42,131 nt of DNA from IMG/VR virus record IMGVR_UViG_3300002064_000001, positions 1 to 42,131 of that record. One strand, 5' to 3'. The notes beneath the pieces are model-generated. The model was not told the origin of the DNA and did not search any database. It saw only the letters and a list, made by a program, of their open reading frames with translations. The position numbers were made by a program, and so were the translations under genes. Below, in pieces: positions 1 through 42,131 of the stretch. This DNA comes from a virus. How positions within the stretch are numbered: the first letter of the stretch is position 1; each line of letters begins with the position of its first letter.

Positions 1-49
1 TATGCCGGGTACCAAGGTAAGATTCTTTACTGTAGCTAGTATAGGAACG
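1..49. repeat. 49-bp end overlap, identical to 42083..42131 (circularly closed or terminally redundant contig)
   Basis: First 49 bases (tatgccgggtaccaagg...gtataggaacg) are repeated exactly as the last 49 bases. The frame of ORF 2..1051 is continuous with the ATG at 41772. Confidence 0.9.
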
Positions 50-1051
50 AACCCAAGATTCTTTCAATCAACAGGCTCATTAACTGAACCACACTATGTA
101 ACAGTAGCAAGGTCTTCAGGTATGAGGGTGAAAAGAGGATTACAAGCAACAGCTCAACATCAACTAGGTTTCGTATACTTCCAAGATAATGGTCGAGGAA
201 AGTTTGATACCTATAATGTTACAGCTCAGAAGAGTGGGAACTTCCACTACCTAAAGGAAAAGTATTCTAGCGGTAAGCTAGTTAAGTCTCATGTCGAAGT
301 GTTAGTTTTAGGGGACATCCATCATGGTGTTACTAATAAATATGCTAGACTCAAATATCTAAAACAGATAGAGACTCTTCAACCTAAGTACGTAGTTCTT
401 CATGATTTGTTTGATGGTGAATCAATCAACCATCACAACAGACATAACTTAATTGACAGAATTAGAAATGCCGGTACAGTAAAAGACTCACTAGAGAATG
501 AATTAAAGTCATTGTCAAAAGAGATTAATTACTTAGGTAAACGATTCCCGGATGTTAAGTTTATCGTAGCTGAATCTAACCATGATGCGTTCTTAAGAAC
601 GTATGTAAAAGGTGGTGACTTCCATGATGATTTTATTAATTACATTATGGGAACGAAAGTCTTACTTGCTATCTACAATGACTTGACCAAAAAAGTTTTA
701 GAGGAATCATTGAAATTTGTTGGACCAATGCCATCAAACTTCACATTCTTAAGAGAGAATGACTCATTTAAAATTAGAGGAGTACAACTTGCACAACATG
801 GACACAAAGGTTCAAACGGTTCAAGAGGTTCTGCCTTAACATTTAAAAGATTAAATCTTCAAATGATTACAGGTCATACTCATAGTCCGCAACTCTATGG
901 TAATGGAATGATTGTTGGTACAAATACCAACTTAGAACAAGGTTACACTATTGGTGGAGCTAGTAGCTGGATGCATGCTAATGGGATTCTATATCCTGAT
1001 GGTACATATTCTCTGCTAACCTTTACTGCAAAGCAACCTATTGTTAGGTAA
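2..1051 (+). CDS. Calcineurin-like metallophosphoesterase, C-terminal part. The gene starts at 41772 and crosses the circular junction (about 453 aa in total).
   Basis: Motifs LGDIHHG, HDLFDGE, ESNHD, GHKG and TGHTH match the metallophosphoesterase signature (GDxHG / GDxxD / GNHD / GHxH). The ORF is in frame with 41772..42131 through the overlap. Confidence 0.75.
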   Translation: MPGTKVRFFTVASIGTNPRFFQSTGSLTEPHYVTVARSSGMRVKRGLQATAQHQLGFVYFQDNGRGKFDTYNVTAQKSGNFHYLKEKYSSGKLVKSHVEVLVLGDIHHGVTNKYARLKYLKQIETLQPKYVVLHDLFDGESINHHNRHNLIDRIRNAGTVKDSLENELKSLSKEINYLGKRFPDVKFIVAESNHDAFLRTYVKGGDFHDDFINYIMGTKVLLAIYNDLTKKVLEESLKFVGPMPSNFTFLRENDSFKIRGVQLAQHGHKGSNGSRGSALTFKRLNLQMITGHTHSPQLYGNGMIVGTNTNLEQGYTIGGASSWMHANGILYPDGTYSLLTFTAKQPIVR

Positions 1052-1055
1052 ATTT

Positions 1056-1090
1056 GTCCAGTTTATTAATTAATAAACTGGACTTTTTTT
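1056..1090 (+). terminator. Rho-independent terminator after the phosphoesterase gene
   Basis: Perfect 14+14 palindrome gtccagtttattaa/ttaataaactggac followed by T7. Confidence 0.8.
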
Positions 1091-1107
1091 ATACATAAAT
1101 CCTGTAC

Positions 1108-1141
1108 TAAGGGAATATTAGGGTGATATAAGGGAATATTA
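1108..1141. repeat. Two copies of 13-bp direct repeat TAAGGGAATATTA, 21 bp apart
   Basis: Exact copies at 1108-1120 and 1129-1141 in a gap between convergent terminators. Confidence 0.8.
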
Positions 1142-1174
1142 AAAAACCACCTAGGGGTAAAATTTCCCATAGGT

Positions 1175-1230
1175 GACATATGTGTCAATATATATATTTA
1201 AAATGTGGACATATATGTCAATATATATAT
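1175..1230. repeat. Two copies of a 23-bp direct repeat GACATAT(G/A)TGTCAATATATATAT, 33 bp apart, each with a GACA..TGTC palindromic core
   Basis: 1175-1197 and 1208-1230 differ at one position. The second copy contains the perfect 12-bp palindrome gacatatatgtc. Confidence 0.8.
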
Positions 1231-1231
1231 A

Positions 1232-1261
1232 CAAAGAATAAAAGCCCTACAAATGTAAGAC
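1232..1261 (-). terminator. Rho-independent terminator of the ncRNA/tRNA operon
   Basis: Minus-strand RNA GUCUUAC-AUUU-GUAGGGC (7 bp, 2 G.U) followed by UUUUAUUCUUU. The G.U pairs make it strand-specific. Confidence 0.6.
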
Positions 1262-1275
1262 CTTTATTACGGTTG

Positions 1276-1352
1276 TGGACCAGGTGAGAATCGAACTCAC
1301 GTTCATAGAGGTGCCCGTTGGGTTTTCCTCAATGGCTAACCAAATCTAGCCC
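1276..1352 (-). ncRNA. tRNA-like element with canonical acceptor stem and T-arm but a non-canonical D/anticodon region
   Basis: Minus-strand GGGCUAG...GUGAG-UUCGAUU-CUCAC-CUGGUCC-A gives a 7-bp acceptor and a 5-bp T stem with a UUCGAUU loop. The central 45 nt cannot be folded into a normal D-arm plus a 7-nt anticodon loop. The best fold is CCAUUG/CAACGG with a 9-nt loop AGGAAAACC. Confidence 0.45.
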
Positions 1353-1359
1353 TTTGTTG

Positions 1360-1443
1360 TGAAGATAGCTGGACTCGAACCAGCACGTTCGTAATGAACA
1401 GAAGGCTTTAAATCTTCCGTGTCTACCATTCCACCATATCCTC
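1360..1443 (-). tRNA. tRNA-Leu (anticodon UAA), type II with long variable arm
   Basis: Hand-folded cloverleaf. Acceptor is GAGGAUA/UAUCUUC and the D stem is GUG/CAC with a GG loop. The anticodon stem is GAAGA/CCUUC (one A.C mismatch) with loop UU-UAA-AG. The variable arm is GUUC/GAAC, the T-arm is GCUGG-UUCGAGU-CCAGC, and the discriminator is A. Confidence 0.85.
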
Positions 1444-1446
1444 ATT

Positions 1447-1660
1447 GTAATATCAGAGATGTGCCCTGGATGGATTGTCTTTCGACTATGAACTGCCGTT
1501 CTCCATCAACCCCTAGGTATGCATGATTGCATTATTTATTAATATTCAGGGAACTGGACGTTTGTTGTTAAACGAGAGCACTACTCTCCGCCCATACTAT
1601 ACCGCTAGGCATACCAGCCTTATAGGTAATTCAGTCACAGAGCACATCTCTGATATTACC
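1447..1660 (-). ncRNA. ~213-nt structured RNA closed by a perfect 18-bp helix, co-transcribed upstream of the tRNAs; class unknown
   Basis: 1447-1464 (gtaatatcagagatgtgc) is the exact reverse complement of 1642-1659. The interior holds multiple hairpins, including GAUGGA/UCCAUC (1469-1474/1502-1507), a GUC-GAAA-GAC GNRA hairpin (1477-1486), GAGAG/CUCUC and GUUU/AAAC. There is no ORF longer than 14 codons. The promoter sits 7 nt upstream of the helix. Confidence 0.6.
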
Positions 1661-1665
1661 TAAGT

Positions 1666-1674
1666 AGTATACCA
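1666..1674 (-). promoter_or_regulatory. Extended -10 promoter TGgTATACT for the ncRNA/tRNA operon
   Basis: Minus strand reads TGGTATACT-acttagg-GUAAUAUC..., so the hexamer ends 7 nt before the first base of the 18-bp helix. Confidence 0.6.
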
Positions 1675-1769
1675 CTAGATTGATATCTTGTACAACTACC
1701 TATTTATATACACAACATACTGTAGTTAATGTCAAGTATATATTAGCTAGAATATGTTACACTTGTATT

Positions 1770-1854
1770 GTATCGAAATGAGATAATGACGTCGTATCAA
1801 AACGTACAGTTTACTGTATCAATATGATACGATAGAGTAAGGCAAATGATACGA
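1770..1854. promoter_or_regulatory. Array of five GTATC(A/G)A / TCGTATCA sites upstream of ORF 1857
   Basis: Forward sites at 1770-1776, 1794-1800 and 1816-1822; reverse sites at 1825-1832 and 1847-1854. 1816-1830 forms GTATC-N5-GATAC. Confidence 0.55.
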
Positions 1855-1856
1855 TT

Positions 1857-2318
1857 ATGAAATATATTTATACAACGATTTTATTCGTGACAGTCGCCAT
1901 TTTGTATGGAGTCTATACCCACGAAGCAATTTCTCTCACCTTAGAAGAGCCTACAGAGGTTCAAAATATCGTGATTATTCACGAAAAGCCTAGTATTAAA
2001 GATTATGCTAGGTCAAAAGTAGGAGAAGAACAATGGAACAGTTTTAATAATATTATTCAGCACGAGAGTGGTTGGTGTCACACACGATGGAATGGTCAAC
2101 GAGGTTGCCCTGAAACTCCACGTGATACAAAACTATCTAGTGGTTCGTCTGCATACGGTCTCTGTCAAACAATGATGAGTCTATATGAAGAGGATTTACC
2201 AGAAGACTTTCGTACAAATCCATACAATCAAATTGATTGGTGTATCGCATATGCGTCTGAACGATATGGTTCACCAAACAATGCATGGCAGTTCTGGCAA
2301 CGGAACAGATGGTGGTAA
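1857..2318 (+). CDS. Membrane-anchored or secreted lytic transglycosylase-like (SLT/lysozyme-like) protein
   Basis: N-terminal hydrophobic helix. IIQHESGW...SSGSSAYGLCQ resembles the SLT E-S...S..GA.GLMQ signature. Confidence 0.5.
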   Translation: MKYIYTTILFVTVAILYGVYTHEAISLTLEEPTEVQNIVIIHEKPSIKDYARSKVGEEQWNSFNNIIQHESGWCHTRWNGQRGCPETPRDTKLSSGSSAYGLCQTMMSLYEEDLPEDFRTNPYNQIDWCIAYASERYGSPNNAWQFWQRNRWW

Positions 2319-2324
2319 TAAAAG

Positions 2325-2354
2325 AAGCAAGGATATTTAGTCCTTGCTTTTTTG
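2325..2354. terminator. Bidirectional rho-independent terminator between convergent genes
   Basis: aagcaagga-tatttag-tccttgctt followed by T-run on plus. The same hairpin is followed by CUUUUAUUA on minus. Confidence 0.7.
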
Positions 2355-2418
2355 CATGAGGTGTTAGCACATGCAGTAGATACACCGCCCCCTTTCTTTT
2401 AATTGTTAATACTAGATA

Positions 2419-2832
2419 TTACATGAATCCTCCTGGTAAACCAAATGGATACGAGTTGATTAATATCTCTATACGTTTACAGTCTTCTATAAACTCTTCT
2501 TTATCCTTCTCCCATTCACCTGTCATCTTAGGATAAAACTCCCAGAACATTCCACTCTTGTGTACATTCTTATAAGTTTGTTCATAGTCAGGTTTGGGTT
2601 CAGGCTCAACTTCTTCAAATTCTATTTCAATTTGTTTAGGGTCATCACATTCATCACACGGACTCTCTAGGATAGATGCGTCTTGTGACTTTGTGTAGAT
2701 GATGTGATTGTCGAAGTCTTCTGACTTGTCTAACCAACGCCCTCGCTCTGTTTGAAACTTGTTGTGAACTGAACAGACAGGAATAATATCTCTGCCTTCT
2801 TTTCTGTAGATTTCTTGTTTGTTGAATCCCAT
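2419..2832 (-). CDS. Hypothetical protein (acidic centre, 137 aa)
   Basis: ORF with ATG start, last gene of the minus arm. No motif recognised. Confidence 0.5.
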   Translation of the reverse strand: MGFNKQEIYRKEGRDIIPVCSVHNKFQTERGRWLDKSEDFDNHIIYTKSQDASILESPCDECDDPKQIEIEFEEVEPEPKPDYEQTYKNVHKSGMFWEFYPKMTGEWEKDKEEFIEDCKRIEILINSYPFGLPGGFM

Positions 2833-2882
2833 ACATATATATTTTATTTAATTAATGAATTATATCTCTATATCAGTATAAC

Positions 2883-2906
2883 AAAAAAACCAGCTTTACG
2901 CCAGTT
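2883..2906 (-). terminator. Rho-independent terminator after the lysis cassette
   Basis: Minus RNA AACUGGC-GUAAA-GCUGGUU (7 bp with 2 G.U) followed by U-run. On the plus strand the same positions are C.A mismatches. Confidence 0.6.
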
Positions 2907-2916
2907 CTTTTTTATG

Positions 2917-3222
2917 TTACTCCCAATCTTCTGTTACTACTTCATCAGGTTTTCCATCAGCAATAACTTTTAATCCCACAGCAGTTCCACCAAGTAAACC
3001 TCCTGTAATCAATCCAGCTAGAATTCCCATAACAGATATTCCGTCAGCCATAATAATAACAATAGTTCCAATCAACATACCAAGCCCTAGAGCGATGTAT
3101 GGTGTATAAGTTGACAGTTCATCTTTTAATAGTCCAGTAACCATAACAATAAATGCTGGTACTGATAGAACAGTTAGAGCAGATTGGATAAGCTCTACGT
3201 TTTGTGTTAATGTTTCAATCAT
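2917..3222 (-). CDS. Small multi-pass membrane protein with glycine zipper (holin/antiholin/spanin-like lysis accessory)
   Basis: 101 aa with about 3 hydrophobic helices and GLITGGLLGGTAVGL. It lies directly downstream of the endolysin. Confidence 0.45.
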   Translation of the reverse strand: MIETLTQNVELIQSALTVLSVPAFIVMVTGLLKDELSTYTPYIALGLGMLIGTIVIIMADGISVMGILAGLITGGLLGGTAVGLKVIADGKPDEVVTEDWE

Positions 3223-3240
3223 AATAATAATTAATTAATG

Positions 3241-4350
3241 TTAATAAAGCCAGTAAACATTCTGTGATTTGGTTGTATCCATATCCACGTGAATAAATGT
3301 TTTGGCAATTCCTATTCTAGTAAACCCTACTTGACGAAGTGCGTTTACTATTTTAAATCTATTAGCACTTGTTGTACATTTTAAATCTACAGCAAGACCC
3401 TTAAGGTGAGCAGAGTTTGCTACACCTCCAACAGCTTTGTTTTTAGCAGGACTTCTATAACCTGAAGTAATAATAAAAGATACACCTGCAATACCTCTAG
3501 CCTCATCTAGCTTCTGAACGAATTCAGGAACAAGGTTTATAACCTCATAAGGTTGGAAGTATTTGTATTTAGGTAACGCCTGTTTTTTTACAACAACAAT
3601 ATCTTTAACCTTAGCTTCAATATCTTCATCCATAGAACCTCCGTAGAAGTTTATTGAGCCAAGAGGGAAGTCTTCTAATACAAGCATAGCTAATCCTCTC
3701 CCCCATGAGTTCCATACATAGACATGATGTTTCCCATCAACTAATTCCATGTACGCAACCTTCATAGCATGACCTCCTGATTTAGTAGCATCAGGATAAA
3801 ACCTTCGTAACCATTTACCAAAATGCCTACCTCGTGAAGACTTAAATTTGTATACAGATATAGACACCATATCTAATTCATCTAATGCTTTCTTGATTAA
3901 GTCAAGCTTGTTACCAATAGTCATAAAAGATTTTATGTAAGTCTTATCTTCCTTGATATTAATACCTGGCATTTCCTCATAGTATTCATCAAAGTCATCC
4001 TTTGTGTCAAGTTTAATTTCTTTCTCACGAACGAGTCCGAATGTTTTAGCAAAGCGATAACCATTTAGGTGAAATAGTCCACCCTTATTCCCACCTTCAT
4101 ATATTCTATCTGTGTTTACGTAAGCGTAACCAGCATGATATTCCTTTCCTGTTGCTCCCTCAAGACCTGAAGCTATGGTGTGACCTACACAAGAAGGATG
4201 ACTACGTTGGTTCTTTTTAGTCAACTTCTTGATATCCTTATCACTCATACCCCAACGTGTCTTATTGTCGGAGTTACCTAGTTCAAGCTCTGAAAAATCT
4301 ACATTCCTTGGGTCATTTTCTAGCCCTTTTTTTAATCCTGTATTTATCAT
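3241..4350 (-). CDS. Two-domain endolysin: N-terminal papain-like (C1-type) cysteine peptidase plus C-terminal M15 zinc peptidase
   Basis: Q-x5-C (NQRSHPSC), GGHAMKV and VWNSWG match the papain Gln/Cys/His/Asn-Ser-Trp signatures. The C-terminal SGYRSPAKNKAVGGVANSAHLKGLAVDL...HVD matches Peptidase_M15. Confidence 0.7.
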   Translation of the reverse strand: MINTGLKKGLENDPRNVDFSELELGNSDNKTRWGMSDKDIKKLTKKNQRSHPSCVGHTIASGLEGATGKEYHAGYAYVNTDRIYEGGNKGGLFHLNGYRFAKTFGLVREKEIKLDTKDDFDEYYEEMPGINIKEDKTYIKSFMTIGNKLDLIKKALDELDMVSISVYKFKSSRGRHFGKWLRRFYPDATKSGGHAMKVAYMELVDGKHHVYVWNSWGRGLAMLVLEDFPLGSINFYGGSMDEDIEAKVKDIVVVKKQALPKYKYFQPYEVINLVPEFVQKLDEARGIAGVSFIITSGYRSPAKNKAVGGVANSAHLKGLAVDLKCTTSANRFKIVNALRQVGFTRIGIAKTFIHVDMDTTKSQNVYWLY

Positions 4351-4359
4351 AACATTATT

Positions 4360-4368
4360 ATTGTAACA
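4360..4368 (-). promoter_or_regulatory. Extended -10-like TGtTACAAT, 9 nt upstream of the endolysin ATG
   Basis: Minus strand ATGTTACAAT-aataatgtt-ATG. Confidence 0.35.
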
Positions 4369-4375
4369 TAAAACA

Positions 4376-4822
4376 CTAGCTTTTACTAGTGTCTCCTCGT
4401 TCTAAGAACGACATAAGAAGTGATTTGAATTTGTTTAATATTAGGTTCACAGCATCAATCTCCTTAATAGGTTCTCCTGTTTTAATAGTAGAGATATTAC
4501 CAATGATAGATAGTGCTTCTGATACAATCAGCATATTGATTGCCCATATTGCAAACATAGATAAGTCTAATCCAATACCTTTACCTGTCCATACAACAAC
4601 AAGCGGTACAAGTAGTACAAGGAATTTAAACAGTATTCCAAAAGATAAGGTACGTGATGTTAACTTTCTCCATCCCCCCACACGAACTGTAGCAATAAGA
4701 CCAGTGATTACATCAACAACTAAGAATGCACTTAGTATAGCAATAGATGTTTGGTCAAGCCCAGCTAGCAAGAACGGAATAAATCCAATCATTAAGTTTT
4801 TAAATCCGGCAGTTAAGTTCAT
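4376..4822 (-). CDS. Holin (phage_holin_4_1 / TcdE-like family)
   Basis: 148 aa with multiple TM helices. LVVDVITGLIATVRVGGWRKLTSRTLSFGILFK resembles the holin family 4 signature. It lies immediately upstream of the endolysin. Confidence 0.7.
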   Translation of the reverse strand: MNLTAGFKNLMIGFIPFLLAGLDQTSIAILSAFLVVDVITGLIATVRVGGWRKLTSRTLSFGILFKFLVLLVPLVVVWTGKGIGLDLSMFAIWAINMLIVSEALSIIGNISTIKTGEPIKEIDAVNLILNKFKSLLMSFLERGDTSKS

Positions 4823-4824
4823 AA

Positions 4825-5223
4825 TTAATTTGATTTGGTGGCATTCACAACATGACTTCCTTTCTCTCCGAAGATTGAAAATACTTTATCAAGTCGCTTT
4901 CTGAATGTTTTACCTCTGGTTGATAAGTTTGATTTAAGAGCATTATGCCCTGTAATTGCTGAGATTGTTTCGTTCCAATTTCCATATGGATGTCGCCCTT
5001 TACGGTTAAGATAAATATCATTATATCTTTCACCTGAACATGCATTGTCTATTCCGTCAAACGCTAATGCGATACTCCTGAATATAGGGGCAAGTTGTTT
5101 GTTTATGTTGTAGTCACCCTTAAGTGCATGCTTGAAGAATGTATAAAGAATACCAAAGATGGCATCTAGTGTAAACACAGTAATTCCCACAAGCATTATA
5201 ATGAATTGTTTTAATGCTTCCAT
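4825..5223 (-). CDS. Membrane-anchored hypothetical protein
   Basis: 132 aa with an N-terminal TM helix. It has its own TGgTATAAT promoter. Confidence 0.5.
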   Translation of the reverse strand: MEALKQFIIMLVGITVFTLDAIFGILYTFFKHALKGDYNINKQLAPIFRSIALAFDGIDNACSGERYNDIYLNRKGRHPYGNWNETISAITGHNALKSNLSTRGKTFRKRLDKVFSIFGEKGSHVVNATKSN

Positions 5224-5232
5224 AATGGATAC

Positions 5233-5241
5233 ATTATACCA
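5233..5241 (-). promoter_or_regulatory. Extended -10 promoter TGgTATAAT, 9 nt upstream of ATG 5223
   Basis: Minus strand cataTGGTATAAT-gtatccatt-ATG. Confidence 0.55.
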
Positions 5242-5258
5242 TATGCAATAAAAAAAGA

Positions 5259-5849
5259 CTAGCTTATTTCAAATAAGATAATCTCTTTTACAAGTAGGTT
5301 ACGTGTGCCATCTGGGTGTAGTATAGTGGTCTCTGCGTTAATATAAGGATTAAGTTCTCCATCATATGAAGCTAATCCATTAAAGAAATCTGCATCACCA
5401 TTCTTTTCGAATGACTCAATCTCCTTAGAGAAGTGGTCGAACACAATCTTAATAACAGGCTCAAGTGTTGTCCCTCTTGCTTTAGAACGTAGATAATCCA
5501 TTGTTCTAATTCTGTCATTACGCTTCTTTGTTTCAATCTTCTGAGGGTTCATCTTTTTAAACTTACGTTTATGAATACCCCATTCACCATCATGTTTATA
5601 CCAATAGAAGTCAATCCAGACACCATCAGCTACGTAGTCAAATTCACGTCTTACAGCAACCTTACCATCATAGTGGTGTTCGTGGTACTCTTTGACTCCA
5701 CCTCTACCGTAGTAAGGCTCCTGGTCATCAAGAGAGAGTAATGTAAAGTCAAAGGTAGGAATGTGAACAGGGCTGTCCATGTTCTCTAACTCTGGATATA
5801 TAACTAACTCTTGGTTTGATTCAGTTTTATTTATTGTAATATCATTCAT
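5259..5849 (-). CDS. Hypothetical protein downstream of the collagen-like fibre (possible fibre accessory/assembly protein)
   Basis: 196-aa ORF, 4 nt after the fibre gene. No motif recognised. Confidence 0.4.
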   Translation of the reverse strand: MNDITINKTESNQELVIYPELENMDSPVHIPTFDFTLLSLDDQEPYYGRGGVKEYHEHHYDGKVAVRREFDYVADGVWIDFYWYKHDGEWGIHKRKFKKMNPQKIETKKRNDRIRTMDYLRSKARGTTLEPVIKIVFDHFSKEIESFEKNGDADFFNGLASYDGELNPYINAETTILHPDGTRNLLVKEIILFEIS

Positions 5850-5853
5850 AATT

Positions 5854-7377
5854 TTATTCTACTTCCCAAGTATAGGTTGTTGTTAAGTATCGTGTACCTG
5901 TGTTTGTTCCTACTGGTTTAATGTAAATAGAAAGATAAGAATCTTCAGGTACTTCTACATCCATTGTAAATGTTCTACGTCGTCTATCTACCATGTTACC
6001 ACCTAGTGCAACAGGTGAATCAGCCACAAAGAACTCTCTAAATAAATCAACAACAGTATCTTCTGCGTCACTATCCATACCTGTTTCCCATCGTGAGATA
6101 GGATTTGGATGCCTTAGTAATCCGTAAATTTCAAAGTCTGTAATCTGAGTGTTGTTTGCTCTACATACAAAGTGTAATTTTTTAACACGTCTACCTTTAG
6201 GAATAAGAAGTCCCATGTGTTCCCATTCAATAACAGGGTCTACAGCAGTAGTACCTGACTCATTAAATTGGTAATAACCTGGTCCATAGTTATCATCTGA
6301 ATCAGTAACCCAACGCTTATCAGAGTATAAGTAGAAACGTCCTGAGTTAGTAATAAGACTTGTTGTTACGCCACCATCATTACCAGCAGGTCCTTGCTCA
6401 CCTTGTTGTCCAGGTAATCCTGCTGACCCAGGTTCTCCTTGAGGTCCTTGAATACCTTGTAGCCCATCAGCACCGGCAGGTCCAGGTAAACCATCAGCTC
6501 CATCAGCTCCAGGTAAACCTTGAGCACCATCATTACCAGCAGGTCCCTGCTCTCCTTGAATACCCTGTTCTCCTTGAATACCCTGTTCTCCTTGAATCCC
6601 CTGTGCACCATCTTGCCCATCATTACCAGCAGGTCCTTGTATTCCCTGAATACCTTGGTCTCCAGTATCCCCCTTATCTCCCTTAGGTCCTGTTTCTCCT
6701 TGAATACCTTGTGCACCATCTGCTCCGTCTGCTCCGTCTTGTCCGTCATTACCAGGAATACCTTGTGGTCCTGTTTCTCCTTGAATACCTTGTGCACCAT
6801 CTGCTCCGTCTGTACCAGCATCTCCTTGAGGTCCTTGTTCACCTTGAATACCTTGAGGTCCTTGGTCTCCAGTATCACCTTTAGGTCCAGGTACGGTAGA
6901 ATCAGCTCCTGGTAAACCTTGTGGTCCAGTGTCTCCAGTATCTCCCTTAGGTCCAGCAGGTCCAGGTACAGTAGAGTCTGCTCCTGGTAAACCTTGATTA
7001 CCTTGGTTTCCTTGTGGTCCTGTTGCTCCTTGAATACCTTGCTCTCCTTGTAATCCAGTATCACCAGGTAAACCTTGTGGTCCTATTGGTCCAGCAGGTC
7101 CCTGAATACCTTGGTCTCCAGTATCACCTTTGTCACCTTTTAGTCCTGTAGGTCCTTGTGGTCCAGCAGGTCCCATTGGTCCAACTCCTCCTGAGCCTTC
7201 ACCATTATTGTTAATAGTTACAGTACCTCCACCTCCTGTTTTTTGCTCATCTTTTAGTTCAATTATCTCCCCTTTAATAACCTCAACATCTCTACTTAAG
7301 CCCTCAACTTTAGTAGCCATACGTTTGTTGTTATTGTTTAGCATTACGCTATTTCTGATTTGTTTCGCATTCTTCAT
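5854..7377 (-). CDS. Collagen-like (Gly-X-Y) tail fibre protein with globular C-terminal domain
   Basis: About 270 residues of uninterrupted G-X-Y triplets, apart from two GADSTVPGP breaks, then a non-repetitive C-terminus. The start is moved to the second ATG (MKNAKQ) because the -10 hexamer overlaps the first ATG. Confidence 0.8.
6373..7188 (-). repeat. Collagen triplet-repeat coding region with internal DNA tandem repeats
   Basis: The 18-bp unit ctccttgaataccctgtt is repeated three times around 6550-6600. Longer ~45-bp duplicated segments lie around 6688-6815. Confidence 0.7.
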
Positions 7378-7384
7378 ATAGAAC

Positions 7385-7393
7385 ATTATAACA
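7385..7393 (-). promoter_or_regulatory. Extended -10 promoter TGtTATAAT, 7 nt upstream of ATG 7377
   Basis: Minus strand tatgTGTTATAAT-gttctat-ATG. Confidence 0.55.
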
Positions 7394-7404
7394 CATATAG
7401 GGCA

Positions 7405-7427
7405 ATAAAAAAAGCCTACTTGAGACT
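7405..7427 (-). terminator. Putative terminator overlapping the stop codon of the 1263-aa gene
   Basis: Minus RNA AGUCU-CAAGU-AGGCU (5 bp) followed by U7. Confidence 0.4.
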
Positions 7428-10400
7428 TCTTTCATAGCTTTTAACAGCCTTATCTAGTAGTTTAGGGTCTGCTTTCTTTAGTGATTCTTTATCTGAATCA
7501 TCTCCTGAACCAGACATAACCTTCTCAACAATAAGTTTAAGACGACTAGTTTCTCTGGTTTCAAATTCTTTAACATAGCTTTCAATTTCATCTGGTGTAG
7601 ATTCTTTAAGGAAACGTTTAGCTTCATCAGTACCTCTACCTTTTAAGATTGCATCAATATGTCTTGAGCCTTGTGACTCACCTTGATTTTCAAAATCATT
7701 AACTAAATCTTTAATACCTTTCTCACCAAGTTCCTTCATACGTTCCTTGTAAACATCTTTCATCCCATCAGGTACCTGACCTGTCATAATGTTTTGAACC
7801 ATATTGATATCGTCTTGGTCTCTGGTCTTAGTAGATTCAACTCTGTTTGCATCACGTAAATCTTCACGTTCTTTTTCCTGCAAATATTTATTATGAATAT
7901 CTTCATTTCTAAATTGTGGTCTACCAGGATTAAGTAGTTCATTAACTCCTTCTAATGCAGTCTTGTTTTCCTTACCATAGAACAGAGGAACACCGTCACG
8001 GTCTGTCTTCTGTGTTAGGTTTTTAGATAAACCAGGAATATCTTTCTGTAAATATTCAAGTGCTTCCATAAAAGTCTGAGGAGTAATCTTCTTTTCATTG
8101 TCAACAAATGCTCTGTTTATTGCACCCATTGCAGAAGAGTATGGGATAAACTGTCTTGCTGTTTGAGCCATTTGAGTAGCAGGGTTTTTATCACCACGAA
8201 TAACAGCAGGTAAGTCTAGGGCTGAACCCATAAACTTTTGGTCTAACGATTTAGTTAGCTCACCTCCCTGAAGAGTAAGGATAACACCAATGAATTCCAT
8301 TGCTGTATTAACTAACTCTTTATCTTTAATGTCAAACTTACCGTCTTCAACAGCCTTAGCAATATTAGCACCGAAGAAGATAGGACCAGATGATGGACCA
8401 AGTGCTTCAAGTTGATGCCAGTTTTCTCCTATCTGTACTGACTCATATGCATTACCTTCATTGTCAGCATACTTAGTTGACGTAGCGTTCTTGTTTCCAC
8501 GGTCTAGTTTAAACTTCTCTTTATTGTGTGAGTATAATTGGAAACCTGCATAAGTAAGACCTGCTCCAAATACTTGGTCAGCCATAACTCCGGCTACATC
8601 TTTTGAACCTAATGCTTCCAACATACCAACACCAGGAATTCTACGTAGGTGTTTTGTTGATAGACGAGCAATAGTGTTAACAAACGGTACCATCCATTTA
8701 ACAGGATGGATATCAAGTTTGTTTTTAGTTCCCTTAAGGATAACATCGTTCATGCTTTTATCAAGAACCTTAACACCATCAGCTAAACTTGAAGTCAAGT
8801 GTGATAGCATTCCGTAAGATTTAGTGTTCTTTTGCATTCTGAAGATAGCATCTTGTGCGGTCTCATCAGCAATCTTACGAGCTTTGTTTAGTTGAGTGGT
8901 GGTAAGTCTACCTGCATTAGCGAACTCTTTACGTTTTAGAACCTTAGCAAGTTCACCTTCGAATACAGCAGTATACATTACAGCATCACCAGCTTCTAAT
9001 GCACGTAGTGGAATACGGAAATCCTTAGCAATATCTCTTCCTCCAACTTTCCATTCAGCAGGAAGTCTATCAATATCAGTATGTTTTAGTTCATCAACCT
9101 CATTGAATACATTAATAGCTTTCTTAATTGACTTATTAAATGTATCAGGTTTAAATAATGACTTGTAGTATGTACCAATCTCACCAACCTCACGACCTGT
9201 TCTCATTGATTTAGGTAATACTAATTCAATGAATGAAGCAATCTCTTCAACAACAGGACGAGCTACAGTGTTCTCCACCGTGTTTGACATCATGTTAATT
9301 GCGTGGGTTGCAGTGTTAGATAACATGTTAGAGTAACGATACATTTCTAATAATGAACCCCAGTTAGTTGGAGAGTTCTTTGCAAAGATGTCTTCAATAT
9401 CTTTAACATCTAATTCAGATAGTGCCTTACCTTTTTCATCAGCACCTTTCTTAAACATAGATACAATATCTTCTGTTGATTTACCTTGAGTCTTAAGTGA
9501 CTTAACAGCTTGACCTAATCTATCTTGAGCCTTAGTTGTTTTAACCTTAGCTTTAACTTCACCTACAACATTCAATACCTTACCGGCAATGTTCTTGTGT
9601 TCAGTAGCTGTAACAATACCGTTAATAGCTTCATCGAAGTTATCTTCAGCAATACCTTTAGCTACTCTGTTTTGAGCATTAGCAAGACCTTCAGTGAATT
9701 GTTTTGCAAAGTCATCAAGTACACTCTTATCAAGAGTTCTTAAGTTATCCACAAGTCCTTGGTCAATCTTCTTGTAGTAATTAAGAAGGTCAACCATTCC
9801 ACCCTTAGTATCAGTAATCAATGGTGTAACTTCATCAACTAAATCAAGAGCCTTAAGTCTCTGCGATAAAGGTAAATCATCATAAGCACCTTGGTTAAAT
9901 ATCTTCTTAAGTTCTTTTGCTTTAGCACTAGCTTCTTCAGGTAGGTCAACCTTTTTAATTTCATCAATTAAACCACGTAATTCTTTTTCTGCAACATCAG
10001 CTTCAGCTAACACTTCTCCAACTTCATCAAGCTTACTTGATTGGAAACCAATAGCTTCAAGTTCATCAGCAGTGTTAACAAGATTATCTAATGACTTACC
10101 AGTTGTTGCTGGTACATCAACCACGTTATCAACATCATCAAGAACCTTTCGAACTTGTTCTGTTGTAACTTTTTCAATATTAGTTTCAATCTTCTTACCA
10201 TTCTTAAAGAAGTTAACTGTTGATTCTCCTGCATCTTCAAGTTCAATCATCTTCATTAGTGGAACTGAACCACTTTCTTTTGCTTTGAATAAATCATTAG
10301 CAAACCTTAGCATATCATCATCACTACCTTTAGCTAATCCCTTAAGTACAAGAAGGACCTCATCTACATTCTTAGCATTCTTGACAGCAGTCTTCAATGC

Positions 10401-11207
10401 ATTCTTTCCACCAGAAGAACCAGGAATAACATCAATAGCAGAACCAATGAAACCAAGAGCTGGAATCATTTTTGAATCAGGTTTAATATCTAATCCTGGA
10501 ATGATATTAACAAGCTCAGCCCATTCTTCACCAACAGTATTAAGGTTAACATCATCTTGCTCATCAGTTAAACCAAAGAAAGTTTTAAAGTTATCCCCAG
10601 CACGTGGGTTAGTTTCTTCTAGGAACTGAACTGAGTTCTTCATCCATGAGTTTGTATCATCTTCAACTTGAAAACCAAAACCTGTTTTATCATTAACATA
10701 GTTCATTGCTTGCCCTGTTTTACCAGACAAGAAGTTTGTTAATGCTACCCCACTTCTAAATACAGGGGCGAGTAACATATCATATACTCCACCAGCAGTT
10801 CTTTCTTCAACTGATTTTAATCCCTTACCAAACAATGACATGTCTGATTTGTCAAAGACTCCTTCTTCAAATAGTTTCTCTTCACCCTCTTTCCTTTCTT
10901 TTTCCTTAGCTCTATGCTCTCCAATCTTACCTATGTTAAGTAAACTAAACCTACCCTCATCAGCTTCCTTTTGTTGGTAGTTATCAAACCAGTCGAACAA
11001 TGAATTACTTGATTCAGTAAAGTCTCTTTGGTCTTGTTTATATAATGCGTTGTCTACACGAGGTGTGTATTCTGTAGAAGGTTCTTCATTTTCTACAATA
11101 TCTTTTGAATAATTAAATGCTTCTTGAAGATTATCTGTTGTATCACTAACAGCGTCTTTAACAACATCAAAACCTTCACTTATATTTTTTCTAAACTTAT
11201 TAAACAT
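7416..11207 (-). CDS. Large internal virion / DNA-ejection (core) protein, gp16-like by size and position
   Basis: 1263 aa. It lies between an internal-protein-like gene and the fibre gene in a T7-like order. The start is moved to MFNKFRKN because the longer GTG-started extension contains the promoter. Confidence 0.4.
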
Positions 11208-11214
11208 ATAAGGT

Positions 11215-11223
11215 ATTATACCA
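11215..11223 (-). promoter_or_regulatory. Extended -10 promoter TGgTATAAT, 7 nt upstream of ATG 11207
   Basis: Minus strand attaTGGTATAAT-accttat-ATG. Confidence 0.6.
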
Positions 11224-11231
11224 TAATACCA

Positions 11232-11254
11232 AAGAAAAAACACCCTTATGGTGT
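11232..11254 (-). terminator. Rho-independent terminator directly upstream of promoter 11215
   Basis: Minus RNA ACACC-AUAAG-GGUGU followed by UUUUUCUUU. Confidence 0.5.
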
Positions 11255-11255
11255 T

Positions 11256-12239
11256 TTAACTATTAAGAAATGCAGTCAGTGCTTGGGCAGTTGAGCTACC
11301 TGAATTACTTGAGCTAGATGCTCTAGGTGCATACTTACCAGCAAGCTTGTTGCTTTCTTGTTCCCGGAGGAAGTCTCGATATGAACCACGGTATCCTTGA
11401 GAGATAGCTAGGTTGTAATCGTTTTCTACTGAACCACGAGATTGGTTTTGAATAGTAGCTTGAAGCTTTTGATAGTCAAGAAGATTCTTTTGAATATTCT
11501 GAGTAACATCCTCACGCTGTCTATCTTGTTCTTGCAACAAGCCATACTTTTCAGCAACAGCTCGTAGACGTTCTTCCTTGATAGACTCTTCTAATTCAAC
11601 AATACCTTTCTGTGTTTCCAAGTCAATCTCATTGATTTGGTCAACACCATATTGCATAGCATTAATCATTGCGTCATCTGCAATCTCTTGTGCATAACGA
11701 GAACGACCAGAACGTAGTTCATTTTGTAATGTACCACCTTCATAGTTATCATTAACTCGTGATTGTCTAAGCTCTAGGTTACGCCCAGTTGCTCTAAGGT
11801 TTTCAAGATTCTTCTTTTCAGTTGATGAGTATTTAAACTTACCAGCTTGAATCTGTTGAACCTCACGAAGATATCGTTCCATTGGTGATGGTCCATCATC
11901 TTCATCATCGTCATCATCTCGTCTTTTCTTTTTAGTTTCAAGTTGATTGATATTAGCAAGAGGGTCGAAAGAGTTTGACTTAGAAGAAGACTGTCTTTGT
12001 TTGTAGGCATTCAAATCAGACACAGCATTGTTATAACCAGTACGTGCCTTCTTAGAAGTGTACGTAGGTTTAGCTGGTTGAAGTGGTCCTTGCCACTCAC
12101 CTGAAGTAGCCTTTGGTTTAGATTTTGATTTTTTAAATCTATTATATAAATCATAAGCTCCACCAGCAACCATACCGGCAGGTCCGAGTGCTGTACCTAT
12201 AAGCTTACCTTTATTGTTTTTGAAAAAGTTATTGAACAT
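11256..12239 (-). CDS. Internal virion protein candidate (Gly-rich hydrophobic N-terminus, poly-Asp/Glu tract, coiled coil)
   Basis: 327 aa with RRDDDDDEDDG. The call rests on position between the fibre and the large core protein. Confidence 0.3.
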   Translation of the reverse strand: MFNNFFKNNKGKLIGTALGPAGMVAGGAYDLYNRFKKSKSKPKATSGEWQGPLQPAKPTYTSKKARTGYNNAVSDLNAYKQRQSSSKSNSFDPLANINQLETKKKRRDDDDDEDDGPSPMERYLREVQQIQAGKFKYSSTEKKNLENLRATGRNLELRQSRVNDNYEGGTLQNELRSGRSRYAQEIADDAMINAMQYGVDQINEIDLETQKGIVELEESIKEERLRAVAEKYGLLQEQDRQREDVTQNIQKNLLDYQKLQATIQNQSRGSVENDYNLAISQGYRGSYRDFLREQESNKLAGKYAPRASSSSNSGSSTAQALTAFLNS

Positions 12240-12247
12240 AATACTGT

Positions 12248-14959
12248 TTAATTAGCGAAGCGACCTGTAAGTCTACTCCTGTCGTTTGAACTATTGGCTG
12301 ATATAACCTCACCTTTCGACACAGGAAAACCTACGTTAAGAGTAACGTCTTCTGGTGTGGTGTAGAATGTTACCCCGTCTATCTGCATTGTTCCTGTTGT
12401 TGAAATATTTAAAATATAACCAGAAATAAATCCATCTCCAGGACAGGTGAATGATTTTACTCCGTTGGCACCAAACACTGTTGTTAGTCCTGTTCCAATA
12501 TAGTTAGGGAGAGATGGTGCCCAGTAAGTAGAAGGTATTGTATTACCTTGATACTTAAGAACACCAGCAGTGTTTGCTAAGTAGATGTACTCAGCTCGTG
12601 GGTCCATACCTACAAACTGTACGTTACCTCCTATCCCAATCTCCTGTTGAGTTGCAGTATCTAAATCAAACGCAGTCGTTAATGTGTAACGGTAATAGTT
12701 TGAGTTGTAACTTACATATGCAGTAAGACCATCGTCAGTAAACTCAATAGTTTCTGGATTAACATTCAATGTTGTTGTTTGCCAATCAGTAGTTATTGTT
12801 GTTAAATCATAGTCTGTTCCAAAATCAATTTGGTAAACATAGTTTTTAGTGTGGTCTAATACATAACCAACAGCACCATCATCTTCAATAATAATATCTC
12901 TACCTGTTGATAACTGGGTAGACATGTTGTAAGCACCTACATAAGAAGCTGTTGAAATATCATTAGCAGTAGACATTGAGTATTTATAAATGTTACGTGT
13001 GTTACCAATCACAAAGATTGACAACCCATCTTTAGCAACATCTAATCCGTAAGAGTTTGCTTCTTGCCCAGCAACAGAGAATGAGTTCCCTGAATAAGTA
13101 GCAGTGTTCATTGCGAACGCTGTCGATAAATTATACTGGAAGATTTTATCTTGTGTTGTACCTAGTGCAAACATTCGTGTTCCATCATCAGAGAATGAAA
13201 TACATTGTGACCCTGTTTCCTGAGAAGCAATAGAGAATGCAATATTAGAATATGAAGCTGTTGTTAAGTCAAGAGCTGTAGACATATTGTATTGATACAC
13301 AGTTTCATTGTTACCAATGATATATAGTTTAGTTCCATCTTTTGAGATGTCCATACCGTATGCATTACCTTCTTGTCCAGAAATAGATAGTGCTATATTG
13401 TCGTACGTTGCAGTCGAGATATCAAATGCAGTTGATAGTGAGTATTGATAAATATTATCTCCACTTGCTCCAACCATATACATCTTAGTTCCATTGTCAG
13501 CCATAGCTATTCCGTACTCAGTAGCATCCTGGTTAGCGGTTGAAAGTCTTTTACCTTCATAGTTAAGTGTTGTAACATCACCGATTGTTCCAAATGTCAA
13601 CTTATTAATTTCATGAGTGGAGTAATCCAGGATTATAATTGTAGTATCATCAGGTGTGATATATAAATCATAAGGACTTGGTGAGTATACAGGAATAGTG
13701 TATTCAGAATCAGCAGTAGTAATACTAGAAATATCGTAAGCTGTTGATAAGTTGTATTGATAAATCTTATCGTTAGTTGTACCAATCATGTATAGACGAG
13801 TACCATCTGAATTAAATGCAATACCTCTCATTCCAGTATCGTCAGTAAGTGTTATAGTCTGGTCATGTACACCAAGAGTGTCTGCCTGGTAAGCAGTTGT
13901 AAGATTGAATCTTCGTAGGATTCTAGAAGAAGTTAGTGTGAACAACATCATTCCGTCATTTGAAAAATCAATAGAACGCATGTCTCCTCCCCCTGCAATA
14001 GCTTCTTGGAATGCATAACCTTTACTTATGTAATTAGTTAATACAGTATCAACATCATAATAATCAGGAAGTTGATTTAGGTTTGAGTCCTGAAGAGACT
14101 TGTATAGCTTACCTTCGTAGTTTACTATATCGTTCTCTGAATAAGACTTAGCAGAATTCCAGTTAACACCAGAAGCCTGAACCTGTGAAGGTTTCGGAAC
14201 AATAGGGTTTCCGTTTAAATCAGTATCTTGACCTGCATTAAACTCAGAATCTGTAGCAACTGATACTAGCCCAGTGTCAGTTTCAGAAGCAAGACCTGCA
14301 CCATTAACAGCAGTGTCTTGTAGTTGCTGTTTTGTAACAGCTTCATCAAGTGCAACAGCAGGTGCAATTTTAACTGGCTTAATAAATGTTTTAATTCCAT
14401 TAATATCTTCATCTCCAGTTTTCCCCACCTTATCCCCAATAAGTGTTTCAGTTTCAGAGATTCGTGCGTCAAGGTATTCCTTGTGAACCATATCTCCTGG
14501 TTGAGTAGGAACATCAAGTGTTCCATCTAAATCAGTATCAGTAACAAAACGTGGTGGCTTAGTGAAGGTAAATTGACCCTCGATAGCTGTATCGTTTTGT
14601 GCGGTAATAAAGTCTTTGTAAAACCCAGCGGTGTTTGTTATCACAAAAGAAACACCACCAGCGTGTTGCTTTGTTAGACCAGGGGTTTCTGTGTATGGAG
14701 ATTCCATTAATACAGAAGATACTCCTGTAAGAGAAACAGTACCATCAGTATTAGTTGTAATACCCGTGAACACAATTTGTTCCTCTCGTGTTTTTCCAGG
14801 CTCGATAGTTGCGTAAGCAACGTCACCGAAGATATCCATTGAGGTGATATCAGACCCATCAATTCTCTTGAATGATTTTAGGATAACGGTTGTATCCCCT
14901 ACTCTAGCTCCTGAACCGGCTAAAGATTGTTCTTGTAATTGTACGAATTTTCTAGTCAT
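12248..14959 (-). CDS. Tail fibre / receptor-binding protein with CBM5/12-like motif and about 9 beta-propeller-like repeats
   Basis: 903 aa. WNSAKSYSENDIVNYEGKLYKSLQD resembles a carbohydrate-binding module 5/12. About nine 45-50-aa repeats each end in (I/V)YQY(N/S)(L/M)STA(F/Y)D. Confidence 0.6.
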   Translation of the reverse strand: MTRKFVQLQEQSLAGSGARVGDTTVILKSFKRIDGSDITSMDIFGDVAYATIEPGKTREEQIVFTGITTNTDGTVSLTGVSSVLMESPYTETPGLTKQHAGGVSFVITNTAGFYKDFITAQNDTAIEGQFTFTKPPRFVTDTDLDGTLDVPTQPGDMVHKEYLDARISETETLIGDKVGKTGDEDINGIKTFIKPVKIAPAVALDEAVTKQQLQDTAVNGAGLASETDTGLVSVATDSEFNAGQDTDLNGNPIVPKPSQVQASGVNWNSAKSYSENDIVNYEGKLYKSLQDSNLNQLPDYYDVDTVLTNYISKGYAFQEAIAGGGDMRSIDFSNDGMMLFTLTSSRILRRFNLTTAYQADTLGVHDQTITLTDDTGMRGIAFNSDGTRLYMIGTTNDKIYQYNLSTAYDISSITTADSEYTIPVYSPSPYDLYITPDDTTIIILDYSTHEINKLTFGTIGDVTTLNYEGKRLSTANQDATEYGIAMADNGTKMYMVGASGDNIYQYSLSTAFDISTATYDNIALSISGQEGNAYGMDISKDGTKLYIIGNNETVYQYNMSTALDLTTASYSNIAFSIASQETGSQCISFSDDGTRMFALGTTQDKIFQYNLSTAFAMNTATYSGNSFSVAGQEANSYGLDVAKDGLSIFVIGNTRNIYKYSMSTANDISTASYVGAYNMSTQLSTGRDIIIEDDGAVGYVLDHTKNYVYQIDFGTDYDLTTITTDWQTTTLNVNPETIEFTDDGLTAYVSYNSNYYRYTLTTAFDLDTATQQEIGIGGNVQFVGMDPRAEYIYLANTAGVLKYQGNTIPSTYWAPSLPNYIGTGLTTVFGANGVKSFTCPGDGFISGYILNISTTGTMQIDGVTFYTTPEDVTLNVGFPVSKGEVISANSSNDRSRLTGRFAN
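12650..13972 (-). repeat. About 9 tandem 45-50-aa coding repeats (blade-like) inside the 903-aa fibre
   Basis: Recurrent FS.DG..(L/M)(Y/F)..G.....(I/V)(Y/F)QY.LSTA.D..T..Y pattern across residues ~330-770. Confidence 0.65.
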
Positions 14960-14966
14960 ATGTTGT

Positions 14967-14975
14967 ATTATACCA
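14967..14975 (-). promoter_or_regulatory. Extended -10 promoter TGgTATAAT, 7 nt upstream of ATG 14959
   Basis: Minus strand gataTGGTATAAT-acaacat-ATG. Confidence 0.6.
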
Positions 14976-14997
14976 TATCTTTTAAAGTTATGAAAGA

Positions 14998-17103
14998 TTA
15001 AAACTTGTTAATAGTAGATTGTTTTTCACTTACATCAGTAGCCGGAGCAAATGCAATAAGTTCCCAATCAGCACCTTCTTGGTTTGTTTGAACCTCGAAT
15101 GAGTATTCATAGTGGTCTTCCGGGTTAATCCCCTTAAACCCGATAAATTTATTTAGTTTATCTTCCCTAATATCTGTAGTACCAAGACCTCTTTTACCAA
15201 GGGTTGATTTACCAAGAGATGAATCTTGGATATTTCTCTTCTTCATTATACGTGAGTTATCCCCACGAATCTCAAAGTTTCTTTCTCCAGACGAACCATC
15301 AATATCTAATAAAATATTAGCCTTAAGATTTGTTTTCTCTTCAATGTAACCTTCAACAAACATCTCATTGAATTTCTTAAGTTGAGTTCTTGAACCTGAA
15401 TTAATATAAGAGAACTTACAAATAGATTCAATAGGTACACCATTATCTGACAGACCTGTAAACAACTTATATGTTTCAGGTGTGTTATAACTATGACCAT
15501 GAAGTTCTCCATTAATTACAGAGAAACATGAGATAGGCATAATCTGTGGTGCTTCCCATAGTTGCCTTTCTAGGTTGTACATAAGAACCATTGATTCTTT
15601 AGGTACTGCAATATAGATGTAATGTTTATGATAAATCATATCCATATCATCGAAGTTTAATCGTGAGAATAAATCTTTAACTCTATCTGAAATGTTTTTA
15701 GTCTGAGGTGTCTCAAGATTTTCAACACGTCCAATGAAGTTAAATGCCTTGTCTTTAGAAATAAACATGGTCTTATTTTTCATTGGTGCAATACCTCTCT
15801 TATTAATTACACCATCTCCTGCGTTAACATCAAGTAATCTAATTACTAATGATTGAGAAGATAGGTCTGAGGAATCAATTATCTGAGTAGTTACCCATGA
15901 ACCAAAACCAAATTGAATATACATAGCCCCTTCACGTGGAGACATTGCATTAAAGTTTCCACCCAAGGTAAACCGTGCACCCTCTCCAACTAAACGTTTA
16001 GGTCTACCAAAGTAGAAAGAATCGCACCGGCTAATCTCTGATACGTATACGAATCTGTTTTCAGATGATGCAATGTATAATTGATTATCAAAAACTTCAA
16101 TCGCAGTATTCTTATTTTCATCTGGTAAATCAAGTACATCAGTATTATTAATAACTTCTATTGATTGAAAGATATTATCATTAGCTGTGTGTCCTCCTAG
16201 TGTTGGGTCAGGTGTAACACCTGTTAAAACATTTGTTCCATGACCTCCTGTATATGAATAAGAAGTTCCACCAATTTCAATCTTAGGTGTTCTAATTACA
16301 ATAGGGTCAGGTAGAATGTAGTCATACTCTGTATCTGTAGTTGTGTATGCAGTAATAAGATATTCTTTTTTACAGAATACATATACTTTATTACCGGCAT
16401 GTGTTGAGTTAGCCTTAGAATCAGGAAGACTTGCGTTCCATTTAGAAGCCATATCTTCTGCTGTTAATACAGTATCACCAAGTTTTGTTGTTGTGATTTG
16501 ATGTGTGGTAGTTACCCCTGTTGCAATTTCTTTCAATGTAACAGATAATGTTTTACCTCCAACACCTTCAAGGTTTCTAATTTTAAATTGCATTTCAGTT
16601 CTCCCAAATTTTTCAAACCCTGTTTCAGCCCATGTCTCTGCTCCAACCTTAGTAATAGTATCAGTGGTTGCTGAGTCAAACTTAGCAACAGCACCGTTCC
16701 ATTTCATAATAGTATTTTCATTATTAACAAACACTGCATAACCTAGCTTGGCTTCATGGTCCCAGAAGTCTTGCTTTGAAAAATAGAAATCATCTGAACT
16801 AAAACCATCTTTTAATAGTTTATATTCACCATCAAGAAGAACCTCGATACGGTCTCCCCATGTTCGAAGGTTTCTTTCATCTCCTTTAAAGTTAGCGAAA
16901 TCATACGATGCTCTAATAGGTAATAGGTCTACTTTGTTTTCTTGACCTACCAATTCATAACCTCTACGAATACCTACTGTCCTAGAATCTTTAATTAAAA
17001 CATTCTGAGAACCTTTAATAAAGTATCCTGGGTCCATCTTAGTTACATCCACTTTCTCCTGGTAACCTTTAAAGTCTTCAATTATATCGTGTTTAGAAGC
17101 CAT
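14998..17103 (-). CDS. Tail tubular protein B / nozzle-like protein (by size and position)
   Basis: 701 aa, second gene after the capsid gene as in T7-like podoviruses. No motif-level evidence. Confidence 0.4.
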   Translation of the reverse strand: MASKHDIIEDFKGYQEKVDVTKMDPGYFIKGSQNVLIKDSRTVGIRRGYELVGQENKVDLLPIRASYDFANFKGDERNLRTWGDRIEVLLDGEYKLLKDGFSSDDFYFSKQDFWDHEAKLGYAVFVNNENTIMKWNGAVAKFDSATTDTITKVGAETWAETGFEKFGRTEMQFKIRNLEGVGGKTLSVTLKEIATGVTTTHQITTTKLGDTVLTAEDMASKWNASLPDSKANSTHAGNKVYVFCKKEYLITAYTTTDTEYDYILPDPIVIRTPKIEIGGTSYSYTGGHGTNVLTGVTPDPTLGGHTANDNIFQSIEVINNTDVLDLPDENKNTAIEVFDNQLYIASSENRFVYVSEISRCDSFYFGRPKRLVGEGARFTLGGNFNAMSPREGAMYIQFGFGSWVTTQIIDSSDLSSQSLVIRLLDVNAGDGVINKRGIAPMKNKTMFISKDKAFNFIGRVENLETPQTKNISDRVKDLFSRLNFDDMDMIYHKHYIYIAVPKESMVLMYNLERQLWEAPQIMPISCFSVINGELHGHSYNTPETYKLFTGLSDNGVPIESICKFSYINSGSRTQLKKFNEMFVEGYIEEKTNLKANILLDIDGSSGERNFEIRGDNSRIMKKRNIQDSSLGKSTLGKRGLGTTDIREDKLNKFIGFKGINPEDHYEYSFEVQTNQEGADWELIAFAPATDVSEKQSTINKF

Positions 17104-17104
17104 A

Positions 17105-18244
17105 TTATAATCTTGGTTTACGTTTCTTGTAATAATTAGTTGTAGGTCTCTTAGCTGAAGAAGGCATGTCTTGAACGTAGTTCATTTTTTCCTTTTCATA
17201 TTTACCTTTCCAGTAATAAGATTCAGAAGCTCCTGGTTTATAACCATAGTCATGTACTTGCTGAGAAGCTAGTTCACATAATTTATATAGTAGTAAATCA
17301 TATCCTTCTTGAATAACAAGTGCATTATCATCTGAACTAATACGTGGAGACAGAACACCTTCTTCACTAATGAATAAGTATTTAGAATAGTATTCAATCT
17401 CTGATTGGTCTTGAATGTTTGATGTAATAGCATCAACCTTCCACCCAGTAAGTGCTAACCCTGATACATCCCCAAAACTAGATTCAATAAAATTAATATT
17501 AGTTGGGTCAGGTATACCTGTGTTAACAGCATCACGCCAGTCTAGTTTAACTAAGTTCCATCCATCAACAAAACCTGTACCGTATACAGTACGTGTTGTT
17601 GTAATTTCAAAACAGTTAAGTGCATCAGTACCAGCTTTAATTTTAAACTGAGCTAGGTTTCCTTTTGGTGGAATCTTAATAAACATATAGAATGATGATT
17701 CATTCATGTGCCCAATAAGGTTTAAGCTTAATCCATTAGCTGTAATACTAAATGGTCCAGGTGCTACTTGACGGAAAGATACAGAGCCTGTTCCTTGGAT
17801 GTAGTCATAAGGGTCTCGTTTAATATCATCAATGTTTGAACCTGTCAAATCAGCAGAAGAATCAAAGTCAATAAGTTGTAGTCCTTCCGGTACCTCAACC
17901 CCTTCTACTTCCATTGCTTTAAACCCATTGATATATTTAATATCAATGTTTTCTTCTTGGTTGTTTTTAGTATTACTTAATACAAGTTTAAAGTCATCTT
18001 GTCCAGCAATATTAATTCTAACAAACTTCTTCTTGTTCATATCACTTGGTAGTGCAAGCAATGGGTCATCAAGATAAACAAAAGGTAGTTCTGACTTCCT
18101 TCGTGTTTCTTCTAGGTCCAGGTCTTTTACAACCTCACGCCCTGCATTTTCAATTAATCCATTCGGATTAAAAAGCTTATCAAGGTTTGTTCCGTGAAGT
18201 TTTCCTGCTAGGTCATTTTTTAAATCTGATACTCTATAATTCAT
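17105..18244 (-). CDS. Tail tubular protein A / adaptor-like protein (by position)
   Basis: 379 aa from MNYRVSDLK. The track's longer ORF starts at TTG and contains the promoter. Confidence 0.35.
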   Translation of the reverse strand: MNYRVSDLKNDLAGKLHGTNLDKLFNPNGLIENAGREVVKDLDLEETRRKSELPFVYLDDPLLALPSDMNKKKFVRINIAGQDDFKLVLSNTKNNQEENIDIKYINGFKAMEVEGVEVPEGLQLIDFDSSADLTGSNIDDIKRDPYDYIQGTGSVSFRQVAPGPFSITANGLSLNLIGHMNESSFYMFIKIPPKGNLAQFKIKAGTDALNCFEITTTRTVYGTGFVDGWNLVKLDWRDAVNTGIPDPTNINFIESSFGDVSGLALTGWKVDAITSNIQDQSEIEYYSKYLFISEEGVLSPRISSDDNALVIQEGYDLLLYKLCELASQQVHDYGYKPGASESYYWKGKYEKEKMNYVQDMPSSAKRPTTNYYKKRKPRL

Positions 18245-18251
18245 ATAAACC

Positions 18252-18260
18252 ATTATACCA
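18252..18260 (-). promoter_or_regulatory. Extended -10 promoter TGgTATAAT, 7 nt upstream of ATG 18244
   Basis: Minus strand gataTGGTATAAT-ggtttat-ATG. TTGTCT lies 17 nt upstream as a possible -35. Confidence 0.6.
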
Positions 18261-18282
18261 TATCTACCTAATTTAGACAAAG

Positions 18283-18301
18283 AAAAAACACCACATAGGT
18301 G
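18283..18301 (-). terminator. Weak terminator after the capsid gene
   Basis: Minus RNA CACC-UAUGU-GGUG (4 bp only) followed by U6. Confidence 0.3.
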
Positions 18302-18317
18302 ATGTTTCTTCGGTAGG

Positions 18318-19301
18318 TTAAGCCCCTACTGAACCAGTAACTCCAATGAAGTCAACAGCTTCTTGACCATCTCGGAAAGATGCTAGGTATTTTGAAGTAC
18401 CATTGTCAGAATATTGTTTGTCTCGGAAGTTAGTTTCAAGTGCTTTACGAGTATAAGACATAACTCGGTGTTCGTCTCCTAATAGGAAGAACGCAGTATC
18501 TGAACCAGCAGTAAGTGTTCCAAATACAGGGTCTACTGTAGAAGTAATTTGTGCTCCCATGTAACGTGATGTTGCAAGTGAGATGTCATACTTGTTTGAG
18601 TAGTAGTTAATGTCGTTGTCGTTTGAACCTGTAACTTTATCAGTATCAAGTAATACGCAAGCTTCTTTGTGAAGTGCAGTTGGAACCAATAGGCTTGATG
18701 CAACTTGTCCTTCATCAATAGTACCATCGTGTAATACTTGTGAGTAAAGTTTTGTGAATAGGTCATCCACTCCAGCTTCTCCAAATGCAGTTGTAGATTT
18801 GTTGTCAACTACATCTCCGTTAAGAGTTTCGTTAGTATCGTCTACAAGATATTTAGGAGTACCTACTGTTGACAAGATAGTCTCAGTAGATGCGAAAGCT
18901 CCACGGTAAAGGTCGAATCGAATTCGGTTTTTAGTCTGCATAGCTTTTCGTCCAAGGTCAGCAACGTGTCGTTTTACAACTCCCCACATGTCATCATCTT
19001 CAAGTTCTTCTGTAATTTTTACAGAGTTAGTGAACTTAGAGAATCCAACTGGTCGTTTTGGTCCTTGTTCGAAATTACTTTCAGCGTAATCTCCTTCTTC
19101 CGCAGTTCCTACGAATTCCCCAATTCCTTGGTAAATAGTTGAAACAGTTTCAGCTCGGTTGTTAATAGATTCTTGGTTGAAGATTCGTGTGTCAGAATGG
19201 TCAACGTGTCCTGAGATTTTTTTCTTGTTGTAAGAATCCCAGAAGATTTTGTCTAACCCAGTTTTTACAACATCAGGGTTAAGTGCTCGGTCGTTAGTCA
19301 T
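18318..19301 (-). CDS. Major capsid protein
   Basis: 327 aa, directly after the scaffold-like gene and preceded by a long structured leader. The call rests on position and size. Confidence 0.65.
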   Translation of the reverse strand: MTNDRALNPDVVKTGLDKIFWDSYNKKKISGHVDHSDTRIFNQESINNRAETVSTIYQGIGEFVGTAEEGDYAESNFEQGPKRPVGFSKFTNSVKITEELEDDDMWGVVKRHVADLGRKAMQTKNRIRFDLYRGAFASTETILSTVGTPKYLVDDTNETLNGDVVDNKSTTAFGEAGVDDLFTKLYSQVLHDGTIDEGQVASSLLVPTALHKEACVLLDTDKVTGSNDNDINYYSNKYDISLATSRYMGAQITSTVDPVFGTLTAGSDTAFFLLGDEHRVMSYTRKALETNFRDKQYSDNGTSKYLASFRDGQEAVDFIGVTGSVGA

Positions 19302-19376
19302 AGTAATTTTTATAAATTAATAAGTAAATAAAGAATCAATATAACTTAACGTATAGGTTTAATGTCTATAAATCTA

Positions 19377-19997
19377 TTACTCGCTTGGGTTAATAGTAGA
19401 CTCATCCACACCAATAGCTTCAAGGAATTTCTTGTCAGCTTGTGATAATGGAATGTTTGCACCTTCAGTTGGAGCAGTACCTGGTAGGTCTACTCCTTTA
19501 GCTTTAGTATTCAAGGTACGTTTAAGTTCTTTGTTAACTACAGCAGTCTTCTCTGCTTGTGCAAGTGTAAGAGCAACTGATAAATCTGCTTCAGGATTTC
19601 CTGTAGGCTTAACGATATTATCTAAGTAGTATTCTACTTTAGCTCGTACATTGTCGTCTTCTACTAATTGAGGTAATGATTCACGGAACTTAGTAGCTTC
19701 CTTTTCAGCAAGTTTCTTTTCCATGTATGCATCAAGTTCTTCCGGTGATAATCCAGCAGACGGAGTTTCCTCTGTCTTAGGAGTTTCTTCTTTCGGAACT
19801 TCTTTTTTAGCAAGTCGTTCTTGGTTAAGTTTATATTGAGCTTGAGCTAATTCTTTTTCTTTAGCTTCAAGTTGTGCTTTGTAAAAAGCGGTTGATTCTT
19901 CAGGGGGTGTAGTTCCCGCATCAGGATTCGAATCAGGTGTAGTCGGTGCCCCGGCTACTTCCTCTACTGTTGGTTTAGTATTATCTACATCAGACAT
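19377..19997 (-). CDS. Scaffolding protein
   Basis: 206 aa, Ala/Glu/Lys-rich with a coiled-coil character (AQLEAKEKELAQAQYKLNQERLAKKE). It lies between the portal and capsid genes. Confidence 0.6.
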   Translation of the reverse strand: MSDVDNTKPTVEEVAGAPTTPDSNPDAGTTPPEESTAFYKAQLEAKEKELAQAQYKLNQERLAKKEVPKEETPKTEETPSAGLSPEELDAYMEKKLAEKEATKFRESLPQLVEDDNVRAKVEYYLDNIVKPTGNPEADLSVALTLAQAEKTAVVNKELKRTLNTKAKGVDLPGTAPTEGANIPLSQADKKFLEAIGVDESTINPSE

Positions 19998-20202
19998 ATT
20001 GTTTAATCTTTCTTACCGTGAAAGTTACGGGGTCTTATCTTTATTCGAACCCTGATTGCAAAATCAGTGTCAGGTCAAAGTTACCTATAATTTATAATCA
20101 TAGTCACGAATGTAACTAGTAGTAGGGACAAGAGAGAAACCACAGCAAAAATCTTTCTCACCCCCACAACTAGTCACACTAGTGACTGGTTAATATGTGT
20201 TT

Positions 20203-20211
20203 ATTATACCA
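20203..20211 (-). promoter_or_regulatory. Extended -10 promoter TGgTATAAT driving a ~200-nt leader before the scaffold gene
   Basis: Minus strand aatgTGGTATAAT-aaacaca.... No ATG follows at the usual distance. Confidence 0.5.
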
Positions 20212-20213
20212 CA

Positions 20214-20537
20214 TTAATTGTCTTTATGCATACTTGACAACACATTTAATTTGTTGTTTATCAAGTTTACACTATACAATAAAGCCTTCCCAAACTCACT
20301 CTCTTCTTTATAATAAATCTTTTCGTGAGCTAGGTGACTTAGTTCATTCAACATAAGAGAGACAACATGGTCTTTCTTTTTAGCATCGTAAGCTTGACGA
20401 GCTACGGTCATTACTTGACGTTGGTCTAGTTGTTTACCATTAATAAATAGTTTACCTCTATGTGATACCAAGAAATCCGTTGATACATTTGCATTGAATA
20501 GGTGCTTTAAACACCAGTTTTTGATTCGCTGTTTCAT
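20214..20537 (-). CDS. Hypothetical protein (107 aa) between portal and scaffold
   Basis: ATG-started ORF. TAGTATAAT lies 6 nt upstream (20544-20549). Confidence 0.5.
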   Translation of the reverse strand: MKQRIKNWCLKHLFNANVSTDFLVSHRGKLFINGKQLDQRQVMTVARQAYDAKKKDHVVSLMLNELSHLAHEKIYYKEESEFGKALLYSVNLINNKLNVLSSMHKDN

Positions 20538-20555
20538 AGTAGTATTATACTATTA

Positions 20556-22448
20556 TTACTCAGTATCTGCAAGTAAATTCTTTAGACTACCAGTACCTGT
20601 TATTTGTTGAGGTAGATTACCATTAACCGGTTGGTCAACTTCAGGTTGTTGTAGTCCATCATCTTTACGCATGAATCGTTCTTCATCTCCTGGCATATAT
20701 GGAGTTAATAGGAATTCCTTAGTAACTTCATTCTGGTCAAGAGTTGGGTTATTAATAGCCCGGTCGTATGCTTCAAGTTTAAGTGCTCGTTCCATACGTT
20801 TGTTAGGTTTAGTTAATTCTTCTTCTGAAATAAATACAGAGAACTTTTGTTTTCTAAACAGAACAGGGTCAACAAGTTTAATAGATACATCATTATCAAC
20901 ACCTTCTTCTTCAAAGAGTCGCATTGAAATTTCATCTTCGTCAACCATTTCTTCACCAAAGAATTCATCAGTGAATCGTACTTGATTCATATCTGAAGGT
21001 CCTTCTCCTTGAAGATTACCATTAGCTAGAAGTGATTTATATTTAAGCTTCTGTCCTCCTGACAATAACTCAGTAACTTCTGGCATAGTTAGATATTGTA
21101 GAATATCTCCTTGCATTAGTTTTCCTAATTGCTTTACAAGACTTGATAACTGTCGTCCAAATAATCCTAATGAACGTAGTGAGTTTTCTTCTAGCCCTGC
21201 GAACTCTACTGCTGTCATTTCTTTTGAATCAGCAATACCTGCTGAACGTCCTGACTGAGTAGACTCTGACATTGATTGTTCAATGTTTTGTGTAAGTCGT
21301 AGACCTGCTCCAATGTCTGAGTTACCTGATAGAACTTCTACCTTACCTTCTTCTCCGGCATGAGTAACTTGACCTGGAATCATAACAGGTGCATCAAATC
21401 TAGTTTCACCGTATGAAATCATAGGTGGAATAAGTGCAATAGCTCCTGCATCGAAAATCATATTATACAATGAATCAATAAGGTTCTGGTCTGGTGCAAT
21501 CTTATTTACAGCAGACTTACCTACAAACATTGCTTGAATTTCTTCGAACACTAATGAAGCAAAAGGATATAGTCCATCTTCACGTGTCATAGGTTCATCA
21601 TGAGCAGTCATAAGGATACCATTAATAAGAACAACTTCTTCACAAGCAAGACGGTCGAAGTATGTCATAACCATTACTTCATCATCTTTCAAGTGCTTAG
21701 TATCTTCTTCATAGAATGAAGATTCGTTTGAATCCCACTTAACAATAGTACCAGCAGTAATATATCCAAAGTTCTTATTCAAACCGTAACGTTGTTTAGC
21801 TTGACCATAAGATGTAACCTTTCGTTTAATAAGCCAAGGTTGTAGTTGAATATTCTTTTGATTAATATCAGCAAACAAGATGTCTTGAATCTTTAGAGAG
21901 TTATAAAGAATACCTGTCATTAATTCATCAATGACTTGTTCTTTTTCAATCTCTCCCATTTCATTACGCCATCGTTTTGTTCTAAACGTTTCGTAGTATC
22001 CTGTTTCAATATATGCAATAGGGTCAGTAAGTGCGTTGATAACTGTACGTGCATAATCCATTTCGTAAGATGAGTGTTCAATAACCCATCGTGAAATTAA
22101 CCGCATCACTTCAGCAGTATCTCTGTCCTGCATGTCTTGGTCATTCTGTGCCCGGAACGAAGGATAGATAATCATTGAAATCATTTTGTTTGCAATCATC
22201 ATAATCTTGTTACGAGTAACAGGACGAACGGTATCTGCCATCCAATCAAAGTCTGGGTCAGATGCTCGTGGTGGCATGTATGTGTTAAAAGCTTTTTGAT
22301 TACGTTCAGCTTCTTCTAAAATAGAACGTTCATCATAAGCTCTTATTGGAGTATTCAATGTTCGTACTCCTTTATTGTATTTAACAAGAATATCAGAAAC
22401 TTTCATTTCCTCATCCTTTGTATATTTAATGTCAAGCTTTTTTTTCAT
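20556..22448 (-). CDS. Portal (head-tail connector) protein
   Basis: 630 aa, downstream of the large terminase and upstream of scaffold/capsid. The start is moved to MKKKLDIKY because the -10 hexamer overlaps the first ATG. Confidence 0.7.
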   Translation of the reverse strand: MKKKLDIKYTKDEEMKVSDILVKYNKGVRTLNTPIRAYDERSILEEAERNQKAFNTYMPPRASDPDFDWMADTVRPVTRNKIMMIANKMISMIIYPSFRAQNDQDMQDRDTAEVMRLISRWVIEHSSYEMDYARTVINALTDPIAYIETGYYETFRTKRWRNEMGEIEKEQVIDELMTGILYNSLKIQDILFADINQKNIQLQPWLIKRKVTSYGQAKQRYGLNKNFGYITAGTIVKWDSNESSFYEEDTKHLKDDEVMVMTYFDRLACEEVVLINGILMTAHDEPMTREDGLYPFASLVFEEIQAMFVGKSAVNKIAPDQNLIDSLYNMIFDAGAIALIPPMISYGETRFDAPVMIPGQVTHAGEEGKVEVLSGNSDIGAGLRLTQNIEQSMSESTQSGRSAGIADSKEMTAVEFAGLEENSLRSLGLFGRQLSSLVKQLGKLMQGDILQYLTMPEVTELLSGGQKLKYKSLLANGNLQGEGPSDMNQVRFTDEFFGEEMVDEDEISMRLFEEEGVDNDVSIKLVDPVLFRKQKFSVFISEEELTKPNKRMERALKLEAYDRAINNPTLDQNEVTKEFLLTPYMPGDEERFMRKDDGLQQPEVDQPVNGNLPQQITGTGSLKNLLADTE

Positions 22449-22455
22449 ATGACTC

Positions 22456-22464
22456 ATTATACCA
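22456..22464 (-). promoter_or_regulatory. Extended -10 promoter TGgTATAAT, 7 nt upstream of ATG 22448
   Basis: Minus strand aataTGGTATAAT-gagtcat-ATG. Confidence 0.6.
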
Positions 22465-22484
22465 TATTGTTAATATATGGACAA

Positions 22485-22859
22485 CTACTTTTTCTTTTTC
22501 TTATATAGTTTTTTGAAAGCAAAATATTGCTCCACTAGATAACCTAGTAAATAAGCTGAGGGTTCATCACCATCAGGGTCAGTAGTGTGACCGATATGAT
22601 TCATAATAAATTGAACAGCATGTAGCATTTCGTGAGCAACAGTCCCTGGGTCATCAACATTAAACCTAACAAGTATTTGTCTTGACTCCTCCATATGGTT
22701 CTCTGCCCTACCATCAGCACACTTATCCCAACCATGCTTATCCTCAAGCTCCTTGTTCATCTTTGGTGTAAAACACTGTATTCTACAATAGTACATAGGT
22801 ACATCAATAGTAAAGGATTCTGCATTAACTAATTTTTCTTTCTTTGCGTATAGTTTCAT
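22485..22859 (-). CDS. Minimal zincin-like metallopeptidase (HExxH)
   Basis: 124 aa with AHEMLHAVQFIMNHIGH (HExxH plus downstream His residues) and a Lys-rich tail. Confidence 0.45.
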   Translation of the reverse strand: MKLYAKKEKLVNAESFTIDVPMYYCRIQCFTPKMNKELEDKHGWDKCADGRAENHMEESRQILVRFNVDDPGTVAHEMLHAVQFIMNHIGHTTDPDGDEPSAYLLGYLVEQYFAFKKLYKKKKK

Positions 22860-22860
22860 A

Positions 22861-24381
22861 TTATCTTCGTTTTAAATAAGACCTAACCTTTTGACGAACA
22901 CGTTGAGATGTTCTATTTGTTTCAGTCTTCTTAAGTGCGTCTAAACAGAATGACATACAGTCTGCACGGTCATCCCTTTTCCCTCTAGGGAATTGTAATA
23001 ATTCTAATTCGTAAGATGTATCTTGTGCTCCCTTACGGTGATATATTACACCACGTTGATAGAGTCCTAACAACCCTACACCAATACGTTCTTTCTTGTT
23101 ACCACGTTTGGTTTCATAAACCTTAAAGTGTACACCTCGTTTTGATTGCTCTTCTTCAAGAAGAAACGCTAATGATTTCTGGAATGCAATCTGCTCCATT
23201 GTTACACGTGAACCATATTCTTCATAATGTTTAAAGATAAGGTCAACTGTTTCTCGTGGAGTAAAGTGTCCTGCGTCTTCTCTGATTCTATAGATGTTAT
23301 AGTCATCACGTTCCTTTGCAATAGTAAGTACGACAGTGTTATCAGCATCATCATCTTGTGAGATAGCCGGGTCAATAAGAGTATAGTAATCAAGCTTCTT
23401 TGCTTTAAACTCTTCTGAGTTAGGGTCAAAGTATTTAAAGTTATCTTCCTTAAAGACTTGTAGTTCAGATAGAATAGGGTCCTGTTGGTATTGTGAAGCC
23501 CAAGCATATAGTGACTTAGCCTTAATAACCTCTAATGCTTTTAAGTCGAACACCTCTTTCCATAGTGGCTCACCTGCCTTACGAAATAGTTTCCCATCAT
23601 AGTATTGGTCTTCAGTAGCAATGGCTTCGAAATTAATCACTTCCCATTTCTCGAATTCACCATCTGGGTTTTCAAGTTCTTGTTTGGCTTGTTCTTCTAA
23701 TAGTCTACCTACTGGGTCATCTTCATGCCAGCGTTGCATAATAACAATCTTTACCTTTCCATATTGTATTGTCTCCTTTGTTTCTGGGTCCTTAGCTTTA
23801 TATGGTTGAGAACGAGAACCAAGTGTATCTCGAAAATATACCCAAGCCTTATCACGTGATGTCTTTGATTCTGCATCTGCACGTGACTTAATCATATCGT
23901 CAGCAATAGTAATGTTGGCACCATACCCTGTAACGTTACCTCCCACACCTACACCTAAGAAGATAGAACCATTATCAAGCTTCATACTTGATTTACTCTT
24001 TTCATCTTTTCTTAATGTAGCATCAGGGAATATTGCTTTGTATTGTTTGGAATTTAATATGTCACGGATATTCGAACCTGTCTTCTCTGCAAACTTACCG
24101 GTATGTGTGGCAAAGATTAATTCTAGTCCAGGTAATAGTCCCATAAGAAATGTACCCATCAGTTCAGCGAATGTATGAGTTTTACCATGACGAGGAGGAA
24201 CAGCAACGATAAGATATAGTTCTGCTCCTGGTGTAGTTAATGCTGTATAGATTCTGTCTACCATGTCAGCGAAGATACGGTGAATAGTAGATACTTCATA
24301 TTTAGGATTAACTAATTGTGCGTATGCTCGAAAGGATTGCCTTCCTAGTTTTGCAAGTAATGTATTTATTGAATGTTTCAT
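22861..24381 (-). CDS. terL: Terminase large subunit
   Basis: Walker A-like VAVPPRHGKT, Walker B-like ITIADD, and acidic C-terminal nuclease-type motifs. It lies directly upstream of the portal region. ATG 24381 is preferred over the TTG at 24405. Confidence 0.85.
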   Translation of the reverse strand: MKHSINTLLAKLGRQSFRAYAQLVNPKYEVSTIHRIFADMVDRIYTALTTPGAELYLIVAVPPRHGKTHTFAELMGTFLMGLLPGLELIFATHTGKFAEKTGSNIRDILNSKQYKAIFPDATLRKDEKSKSSMKLDNGSIFLGVGVGGNVTGYGANITIADDMIKSRADAESKTSRDKAWVYFRDTLGSRSQPYKAKDPETKETIQYGKVKIVIMQRWHEDDPVGRLLEEQAKQELENPDGEFEKWEVINFEAIATEDQYYDGKLFRKAGEPLWKEVFDLKALEVIKAKSLYAWASQYQQDPILSELQVFKEDNFKYFDPNSEEFKAKKLDYYTLIDPAISQDDDADNTVVLTIAKERDDYNIYRIREDAGHFTPRETVDLIFKHYEEYGSRVTMEQIAFQKSLAFLLEEEQSKRGVHFKVYETKRGNKKERIGVGLLGLYQRGVIYHRKGAQDTSYELELLQFPRGKRDDRADCMSFCLDALKKTETNRTSQRVRQKVRSYLKRR

Positions 24382-24391
24382 AATGTGTGGT

Positions 24392-24811
24392 TTAATCGTT
24401 AACAATATCTTTAAGAGTATCTATAAGGTCACGTGCTTGTGAATTAGATAGTTGAGACTTAAAGTCGAATTCACTAATCCCGGCAGTAGATGAGCCATGG
24501 TCTTTAATAATCTTAATAAGAGTTTGTAGCTCAGATGATTTAGGATTAGTACGTAGTGTCTGCATTAATCCTTGTACCATTTGTGGTAACATCTCTCCGG
24601 CTATTTGAATTGTTACTCCTGATAAATCTGAGATGAAGTTAGGTCTTGTTTGAAATTCAAGTATCTCTTCTTTAGTTACGTTATACATATCTCCGAATTC
24701 CATAAGTGTTGTTGGTCTACGGTCTTGCTTTGGAGTTGCTTCCCATCTAAGGTAGCGTTTGTATACTTGTTCCATTGGAACCCTTTCTTTCTTTAAGCTT
24801 GGTTTTTTCAT
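24392..24811 (-). CDS. Terminase small subunit candidate
   Basis: 139 aa, the first gene of the late arm, immediately upstream of terL. The start is taken at the second ATG, 8 nt after the -10 hexamer. Confidence 0.4.
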   Translation of the reverse strand: MKKPSLKKERVPMEQVYKRYLRWEATPKQDRRPTTLMEFGDMYNVTKEEILEFQTRPNFISDLSGVTIQIAGEMLPQMVQGLMQTLRTNPKSSELQTLIKIIKDHGSSTAGISEFDFKSQLSNSQARDLIDTLKDIVND

Positions 24812-24819
24812 ATACATAT

Positions 24820-24828
24820 ATTATAGCA
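24820..24828 (-). promoter_or_regulatory. Extended -10 promoter TGcTATAAT at the head of the late arm
   Basis: Minus strand catgTGCTATAAT-atatgtat-ATG. Confidence 0.55.
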
Positions 24829-25018
24829 CATGGTTTGAATTTTGAAAAATTTTTTGGAGGGGTCAAACGTACTATTCTGGAAGCAAAACATTTCCCCGTA
24901 CTCCCCTCCCTCTTTGTAGCAATATAGTATCAGTCTAAATACATACCCGTCAAAATATTTTCTTAATAAAAAAGCTTTTAAAAAAAGAGGGCATGCGGTT
25001 TTTGATAGACATACATGC

Positions 25019-25035
25019 GGTAGGGTAGGGCAGGG
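25019..25035 (+). other. G-tract cluster GGTAGGGTAGGGCAGGG (potential G-quadruplex)
   Basis: Four G-runs (2,3,3,3) separated by 2-nt loops, inside an otherwise AT-rich intergenic region. Confidence 0.4.
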
Positions 25036-25124
25036 CACTATATATGTAACGTCGGACAATATTTATTTTGCGACGTTGTAAAGTATTATGCTCATTTATT
25101 GTGCATGTGTTTTATGTGCCGGCT

Positions 25125-25273
25125 CGTGTGATACGCACACACTCTTTTTTAAAAACTATTAATAAAAAAAATAAATATATAAACTTAATATAATAAGTAT
25201 GGAATAAAAAAGAAAATTGGACTTTTAAACAAAAACAAAAACTTTTTAAAAAAAAATTCCTCCGTATCACACG
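25125..25273. repeat. 11-bp inverted repeat CGTGTGATACG / CGTATCACACG flanking a 127-bp extremely AT-rich core (candidate DNA-unwinding element)
   Basis: 25125-25135 is the exact reverse complement of 25263-25273. The interior is dominated by A/T tracts. Confidence 0.6.
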
Positions 25274-25349
25274 AATACAACAAATAACACGAATAAGCTC
25301 ACCAGTCAAAAACCCTTATATTATAACAAAATACATACATATCAAAAAG

Positions 25350-25358
25350 TTATCCACA
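25350..25358 (+). promoter_or_regulatory. Perfect DnaA-box consensus TTATCCACA
   Basis: Exact 9-mer in the divergent intergenic region, preceded by ATATCAAAA. Confidence 0.5.
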
Positions 25359-25387
25359 GCTCACCAAACAAAAAACAACAAAAACAC

Positions 25388-25416
25388 TTGCTCATTTATT
25401 AAGCATGGTATATATT
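25388..25416 (+). promoter_or_regulatory. Sigma70-type early promoter TTGCTC-N17-TATATT embedded in inverted repeat ACTTGCT...AGCAAGT
   Basis: -35 at 25388-25393 and -10 at 25411-16, with TG three nt upstream. The 7-bp arms bracket it. Confidence 0.5.
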
Positions 25417-25465
25417 GTAATTAAGCAAGTTATAGGGCAAAACATATAGACCCAATATATAGACC

Positions 25466-25494
25466 TTGCTCATTAATAAAAAATAACTTATCAT
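25466..25494 (+). promoter_or_regulatory. Sigma70-type promoter TTGCTC-N17-TATCAT, 6 nt upstream of ATG 25501 (leaderless)
   Basis: Spacing counted directly. It is preceded by two ATATAGACC direct repeats (25444-25452 and 25457-25465). Confidence 0.5.
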
Positions 25495-25500
25495 ATAATC

Positions 25501-25668
25501 ATGAAAAAAGAATCAAATAAAAACTCTAGCGAGCTAGTATATAAGGCAATAACAATATCATTAATGGCATTATTATTAATTGGCTATATATCATGGTTAA
25601 AAGGTTATCAAAACCATATAGACACATGCACACCGGACCACGTAAACCAAACATGTACGATATCTTAA
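25501..25668 (+). CDS. Small membrane protein (55 aa), first early ORF; not in the supplied track
   Basis: ATG...TAA of 56 codons with a central hydrophobic helix (AITISLMALLLIGYISWL). A promoter lies immediately upstream. Confidence 0.5.
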   Translation: MKKESNKNSSELVYKAITISLMALLLIGYISWLKGYQNHIDTCTPDHVNQTCTIS

Positions 25669-25731
25669 AACTTTTGTTTTATAATTATGTTTATAACAAT
25701 AAGGTTATAGACATATAATCAAACAAAAAAC
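25669..25731 (+). promoter_or_regulatory. Early intergenic element copy 1: AACTTTTGTTTTA, 12-bp hairpin, TATAATCAAA, A/C-rich leader, then ATGAAAACA
   Basis: Hairpin 25686-25697 / 25704-25715 (one U.G). About 65 nt are homologous to 26159-26228. Confidence 0.6.
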
Positions 25732-26160
25732 ATGAAAACAGTATATATAAAAAGAAACACATTATTTCGACCATTTAACATGATGCTATGTAATAATATC
25801 ACCAAAGCAGATGAATCATTTTTTGAAGATAACTATGAATTATTCTATATAGAATGCGAAGAATGCGAGGGACGAGGGTATAAAGACGAGGACGAAAAGG
25901 AAGAATGCGAAGAATGTATGACCGAAGGGCGACATGATACCGACCCTTATCAATACTTTTTGGCTAACGCAGACCAATTTGACCTTGAAAGACTTGACGA
26001 ATACGACGTAAAGCATGGATATTCTGAAGCTCTTGATATGGTGGTAATTCCTATATATGATTTTGGGACTTCTTGGAGTGCATTCAGTTACTCAAAAGAA
26101 GTTGAAGATGACTATGAATTAAGAGATGATGAAACTCTAGAACGTCAAACACACTATTAA
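25732..26160 (+). CDS. Acidic early protein with DnaJ-type CxxCxGxG zinc-finger motif
   Basis: 142 aa, very Asp/Glu-rich, with CEECEGRG followed by CEECMTEG. Confidence 0.45.
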   Translation: MKTVYIKRNTLFRPFNMMLCNNITKADESFFEDNYELFYIECEECEGRGYKDEDEKEECEECMTEGRHDTDPYQYFLANADQFDLERLDEYDVKHGYSEALDMVVIPIYDFGTSWSAFSYSKEVEDDYELRDDETLERQTHY

Positions 26161-26228
26161 ACTTTTGTTTTAATGGTTATGTATATAATCAATTTAGAAT
26201 TGTATACATATAATCAAAACAAAAAAAC
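26159..26228 (+). promoter_or_regulatory. Early intergenic element copy 2
   Basis: Hairpin 26178-26189 / 26199-26210 shows two compensatory changes relative to copy 1. TATAAT lies at 26209-26214. Confidence 0.6.
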
Positions 26229-26729
26229 ATGAAAACAATTACAAAAACAATAGAAGTTTACGAATTTAACGAATTATCAGAAGAAGCGAAACAAAAAGCT
26301 ATCTCAGATTTTAACGAAGTTATAGACTATCCATTTTTAACCGATGACTTAAGAGAATATATTCATGAGGAATTAACCGAAAAAGGTTTTATTTATGACA
26401 AAATTACTCCTCTTTATTCATTGTCACATTCTCAAGGTGATGGATTAATGTTTGAATCTACAGTATCAAAAGATGGAAGCACATACACCATTAAACATAG
26501 TGGGCGATATTACCATGAAAGAAGTACAAATATCACCGGTGAAGATGGTCAAGGGAATGAAATAGATACAAAAGACTTTGAAGAAAATGTATATATTCCT
26601 ATATGTGAAGCAGTAGCAAGAAGAGGATACGACTTTATAGAGTACACAATGAGCGAAGAATACATGCAAGAAACTTGTGACGCTAATGAATATACCTTTA
26701 CAAAAAAGGGAGTAATGGAAAGCGAATAG
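26229..26729 (+). CDS. Acidic early protein, conserved-looking hypothetical (possible anti-restriction/DNA-mimic class)
   Basis: 166 aa with a YEFNELSEEAKQKAI N-terminus and SHSQGDGLMFE. No family confidently recalled. Confidence 0.35.
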   Translation: MKTITKTIEVYEFNELSEEAKQKAISDFNEVIDYPFLTDDLREYIHEELTEKGFIYDKITPLYSLSHSQGDGLMFESTVSKDGSTYTIKHSGRYYHERSTNITGEDGQGNEIDTKDFEENVYIPICEAVARRGYDFIEYTMSEEYMQETCDANEYTFTKKGVMESE

Positions 26730-26831
26730 TTTATACATATCAGTTGTACGATATTTTCGTACAGTTGAAATGTGCAAATTAACATAGCACAATATAGAAG
26801 CAATAAGGCTTTTATATAATCAATAAATAAT

Positions 26832-27053
26832 ATGCAAGAACTTTTAGAATTAATAGAATCATATCAGGACTCACACGATGACGGTGATACTGAAAAATTA
26901 AGAAAAGCATTCATAACATGGTGCAGTGAATTTGACATGAGGGAAGCTTATGTATATGGATTATTAATGACCCAAAAAGACCAGATGAAAAATCACCCTT
27001 ATGAAAATCCGGACGAGTGGGCAAAAGAGATAATAGATATATTAAAACACTAA
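26832..27053 (+). CDS. Hypothetical early protein (73 aa)
   Basis: ATG ORF preceded by TATAATCAATAAATAAT. Confidence 0.5.
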   Translation: MQELLELIESYQDSHDDGDTEKLRKAFITWCSEFDMREAYVYGLLMTQKDQMKNHPYENPDEWAKEIIDILKH

Positions 27054-27079
27054 TATATTAAATTGTAAAATTGTTTTTA

Positions 27080-27200
27080 CAATAGACTAGATAGCGATAT
27101 CAAAATAGCAATTTTGTTTTTTGATTATTGATTATATGTTAAACTCCACGCACGGAGCTATCCAGATATCAAAAACCTTGCAGGGTTGTCTAGTCTATTG
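27080..27200. repeat. 12-14-bp long-range inverted repeat CAATAGACTAGA / TCTAGTCTATTG enclosing two GATATCAAAA direct repeats
   Basis: 27080-27091 is the reverse complement of 27189-27200. GATATCAAAA occurs at 27096-27105 and 27165-27174. The inner hairpin is ctcc-acgcac-ggag. Confidence 0.6.
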
Positions 27201-27214
27201 TGTAAATAATTAAC

Positions 27215-27832
27215 ATGGAAACAAATAAACCACAAAAAAAATGTATAGTATGTAAAGATATACTAGGACCATATAAGCGAAACCGTTGCGACAAAATAGC
27301 ATGCAAGCGATACCGTAAAGACCGAGCACGCAAGCGAAACAAGTGTAAGGTATGCAATGAAATTATGCCAGCAAAACGTGCAAAATATTGCAGTGATGAG
27401 TGCAGTATTGATGCAAAAAAAGAACGTGCTCGCAAATCAGTATTGAAGCAATGCGAATTGTGCCCACGTAGTTTTTATAATGATAAGTCTGGACGTCAAA
27501 GGTTTTGTACTCATTGTAAAAAAACTGGAATGTTAAAGACCAGAAAAATATCTAAATGGTACCAAAAAAAATACCCTACTTTACATAGGACTTGTTTATG
27601 GTGCAATAAATACTTTATATGTACACGCAAAGACAAGCTATATTGTGAAGCTCAGTGCACTAGGCACCATTTAAGAGCAAAGAAAAATGGAAGCAAATCT
27701 CGTCCGGATGGTACTTGTAAACTATGCAAGGGACCAACGAAATTAAAAAGGCATCACTCATGTGACCATTGCGGAGCAGGTAAACCACGGAAGCAGACCG
27801 GTAACGCATGGTGGAAATCACTCGAAGATTAA
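27215..27832 (+). CDS. Highly basic protein with five tandem CxxC...C(x2-4)C zinc-ribbon units
   Basis: 205 aa with 5 repeats (e.g. CKVCNEIMPAKRAKYCSDEC, CLWCNKYFICTRKDKLYCEAQC) separated by Lys/Arg-rich linkers. Confidence 0.6.
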   Translation: METNKPQKKCIVCKDILGPYKRNRCDKIACKRYRKDRARKRNKCKVCNEIMPAKRAKYCSDECSIDAKKERARKSVLKQCELCPRSFYNDKSGRQRFCTHCKKTGMLKTRKISKWYQKKYPTLHRTCLWCNKYFICTRKDKLYCEAQCTRHHLRAKKNGSKSRPDGTCKLCKGPTKLKRHHSCDHCGAGKPRKQTGNAWWKSLED

Positions 27833-27847
27833 CCGTACTTCAAATAG

Positions 27848-27856
27848 TTATCCACA
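27848..27856 (+). promoter_or_regulatory. Second perfect DnaA-box consensus TTATCCACA
   Basis: Exact 9-mer 16 nt after the stop of the zinc-ribbon gene. Confidence 0.45.
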
Positions 27857-27873
27857 CATTAATTAAATATAAC

Positions 27874-27902
27874 TTGCACAAAATATAAGCAAGTGATACT
27901 AT
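27874..27902 (+). promoter_or_regulatory. Sigma70-type promoter TTGCAC-N17-TACTAT
   Basis: Spacing counted directly. It overlaps the inverted repeat ACTTGC...GCAAGT. Confidence 0.5.
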
Positions 27903-27925
27903 CTAAATAGGGACACATTCTGTTT

Positions 27926-27982
27926 AGTGTTCAGGGTATCATTCACAGCAGTCCTTAATTAAGGATTGATACCTTGAACACT
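27926..27982 (+). other. 57-nt extended hairpin (16-bp outer stem with one G.U, 14-bp inner palindrome tccttaattaagga)
   Basis: 27926-27941 pairs with 27967-27982. There is no trailing U-tract, so it is more likely a processing/regulatory hairpin than a terminator. Confidence 0.6.
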
Positions 27983-28021
27983 GCACAGTATTATAATAAC
28001 CGCAGTAAATAATTATTAAAT

Positions 28022-28510
28022 ATGTATTACATTACACCAGACCTTGAAGTAGTTAAAGGTGACTTCGTATCACAAGACGAAACACATACTACATTTAAGA
28101 GTGAAGATACAGCAGTACACTCACCAGAAATGATGACAACTATTGAATCTAAAATCACAACACTTTATAAGATTGAAAACGAACGAGTATTCAAATCTAA
28201 AAAGAAAGCAGAAGCTTCTATCCCTCACTTCGTTGCACAAGCTACACTACATGGAGTAGCTATGAACAATAACGAAATTGAAAACCTTAACAATAAGGTT
28301 GAAGAGCTTCGTAAAATGACACAGTCTAAAGCAGACACTACACGAATCTCACTTGATAAGGTTAAACAAACAGTAGAGCGGGGACGTGACGCAAACTACA
28401 TTAACTTCTCATCATTGAAAGAGCGAATGGAAACAACACCTCTAGGATTCTTCTTGGTAACATTAGTTACATTTACTTGCGTACATTATATAACATCATT
28501 AATTTTCTAA
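28022..28510 (+). CDS. Tail-anchored membrane protein with coiled coil
   Basis: 162 aa with a C-terminal hydrophobic helix GFFLVTLVTFTCVHYITSLIF. Confidence 0.45.
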   Translation: MYYITPDLEVVKGDFVSQDETHTTFKSEDTAVHSPEMMTTIESKITTLYKIENERVFKSKKKAEASIPHFVAQATLHGVAMNNNEIENLNNKVEELRKMTQSKADTTRISLDKVKQTVERGRDANYINFSSLKERMETTPLGFFLVTLVTFTCVHYITSLIF

Positions 28511-28516
28511 ACTATT

Positions 28517-29020
28517 ATGAGTAAAAATATTAACTTGAATGTTAGTGATACGACCGTAGAAAATATTGACTTCATTAAATTCCATGATGATATTGGTAAC
28601 AATACTCAAGCAATTAAAACAGCAATTAATTTCTACGCTCAACACTTACGTAAGGAGGACGCAAAGATTACCAACTATACTAAGGCACCTAAAACAAATA
28701 GTGTTGCTAAAGTTAAGGTAACCAAAGCAGAATCTGATATGGAAAAAGGGAAAGAATTATGTGTGCTAGATTTTGAAGGGAGTATCGTTGATGAAGAAGG
28801 TAACCCAGACGCAAACGGACTGTACTGTAAGTACGATTCATTTGAACAAGTTACTGATAACAAATTCTTCAAGACTCCAGATATTATTAATCCATTAGAA
28901 CGTCTAGAAGGTATGCTTGCCAGTGGTGAGAAGTACCGTAACACAGACAAGCGAGCTGTTGATAAGTTCGCAAAGCGTGATGACGTAGAGTTTACACTCA
29001 TCAATGCCGGACGAGAATAA
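28517..29020 (+). CDS. Putative ribbon-helix-helix (CopG/Arc-like) DNA-binding protein with C-terminal extension
   Basis: The N-terminus INLNVSDTTVENIDFIK...NNTQAIKTAINFYAQHL fits a beta-strand plus two-helix RHH pattern. Confidence 0.4.
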   Translation: MSKNINLNVSDTTVENIDFIKFHDDIGNNTQAIKTAINFYAQHLRKEDAKITNYTKAPKTNSVAKVKVTKAESDMEKGKELCVLDFEGSIVDEEGNPDANGLYCKYDSFEQVTDNKFFKTPDIINPLERLEGMLASGEKYRNTDKRAVDKFAKRDDVEFTLINAGRE

Positions 29021-29342
29021 GTGTGAGGACATTGTCCTTTGTAGACATAAGCACTGTAGAGAAAAAGAATTATCTATCAGTGAATGGAAACAGTTAGCTG
29101 ATTGGCTTCCTATGATTACAGGTCAAGGAAATTTATTATCTGATATGGCTTCTGAATATCTATATAAGATATCAAAGAATAAAGATAAGACTTCCGTATG
29201 GTATGTAGTCAGACACTTCAAACAATTTGACACACAAAAAGATATATGGTTTACACACAGGTTCAGAGGTGACTTTGAAATATGGCGTGAAGACCATACA
29301 GTTTATCAATTAAGTAACGGGAGTTATCTCGTTCATAAATAA
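29004..29342 (+). CDS. Hypothetical protein (112 aa)
   Basis: ATG ORF overlapping the upstream gene by 17 nt. Confidence 0.45.
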   Translation: MPDENKCEDIVLCRHKHCREKELSISEWKQLADWLPMITGQGNLLSDMASEYLYKISKNKDKTSVWYVVRHFKQFDTQKDIWFTHRFRGDFEIWREDHTVYQLSNGSYLVHK

Positions 29343-29345
29343 ACC

Positions 29346-30551
29346 ATGCAAGCATACAAACACCAAAACGAAATACTAAAAGACCCACGTAAAAAGCTAG
29401 TATTAGCTTGGGATACAGGGACAGGTAAGACCTTTGGTGCTGACCTGCTTAATGAAAAACATAATGTTAAATCTATTGTTATTGTTCCTAAATCTAACAA
29501 AGAGAAATGGGACTTCATGACAGAGAAAGGACACTATGTAGTAACCAAAGAATATTTCCGGGACCATATGGATGAAATGATTTCTACATCTAAATCAATG
29601 GGACTCAATGGTATTACTATTGACGAAGGACACTTCTTTGCAGGGGTAAAATCTGGAATGACAAAATCATTAAAGGCTTACTCTGATAAAATGAATCCGG
29701 AATATGTTTGGATTCTTACAGCTACACCTGTATTGTCTACACCATGGAATGTGTATACTCTAGCGGTACACTGCGGTATGAATCCTAACTACGTTAAGTT
29801 CCGTAAAATGTTTTTTGTTCAAGTACGAATGGGTATGAGAACAATTTGGAAACCAAAGAAAAACATTGACCACTTGCTACACGCACTTCTTATTAAGTTC
29901 ACCGTATGGGTAGACTTTGAAGATGTTGCGAGGGATAACGACCTTGAATACGATGTATCACAACAAACAAAAAAAGAAGTATTCTTTCACCAACCTATTG
30001 ACCAGATTAAAGCAAAGGCTTTACTAACTGAAGAAGGTATTGCACTCTGGACAAAGAAACACACAGTAGAGAATGGGTTTTATGACGATGAATATCTAGG
30101 GCTATCAACATACGAAGACCCTAAACTTACCCACATCTTATCCACAGCTAAGAAGAATCGAAAGCTTGCTGTTATCTGTAGATATCACAGACAAATTGAT
30201 AGATACAAGGAAGCTCTTGAGAACGACGGACACCGTGTGTTTGTTATTAAGGGAGGTGTTAAAGATATTGAAGGGTTGTGTGCTAAGCTTGATGCTATGG
30301 ACGAAGTGATTGTTATCATCCAGTCTAACGTGTCAGAGGGATATGAATTACCTTCATTCCCTTATGCAATCTTTGCGAGTCTATCATTCGCATATAAAGA
30401 TTACAAACAAATGTTCGGACGTTTCCTACGTGTGAACGCTATCACACCTACGCATGTAGACATACTGCTAATGGTTGATGGTATTGATATTGATGTATAC
30501 AAATCAGTATCGAACAAGGAAAACTTTTATCTATCTAATCTTTCTAAGTAA
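29346..30551 (+). CDS. Superfamily-2 (DEAD/SNF2-like) helicase
   Basis: Motif I AWDTGTGKT, motif II TIDEGHFF, motif III ILTATP. Confidence 0.75.
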   Translation: MQAYKHQNEILKDPRKKLVLAWDTGTGKTFGADLLNEKHNVKSIVIVPKSNKEKWDFMTEKGHYVVTKEYFRDHMDEMISTSKSMGLNGITIDEGHFFAGVKSGMTKSLKAYSDKMNPEYVWILTATPVLSTPWNVYTLAVHCGMNPNYVKFRKMFFVQVRMGMRTIWKPKKNIDHLLHALLIKFTVWVDFEDVARDNDLEYDVSQQTKKEVFFHQPIDQIKAKALLTEEGIALWTKKHTVENGFYDDEYLGLSTYEDPKLTHILSTAKKNRKLAVICRYHRQIDRYKEALENDGHRVFVIKGGVKDIEGLCAKLDAMDEVIVIIQSNVSEGYELPSFPYAIFASLSFAYKDYKQMFGRFLRVNAITPTHVDILLMVDGIDIDVYKSVSNKENFYLSNLSK

Positions 30552-30576
30552 CACTTAGAATTATCAAACAATTATT

Positions 30577-31101
30577 ATGCAACCATATACAATAAGAGAC
30601 AAGTTTGCAGACATTATAGAAAAACTTCTTGTAAAGTCTGGTAAAAAGGGAGGGCATGATACCTTCCATGGTATTAAATTCTATGTCTCGAACCACGAAA
30701 CAGAAGAAGATATTTCAAAAAAGAAATATGAATTTGCTTCTGTAAAATTTGATGGTATTGAAGTAACGTTCTATAACGGTAGCTCAGGTTCTGGTAAGGT
30801 TGAACTTGACCTAATAAGATTAAATCAATTTAATTTAAGTCGATATCTTAATGAGGTAGACAAGCGTATTGAGAAAGGTAAATCATATAAACCAAGTCCA
30901 GACGCTTACTACTCTGAAAAAGTAACAGACGATTCAGTTTCTAAAATTATTCAGTCAACAGATTCCGGTAAATACCTAGAAGGATTTGACCACGGTATTG
31001 AATTAGGTCAAGCCAAGGGGTACAAGGAAGCAGTGCAAGAGTTATTGGGTAAACCTGAACTAACTGTTAAAAATTTATCAACAGCTTATTCAACAAACTA
31101 A
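30577..31101 (+). CDS. Hypothetical protein (174 aa)
   Basis: ATG ORF with no motif recognised. Confidence 0.45.
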   Translation: MQPYTIRDKFADIIEKLLVKSGKKGGHDTFHGIKFYVSNHETEEDISKKKYEFASVKFDGIEVTFYNGSSGSGKVELDLIRLNQFNLSRYLNEVDKRIEKGKSYKPSPDAYYSEKVTDDSVSKIIQSTDSGKYLEGFDHGIELGQAKGYKEAVQELLGKPELTVKNLSTAYSTN

Positions 31102-31103
31102 TT

Positions 31104-31337
31104 ATGAATCTACAAGAGAAGGGATTACTATTTGTTTTGTTTGTTATAGTTCTACTTCCTATCTGCCTACTAGCAGGTTGGGTACGTAACCTATATCTAT
31201 TCACTCAATTAGATTTCCAGGAGCCATACAAGGCTGAAGTTATTCGAGGTATCGGGATTACACCACTGGGTGGAATCATTGGGTACATTAATATTAATGA
31301 TGAACATGTTCAAACTATTTCAGACGAAGGAAAATAA
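31104..31337 (+). CDS. Small membrane protein (77 aa)
   Basis: N-terminal TM helix LLFVLFVIVLLPICLLAGW. Confidence 0.45.
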   Translation: MNLQEKGLLFVLFVIVLLPICLLAGWVRNLYLFTQLDFQEPYKAEVIRGIGITPLGGIIGYININDEHVQTISDEGK

Positions 31338-31608
31338 ATACATTAAACATTTAGAAGGAGAGGTCAAGCGTTTGACAAATCTTTCTGAGACTGTTGTAGT
31401 ACACAATGAAATAGCAATAGACGATTCACGATTAAACATGTTACTCAAGTCAGAGTATCAACGTGGTTATGCTGATGCTATTATTAAAACATCTGCTGAC
31501 TATGAATCTAAGTTTACTGATATTACTTATAAGTATAACGATTTGTTTCAACATCTTATTGGTAAAGACAATCAATTAACAGACCATCTAATCTATAAAA
31601 ATAATTAA
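31297..31608 (+). CDS. Hypothetical protein (start uncertain: ATG at 31297, 31300 or 31306)
   Basis: The track ORF starts at GTG 31270. The first ATGs are at 31297-31308. Confidence 0.4.
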   Translation: MMNMFKLFQTKENKYIKHLEGEVKRLTNLSETVVVHNEIAIDDSRLNMLLKSEYQRGYADAIIKTSADYESKFTDITYKYNDLFQHLIGKDNQLTDHLIYKNN

Positions 31609-31609
31609 T

Positions 31610-31933
31610 ATGGAAGAATACACAGCATCAGACACCCCAAAAGTGTCAACACCAATCAACCCAAACTCACCATTTGGAATCAACAGAAAAAACCGACGGC
31701 TATTAGAGGGAACAAGAGGTCTTGAGATGAGACATATCCCACGAGTAATGGATTCAGTGTTTCACGATGTAATGACAGAAGAAGGTCATGCTATGGCTAA
31801 GGAGTTAGCAAGTTCAGGATTAATCTTTAACTTTAAAAACTTCAAACGAATTTGCGATAAGAAAGCAAAATCAATTTATCAAGAAATTTTAACTGGTGAT
31901 ATTAGCGTTGCTAATTTACCTCAAGGAGAATAA
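31610..31933 (+). CDS. Hypothetical protein (107 aa)
   Basis: ATG ORF, tightly packed. Confidence 0.45.
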   Translation: MEEYTASDTPKVSTPINPNSPFGINRKNRRLLEGTRGLEMRHIPRVMDSVFHDVMTEEGHAMAKELASSGLIFNFKNFKRICDKKAKSIYQEILTGDISVANLPQGE

Positions 31934-31934
31934 T

Positions 31935-32117
31935 ATGAGTAATTTTACAAAAATGAAAACGGTTTGGCAATTAACCGATGACGACAACAGATTAGAGCTT
32001 GACTACTCAGATAATACATTGTGGGCTATGAATCGTGCTGAAGATATGTATATCAAACTATGTGATATAGCTGATGTTGAGATTCTTATTAAGATTTTAA
32101 AAAATATTAAAAAATAA
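31935..32117 (+). CDS. Hypothetical protein (60 aa)
   Basis: ATG 2 nt after the upstream stop. The longer track version overlaps the upstream gene. Confidence 0.4.
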   Translation: MSNFTKMKTVWQLTDDDNRLELDYSDNTLWAMNRAEDMYIKLCDIADVEILIKILKNIKK

Positions 32118-32118
32118 T

Positions 32119-33024
32119 ATGTCTAAACTACTAATGCTATCAGGACTTCCAGCGTCAGGTAAATCCACATATGCAGAAGACTTGGTAAAGAACTCAGGAG
32201 GAGGATGGGTCAGAGTTAATAAAGACCTAATCAGAACAATGCTACATGCTGATAAGTTTACTTATGCAAATGAGAAGGTTACATTCGGGGCGGAACAGGA
32301 CCTTGCGGAGTACTTACTTGCTATAGGTAAAAACGTAATAGTTGATGATACAAATCTTGGTCAAAGACATCACGATACTTGGAAAGGTTTAGTTGATTCA
32401 ATGAATCAAGTTCTTGAACCTGATGAAAAACCTATTACATTTTCAAAACGAAGATTCAAAGTATCATTTAAGGAATGTCTTGAGCGTAACTGGGCTCGTG
32501 GATTAAAAGTGCCTCAGTCAGCTATTCACCGAATGGCGACTCAATACAAAATGATTGACGGACACTGGAAACCAATTATTATTTGTGACCTTGATGGTAC
32601 TATTGCAGATTTACAACACAGATTACACCACATCCAAAAAGAAAACGCAACAGAAGAAGATTATAGAAATTTCTATTCATCTGAATCTATTGCTAAAGAT
32701 GGACCTATCCAAGAAGTAATTGATATGGTTCAAAAAGAGGAAGAGGCAGGTAAAACTATTATCTTTGTATCAGGTCGCTCAGATGAGTCACGACAAGCTA
32801 CTGAAGACTGGTTATACAAACACATTAACTTTGGTTACTCAGCATTGTTAATGCGTCAAGCAGGAGATAAACGTCCTGACACTGAGGTCAAGAAAGACTT
32901 CTTATTACAAGTACTTAAAGACTACGATATCGAAAAGGTATATGATGACCGACCATCTGTTATCCGAATGTGGAGAGAGAATGGATTGGAAGTTATTGAC
33001 TGTGGAGATGGAGTAGAATTCTAA
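32119..33024 (+). CDS. pnk: Polynucleotide 5'-kinase / 3'-phosphatase (T4 Pnk-like)
   Basis: N-terminal P-loop LSGLPASGKST with RVNKD, plus a C-terminal HAD-type DxDGT motif (ICDLDGTIAD) and FVSGR...DDR. Confidence 0.75.
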   Translation: MSKLLMLSGLPASGKSTYAEDLVKNSGGGWVRVNKDLIRTMLHADKFTYANEKVTFGAEQDLAEYLLAIGKNVIVDDTNLGQRHHDTWKGLVDSMNQVLEPDEKPITFSKRRFKVSFKECLERNWARGLKVPQSAIHRMATQYKMIDGHWKPIIICDLDGTIADLQHRLHHIQKENATEEDYRNFYSSESIAKDGPIQEVIDMVQKEEEAGKTIIFVSGRSDESRQATEDWLYKHINFGYSALLMRQAGDKRPDTEVKKDFLLQVLKDYDIEKVYDDRPSVIRMWRENGLEVIDCGDGVEF

Positions 33025-33041
33025 TAATAAATATATTTAAT

Positions 33042-33155
33042 ATGAACGAAGATGAATGTTATTGCTGTCCTTGTTGTGACGAATGTTGCGAAGGGTGTTG
33101 CTCAGACTATGCAGACGGGCATTGTGAATGCTGGGAAGGAGACGAAGATTATTAA
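33042..33155 (+). CDS. 37-aa cysteine-rich acidic micro-protein (11 Cys); not in the supplied track
   Basis: Hand translation gives MNEDECYCCPCCDECCEGCCSDYADGHCECWEGDEDY*. It fills the gap between pnk and the dNMP kinase gene. Confidence 0.5.
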   Translation: MNEDECYCCPCCDECCEGCCSDYADGHCECWEGDEDY

Positions 33156-33171
33156 TTAAAAAATAACCACT

Positions 33172-33948
33172 ATGAAACTAATAGGAATAACAGGGGTGAA
33201 ACGTTCAGGTAAAGATAGTCTAGCCACTATCATCCAGGACTACAGCTCAGAAGATTACAAAAGAATATCATTCGCAGACCCTATGCGACAGATTATGTAT
33301 GACATAACTAATTATGGTTATGATGAAGAAATTCAGGGACCATTTGACTACGAAAAACACAAGGAAGCTGAGTGTCTAATACTAGACACGTCAAACCCTT
33401 TCTTCGCACCAATGTTAGTTAAGGTTCTATCTTATGGAGTATCTAATCCAGGAGAGGTTGCAGAGAACGGACATAAGTTTATGAAATTTATTAAACAATT
33501 TGAAGAAAGATATTTTTCACCACGAGAGTTCTTACAAAAACTAGGTACTGAATTTGGTAGAGAACAAATTGGGGATAACGTGTGGATAGATACACTCCTA
33601 CATTCGCTTGAAAAAGATGGTTCATATATAATACCTGATGTAAGGTTTGATAATGAAGCTAAAGCAATCAAACGATATGGTGGAGAGATTATTAAAACAG
33701 TACGGATAACAGATAACCCCATTGATGATGTAATGTATGAGCAGGCTGTATCAATGACTGCTCATAAATCAGAAGCTGGTATTGATACTAAATATGTAGA
33801 CCATACTATTGTTGCTCAAGACTTAAGTCAGCTTAAGCGACTATGGATTCAATATCGTAGCGAGCACTCACTATCATGCGTTGCCTGCGAGGAGTGCTCA
33901 GGAGGAGATGAAAATTTACAAGAATTTAATGACCCAATTAAAGTATGA
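33172..33948 (+). CDS. Deoxynucleoside monophosphate kinase (T4 gp1-like) with Cys-rich C-terminal tail
   Basis: MKLIGITGVKRSGKDS, FLQKLGTEFGRE, YIIPDVRFDNEA and HKSEAGI closely parallel T4 gp1 as I recall it. Confidence 0.8.
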   Translation: MKLIGITGVKRSGKDSLATIIQDYSSEDYKRISFADPMRQIMYDITNYGYDEEIQGPFDYEKHKEAECLILDTSNPFFAPMLVKVLSYGVSNPGEVAENGHKFMKFIKQFEERYFSPREFLQKLGTEFGREQIGDNVWIDTLLHSLEKDGSYIIPDVRFDNEAKAIKRYGGEIIKTVRITDNPIDDVMYEQAVSMTAHKSEAGIDTKYVDHTIVAQDLSQLKRLWIQYRSEHSLSCVACEECSGGDENLQEFNDPIKV

Positions 33949-34103
33949 TTTGCTATAAAGATAAAACATGGTGTGGTTCAAAAACAAAGAACCATACATG
34001 TGGACGAGAGTTCACAGAAGAAGATGCAAAAAAAGCAGAAGCTTGGTGGAAGGGACCTGACTACCCTCTTGCTCTAGGTTTATTCTGTGAAGAAGATGAA
34101 TAG
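33945..34103 (+). CDS. Small Cys-containing protein (52 aa); not in track
   Basis: ATGA overlap with the upstream stop. Sequence MICYKDKTWCGSKTKNHTCGREF...FCEEDE. Confidence 0.4.
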   Translation: MICYKDKTWCGSKTKNHTCGREFTEEDAKKAEAWWKGPDYPLALGLFCEEDE

Positions 34104-34212
34104 TATTTATTGGGAAATGAACTGGGAGGGATGGCTCTCTTGGGTTCTATGTATCATCTTCGGATTAGTAGTAGGGTTCTTTGTAGGAACCTTTTACCAG
34201 GCAAACAAATAG
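34096..34212 (+). CDS. 38-aa single-pass membrane micro-protein; not in track
   Basis: MNSIYWEMNWEGWLSWVLCIIFGLVVGFFVGTFYQANK*. Confidence 0.35.
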   Translation: MNSIYWEMNWEGWLSWVLCIIFGLVVGFFVGTFYQANK

Positions 34213-34213
34213 T

Positions 34214-34297
34214 ATGTGGTTTATACTAGCACCCTGGATGTTCAGTGCGTTCACAGTCGGGTTCGTTATTGGCAGAATATTTTTAACCAAATCATAA
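34214..34297 (+). CDS. 27-aa hydrophobic micro-protein; not in track
   Basis: MWFILAPWMFSAFTVGFVIGRIFLTKS*. Confidence 0.3.
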   Translation: MWFILAPWMFSAFTVGFVIGRIFLTKS

Positions 34298-34300
34298 ATT

Positions 34301-34525
34301 ATGGAATTACACAAACAACAAATCAGAGACGCACTAGGTGTTCCACCTGGTATGCGTATTGCTCAGCATATCTATAATGTTAACAGAGACACAGAAACAA
34401 ATGTTAATATTCAACATTATCACGATGGAAAGTTCACAGAATTAAGTTCTGTTGGAATTGATATTTTCTATCAAGAAGATGATTACTTTATCAAAAAACT
34501 AAGTGAACACAATTATGGCGAGTAA
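34301..34525 (+). CDS. Hypothetical protein (74 aa)
   Basis: ATG ORF. Confidence 0.45.
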   Translation: MELHKQQIRDALGVPPGMRIAQHIYNVNRDTETNVNIQHYHDGKFTELSSVGIDIFYQEDDYFIKKLSEHNYGE

Positions 34526-34778
34526 ATCAGCAGAATACTATAGAAAGAATCCTGAGGCTAGAAAAAAGAAAGCCAAGACGGATAAGAAAATAAACGCTAG
34601 ACCTAAACAAAAGAAGAAGCGTGCTGAAGCGAATAAGAAACGTCGTGAAGCAAAGAAGAAAGGTCAGAACATTAAAGGAAAAGATTATGACCATGCTGTA
34701 AAGAAATTTGTTAAATCAGCAACCAACCGAGGTCGAGCGGGAGAAGGGGGTCGTAAGAAAAAAGCTAAGAAGAAGTAA
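34515..34778 (+). CDS. Extremely basic Lys/Arg-rich protein (87 aa), nucleic-acid-binding candidate
   Basis: MASKSAEYYRKNPEARKKKAKTDKK...GGRKKKAKKK. The ATG at 34515 is preferred over GTG 34503. Confidence 0.5.
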   Translation: MASKSAEYYRKNPEARKKKAKTDKKINARPKQKKKRAEANKKRREAKKKGQNIKGKDYDHAVKKFVKSATNRGRAGEGGRKKKAKKK

Positions 34779-34779
34779 T

Positions 34780-34923
34780 ATGAAAATTATAAGTTATAAA
34801 AAAAGATGTCCTGAATGTAGGTCTGTTTTAGATGCAATCAGCTACGCATCTATTAGGGACATAGACAAGGTAAGATACTTTTGTATTGACCAAGGTTGTG
34901 AGGTAGGTGAGGTAGAGTTATGA
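34780..34923 (+). CDS. Small zinc-ribbon protein (47 aa)
   Basis: MKIISYKKRCPECRS...YFCIDQGCEVG. The ATG lies 2 nt after the upstream stop. Confidence 0.45.
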   Translation: MKIISYKKRCPECRSVLDAISYASIRDIDKVRYFCIDQGCEVGEVEL

Positions 34924-35333
34924 AAAAAATAGAACAAAAATTCCAAACACAATTTGGAAAATGGGTTAACGCCTTATGTAAGGGGAAGAAGAAATCATAT
35001 GGATACGAACTTAAACAAACAAAAAATAAAAGACTTAACTGGAACGCAGTCAAGGACCACCAAATCCAAGGGTTACTTGTTGACCGTGACATCGGGAGGC
35101 ATCACAAATATCCTGATGTTGGGTTCACTCGGTACCCATACGATTCCTCGTTTATTAAAATTTCTGAGGGTTACATTGTTATTAAATATAGGTCAGAAGA
35201 AAGGGGAAATAGTGAGTTTGTTATGGTCCCTATTGATGACTATGTTTACGAAAAAAGCAACACTGATACAAAATCACTCCATGAAGATAGAGCGATTGAG
35301 ATAGGTGAATTATACGATTTAAAAAGAATTTAG
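34920..35333 (+). CDS. PD-(D/E)xK nuclease, RecU-like Holliday-junction resolvase candidate
   Basis: YELKQTKNKRLNWNAVKDHQIQGL resembles the E-x-K-x-TKNK...HQI signature of RecU as I recall it. The N-terminal region is shorter than in RecU. Confidence 0.45.
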   Translation: MKKIEQKFQTQFGKWVNALCKGKKKSYGYELKQTKNKRLNWNAVKDHQIQGLLVDRDIGRHHKYPDVGFTRYPYDSSFIKISEGYIVIKYRSEERGNSEFVMVPIDDYVYEKSNTDTKSLHEDRAIEIGELYDLKRI

Positions 35334-35337
35334 AATT

Positions 35338-35586
35338 ATGATTAAATACAAATTTAAAACATTAGAAGAATGTGTAGAGCTACACAAGCAAGGAGTTGAA
35401 TCAAACATTGACGGTTATGATTATACTTTTTGTTGCGAAGAAACAGAGATTGATGAGTTTGATATCAACGGAGATATTGAATCACAATTAGAAGACATTA
35501 CTGATGCAGGTGGCTATGGTGTTGAGGGTGACTATGATGAATTTACTCGTGTAATTTGCCCTGCCTATATCGAGGTGGTTGAATAA
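35338..35586 (+). CDS. Small highly acidic protein (82 aa)
   Basis: Asp/Glu-rich throughout with a Cys pair. Confidence 0.45.
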   Translation: MIKYKFKTLEECVELHKQGVESNIDGYDYTFCCEETEIDEFDINGDIESQLEDITDAGGYGVEGDYDEFTRVICPAYIEVVE

Positions 35587-35587
35587 T

Positions 35588-35725
35588 ATGAAACACGAAT
35601 ACAAAAATGCAACAATAAGAATCATGTTGTTAAATAATCTTTGGTTTGTTTATTATAAAGACAACGCACTTAAATATGGATTCAATCTATTTGGATTTAA
35701 GCGTTTAGTTTTAAGAAAGAAATAA
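35588..35725 (+). CDS. 45-aa basic/hydrophobic micro-protein; not in track
   Basis: MKHEYKNATIRIMLLNNLWFVYYKDNALKYGFNLFGFKRLVLRKK*. Confidence 0.3.
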   Translation: MKHEYKNATIRIMLLNNLWFVYYKDNALKYGFNLFGFKRLVLRKK

Positions 35726-35766
35726 GCTAATTTGTAAATTACTAGAAATAATGCTATCCTAAAGAT

Positions 35767-36414
35767 ATGAACACAGCAATCGACTATCTAATAACTGAAG
35801 ACGGACAGGTTGTCAAAGGTCAGTACCTTGGTAGACATGCTCGTGATTTCAGAAAGGATACAACACTACGCAGAGAAAATCTAAAAGTAATTAAGGAGTG
35901 TCCAAGTATTCAAAAAGAAATATATGAATTGTTTCAAGAGGAAATTAAAAAGCTTGAGAAACAAATCGAAATAGAAAGACAAGAGGTTATTGATTGGTAT
36001 GACAAGAACTGGAAGAGTGCCAATGAATTTAAAAAAGAAAAAGAAATGCAAAGAGCTATGTGTATTAAACCTGGATTCAAACAATGGCAGGTAGAACAAC
36101 TCAAGGTAACATGCAGACCTCTAACGCCAAGACCAAGTGGTCGCAATAAAGGTAATGGTTGGGTCGAACCAGAACTTATTGAAAGAGCAAACGATGTTCC
36201 TATTGATTCTATTATGGAATTTGACAGGGGTAATAAAGCGTTGTGCTTATGGCATAGTGAAGATACACCAAGCCTTTCCTATCACAAAGAAAAGAATTTT
36301 GTAAAATGTTTTGGTCAGTGTGGTAGCGTACACAGTGCGATTGACGTGTATCAAAAGATTAATAATTGTGACTTTGTCACAGCAGTAAGAGAACTTACAC
36401 AAACTCATGAATAA
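35767..36414 (+). CDS. Protein with C-terminal DnaG-type zf-CHC2 zinc finger but no recognisable primase catalytic domain
   Basis: CLWHSEDTPSLSY...KCFGQCGSVHSAIDVY matches the CxxH...CxxxC CHC2 finger. I see no TOPRIM or AEP motifs. Confidence 0.55.
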   Translation: MNTAIDYLITEDGQVVKGQYLGRHARDFRKDTTLRRENLKVIKECPSIQKEIYELFQEEIKKLEKQIEIERQEVIDWYDKNWKSANEFKKEKEMQRAMCIKPGFKQWQVEQLKVTCRPLTPRPSGRNKGNGWVEPELIERANDVPIDSIMEFDRGNKALCLWHSEDTPSLSYHKEKNFVKCFGQCGSVHSAIDVYQKINNCDFVTAVRELTQTHE

Positions 36415-37714
36415 AATCAAAGAACTTGAAAAAAGATTTAAAGAAATCTATTATATCGAAGGGAGTGTTACTTACATTCGTGCTCTTATTGCAATCAGTG
36501 CTTCAGCCTATACAGCCGGAGACCCAATATGGCTTATGCTTATTGGTGGTTCAGGTTCAGGTAAGTCTGAAGCGATTAATATTCTAGGGGATATTAAATA
36601 CTGTCATCAAATTTCTATGTTAACACCTAACACATTATTGTCTGGTGCAAAGAAAACTAAAGACGGAAAAGACCCAAGCCTTTTGACAAGACTTGGAAGG
36701 AATGGTGTTATATTAATGAAGGACTTCACGACTATTATCTCAATGAGAGATGATAACCGTAGAGATATCCTTGCTCAGATTCGTGAGGTATACGATGGTG
36801 AGCTTACCAAGGAAACAGGAACTGGACTATCATTATCCTGGCGTGGTAAATTAAACTTCATTGCTGGGTCAACGTCAAGTTACTATGAAAAACAAAAAGA
36901 GATTGACAGTATGGGTCCTCGGTTTATTATGTATGAGCTGGATGAGTTGTCAAACAAGGGACGTAAAGAGTTCCTACACTTCGCAAGAAAGAATATGAAT
37001 GACATTAAATCTAAGCGATTAGAATTACAAGACATGGCACGTGAAGCAGTTGAAGAGATACTTGAAAAGCTACCAGATGAACTACCTATGATTAATGATA
37101 GGATAGATAAGAATCTTGTAGACCTTGCAGAGTTTGTCTCTCGTGCACGTACACCAGTGTCTCGTGATTTTCATGGGAACATTACAGTTGTTCACTTCAA
37201 AGAGCTACCTGCTCGTATCTACTCTCAGGTCTATAGGCTTGGTCAAATGTTTATGGCTATTGCCCACATGAATGGACGTGAAGAGATGGACAAAGAAGAA
37301 GAGCAGTTGTTATATAAATTCTTACTTAATAGTATTCCTAAACAGAAGAGGGATGTATTATATACATTGTTTAAATATAAAGAAGCAACCACTAAATCAG
37401 TGGCTCACCTCTTGAATATTCAGACAGAATCTGTTAAACTGTGGTTATCAGACCTCAACGCACATGGTATTACTGAGCGTATATCAGCCAGTGGAAAAGA
37501 CTTTTGGTATGTTGCACCTAACGATGCTTCATTAATCTCCAGAATGTTAGATATCCCAATGGTGGATACAGTCCTAGATGTAAGTGGTGATGATGGTGGT
37601 GGATATAATCGACATCAAAATAAAATAGATTATAGTCCAGATGATTATCCGGAAATTAATAACGAAACAAACGATGCCCAAGAAGAATGGAAAGGAGTTG
37701 GACTCGGAAACTAA
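36407..37714 (+). CDS. P-loop NTPase, replicative helicase-like (D5/P4-type) with C-terminal winged-helix
   Basis: Walker A LIGGSGSGKSE, Walker B-like VILMKDF, and the HTH-like TTKSVAHLLNIQTESVKLWLSDL. Confidence 0.5.
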   Translation: MNKIKELEKRFKEIYYIEGSVTYIRALIAISASAYTAGDPIWLMLIGGSGSGKSEAINILGDIKYCHQISMLTPNTLLSGAKKTKDGKDPSLLTRLGRNGVILMKDFTTIISMRDDNRRDILAQIREVYDGELTKETGTGLSLSWRGKLNFIAGSTSSYYEKQKEIDSMGPRFIMYELDELSNKGRKEFLHFARKNMNDIKSKRLELQDMAREAVEEILEKLPDELPMINDRIDKNLVDLAEFVSRARTPVSRDFHGNITVVHFKELPARIYSQVYRLGQMFMAIAHMNGREEMDKEEEQLLYKFLLNSIPKQKRDVLYTLFKYKEATTKSVAHLLNIQTESVKLWLSDLNAHGITERISASGKDFWYVAPNDASLISRMLDIPMVDTVLDVSGDDGGGYNRHQNKIDYSPDDYPEINNETNDAQEEWKGVGLGN

Positions 37715-37808
37715 ATACAAGTGTTCTAAGTGTAACAAGAAATGCGATGCATTATATTCCTCTAAAGAATTCAAGGGTTGGAGATGTTATGAATGTGCCA
37801 ATGGATGA
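37674..37808 (+). CDS. 44-aa zinc-ribbon protein in an alternative frame; not in track
   Basis: MPKKNGKELDSETKYKCSKCNKKCDALYSSKEFKGWRCYECANG* has two CxxC pairs. It overlaps the helicase end and the 5' extension of track ORF 37687. Confidence 0.45.
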   Translation: MPKKNGKELDSETKYKCSKCNKKCDALYSSKEFKGWRCYECANG

Positions 37809-38127
37809 TTTCAAAACACATGATGAATACGTAAAAGAATTTAGTGAAAGAAAAAAACGTATAGTAGAAAGAACTGGTAAGACCAGCTTTGACTACACAG
37901 GTGATACTGAATACCTTAAACTTATCAATGAAGATATAGAAATTCAGAACTCAAAAAAGGTTAAGGAGAGTATAAACGAAGTCGACAGTAACCTCGAAAG
38001 ACCCACAACAGAGAATGACTCTGTAGTTGAAGCTGTTATCGACGAAGACCCATTTACAAGTGAAGCACCAGCAGGTAAGTCATCCTCTCAGGATAACTTA
38101 AATGTTTGTATCTCTTGTGAAGGGTAA
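37801..38127 (+). CDS. Acidic hypothetical protein (start at 37801 or 37789)
   Basis: ATGGATGA overlap with the zinc-ribbon ORF stop. The track's 37687 start would overlap two genes. Confidence 0.4.
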   Translation: MDDFKTHDEYVKEFSERKKRIVERTGKTSFDYTGDTEYLKLINEDIEIQNSKKVKESINEVDSNLERPTTENDSVVEAVIDEDPFTSEAPAGKSSSQDNLNVCISCEG

Positions 38128-38145
38128 CTAACAATGTGGTTGTTA

Positions 38146-38308
38146 GTCACCTGCACAAATCAATTTTTCCAGGGAGGTGGATTAATAGGAAAACAACTTG
38201 AATAGTCTAAATGGACCAATAGTAAACATACGTCAAACCTAGACATGGAGCTTACTGGCGAATAACCTGAATCGACTATAGTTAAGTACTTTATTGTGTG
38301 CAGGCGAC
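38146..38308 (+). other. Long-range helix (11 of 12 bp) closing a ~140-nt interior in the 248-nt intergenic gap
   Basis: gtcacctgcaca (38146-38157) pairs with tgtgcaggcgac (38297-38308) with one mismatch. Flanking hairpins lie at 38128-38146, 38307-38323 and 38326-38342. Confidence 0.45.
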
Positions 38309-38375
38309 TGCTAATCACAGCAGTATCTATACTTGGTATAGATTAATTATTTAAAAAAGTAAAACTAATTATATT

Positions 38376-39047
38376 ATGCAAGACGCAATTAACGCCCTAG
38401 GTGGTGCAGACGAACGTAAATTATACATGACTATCGGTAAGGGTGGTACCTTCCGGCTACAAGTAGAGCCAGGAACTAAAGGTGCTAAGACTCGTACATA
38501 CGAAGTCGACGGTGACAACGGAGAAAAGATTACAAAATCTAAAACAGAAATTCACAAATCATTACTTAAAGATGTATTAATTAAAGACCTTAATGTATAC
38601 AACGGAAACTTTGGTGAGTCTGTAAACGCAGACGTTACTATTGGAGGAATGGATTTTTGCCTACAGTTCAAATCTGAATCATCATTCGGTATGGACTTCA
38701 TGGAAAAGATTGGTAATGTAGACCTTACAAAACCTATGAACATTCGAGGATATGACTTCGAAGATGAAAAAGGTAAACGACGAAAAGGAATTTCTATTGA
38801 ACAAGATGGAGAAAAAGTTACATCATACTTCTATGATTCAGTAGCTAAGAAATCAATCAATGGTATTCCTGAAACTACAGGAGAAGGATTTGATTCTAAA
38901 AAATGGCGACGTTTCTTTGAAGACAAAGCTGAGTTCCTAGTAGCATTTATTAAATCAGATATCATTCCAAAAGTTGCAAGCACTCCTGCTCAGGTAGAAG
39001 ATGTTCTTGAAACAGAAGTGGAAGATAACGATGAACAACCATTCTAA
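38376..39047 (+). CDS. Single-stranded DNA-binding protein (T7 gp2.5-like)
   Basis: 223 aa with an acidic C-terminal tail ending in Phe (EVEDNDEQPF), as in gp2.5 and bacterial SSB tails. It lies next to the exonuclease. Confidence 0.55.
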   Translation: MQDAINALGGADERKLYMTIGKGGTFRLQVEPGTKGAKTRTYEVDGDNGEKITKSKTEIHKSLLKDVLIKDLNVYNGNFGESVNADVTIGGMDFCLQFKSESSFGMDFMEKIGNVDLTKPMNIRGYDFEDEKGKRRKGISIEQDGEKVTSYFYDSVAKKSINGIPETTGEGFDSKKWRRFFEDKAEFLVAFIKSDIIPKVASTPAQVEDVLETEVEDNDEQPF

Positions 39048-39050
39048 TCT

Positions 39051-39947
39051 ATGAAACCTAAATCAAACAAAGAACTGATTTGGGATAACGTTATAGGGAA
39101 GATTAAGTTTGTTGGTAATGAAGACTTTCACTTGTATGAGTTTGAGTCAGGGAAGCGTCAAGCTTCCGTTACTACCAAAAACATTATGGAGAAACCTTTC
39201 CTTTATGACTACTCAGCTAAGGTAGCTTTCGAGTATTTAGAAAGAGAAGGGTTTTCTTCTATCAAACCATCCAACAGAAATATCTATTTAGCAAATGCTA
39301 TTGAAGCACGTAAGGTTATACTTCGTGACTCAAGTGATAATGTCGGTACTCCGGCACATGAAGCTATTGAGAGTTATACTCTTGAATGGATTAAGACTGG
39401 TAAACTTCCTAGTGATATCACCCACTTCATAGAGAAGAAAACAATCTTCGATGAGGAACTCAAGGAGTATAAAGACGTAACAGACCCAAGGGTTTATGCT
39501 TCAGCACGTAGTGCAGAGAAGTGGTTACGTAAAATGGAAGATAAAATTACACCTCTGTTCGCAGAGATTCGTGTAGGTGACGATAGGTATTCAGCAGGAA
39601 CTATTGATTTCGTATTTGAATTCAAAGATTCTGGTGACCTATATATTCTAGATTGGAAAACATCTAATCAAATGAATGATGACTACGCATTACAAGCTTC
39701 AGCATATGCTAAATTTCTAGAGCATATGATTGGTCGGAAGGTTGGTGCGTTCATAGCACATCTATCTAAGGAGAAAGATAGCTATGAAATTTATGAAGTA
39801 AAAAACATAGCTAAAAACTATACCGCTTTTAAATCAATGTGTAAACTATATGATTGGAAGTATGGTAAGTTTGATAAGCTAGTAAGAGATATAACTATTT
39901 ATGACACAACAGGAAAAACAAATTCTAAACGAGTACGCAAGTGCTAA
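39051..39947 (+). CDS. PD-(D/E)xK exonuclease (RecB/Cas4/lambda-Exo-like)
   Basis: GTIDFVFEF...LYILDWKTS...YALQASAYAKF gives the D...(D/E)xK and QxxxY motifs. Confidence 0.65.
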   Translation: MKPKSNKELIWDNVIGKIKFVGNEDFHLYEFESGKRQASVTTKNIMEKPFLYDYSAKVAFEYLEREGFSSIKPSNRNIYLANAIEARKVILRDSSDNVGTPAHEAIESYTLEWIKTGKLPSDITHFIEKKTIFDEELKEYKDVTDPRVYASARSAEKWLRKMEDKITPLFAEIRVGDDRYSAGTIDFVFEFKDSGDLYILDWKTSNQMNDDYALQASAYAKFLEHMIGRKVGAFIAHLSKEKDSYEIYEVKNIAKNYTAFKSMCKLYDWKYGKFDKLVRDITIYDTTGKTNSKRVRKC

Positions 39948-40227
39948 GCGAGCTGAGTCTGATGCCAAGGAAATAGTAAATGTTCTTAAGGAACAGGTAC
40001 TAGATATCGTTGGTAAATATACAGGCAATGAAGCTGGTGATAAGGTTGAGATTGAATCAGGTAAATTTTCTCTTAGTAAAAGACGTAAGTATGTTTACCC
40101 AGAACATGTACTATCTGAAGAAGAAGAACTTAAAAGCAATATAAAAAATCTGAAGTTAAAATCTGAACAGATAGGGGACGGGTCGTACGAGGAATCGACA
40201 TCATTAACATTCACTAAGAATAAATAA
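39901..40227 (+). CDS. Hypothetical 108-aa protein in the groES position immediately upstream of the chaperonin
   Basis: It ends 2 nt before the chaperonin ATG. The size is GroES/gp31-like, but I can see no sequence resemblance to GroES. Confidence 0.4.
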   Translation: MTQQEKQILNEYASAKRAESDAKEIVNVLKEQVLDIVGKYTGNEAGDKVEIESGKFSLSKRRKYVYPEHVLSEEEELKSNIKNLKLKSEQIGDGSYEESTSLTFTKNK

Positions 40228-40228
40228 T

Positions 40229-41719
40229 ATGGATACTAAGTTAAAGAAAATAATTAAAAAAGGAGATGAAGCAAGAGCTTCATTAATTCGTGGGATTGAT
40301 GCTGTAGCAGATGTTGTTGAACCAACACTGGGACCAGGAGGACAGAACGTAGTAGTAGAACAAACCTTCTACAAAGCTATCGTTACTAACGATGGTATTC
40401 GTGTAGCCAAGCAAGCACTTAACGATGAATCTCTTAATGAGGTTGAACGTATTGGTGCACAGCTTATGGTTGACACTGTATCAGAGGAGGATAAGGATGC
40501 CGGAGATGGTACAACTACCACTACTTGTTTAACAAGACACCTTGCTCACAAGGCTCTTAAGATTCAAAATGATGGTGAGCTACCAATGAAACTTAAACGA
40601 CGTATAGAACAGGAGAAGGAAGAAGTTGTTGCTCTTATTAAAGAGAAAGCAAGTATGGACTTCTCTCTTGTTGATGTCGCAAACGTATCAATGGAGAATG
40701 AACAACACGCTAAAATCATTGCTGATATTTACACCAAGTATGGCTCTGATGTTGACATTAAGATTGCTTTCAATAAGGAATCAAACACTGTAGAAGTAGA
40801 AGAGACTGAAGGTTATACAACCCTAGGTGGATATGCTTCTCAGTATCTAGCAAGAGATAAATCTAAAATGGAATCAGTTATTAAGGAACCTATTGTATAT
40901 GTGTTCCAGGAAGTAATTGATGACGTTGATAAATTTATAGAGATACTTAAAGTTATTGACGCTGAGTATCAAGACCAACCTATTGTAATGTTTGCTGACG
41001 GATTCTCAGAAGAGATAATGAAAGCATCATTGGCATTACTTAATAAGTTTAGTAAAGATATTCACCTTGCTAAACGTTCACAATATAAACGAGTTGAAAC
41101 AGGTGAAGAGATTTGTGTATATACAGGAGCAACACCTACTTACATTGACAACTTCGATGTATCATTAGGTAGTAAACCAGTAGAACAAATTACTCTCCGT
41201 GCAACGAAGATTATTATTGAGAACAAACGTAGAGAAAAAGAAATTGAAGCATTCATTAATGAGATTGAAGATAACCAGAGTAGAGTAAATCGTTTACGTC
41301 AAGCTCTTGTTACTATTAAAGTTGGTTCACAAACTTATTCAGATACGAATTACTTACGACACAAGTATGAGGATGCTGTCAATGCAGTAGCCGGTGCACT
41401 TGAGGAAGGGGTCGTAGAAGGTGGAGGTAAATGCTTAGCTAAGATTGAAGCTCAGCTTGGACCTAACTATATTCTCTGGGGAATATTATCTAAACCTTAC
41501 AAGATTATTAAAGCTAATATGGGACTTACTGACGAGGACGAGCTAGACACTACAGGTGTTATAGACTCCGCTAAGACAGTACGTTCTGCCATAGAGCACG
41601 CATGTACCCTTGCTGGACTACTTGTTACTACGTCTACAGTTATTGCAACTAAGACAGGACAGCCTGAGTATAACGATGAGTCTGCTATGGATACCTCAGA
41701 ATTGCCGATTGCTGGCTAG
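40229..41719 (+). CDS. groEL: GroEL-family (Cpn60) chaperonin, short form (496 aa)
   Basis: GDEARASLIRGIDAVADVVEPTLGPGGQNVV, GAQLMVDTV..DAGDGTTTTT, YEDAVNAVAGALEEGVVEGGGKCL and GVIDSAKTVRSAIEHACTLAGLLVTT align with conserved GroEL equatorial-domain blocks. Confidence 0.9.
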   Translation: MDTKLKKIIKKGDEARASLIRGIDAVADVVEPTLGPGGQNVVVEQTFYKAIVTNDGIRVAKQALNDESLNEVERIGAQLMVDTVSEEDKDAGDGTTTTTCLTRHLAHKALKIQNDGELPMKLKRRIEQEKEEVVALIKEKASMDFSLVDVANVSMENEQHAKIIADIYTKYGSDVDIKIAFNKESNTVEVEETEGYTTLGGYASQYLARDKSKMESVIKEPIVYVFQEVIDDVDKFIEILKVIDAEYQDQPIVMFADGFSEEIMKASLALLNKFSKDIHLAKRSQYKRVETGEEICVYTGATPTYIDNFDVSLGSKPVEQITLRATKIIIENKRREKEIEAFINEIEDNQSRVNRLRQALVTIKVGSQTYSDTNYLRHKYEDAVNAVAGALEEGVVEGGGKCLAKIEAQLGPNYILWGILSKPYKIIKANMGLTDEDELDTTGVIDSAKTVRSAIEHACTLAGLLVTTSTVIATKTGQPEYNDESAMDTSELPIAG

Positions 41720-41721
41720 CA

Positions 41722-41730
41722 TGATATACT
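41722..41730 (+). promoter_or_regulatory. Extended -10 promoter TGaTATACT upstream of the phosphoesterase gene
   Basis: gcaTGATATACT, followed by the inverted repeat ATATACT...AGTATAT and an A/C-rich leader ending in ATGAAAACA. Confidence 0.45.
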
Positions 41731-41771
41731 ATATATGAATTAGTATATTATTAACTTAAAACAAACACAGC

Positions 41772-42131
41772 ATGAAAACAATAATCACAAGTCTCCAAAT
41801 AGGAGCAAAAGTAAACAAGGCTTTCTGGTCTAATATCCAGAGGTTTAAGAAGGAACATGGTGTTGACGAAGTGTTGGCGTTTGTAATGAACGGTCAATAC
41901 GTAGACGACATTATGCACCCATCAGTTAGACAATTAGTAAATAGCGGTGAGCTTAAACTAATTGAGCAACAGCAAGTTAACCTTCACACGAAAGTTAAGT
42001 TGTATGACACGAAGGTATTAGCCCAGAACATCAACCCTATGCACGGTCAATCAAATAAGTTACCTGAAAAGTATTCTTATATTATGCCGGGTACCAAGGT
42101 AAGATTCTTTACTGTAGCTAGTATAGGAACG
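41772..42131 (+). CDS. Metallophosphoesterase, N-terminal part (continues at position 50 after removing the 49-bp overlap)
   Basis: ATG at 41772 is in frame with ORF 2..1051 via the duplicated 49 bp (42084 - 41772 = 312). Confidence 0.7.
   Translation, partial: MKTIITSLQIGAKVNKAFWSNIQRFKKEHGVDEVLAFVMNGQYVDDIMHPSVRQLVNSGELKLIEQQQVNLHTKVKLYDTKVLAQNINPMHGQSNKLPEKYSYIMPGTKVRFFTVASIGT

Follow-up and report, generated by a model that had tools for sequence, protein, structure and literature searches.

The window analysed here is the whole 42,131-nt stretch of viral DNA held as IMG/VR record IMGVR_UViG_3300002064_000001. On its minus strand, a promoter-like site (1694-1666) is followed, in this order, by a 213-nt structured RNA (1659-1447), a tRNA-Leu(UAA), a tRNA-like element and an intrinsic terminator. 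The features of the locus are as follows.

1707-1735, minus strand: second, upstream promoter-like site, a candidate from sequence reading (TTGACA at 1735-1730, then TGTATA 17 nt on)
1666-1694, minus strand: sigma-70-type promoter-like site (-35 TGTACA at 1694-1689, 17-nt spacer, TG-extended -10 TATACT at 1671-1666)
1447-1659, minus strand: 213-nt structured RNA, a closing helix (P1) and a five-way junction with four arms, from its fold, its pairing in a homologue and its matches to manA
About 1635-1596, minus strand: arm A of the 213-nt RNA
Within the same RNA: arm B, GGGCG...CGUCC, with hairpins GAGAG-UAGUG-CUCUC and GUU-UAAC-AAC
Within the same RNA: arm C, UCCCUG...UAGGGG
Within the same RNA: arm D, GAUGGA...UCCAUC, with GGCA and GAAA hairpins
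1359-1443, minus strand: tRNA-Leu(UAA) with a long variable arm (ARAGORN; Rfam tRNA, 49 bits)
1273-1352, minus strand: tmRNA tRNA-like domain (TLD) with no tag frame, a putative "TLD-only" mini-tmRNA (Rfam tmRNA match)
1237-1268, minus strand: intrinsic terminator, a 14-bp G.U-containing hairpin followed by a U-rich tract

In its architecture, the locus is a self-contained, strand-specific operon of RNA genes only. A preliminary description of this DNA had proposed the minus-strand order of promoter, RNA, tRNA-Leu, tRNA-like element and terminator; our analysis bears this out, and the same layout recurs in a related phage. A promoter scan of positions 1000 to 1900 returned a single promoter-like match, the site at 1694-1666, and so agreed with direct reading of the extended -10 that had been placed 7 nt before the 18-bp helix. 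The first base of the closing helix is the seventh nucleotide past the -10 hexamer, and transcription is predicted to start at or adjacent to that base. These observations suggest that the 1694-1666 site acts as the promoter. The scan made no call at 1735-1707; a "cTTGACAt" box with a T/A-rich hexamer 17 nt downstream is also found upstream of the corresponding operons of two related phage contigs, L001 and L031. The terminator hairpin folds at -13.9 kcal/mol (z = -5.8) and is predicted to function on the minus strand only, as had been claimed for a G.U-containing terminator at 1268-1237. Many G.U pairs of the 213-nt RNA would likewise become A.C mismatches if read from the opposite strand. 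Spacers of 3 nt and 7 nt separate the closing helix from the tRNA-Leu and the tRNA-Leu from the tRNA-like element, respectively.

The preliminary description was wrong in stating that this gap holds no open reading frame (ORF) longer than 14 codons; one example is a 46-amino-acid, ATG-initiated ORF at 1523-1663 on the plus strand. We rejected this antisense ORF as a gene, since its reading frame is broken up in the homologue described below. Among the ORFs scanned, none was recognized as an RNA ligase or SmpB.

The 213-nt RNA folds into a conserved five-way junction

Positions 1659-1642 pair perfectly with 1464-1447, and the 18-bp closing stem reported earlier was thereby recovered both by direct reading and by an inverted-repeat search; by our own estimate, chance alone would produce about 1.5e-4 perfect 18-bp inverted repeats within 250 nt in 42 kb. 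The helix runs four pairs further inward (one of them G.U), giving a 22-bp P1 of 1659-1638 with 1468-1447. The whole RNA folds at -80.2 kcal/mol, with a z score of -6.7 against dinucleotide shuffles.

A homologue with 76% identity over 186 nt was found at 4795-5004 on the minus strand of the related contig L001. There it heads a six-tRNA operon, 4 nt upstream of the first tRNA, and this operon also closes with a TLD and a terminator. All 67 predicted pairs are standard in both the window and L001 copies, compared with 34 to 42% paired in slid-partner controls, in what is one comparison between the two distinct sequences known, with the structure itself predicted from the same pair. Homologues with compensatory changes had been named beforehand as a test of the proposed RNA, and the L001 copy supplies them, with both sides changed in 14 pairs. 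In the outer closing helix the sequences differ between the two phages while the pairing is kept. The interior is the most conserved part of the RNA, with long invariant blocks and with compensatory changes in four inner helices. This covariation shows that the five-way-junction structure of the 213-nt RNA is real and conserved.

Five of the inner helices that had been drawn by hand are kept in the homologue (GAUGGA/UCCAUC, GUC-GAAA-GAC, GAGAG/CUCUC, GUU/AAC and CCCUG/UAGGG), four of them with compensatory or one-sided changes. The other two did not survive the comparison: the GCA-AUCA-UGC hairpin is specific to the window, L001 having a longer hairpin instead, and CUAUA/UAUAG falls outside the consensus fold.

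The 213-nt RNA is rare among related phages

At the gathering threshold, Rfam reported only tRNA in the region. Apart from the manA and tmRNA matches treated below, permissive Rfam scans gave chance-level matches to microRNAs, snoRNAs and sRNAs and an antisense-tRNA match to Plastid-ycf2. Group I intron, RNase P RNA, Y RNA, retron RNA and hammerhead were considered by eye and had no Rfam support.

A megablast search of 20 kb against deposited phage genomes found no close relative, and the only matches of the region by blastn were to the tRNA-Leu of crAss-like phages. Scans for exact and degenerate DNA patterns found no real homologue in IMG/VR and none in GTDB genomes; in JGI metagenomes, they turned up L015, which nearly duplicates L001, and one chance match. 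A protein scan of GTDB gave one distant match, in Microvirga. Searches through neighboring proteins, including the A1-like protein and a transglycosylase, retrieved many related phage contigs. Among these, the 213-nt RNA is carried only by L001, L015 and two identical copies of the window that come from two other datasets; most relatives of the phage are without it. In the operon of L031 this place is taken by a hairpin of about 29 bp (-47 kcal/mol), which encloses just a small loop and no manA-type core.

The 213-nt RNA is probably a divergent manA-class RNA

On the RNA strand, the sole Rfam family matched was manA (RF01745). Both copies matched, with the whole model aligned, at 20.0 bits (E = 0.0023) for the window and 16.5 bits (E = 0.024) for L001, both scores being far under the gathering score of 55.2 bits. 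In the whole window, manA was the best Rfam match that did not overlap the tRNA or the tmRNA-like element. The Rfam covariance scan that the preliminary description had proposed therefore gave formally no significant family match, and gave a weak but reproducible full-length match to manA.

We also searched with a model, R3, built from 10 cyanophage manA RNAs with a curated structure and run without filters on both strands of 67 kb (135 kb searched). The window copy ranked first (16.2 bits, E = 0.0024) and the L001 copy second (10.8 bits, E = 0.09), and the next, background match scored 7.1 bits. In the R3 alignment, which is fitted to the model, 39 and 37 of the 42 manA pairs were formed in the two copies, compared with 8 to 19 with slid partners. 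A manA model whose structure was derived automatically and was poorer (R2) did not recover the 213-nt RNA, and because the curated-structure model finds it, the manA signal lies in structure rather than in sequence.

The helices obtained from covariation between the window and L001 map one-to-one to manA P1, the P2 base, P4, P5, P8 and P9. As in manA, P1 of the 213-nt RNA closes a five-way junction whose arms follow one another as P2, P4 (multi-hairpin), P8 and P9, and the short junctions are of similar lengths; both RNAs are phage-borne and measure about 190 to 215 nt, and in both the multi-hairpin second arm starts with a GURGUG loop. The string GUGACUGAAU directly follows P1 in both (end of P1, J1/2 and start of P2), and the window copy matches it at 10 of 10 positions in the same structural position. 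L001 carries GUGGCAGAAU there; its A-to-G change is matched by a compensating change at the paired position, and the manA RNA of S-CREM1 shares its U-to-A change. AAUCC-N-NCC directly precedes the 3' strand of P1 in both RNAs. Finally, both can adjoin the 5' end of a tRNA gene: the manA RNA of S-SSM7 ends at the first base of tRNA-Gly, and that of S-CREM1 lies between tRNA-Leu and tRNA-Asn, directly adjoining. No tRNA was nearby at 8 of the 10 cyanophage manA loci examined.

There are differences as well. The manA RNAs belong to T4-like cyanophages, whereas the phage studied here is a non-cyanophage of about 42 kb. The 5' hairpin P0 and the hairpin P7 of manA are absent from the 213-nt RNA, the inner hairpin of P2 differs, and in place of the L9 loop there are two hairpins (GGCA and GAAA) in a three-way junction. 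P1 is longer than that of manA by 17 to 18 bp, which lie outside the manA-type core. Homo-oligomerization of other manA members has been seen by cryo-electron microscopy, with L5-L7' and L8-L9' contacts, and a 2026 preprint reports that purely RNA-based decamers and a 60-mer cage form in vitro by self-assembly of manA RNAs (bioRxiv 10.64898/2026.07.01.735769). In manA the P5 loop GUGGUG is complementary to the P7 loop ACCA; in the 213-nt RNA, L5 reads GUAGUG and P7 is absent. With P7 missing and L9 replaced, the loop complementarities behind the L5-L7' and L8-L9' contacts are not evident in the 213-nt RNA.

These differences bear on a possible, though rather unlikely, alternative, namely that the RNA represents a new orphan family of trans-acting structured RNAs unrelated to manA, its five-way layout and short shared strings having arisen by convergence or chance. 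Sequence-only comparison is in keeping with such an origin, since nhmmer with a 9-sequence manA profile gave nothing significant (best E = 14 on the 213-nt RNA) and a test for colinear conserved blocks against manA gave z = 1.75 for the window and -0.26 for L001. In the reciprocal direction, a model of the 213-nt RNA (R1) did not find canonical manA. The subthreshold scores, the loss of several manA hairpins and of both kissing-loop pairs, and the rarity of the RNA, for which exact-pattern scans of IMG/VR, JGI metagenomes and GTDB genomes yielded one near-duplicate, also fit an orphan family. Against it, two independent manA covariance models rank exactly the two copies on top over 135 kb, GUGACUGAAU occupies manA's own structural position with the L001 differences either compensated or within the variation seen in S-CREM1, and the context abutting a tRNA is that of true manA RNAs. 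We therefore conclude that the 213-nt RNA is probably a divergent manA-class RNA, with membership in the class unproven, and not an orphan. The earlier view of a distinct orphan stands insofar as the sole Rfam match is under the gathering score, and falls insofar as the RNA is probably a manA relative.

The same comparison bears on the idea that the RNA is mainly a cis-acting 5' module of the tRNA operon. Its long helix would then determine where the tRNA precursor begins and how stable it is, as a site for RNase III or a barrier to exonucleases, and the interior would be dispensable. All three related operons start with a long helix, including the hairpin of L031, and the outer 17 to 18 bp of P1 are not part of the manA-type core, as such a module would predict. 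However, the strong conservation and compensatory changes of the interior are unexpected for a dispensable insert, and transcription predicted to start at the helix itself would leave no leader for RNase III to remove. We regard a purely cis-acting role as improbable. This reading is compatible with the explanation that we favor below as regards the helix, but not as regards the core.

The tRNA-like element appears to be a tmRNA domain without a tag frame

The tRNA-Leu(UAA), which had been placed 3 nt past the helix, was confirmed by two independent methods, ARAGORN and Rfam, both of which called its cloverleaf and anticodon. It has no encoded CCA; the discriminator A is followed by CAA.

For the element 7 nt past the tRNA-Leu, the preliminary description gave the position correctly and left the identity open. 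Judged from its sequence, the element is a tmRNA TLD lacking the mRNA-like part. Its 80 nt comprise a 7-bp acceptor stem (GGGCUAG/CUGGUCC) with G3:U70, a T arm (GUGAG-UUCGAUU-CUCAC), a D-loop analogue, a short P2-like helix capped by a CCC-AAC-GGG hairpin and the 3' end ACAA. Rfam tmRNA (RF00023) was matched at both ends of the model, with about 300 interior positions replaced by 8 nt; the score was 38.7 bits for the window copy, below the gathering score of 47, and 53.1 bits for the L001 copy, above it. ARAGORN called no tmRNA in either the window or L001. The acceptor stem of L001 (GGGGAUG/CAUCUCC) also has G3:U70, and the two copies show compensatory differences. No resume codon, tag frame or pseudoknots are present. 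The TLD recurs in the three related operons, twice in L031 by our own reading of its sequence.

We considered whether the 213-nt RNA might be the coding piece of a tmRNA that is permuted or in two pieces, and rejected this, because the TLD has a closing helix of its own and there is no conserved tag frame; the earlier statement that the 213-nt RNA is not a tmRNA holds for that RNA. An attP fragment of a tmRNA gene was likewise rejected, as both acceptor strands are present and covary.

There is precedent both for TLD-only RNAs and for inhibition of tmRNA: a TLD-only (CDS-less) tmRNA occurs in mycobacteriophage DS6A, and "standard, no CDS" forms are listed in the tmRNA database (PMC4131195, PMC11915505). 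The DS6A RNA and the window TLD both lack a resume codon, tag frame and pseudoknots; the window TLD differs in belonging to an unrelated phage lineage, in being part of a tRNA operon and in not encoding CCA. These data point to a second, independent phage lineage whose tmRNA domains carry no tag, with the domain recurring here as part of the operons, and support the idea of phage interference with ribosome rescue.

A proposed operon of stable RNAs

The explanation that we favor, with some reserve and largely by analogy, is that this phage operon makes only stable RNAs: a divergent manA-type RNA, tRNA-Leu and a tag-less TLD that may damp or redirect trans-translation. Transcription would begin at about 1659 from the extended -10 promoter and stop at the 1268-1237 terminator, and host tRNA-processing enzymes would then release three RNAs from the transcript. 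RNase P would generate the 5' ends of both the tRNA-Leu and the TLD; 3' trimming and CCA addition are proposed to follow because no CCA is encoded. Such processing would fit the 3-nt and 7-nt spacers and the abutment of cyanophage manA RNAs on tRNA 5' ends.

The first product (1659-1447) would be the five-way-junction RNA, most likely a divergent manA relative in which a manA-type core sits atop the extra 17 to 18 bp of closing helix. This extension probably protects the ends of the RNA or serves as an RNase III site. The second product, tRNA-Leu(UAA), would supply UUA decoding. By analogy with the DS6A form and with engineered TLD-only RNAs, the third could bind SmpB; having G3:U70, it could also be alanylated, and might then damp or redirect host trans-translation.

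Since 2010 manA has had no known function; it is listed as a riboswitch candidate found in 5' untranslated regions (PMC2864571; Weinberg et al. 2010), and in marine cyanophages its members have been treated as such. A ligand-sensing leader that controls transcription of the downstream tRNAs would accord with this first classification and with the position of the RNA between promoter and downstream genes. Several features make such a switch highly unlikely at this locus: there is no expression platform, the closing helix of 22 to 23 bp leaves no competing fold, no terminator or antiterminator follows it, the tRNA starts 3 to 4 nt on, and the downstream genes are untranslated. A probable distant manA relative has now been found in an unrelated small phage, heading a tRNA operon and without an expression platform. 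This locus, together with the cyanophage manA RNAs that abut tRNAs in two phages, argues that RNAs of the manA class belong to phage tRNA islands and are stable, processed and active in trans.

Phage tRNA islands are the niche of ROOL and GOLLD, which form RNA-only cages and are found in phages and prophages (PMC12286853). The preliminary description had drawn an analogy to these RNAs, and it is apt. Like the 213-nt RNA, they are phage-encoded, highly structured and noncoding, lie beside or among tRNA genes and have no known protein partner; they are much larger, at about 500 to more than 800 nt. No ROOL or GOLLD match was obtained from Rfam even at E ≤ 10 for the region or E ≤ 5 for the whole window. 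The resemblance is thus one of context, and possibly of behavior, and not of family membership. By this analogy, the first product of the stable-RNA operon would be expected to self-associate and play a structural part in trans, being produced along with phage tRNAs just like ROOL and GOLLD, rather than to work as a riboswitch.

A bolder extension, which we hold to be quite doubtful, is that the manA-like RNA forms a self-assembling shell or scaffold that holds, protects or delivers the tRNA-Leu and an alanine-accepting mini-tmRNA while the phage takes over host translation or evades defenses aimed at tRNAs, in which case GOLLD, ROOL and manA-class RNAs would form one guild tied to phage tRNA islands. 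The three-RNA operon offers a minimal, testable system for the function of such RNAs.

Stable RNAs C and D of phage T4 are small RNAs of unknown function that are cotranscribed with phage tRNAs and freed by tRNA-processing enzymes. Their likeness to the 213-nt RNA, drawn as an analogy only, is that of small stable RNAs made together with phage tRNAs.

An RNA operon on the minus strand

Between an A1-like phosphoesterase gene (2-1051, plus strand) and a transglycosylase gene (1857-2318, plus strand), the window carries a compact minus-strand unit without a conserved ORF:

1694-1666, minus: promoter-like site, TGTACA-17-TATACT with TG upstream (promoter scan)
1659-1642 with 1464-1447, minus: closing helix, perfect pairing (sequence reading and repeat search)
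1659-1447, minus: structured RNA, 213 nt, fold -80.2 kcal/mol, z = -6.7
1443-1359, minus: tRNA-Leu(UAA), beginning 3 nt after the 213-nt RNA
1352-1273, minus: tRNA-like element, 80 nt, 7 nt after tRNA-Leu(UAA)
1268-1237, minus: strand-specific intrinsic terminator, after the tRNA-like element

The promoter-like site ends 7 nt before the first base of the closing helix, which gains four more pairs inward to reach 22 bp. The preliminary description of an RNA operon at this locus was confirmed, with correct coordinates and most of its hand-drawn helices right. Its statement that the gap has no ORF longer than 14 codons is literally untrue, as a 46-amino-acid antisense ORF is present; this ORF was not conserved in the homologue checked. 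The earlier interpretation is supported in part: the RNA operon stands, and it joins a tag-less tmRNA domain to what is probably a divergent relative of the manA-class RNAs.

Conservation and covariation of the 213-nt RNA

Homologues of the A1-like protein led to L001, a contig from a related phage whose A1-like protein is 89% identical. L001 contains a 210-nt RNA (L001:4795-5004, minus strand) that shares 76% identity with the window RNA over 186 nt and precedes the first tRNA of a group of six by 4 nt. RNAalifold analysis of the two sequences gave 67 pairs, all of which (67/67) were standard in both; 14 were kept by two-sided changes and nine by a one-sided change, whereas slid controls showed only 34-42% pairing, counts that come from the only two distinct sequences known and from a structure predicted from that same pair. 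The outer closing helix differs largely in sequence between the two while its pairing is kept (22-23 bp, L001 having a single mismatch), and compensatory changes were also observed in the multi-hairpin arm B, its small UAAC hairpin, arm D and the GGCA hairpin. The fold is specific to the minus strand because of its many G.U pairs. Two other public datasets contain the window RNA unchanged, and another contig from JGI carries an RNA nearly identical to that of L001. The proposed search for homologues with compensatory changes yielded one whose pairs covary, and the 213-nt RNA is real.

Relationship to manA RNAs

No Rfam family matched the 213-nt RNA at its gathering score. Under permissive thresholds, manA (RF01745) was the sole match on the RNA strand and was aligned over the whole model, scoring 20.0 bits for the window copy (E 0.0023, targeted region) and 16.5 bits for the L001 copy (E 0.024). 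A whole-window Rfam scan gave manA as the best match outside the tRNA and the tmRNA-like element (E 0.45). Three tests spoke against the link. A profile of nine cyanophage manA RNAs that used sequence alone found nothing significant; a colinear conserved-block test gave z-scores of 1.75 (window copy) and -0.26 (L001); and canonical manA was not found in the reciprocal search with a model of the window/L001 RNA, just as that RNA was missed by a manA model whose structure had been derived automatically. An independent model, built from ten manA sequences and the curated manA structure, was run unfiltered against 67 kb on both strands. Its best score went to the window copy (16.2 bits, E 0.0024) and its second best to the L001 copy (10.8 bits, E 0.09), followed by a background match at 7.1 bits. 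Since the curated-structure model places both RNAs on top, the manA signal is structural, and this model-based search clearly supports the link.

In an alignment fitted to the model, 39 of the 42 manA pairs formed in the window RNA and 37 of 42 in L001, against 8-19 with slid partners. The independently derived helices map one-to-one to manA P1, the 2-bp base of P2, P4, P5, outer and inner P8, and P9, and junction lengths are alike in manA and the window/L001 RNA (about 2, 2, 3-4, 1-2 and 0 nt). Directly after P1 the window RNA has GUGACUGAAU, exactly as in manA; in L001 this stretch reads GUGGCAGAAU, with an A-to-G change that is compensated and a U-to-A change shared with manA of S-CREM1, a Synechococcus phage. 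In contrast to manA, the window/L001 RNA has neither the 5' hairpin P0 nor hairpin P7, its P2 interior is different, two hairpins (GGCA and GAAA) stand in place of loop L9, and P1 is 17-18 bp longer. We consider it reasonably probable that the 213-nt RNA is a true manA relative, but did not assign it to the family because it falls below the gathering score and lacks the loop-loop features.

Bona fide manA in S-CREM1 (L016:1633-2002, 96.6 bits) is flanked immediately by tRNA-Leu on one side and tRNA-Asn on the other, and manA in cyanophage S-SSM7 (L029:1064-1334, 123.6 bits) stops at the first base of tRNA-Gly. Both abut a tRNA on the same strand with a gap of zero or one nt, the same arrangement as in the window; eight other cyanophage manA loci had no tRNA nearby. 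The published manA accounts consulted make no comment on this abutment. This context supports the link between the window RNA and manA, and the abutment suggests that RNase P sets the 3' end of manA RNAs.

The motif was first described as a riboswitch candidate in marine metagenomes and T4-like cyanophages (PMC2864571). Such a role is unlikely for the 213-nt RNA, given the extreme stability of its closing helix and the lack of an expression platform. In vitro, manA RNAs are reported to form decamers, octamers and a 60-mer icosahedral cage via kissing loops (preprint July 2026, 10.64898/2026.07.01.735769); ROOL and GOLLD, found near phage tRNA islands, form cages too (PMC12286853).

In four cyanophages, small "hypothetical protein" CDSs overlie high-scoring manA RNAs and are probably mis-annotations:

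L018:1585-1758, P-SSM4
L019:1506-1682, P-HM1
L024:605-811, S-SSM5
L029:1142-1273, S-SSM7, extending into tRNA-Gly

The tRNA-like element is a tmRNA domain

The Rfam tmRNA model matched the window element at both ends, with its interior of ~300 positions reduced to 8 nt (38.7 bits). The L001 counterpart, likewise the last RNA before the terminator, scored 53.1 bits against a gathering score of 47. An acceptor stem of 7 bp with G3:U70, a T arm and a short, capped P2-like helix are common to both elements; compensatory differences between the two fall in all three helices, and neither contains a tag reading frame. The element is a tmRNA tRNA-like domain (TLD) in the TLD-only form, as also carried by mycobacteriophage DS6A. 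A molecule similar to this form inhibits tmRNA in E. coli, perhaps by SmpB titration (PMC4131195, PMC11915505).

Proposed working of the operon

The operon's anatomy, the covariation, the presence of the unit in a related phage and the identity of the TLD are observed; the steps below are inferred. Transcription would start from the promoter-like site, and RNase P would cleave at both tRNA-type 5' ends, thereby also setting the 3' end of the manA-like RNA. The tRNA-type products would undergo 3' trimming and CCA addition, because neither gene encodes CCA. The long closing helix may have a protective or RNase III role, the manA-like RNA could act in trans, possibly as a homo-oligomer, and the TLD may titrate SmpB.

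Related operons and the phage genome

In L031, a more distant contig whose A1-like protein is 59% identical, the same place in the genome is taken by an operon of seven tRNAs. At its head, a hairpin of ~29 bp with only a small loop (L031:4080-4170, minus strand; -47 kcal/mol, z = -6.5) occupies the place of the manA-like RNA and lacks the manA-like core; the long stem may constitute a separate module. Sequence reading and one fold indicated two candidate TLD-like elements in this operon, which, like that of L001, contains an HNH gene:

L031:2846-2925 and about L031:2560-2631, minus: candidate TLD-like elements, the inner with G3:U70, the terminal with A3:U70, a U2:C71 mismatch, and the T arm and 3' strand as in the window
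L001:4156-4347, minus: HNH-type endonuclease ORF inside the tRNA operon
L031:3732-4082, minus: HNH-type endonuclease ORF inside the tRNA operon

The tRNA content varies greatly (one in the window, six in L001, seven in L031), and these observations suggest that homing endonucleases shuffle the operons. ARAGORN made no call at about L031:3590-3662 and about L001:4605-4660 (both minus strand), where tRNA-like sequences with good T arms may represent unusual or decayed tRNAs; an anticodon-like loop, CUGAUAC, is present in one from L031.

The window represents a novel ~42-kb phage, for which no nucleotide-level relative was found among deposited phages. It encodes the A1-like protein, its own GroEL (40229-41719), Pnkp (32119-33024), a capsid protein and terminase; no RNA ligase was found among the ORFs scanned. 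The contig comprises the whole genome, circularly permuted: base 1 cuts through the A1-like gene (1-1051), which in L001 and in L025, another relative, lies directly 3' of the GroEL gene that closes the window. A further assembly of this phage measures 42,201 bp.

Repeats flanking the operon

Just downstream of the operon terminator, window 1175-1235 holds two 28-nt direct repeats (89% identical), each with a TGACA-N-TGTCA-type palindrome and a TTGACA box, followed by a possible second hairpin and U-tract at about 1133-1170 (minus strand). They may represent an operator, promoter or very short transcript; the repeats have no equivalent in L001. Between them and the A1-like gene terminator, a perfect 13-nt direct repeat, TAAGGGAATATTA, occurs in two copies 21 nt apart (1108-1141). 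Positions 1149-1158, beyond the terminator, show 10-nt perfect complementarity to 1509-1518, within the ACCUAGGGGU block conserved in the manA-like RNA; with ~0.3 matches of this kind expected by chance across the region, the complementarity is probably not meaningful. In the divergent promoter region beside the transglycosylase gene, ATGATACGAT occurs twice (1824-1855), and inside the L001 tRNA operon (L001:4687-4709) the motif forms a perfect 23-nt palindrome, AATCGTATCATTATGATACGATT; it may be a regulator binding site.

Follow-up and report, generated by a model that had tools for sequence, protein, structure and literature searches.

Extended −10 promoter-like boxes abutting late-gene start codons point to near-leaderless messages in a phage genome

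In the window, i.e. the whole 42,131-nt stretch of viral DNA that was analysed, strong promoters of the sigma-70 type likely yield leaderless or near-leaderless mRNAs of the first genes of the late units. The box defining these predicted promoters comprises a TTG at −35, a 17-bp spacer and T-A-T-G-G-TATAAT-A, a TRTGn extended −10 form, and would be read by the host RNA polymerase. With the hexamer ending 6–9 nt before the ATG, the 5′ end would coincide with the A of that ATG or lie 1–3 nt upstream, leaving a leader of 0–3 nt, and each late unit would have its first gene translated from an mRNA with no leader or almost none. Downstream genes of a unit would initiate without a Shine–Dalgarno (SD) sequence on an A/T-rich context, like the rest of the genome. 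Terminators lying 3–21 nt upstream of five or six boxes would insulate the units for tail and lysis genes, the late arm, 23 kb in length, would be expressed as about ten short units of one to three genes, and two boxes (20203 and 25320) would drive non-coding RNAs. We infer from the sequence that the boxes act as promoters, where exactly their transcripts begin, that translation takes the leaderless pathway and that these genes are expressed late; the label ‘late’ reflects gene content only. The core of what an earlier note on this DNA had proposed, namely promoters abutting ATGs and near-leaderless mRNAs, is supported at the sequence level by strand, placement, conservation and start codons.

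The motif TGnTATAAT (TGNTATAAT) occurs in nine exact copies in the window, exclusively on the minus strand. All nine fall in the non-coding part of the late arm and are oriented with its coding strand (non-coding share of the arm, 5.4%; chance of nine out of nine boxes falling there, ~4e-12). The mean minus-strand count in 1000 dinucleotide shuffles was 1.94, and nine was never reached; the arrangement TGNTATAAT-N5-9-ATG was seen seven times against 0.21 expected, a count matched in 0 of 1000 shuffles. An eighth ATG-adjoining box, TGTTACAAT at 4360, carries one mismatch and stands 9 nt from its ATG, and the two parts of an extended −10 promoter, TGn and a TATAAT-like hexamer, are present in the nine exact TGNTATAAT copies and the one TGTTACAAT. 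When a 12-nt matrix trained on relatives only was scanned over the window, module sites (a box with its ATG) took ranks 1–7, and 10 of the 12 top matches were intergenic and on the minus strand, coding matches appearing only at lower scores. Comparison with shuffled sequence, which had been suggested as a check, bears out the enrichment, with exact boxes exclusively outside coding regions. The coordinates and spacings originally reported all hold: 24820 (8 nt), 22456, 18252, 14967, 11215 and 7385 (7 nt each), 5233 (9 nt) and 4360 (9 nt). Two more exact boxes, at 20203 and 25320, had been overlooked; no ATG follows either.

All eight modules, and the hairpins associated with them, lie on the minus strand. 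Module 1 (24809–24828; TGCTATAAT, 8 nt, ATG 24811) precedes a small-terminase-like gene of 139 aa, followed in its unit by terL (start 24381) and a 124-aa gene; in its orthologues in the relatives L001, L002 and L057, the start is the box-proximal ATG at a spacing of 6–8 nt. Module 2 (22446–22464; TGGTATAAT, 7 nt, ATG 22448) precedes the portal gene, of 630 and not 633 aa, and is kept there in L001, L002, L057, L060, L064 and L065, with portal identity down to 26%. After the capsid gene, a 13-bp hairpin with a T-tract resembling an intrinsic terminator (18282–18311; dG −13.7) comes ahead of module 3 (18242–18260; TGGTATAAT, 7 nt, ATG 18244), which heads a 379-aa gene and then a 701-aa gene. 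Module 4 (14957–14975; TGGTATAAT, 7 nt, ATG 14959) leads a gene of 903 aa with a beta-propeller and CBM5/12, followed by a 327-aa gene. Another terminator-like hairpin with a T-tract (11233–11261) ends 9 nt ahead of the box of module 5 (11205–11223; TGGTATAAT, 7 nt, ATG 11207), the start of a 1263-aa gene whose orthologue in L057 shows the same succession of hairpin, T-tract and TGATATAAT-N7-ATG.

Upstream of module 6 (7375–7393; TGTTATAAT, 7 nt, ATG 7377), which precedes a gene for a 507-aa collagen-repeat protein and then a 196-aa gene, there is a weak, A/U-rich hairpin (7405–7435) in which the T-tract itself forms the 3′ arm and which stricter scans missed. Terminator-like hairpins with T-tracts also precede module 7 (hairpin 5253–5287; module 5221–5241, TGGTATAAT, 9 nt, ATG 5223), with its 132-aa and 148-aa genes, and module 8 (4348–4368; TGTTACAAT, 9 nt, ATG 4350), with a Peptidase_M15 endolysin gene of 369 aa and a 101-aa gene, where the 9-bp hairpin (4372–4393) ends 3 nt ahead of the box. 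The last unit (2859–2909, minus strand) is leadered: a hairpin with a T-tract at 2909–2885 is followed by GATATAAT (−10 at 2864–2859), about 26 nt upstream of the ATG at 2832. A hairpin and T-tract are therefore located upstream of the boxes at 18252, 11215, 5233, 4360 and 2859, with the weak one at 7385, and none was found upstream of 24820, 22456, 20203 and 14967. Among the terminators that had been placed directly before modules, those in the 11232–11254 and 18283–18301 regions are confirmed, while at 7405–7427 there is only the weak hairpin. The idea of a late arm cut into terminator–promoter units stands, in that about ten predicted units of one to three genes are supported, five or six of them starting right after a terminator-like hairpin.

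On comparative grounds, the ATG 6–9 nt past the box is the true start. The longest open reading frames of four genes begin upstream of or inside the box, at an ATG within TATAATG for the portal gene, TTG 18280 for the 379-aa gene, GTG 11243 for the 1263-aa gene and ATG 7386 for the collagen-repeat gene. These starts should move downstream, as the earlier note had argued, because the module ATG is precisely where orthologous proteins begin; in-frame stops between box and ATG in relatives agree with this. Orthologues of the module 3 gene share the opening M(N/I/K)YR(V/I)S(D/N)LKNDLAG, which begins at that module's ATG; in the L001 counterpart a stop codon separates the box from the ATG.

L001, L002 and L057 (portal identity 72–81%), as well as L060, L064 and L065 (26–37%), carry modules at the corresponding genes, while the flanks diverge. 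In a logo of 30 sites from the family, information is near zero from −30 to −18 and high from −17 to −6, with the consensus T-17 A-16 T-15 G-14 G-13 TATAAT A-6; G at −14 is invariant and G at −13 reaches 70%, in a genome whose start regions are depleted in G (8%). The −35 region shows T-35 at 80% and G-33 at 60%, a partial TTG with a 17-bp spacer. The boxes are hence promoter-like in being strand-specific, intergenic, near-consensus, provided with a TTG at −35 and conserved amid diverging flanks. Spacing between TATAAT and ATG, described earlier as a rigid N7, is looser than that: it is 7–9 nt in the window, exactly 7 at five of the eight modules, and 6–10 nt across the family with a mode of 7 (6 nt at 5 sites, 7 at 16, 8 at 4, 9 at 3 and 10 at 1). 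At 7 nt, the canonical +1 would be the T before the ATG, and the conserved Y-A-T fits a start at A(−2), with a 2-nt leader, equally well as one at the A of the ATG; purines following pyrimidines are present at both positions. Relatives also carry the same box 25–60 nt from an ATG, and in a GC-rich relative TTGACA-17-TGTTATAAT is followed by a leader of 43 nt. The same box and grammar are found in unrelated metagenomic phages, which have no flanking homology in common, and therefore probably reflect the host.

Start contexts differ between module genes and the others. SD sites were found at 1 of 43 genes, their absence being a genome-wide trait rather than one specific to modules, and non-module genes display an SD-less, A/T-rich start context in which −3 is A and −1 is T. 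A at −3 is present in 28 of 35 other genes and in one of eight module genes (p = 0.0007), which fits upstream bases lying outside the mRNA. Like genes of the leaderless type, module genes have no upstream signal for ribosome binding, and their start context differs from that of other genes. The first 40 nt past module ATGs are nearly unstructured (−1.5 vs −4.4 kcal/mol, p = 1e-8).

The two exact boxes without an ATG are also on the minus strand. The TGTTATAAT box at 25320–25328, at the top of the late arm, is conserved in L002 together with its flanks (GTATTTTGTTATAATATAAGG), and probably drives a short non-coding RNA or a leader running into a T9 tract. The TGGTATAAT box at 20203–20211, upstream of a scaffold-like gene, keeps its position in L001, L002, L057 and L064 and is the predicted promoter of a structured RNA or long leader before that gene. 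Between it and the scaffold-like ATG at 19997 lies a conserved, structured RNA of ~205 nt (19998–20202, minus strand) with 46 pairs, 24 of them showing compensatory changes (RNAalifold, 4 relatives); no Rfam family matched it.

One alternative, rather unlikely, is that the promoters are real but most protein comes from read-through transcripts, with module ATGs used as internal SD-less starts and the leaderless route a minor one. Four of the ten boxes have no upstream terminator, one hairpin is weak, and internal genes all initiate without SD, so module ATGs would need no 5′ end; yet the A at −3 of internal genes is missing from module genes, strong terminators stand directly upstream of five boxes, and the 6–9 nt spacing is kept in distant relatives, which read-through usage does not require. 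A chance word has a practically negligible probability: the genome is 36% GC with AT-rich intergenic DNA, but shuffles and conservation refute chance, placement and strand contradict it, and control phages of comparable GC (Flavobacteriia, cyanobacterial and SAR11) contain no modules.

The motif could also act in translation, as an A/U-rich initiation element (a non-SD ribosome-binding or S1 site) ~7 nt upstream of genes on one long late mRNA, and a host that uses no SD, together with the non-SD A-rich motifs reported ~9 nt from starts in such genomes, would suit this. We consider it highly improbable, as no more than about half of the late genes carry the motif, always past larger gaps and often past terminators, the invariant G-14 and frequent G-13 go against the G depletion of start regions, and a TTG 17 bp upstream is meaningless for translation; the copies without an ATG at two conserved sites, like those 25–60 nt from an ATG in relatives, argue for transcription. 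Also highly improbable is a phage-regulator binding site, or a junction for recombinational module exchange, in place of an RNA polymerase site. A near-identical 12-mer at module boundaries and in unrelated phages might suggest it; against it, the 12-mer agrees at every base with the extended −10 consensus of sigma-70, its orientation and distance to start codons are fixed, and unrelated phages share only the box, without the flanking homology that recombination leaves.

Near-leaderless late transcription from host-type promoters, as proposed here, adds a clear-cut new case to a known expression mode and involves no new mechanism, and the earlier description of the arrangement as unusual for a phage was overstated, given Thermus phages with dense late promoters and mostly leaderless transcripts and Flavobacteriia phages with promoters in the structural module. 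Thermus phages phiYS40 and Lalka27a have many late-gene promoters, consisting mainly of a −10 element and used by the host RNA polymerase, and their transcripts are mostly leaderless, with the start codon's A or G as the 5′ end; sixteen late promoters are predicted in Lalka27a, and the middle and late mRNAs of phiYS40 have no leaders. The present phage resembles both in its many predicted late promoters and leaderless messages, although no protein or DNA similarity to either was found. It differs from Lalka27a in its box (TRTGnTATAAT instead of TAGGGT with a conserved C at −25) and in its five or six terminator-bounded units, Lalka27a having no obvious terminators between collinear genes, and from both in having essentially no gene with an SD site. 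In Thermus phage P23-45, promoters of the late class belong, like the boxes here, to the extended −10 type and are used by the host RNA polymerase, gp39 displacing sigma region 4 and favouring such promoters; the boxes here retain a partial −35 TTG, and a search of every ORF against gp39, AsiA, sigma and anti-sigma families (Pfam, PHROG) gave no match, such small proteins often being undetectable by sequence.

In the GeneMarkS-2 ‘group C’ of Deinococcota and Actinobacteria with leaderless genes, a Pribnow box lies 6–8 nt from the first-gene start, close to the spacing here, and annotated starts need correction. Internal genes of group C use SD, whereas those of this phage have an SD-less, A-rich context like ‘group B’, and in no GeneMarkS-2 group do leaderless first genes occur together with internal starts of the non-SD kind. 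In its translation signals, the phage is similar to Bacteroidota phages: SD-like sites amount to ~4–5% and A at −3 to 56–66% in Flavobacteriia phages 11b and phi10:1, compared with 2% (curated starts) or 4% (the crude ORF measure used for controls) and 67% in the window. As the primary sigma factor of Bacteroidota hosts reads TAnnTTTG and not TATAAT, what reads the boxes depends on the host. Phages 11b, phi10:1 and elemoF likewise have several structural-module promoters, some right after terminators, and in each, one promoter lies 4–5 nt from an ATG (21116, 40973 and 19082, respectively); leaderless spacing is the exception there and the rule here. These phages use the −7 element of Bacteroidota, TAnnTTTG, as their box; it is plainly visible upstream of genes in all three controls, while the window has TATAAT throughout and no TAnnTTTG boxes positioned ahead of genes. 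Bacteroidota-type promoters were rejected for the window, where most TAnnTTTG copies are intragenic and no copy is accompanied by TTTG at the distance expected of a −33 element.

The cI mRNA of lambda, transcribed from PRM, is the classic leaderless phage mRNA, a single gene compared with a whole arm here. In T4, late genes are preceded by dozens of late promoters that consist of a −10 element only (TATAAATA); these need gp55/gp33, and their mRNAs are leadered and contain SD. T4-type promoters (TATAAATA, gp55, no TGn) were rejected, the boxes here being TGnTATAAT and only the TATAAA before the capsid gene resembling them. This TATAAA-N7 before 19301 and the TAGTATAAT-N6 before 20537, which had been described as degenerate modules, are present as described, but neither is conserved in relatives. 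The capsid gene does have a conserved −10-like box 30–38 nt upstream, followed by a leader made up purely of A and T.

The window covers an entire phage genome that closes into a circle and has 36% GC; its first 49 nt are identical to its last 49 nt, leaving 42,082 bp of unique sequence. Running down the minus strand from ~25.3 to 2.4 kb, the late arm encodes a small-terminase-like protein, TerL, the portal, the capsid, a collagen-repeat protein, a Peptidase_M15 endolysin and several large virion proteins. The early arm, on the plus strand, encodes a helicase, a primase, PNKP, a dNMP kinase, a nuclease and a Cpn60-like protein. No isolate phage resembling this genome was found: a nucleotide search of 50,697 phage records returned no match, and in tblastn searches the portal and a 435-aa protein had none and the capsid a single weak one. 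Its relatives are metagenomic contigs only, and the terminase relatives present in genomes share only 26–28% identity and come from unrelated GC-rich MAGs. Matches to the tail proteins suggest an aquatic setting and nothing more specific.

Eight late genes are preceded by an extended −10 box of the TGnTATAAT type, followed 7–9 nt downstream by the ATG. For these boxes, at 24820, 22456, 18252, 14967, 11215, 7385, 5233 and 4360, every coordinate and spacing reported in the earlier note is correct. The sequence TGNTATAAT occurs nine times in the window, each time on the minus strand, where 1000 shuffles give a mean of 1.94 and never nine copies, and the composite TGNTATAAT-N5-9-ATG is observed seven times where 0.21 would be expected, a count that none of 1000 shuffles reached. 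All nine boxes fall within the non-coding 5.4% of the late arm, with a chance probability of ~4e-12. Under a 12-nt matrix trained on relatives only, the module sites of the window take ranks 1–7 and coding-region matches score lower; equal frequency of the motif inside coding regions, which the earlier note had named as a test of its own reading, is thus not what was found. Four control phages with a GC content close to that of the window (Flavobacterium 11b, Cellulophaga phi10:1, Prochlorococcus P-SSP7 and Pelagibacter HTVC010P) contain no module.

The modules precede the same genes (small terminase, portal, 379-aa, 903-aa and 1263-aa) in L001, L002 and L057, metagenomic relatives with 72–81% portal identity to the window, and in the distant relatives L060, L064 and L065 (26–37% identity) a module stands before the portal gene despite diverged surrounding DNA. 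A logo of 30 sites has an information content of about zero from −30 to −18 and a high one from −17 to −6 (T-A-T-G-G-TATAAT-A), with T at −35 in 80% of sites, G at −33 in 60% and a 17-bp spacer. Across the family, the distance from TATAAT to ATG is 7 nt at 16 sites, 6 at five, 8 at four, 9 at three and 10 at one. The portal gene of the GC-rich relative L059 (61% GC) is preceded by a textbook TTGACA-17-TGTTATAAT promoter with a 43-nt leader.

If the hexamer occupies −12 to −7, +1 would fall on the A of the ATG when the spacer is 6 nt long, and on the T before it when the spacer is 7 nt. The polymerase of E. coli favours as start site a purine after a pyrimidine, 7–8 nt past the hexamer, and the common ...Y-A-T-ATG context has suitable purines in position 8, the A of the ATG, and in position 6, A(−2), so that leaders of 0–3 nt are predicted. 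The boxes are probably functional promoters yielding such leaders; the observation made in the earlier note is confirmed, and its interpretation is supported in silico, subject to corrections.

Ortholog proteins align from the module ATG onward (for example MNYRVSDLKNDLAG, MIYRISNLKNDLAG, MKYRVSDLKNDLAG and MYRVSDLKNDLAG), the in-frame sequence upstream of these ATGs is unconserved, and several relatives have a stop between box and ATG. The true starts are therefore placed at 24811, 22448, 18244, 14959, 11207, 7377, 5223 and 4350, in agreement with the earlier proposal that in four cases the longest-ORF start should move; terL starts at 24381. The public call of the portal gene begins within the promoter (633 aa, should be 630), and that of the small terminase lies 12 codons too late (127 aa, should be 139). 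In leaderless genomes that lack SD sites, no signal marks a start better than the promoter box, so the same gene-calling error will recur across this phage family.

Shine–Dalgarno (SD) sites are absent genome-wide, GGAG, GAGG or AGGA being found at −20 to −4 in 1 of 43 genes, and upstream of the starts G accounts for 8% of positions −15 to −1, with A at −3 in 67% and T at −1 in 84%. This general lack, missing from the earlier list of features, means that the modules are not special in that respect and that SD absence at a module is not diagnostic by itself. What is diagnostic of module genes is the missing A at −3, a base present in 28 of 35 non-module genes and in one of eight module genes (Fisher p = 0.0007), a difference that would follow if the mRNA did not include the bases before the module ATGs. 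The first 40 nt after these ATGs are almost unstructured (−1.5 kcal/mol, compared with −4.4 in coding windows inside genes; p = 1e-8); low structure near starts being general, this weak folding is consistent with leaderless reading but not specific to it. The SD-less pattern extends to relatives with GC contents from 35% to 61%, and the stop codons of the window are TAA (36), TAG (7) and TGA (1).

The boxes at 18252, 11215, 5233 and 4360, and a leadered TATAAT at 2859, each have a hairpin with a T-tract 3–21 nt upstream. The terminators claimed earlier directly before boxes thus hold at 18252 and 11215, whereas the hairpin before 7385 is weak; hairpins with T-tracts were looked for before 24820, 22456, 20203 and 14967, and none was found there. 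The coupling of terminator and box recurs in relatives, for instance before the 378-aa and 1243-aa genes of L057. Together, boxes and hairpins split the late arm into ~10 units of 1–3 genes each, of which the tail and lysis half is, as predicted from these elements, the better insulated. Two degenerate modules had also been proposed and are rejected as not conserved: TAGTATAAT-N6 before 20537 is missing from L001 and L002, and TATAAA-N7 before the capsid gene is not conserved among relatives. In all relatives, the capsid gene has a −10-like box (gcgTATAAT, TATAGT or TATAAC) 30–38 nt upstream, then an A/T-only leader that may serve as an unstructured enhancer for the most abundant protein. With this upstream region (19302–19376, minus strand, with counterparts in L001, L002 and L057), the capsid gene is the exception to the leaderless rule.

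Two exact boxes, at 20203 and 25320, have no ATG after them. The box at 20203, a late-type promoter, is predicted to drive a conserved non-coding RNA of ~205 nt (19998–20202, minus strand) located between it and a scaffold-like gene, with counterparts in L001 (6802–7009), L002 (12869–13070) and L057 (4835–5049). This RNA contains a 27-bp helix, compensatory changes in 24 of 46 predicted pairs and an invariant 3′ hairpin CCGTAACTTTCACGG; it matches no Rfam family, and may act either as a structured 5′ UTR or as an independent phage sRNA. The other box, at 25320, is kept in L002 and, with a short T9-terminated stretch downstream, may give an RNA of ~75 nt ending at the T9 run.

The two arms use distinct promoter classes, the minus-strand class being inferred to be late from gene content only. 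No TGn box was found on the plus strand of the window, where promoters form a different conserved unit (...GTATACATATAATC...) located 11–14 nt from the ATG, from which A-rich early leaders of ~5–8 nt are predicted. An early promoter unit, TTTTGTTTTATAATTATGTATATAATCATTTTAGAATTGTATACATATAATC, is repeated on the plus strand at 25690–25731, 26161–26228 and 26790–26831, and has −10 boxes in tandem as well as a GTATAC palindrome. This unit, also kept in L001 (minus strand, 950–1700), may include an operator. Between the arms, a divergent control region of 900 nt (24829–25731) holds blocks almost identical to those of L002, including long A/T runs, an inverted repeat AACGTCG-N19-CGACGTT and CCCT repeats, as well as CGTTTGACCCCTCCAAAAAATTTTTCAAAATT directly upstream of the terS promoter; these blocks are candidate origin, packaging or regulator sites. 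Four early-arm gaps of 250–400 nt on the plus strand (31338–31609, 33949–34300, 34526–34919 and 38128–38375) contain no convincing ORF or Pfam match. The Cpn60/GroEL-like protein is encoded at 40229–41719 (plus strand) and in the family members L065 (4779–6476) and L066 (5036–6745); only the N-terminal part of the window protein matches the Pfam model, and in the host search its matches are generic.

In Deinococcota and Actinobacteria, ORF-adjacent −10 boxes are a well-documented source of leaderless mRNAs, and middle and late transcripts of Thermus phages are mostly leaderless. [quoted passage not shown] Within the structural module of each Flavobacteriia control phage lie several promoters, of which one is 4–5 nt from an ATG: a TAnnTTTG box at 21116 in Flavobacterium phage 11b, where it comes after a terminator, at 40973 in Cellulophaga phage phi10:1 and at 19082 in Flavobacterium phage elemoF, which implies that occasional leaderless genes may occur in Bacteroidota phages too. 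Given these precedents, the mechanism is already known; what is new is the near-exclusive, highly regular use of ORF-adjacent boxes in a new phage family, and also its combination with terminators directly upstream of the boxes and a genome without SD sites. The ~40 bp units of terminator, strong promoter and leaderless ATG are compact expression parts, and the family offers a natural setting in which leaderless translation can be tested where initiation does not depend on SD sites.

A scan of the whole collection for TATGGTATAAT-N7-ATG became useful after modules were re-counted per locus. Among the matches listed, most are single chance matches, and at least five low-GC, SD-poor contigs (L100, L104, L117, L102 and L097) carry 3–5 modules of the form TGnTATAAT-N6-8-ATG on one strand. 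Their proteins, which include Terminase_3 and Mtd_N, PASTA and fn3 tail proteins, differ from those of the window, the only similarity being one early gene in L097 (56% identity), so that the grammar most likely mirrors the expression signals of a shared host group. L100 and L104 also contain a TGTTATAAT box followed by a ~60 nt hairpin with T-tract and then the next box, an arrangement resembling a gene for a small RNA.

In its SD depletion and its A at −3 the window resembles Flavobacteriia phages, which have 4–5% SD-like sites, and about 90% of non-SD genomes belong to the FCB group; SD-like sites reach 25% in Prochlorococcus, 36% in SAR11 and 53% in Pseudanabaena phages, unlike the window, which argues against hosts of these types. 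A classical Flavobacteriia host is argued against in turn by promoters, since the Bacteroidota TAnnTTTG box is present in all three Flavobacteriia phages and is not used by the window. Bacteroidota-like translation signals set against non-Bacteroidota promoters are the most interesting tension in these data, for which a pair of explanations is offered with little confidence. The grammar may be the expression code of an uncharacterised host lineage in which translation is fully SD-independent as in Bacteroidota, promoters are canonical sigma-70 extended −10 elements and leaderless first cistrons are routine; several phages without a common origin would have converged on this grammar. Or the host may belong to the Bacteroidota, with an unrecognised phage factor directing its RNA polymerase to E. 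coli-like promoters not normally used by the host sigma; no phage sigma or anti-sigma factor was found among the ORFs of the window, nor a DxDGD-type polymerase motif in the large virion proteins. Unrelated phages share the absence of SD together with canonical TATAAT promoters, a combination that could serve as a fingerprint for identifying the host clade.

An 800-nt non-coding stretch on the minus strand (1052–1856) contains a tRNA-Leu(UAA) at 1359–1443. The adjacent tRNA-like segment at 1273–1352, a truncated match to a tmRNA model, lacks confirmation by ARAGORN and is rejected as a second tRNA. At 1459–1656 lies a weak manA-RNA-like match (20 bits, below threshold). An extended −10-like box, GTGGTATACT, at 1676–1665 on the minus strand could drive all RNA elements of this stretch.
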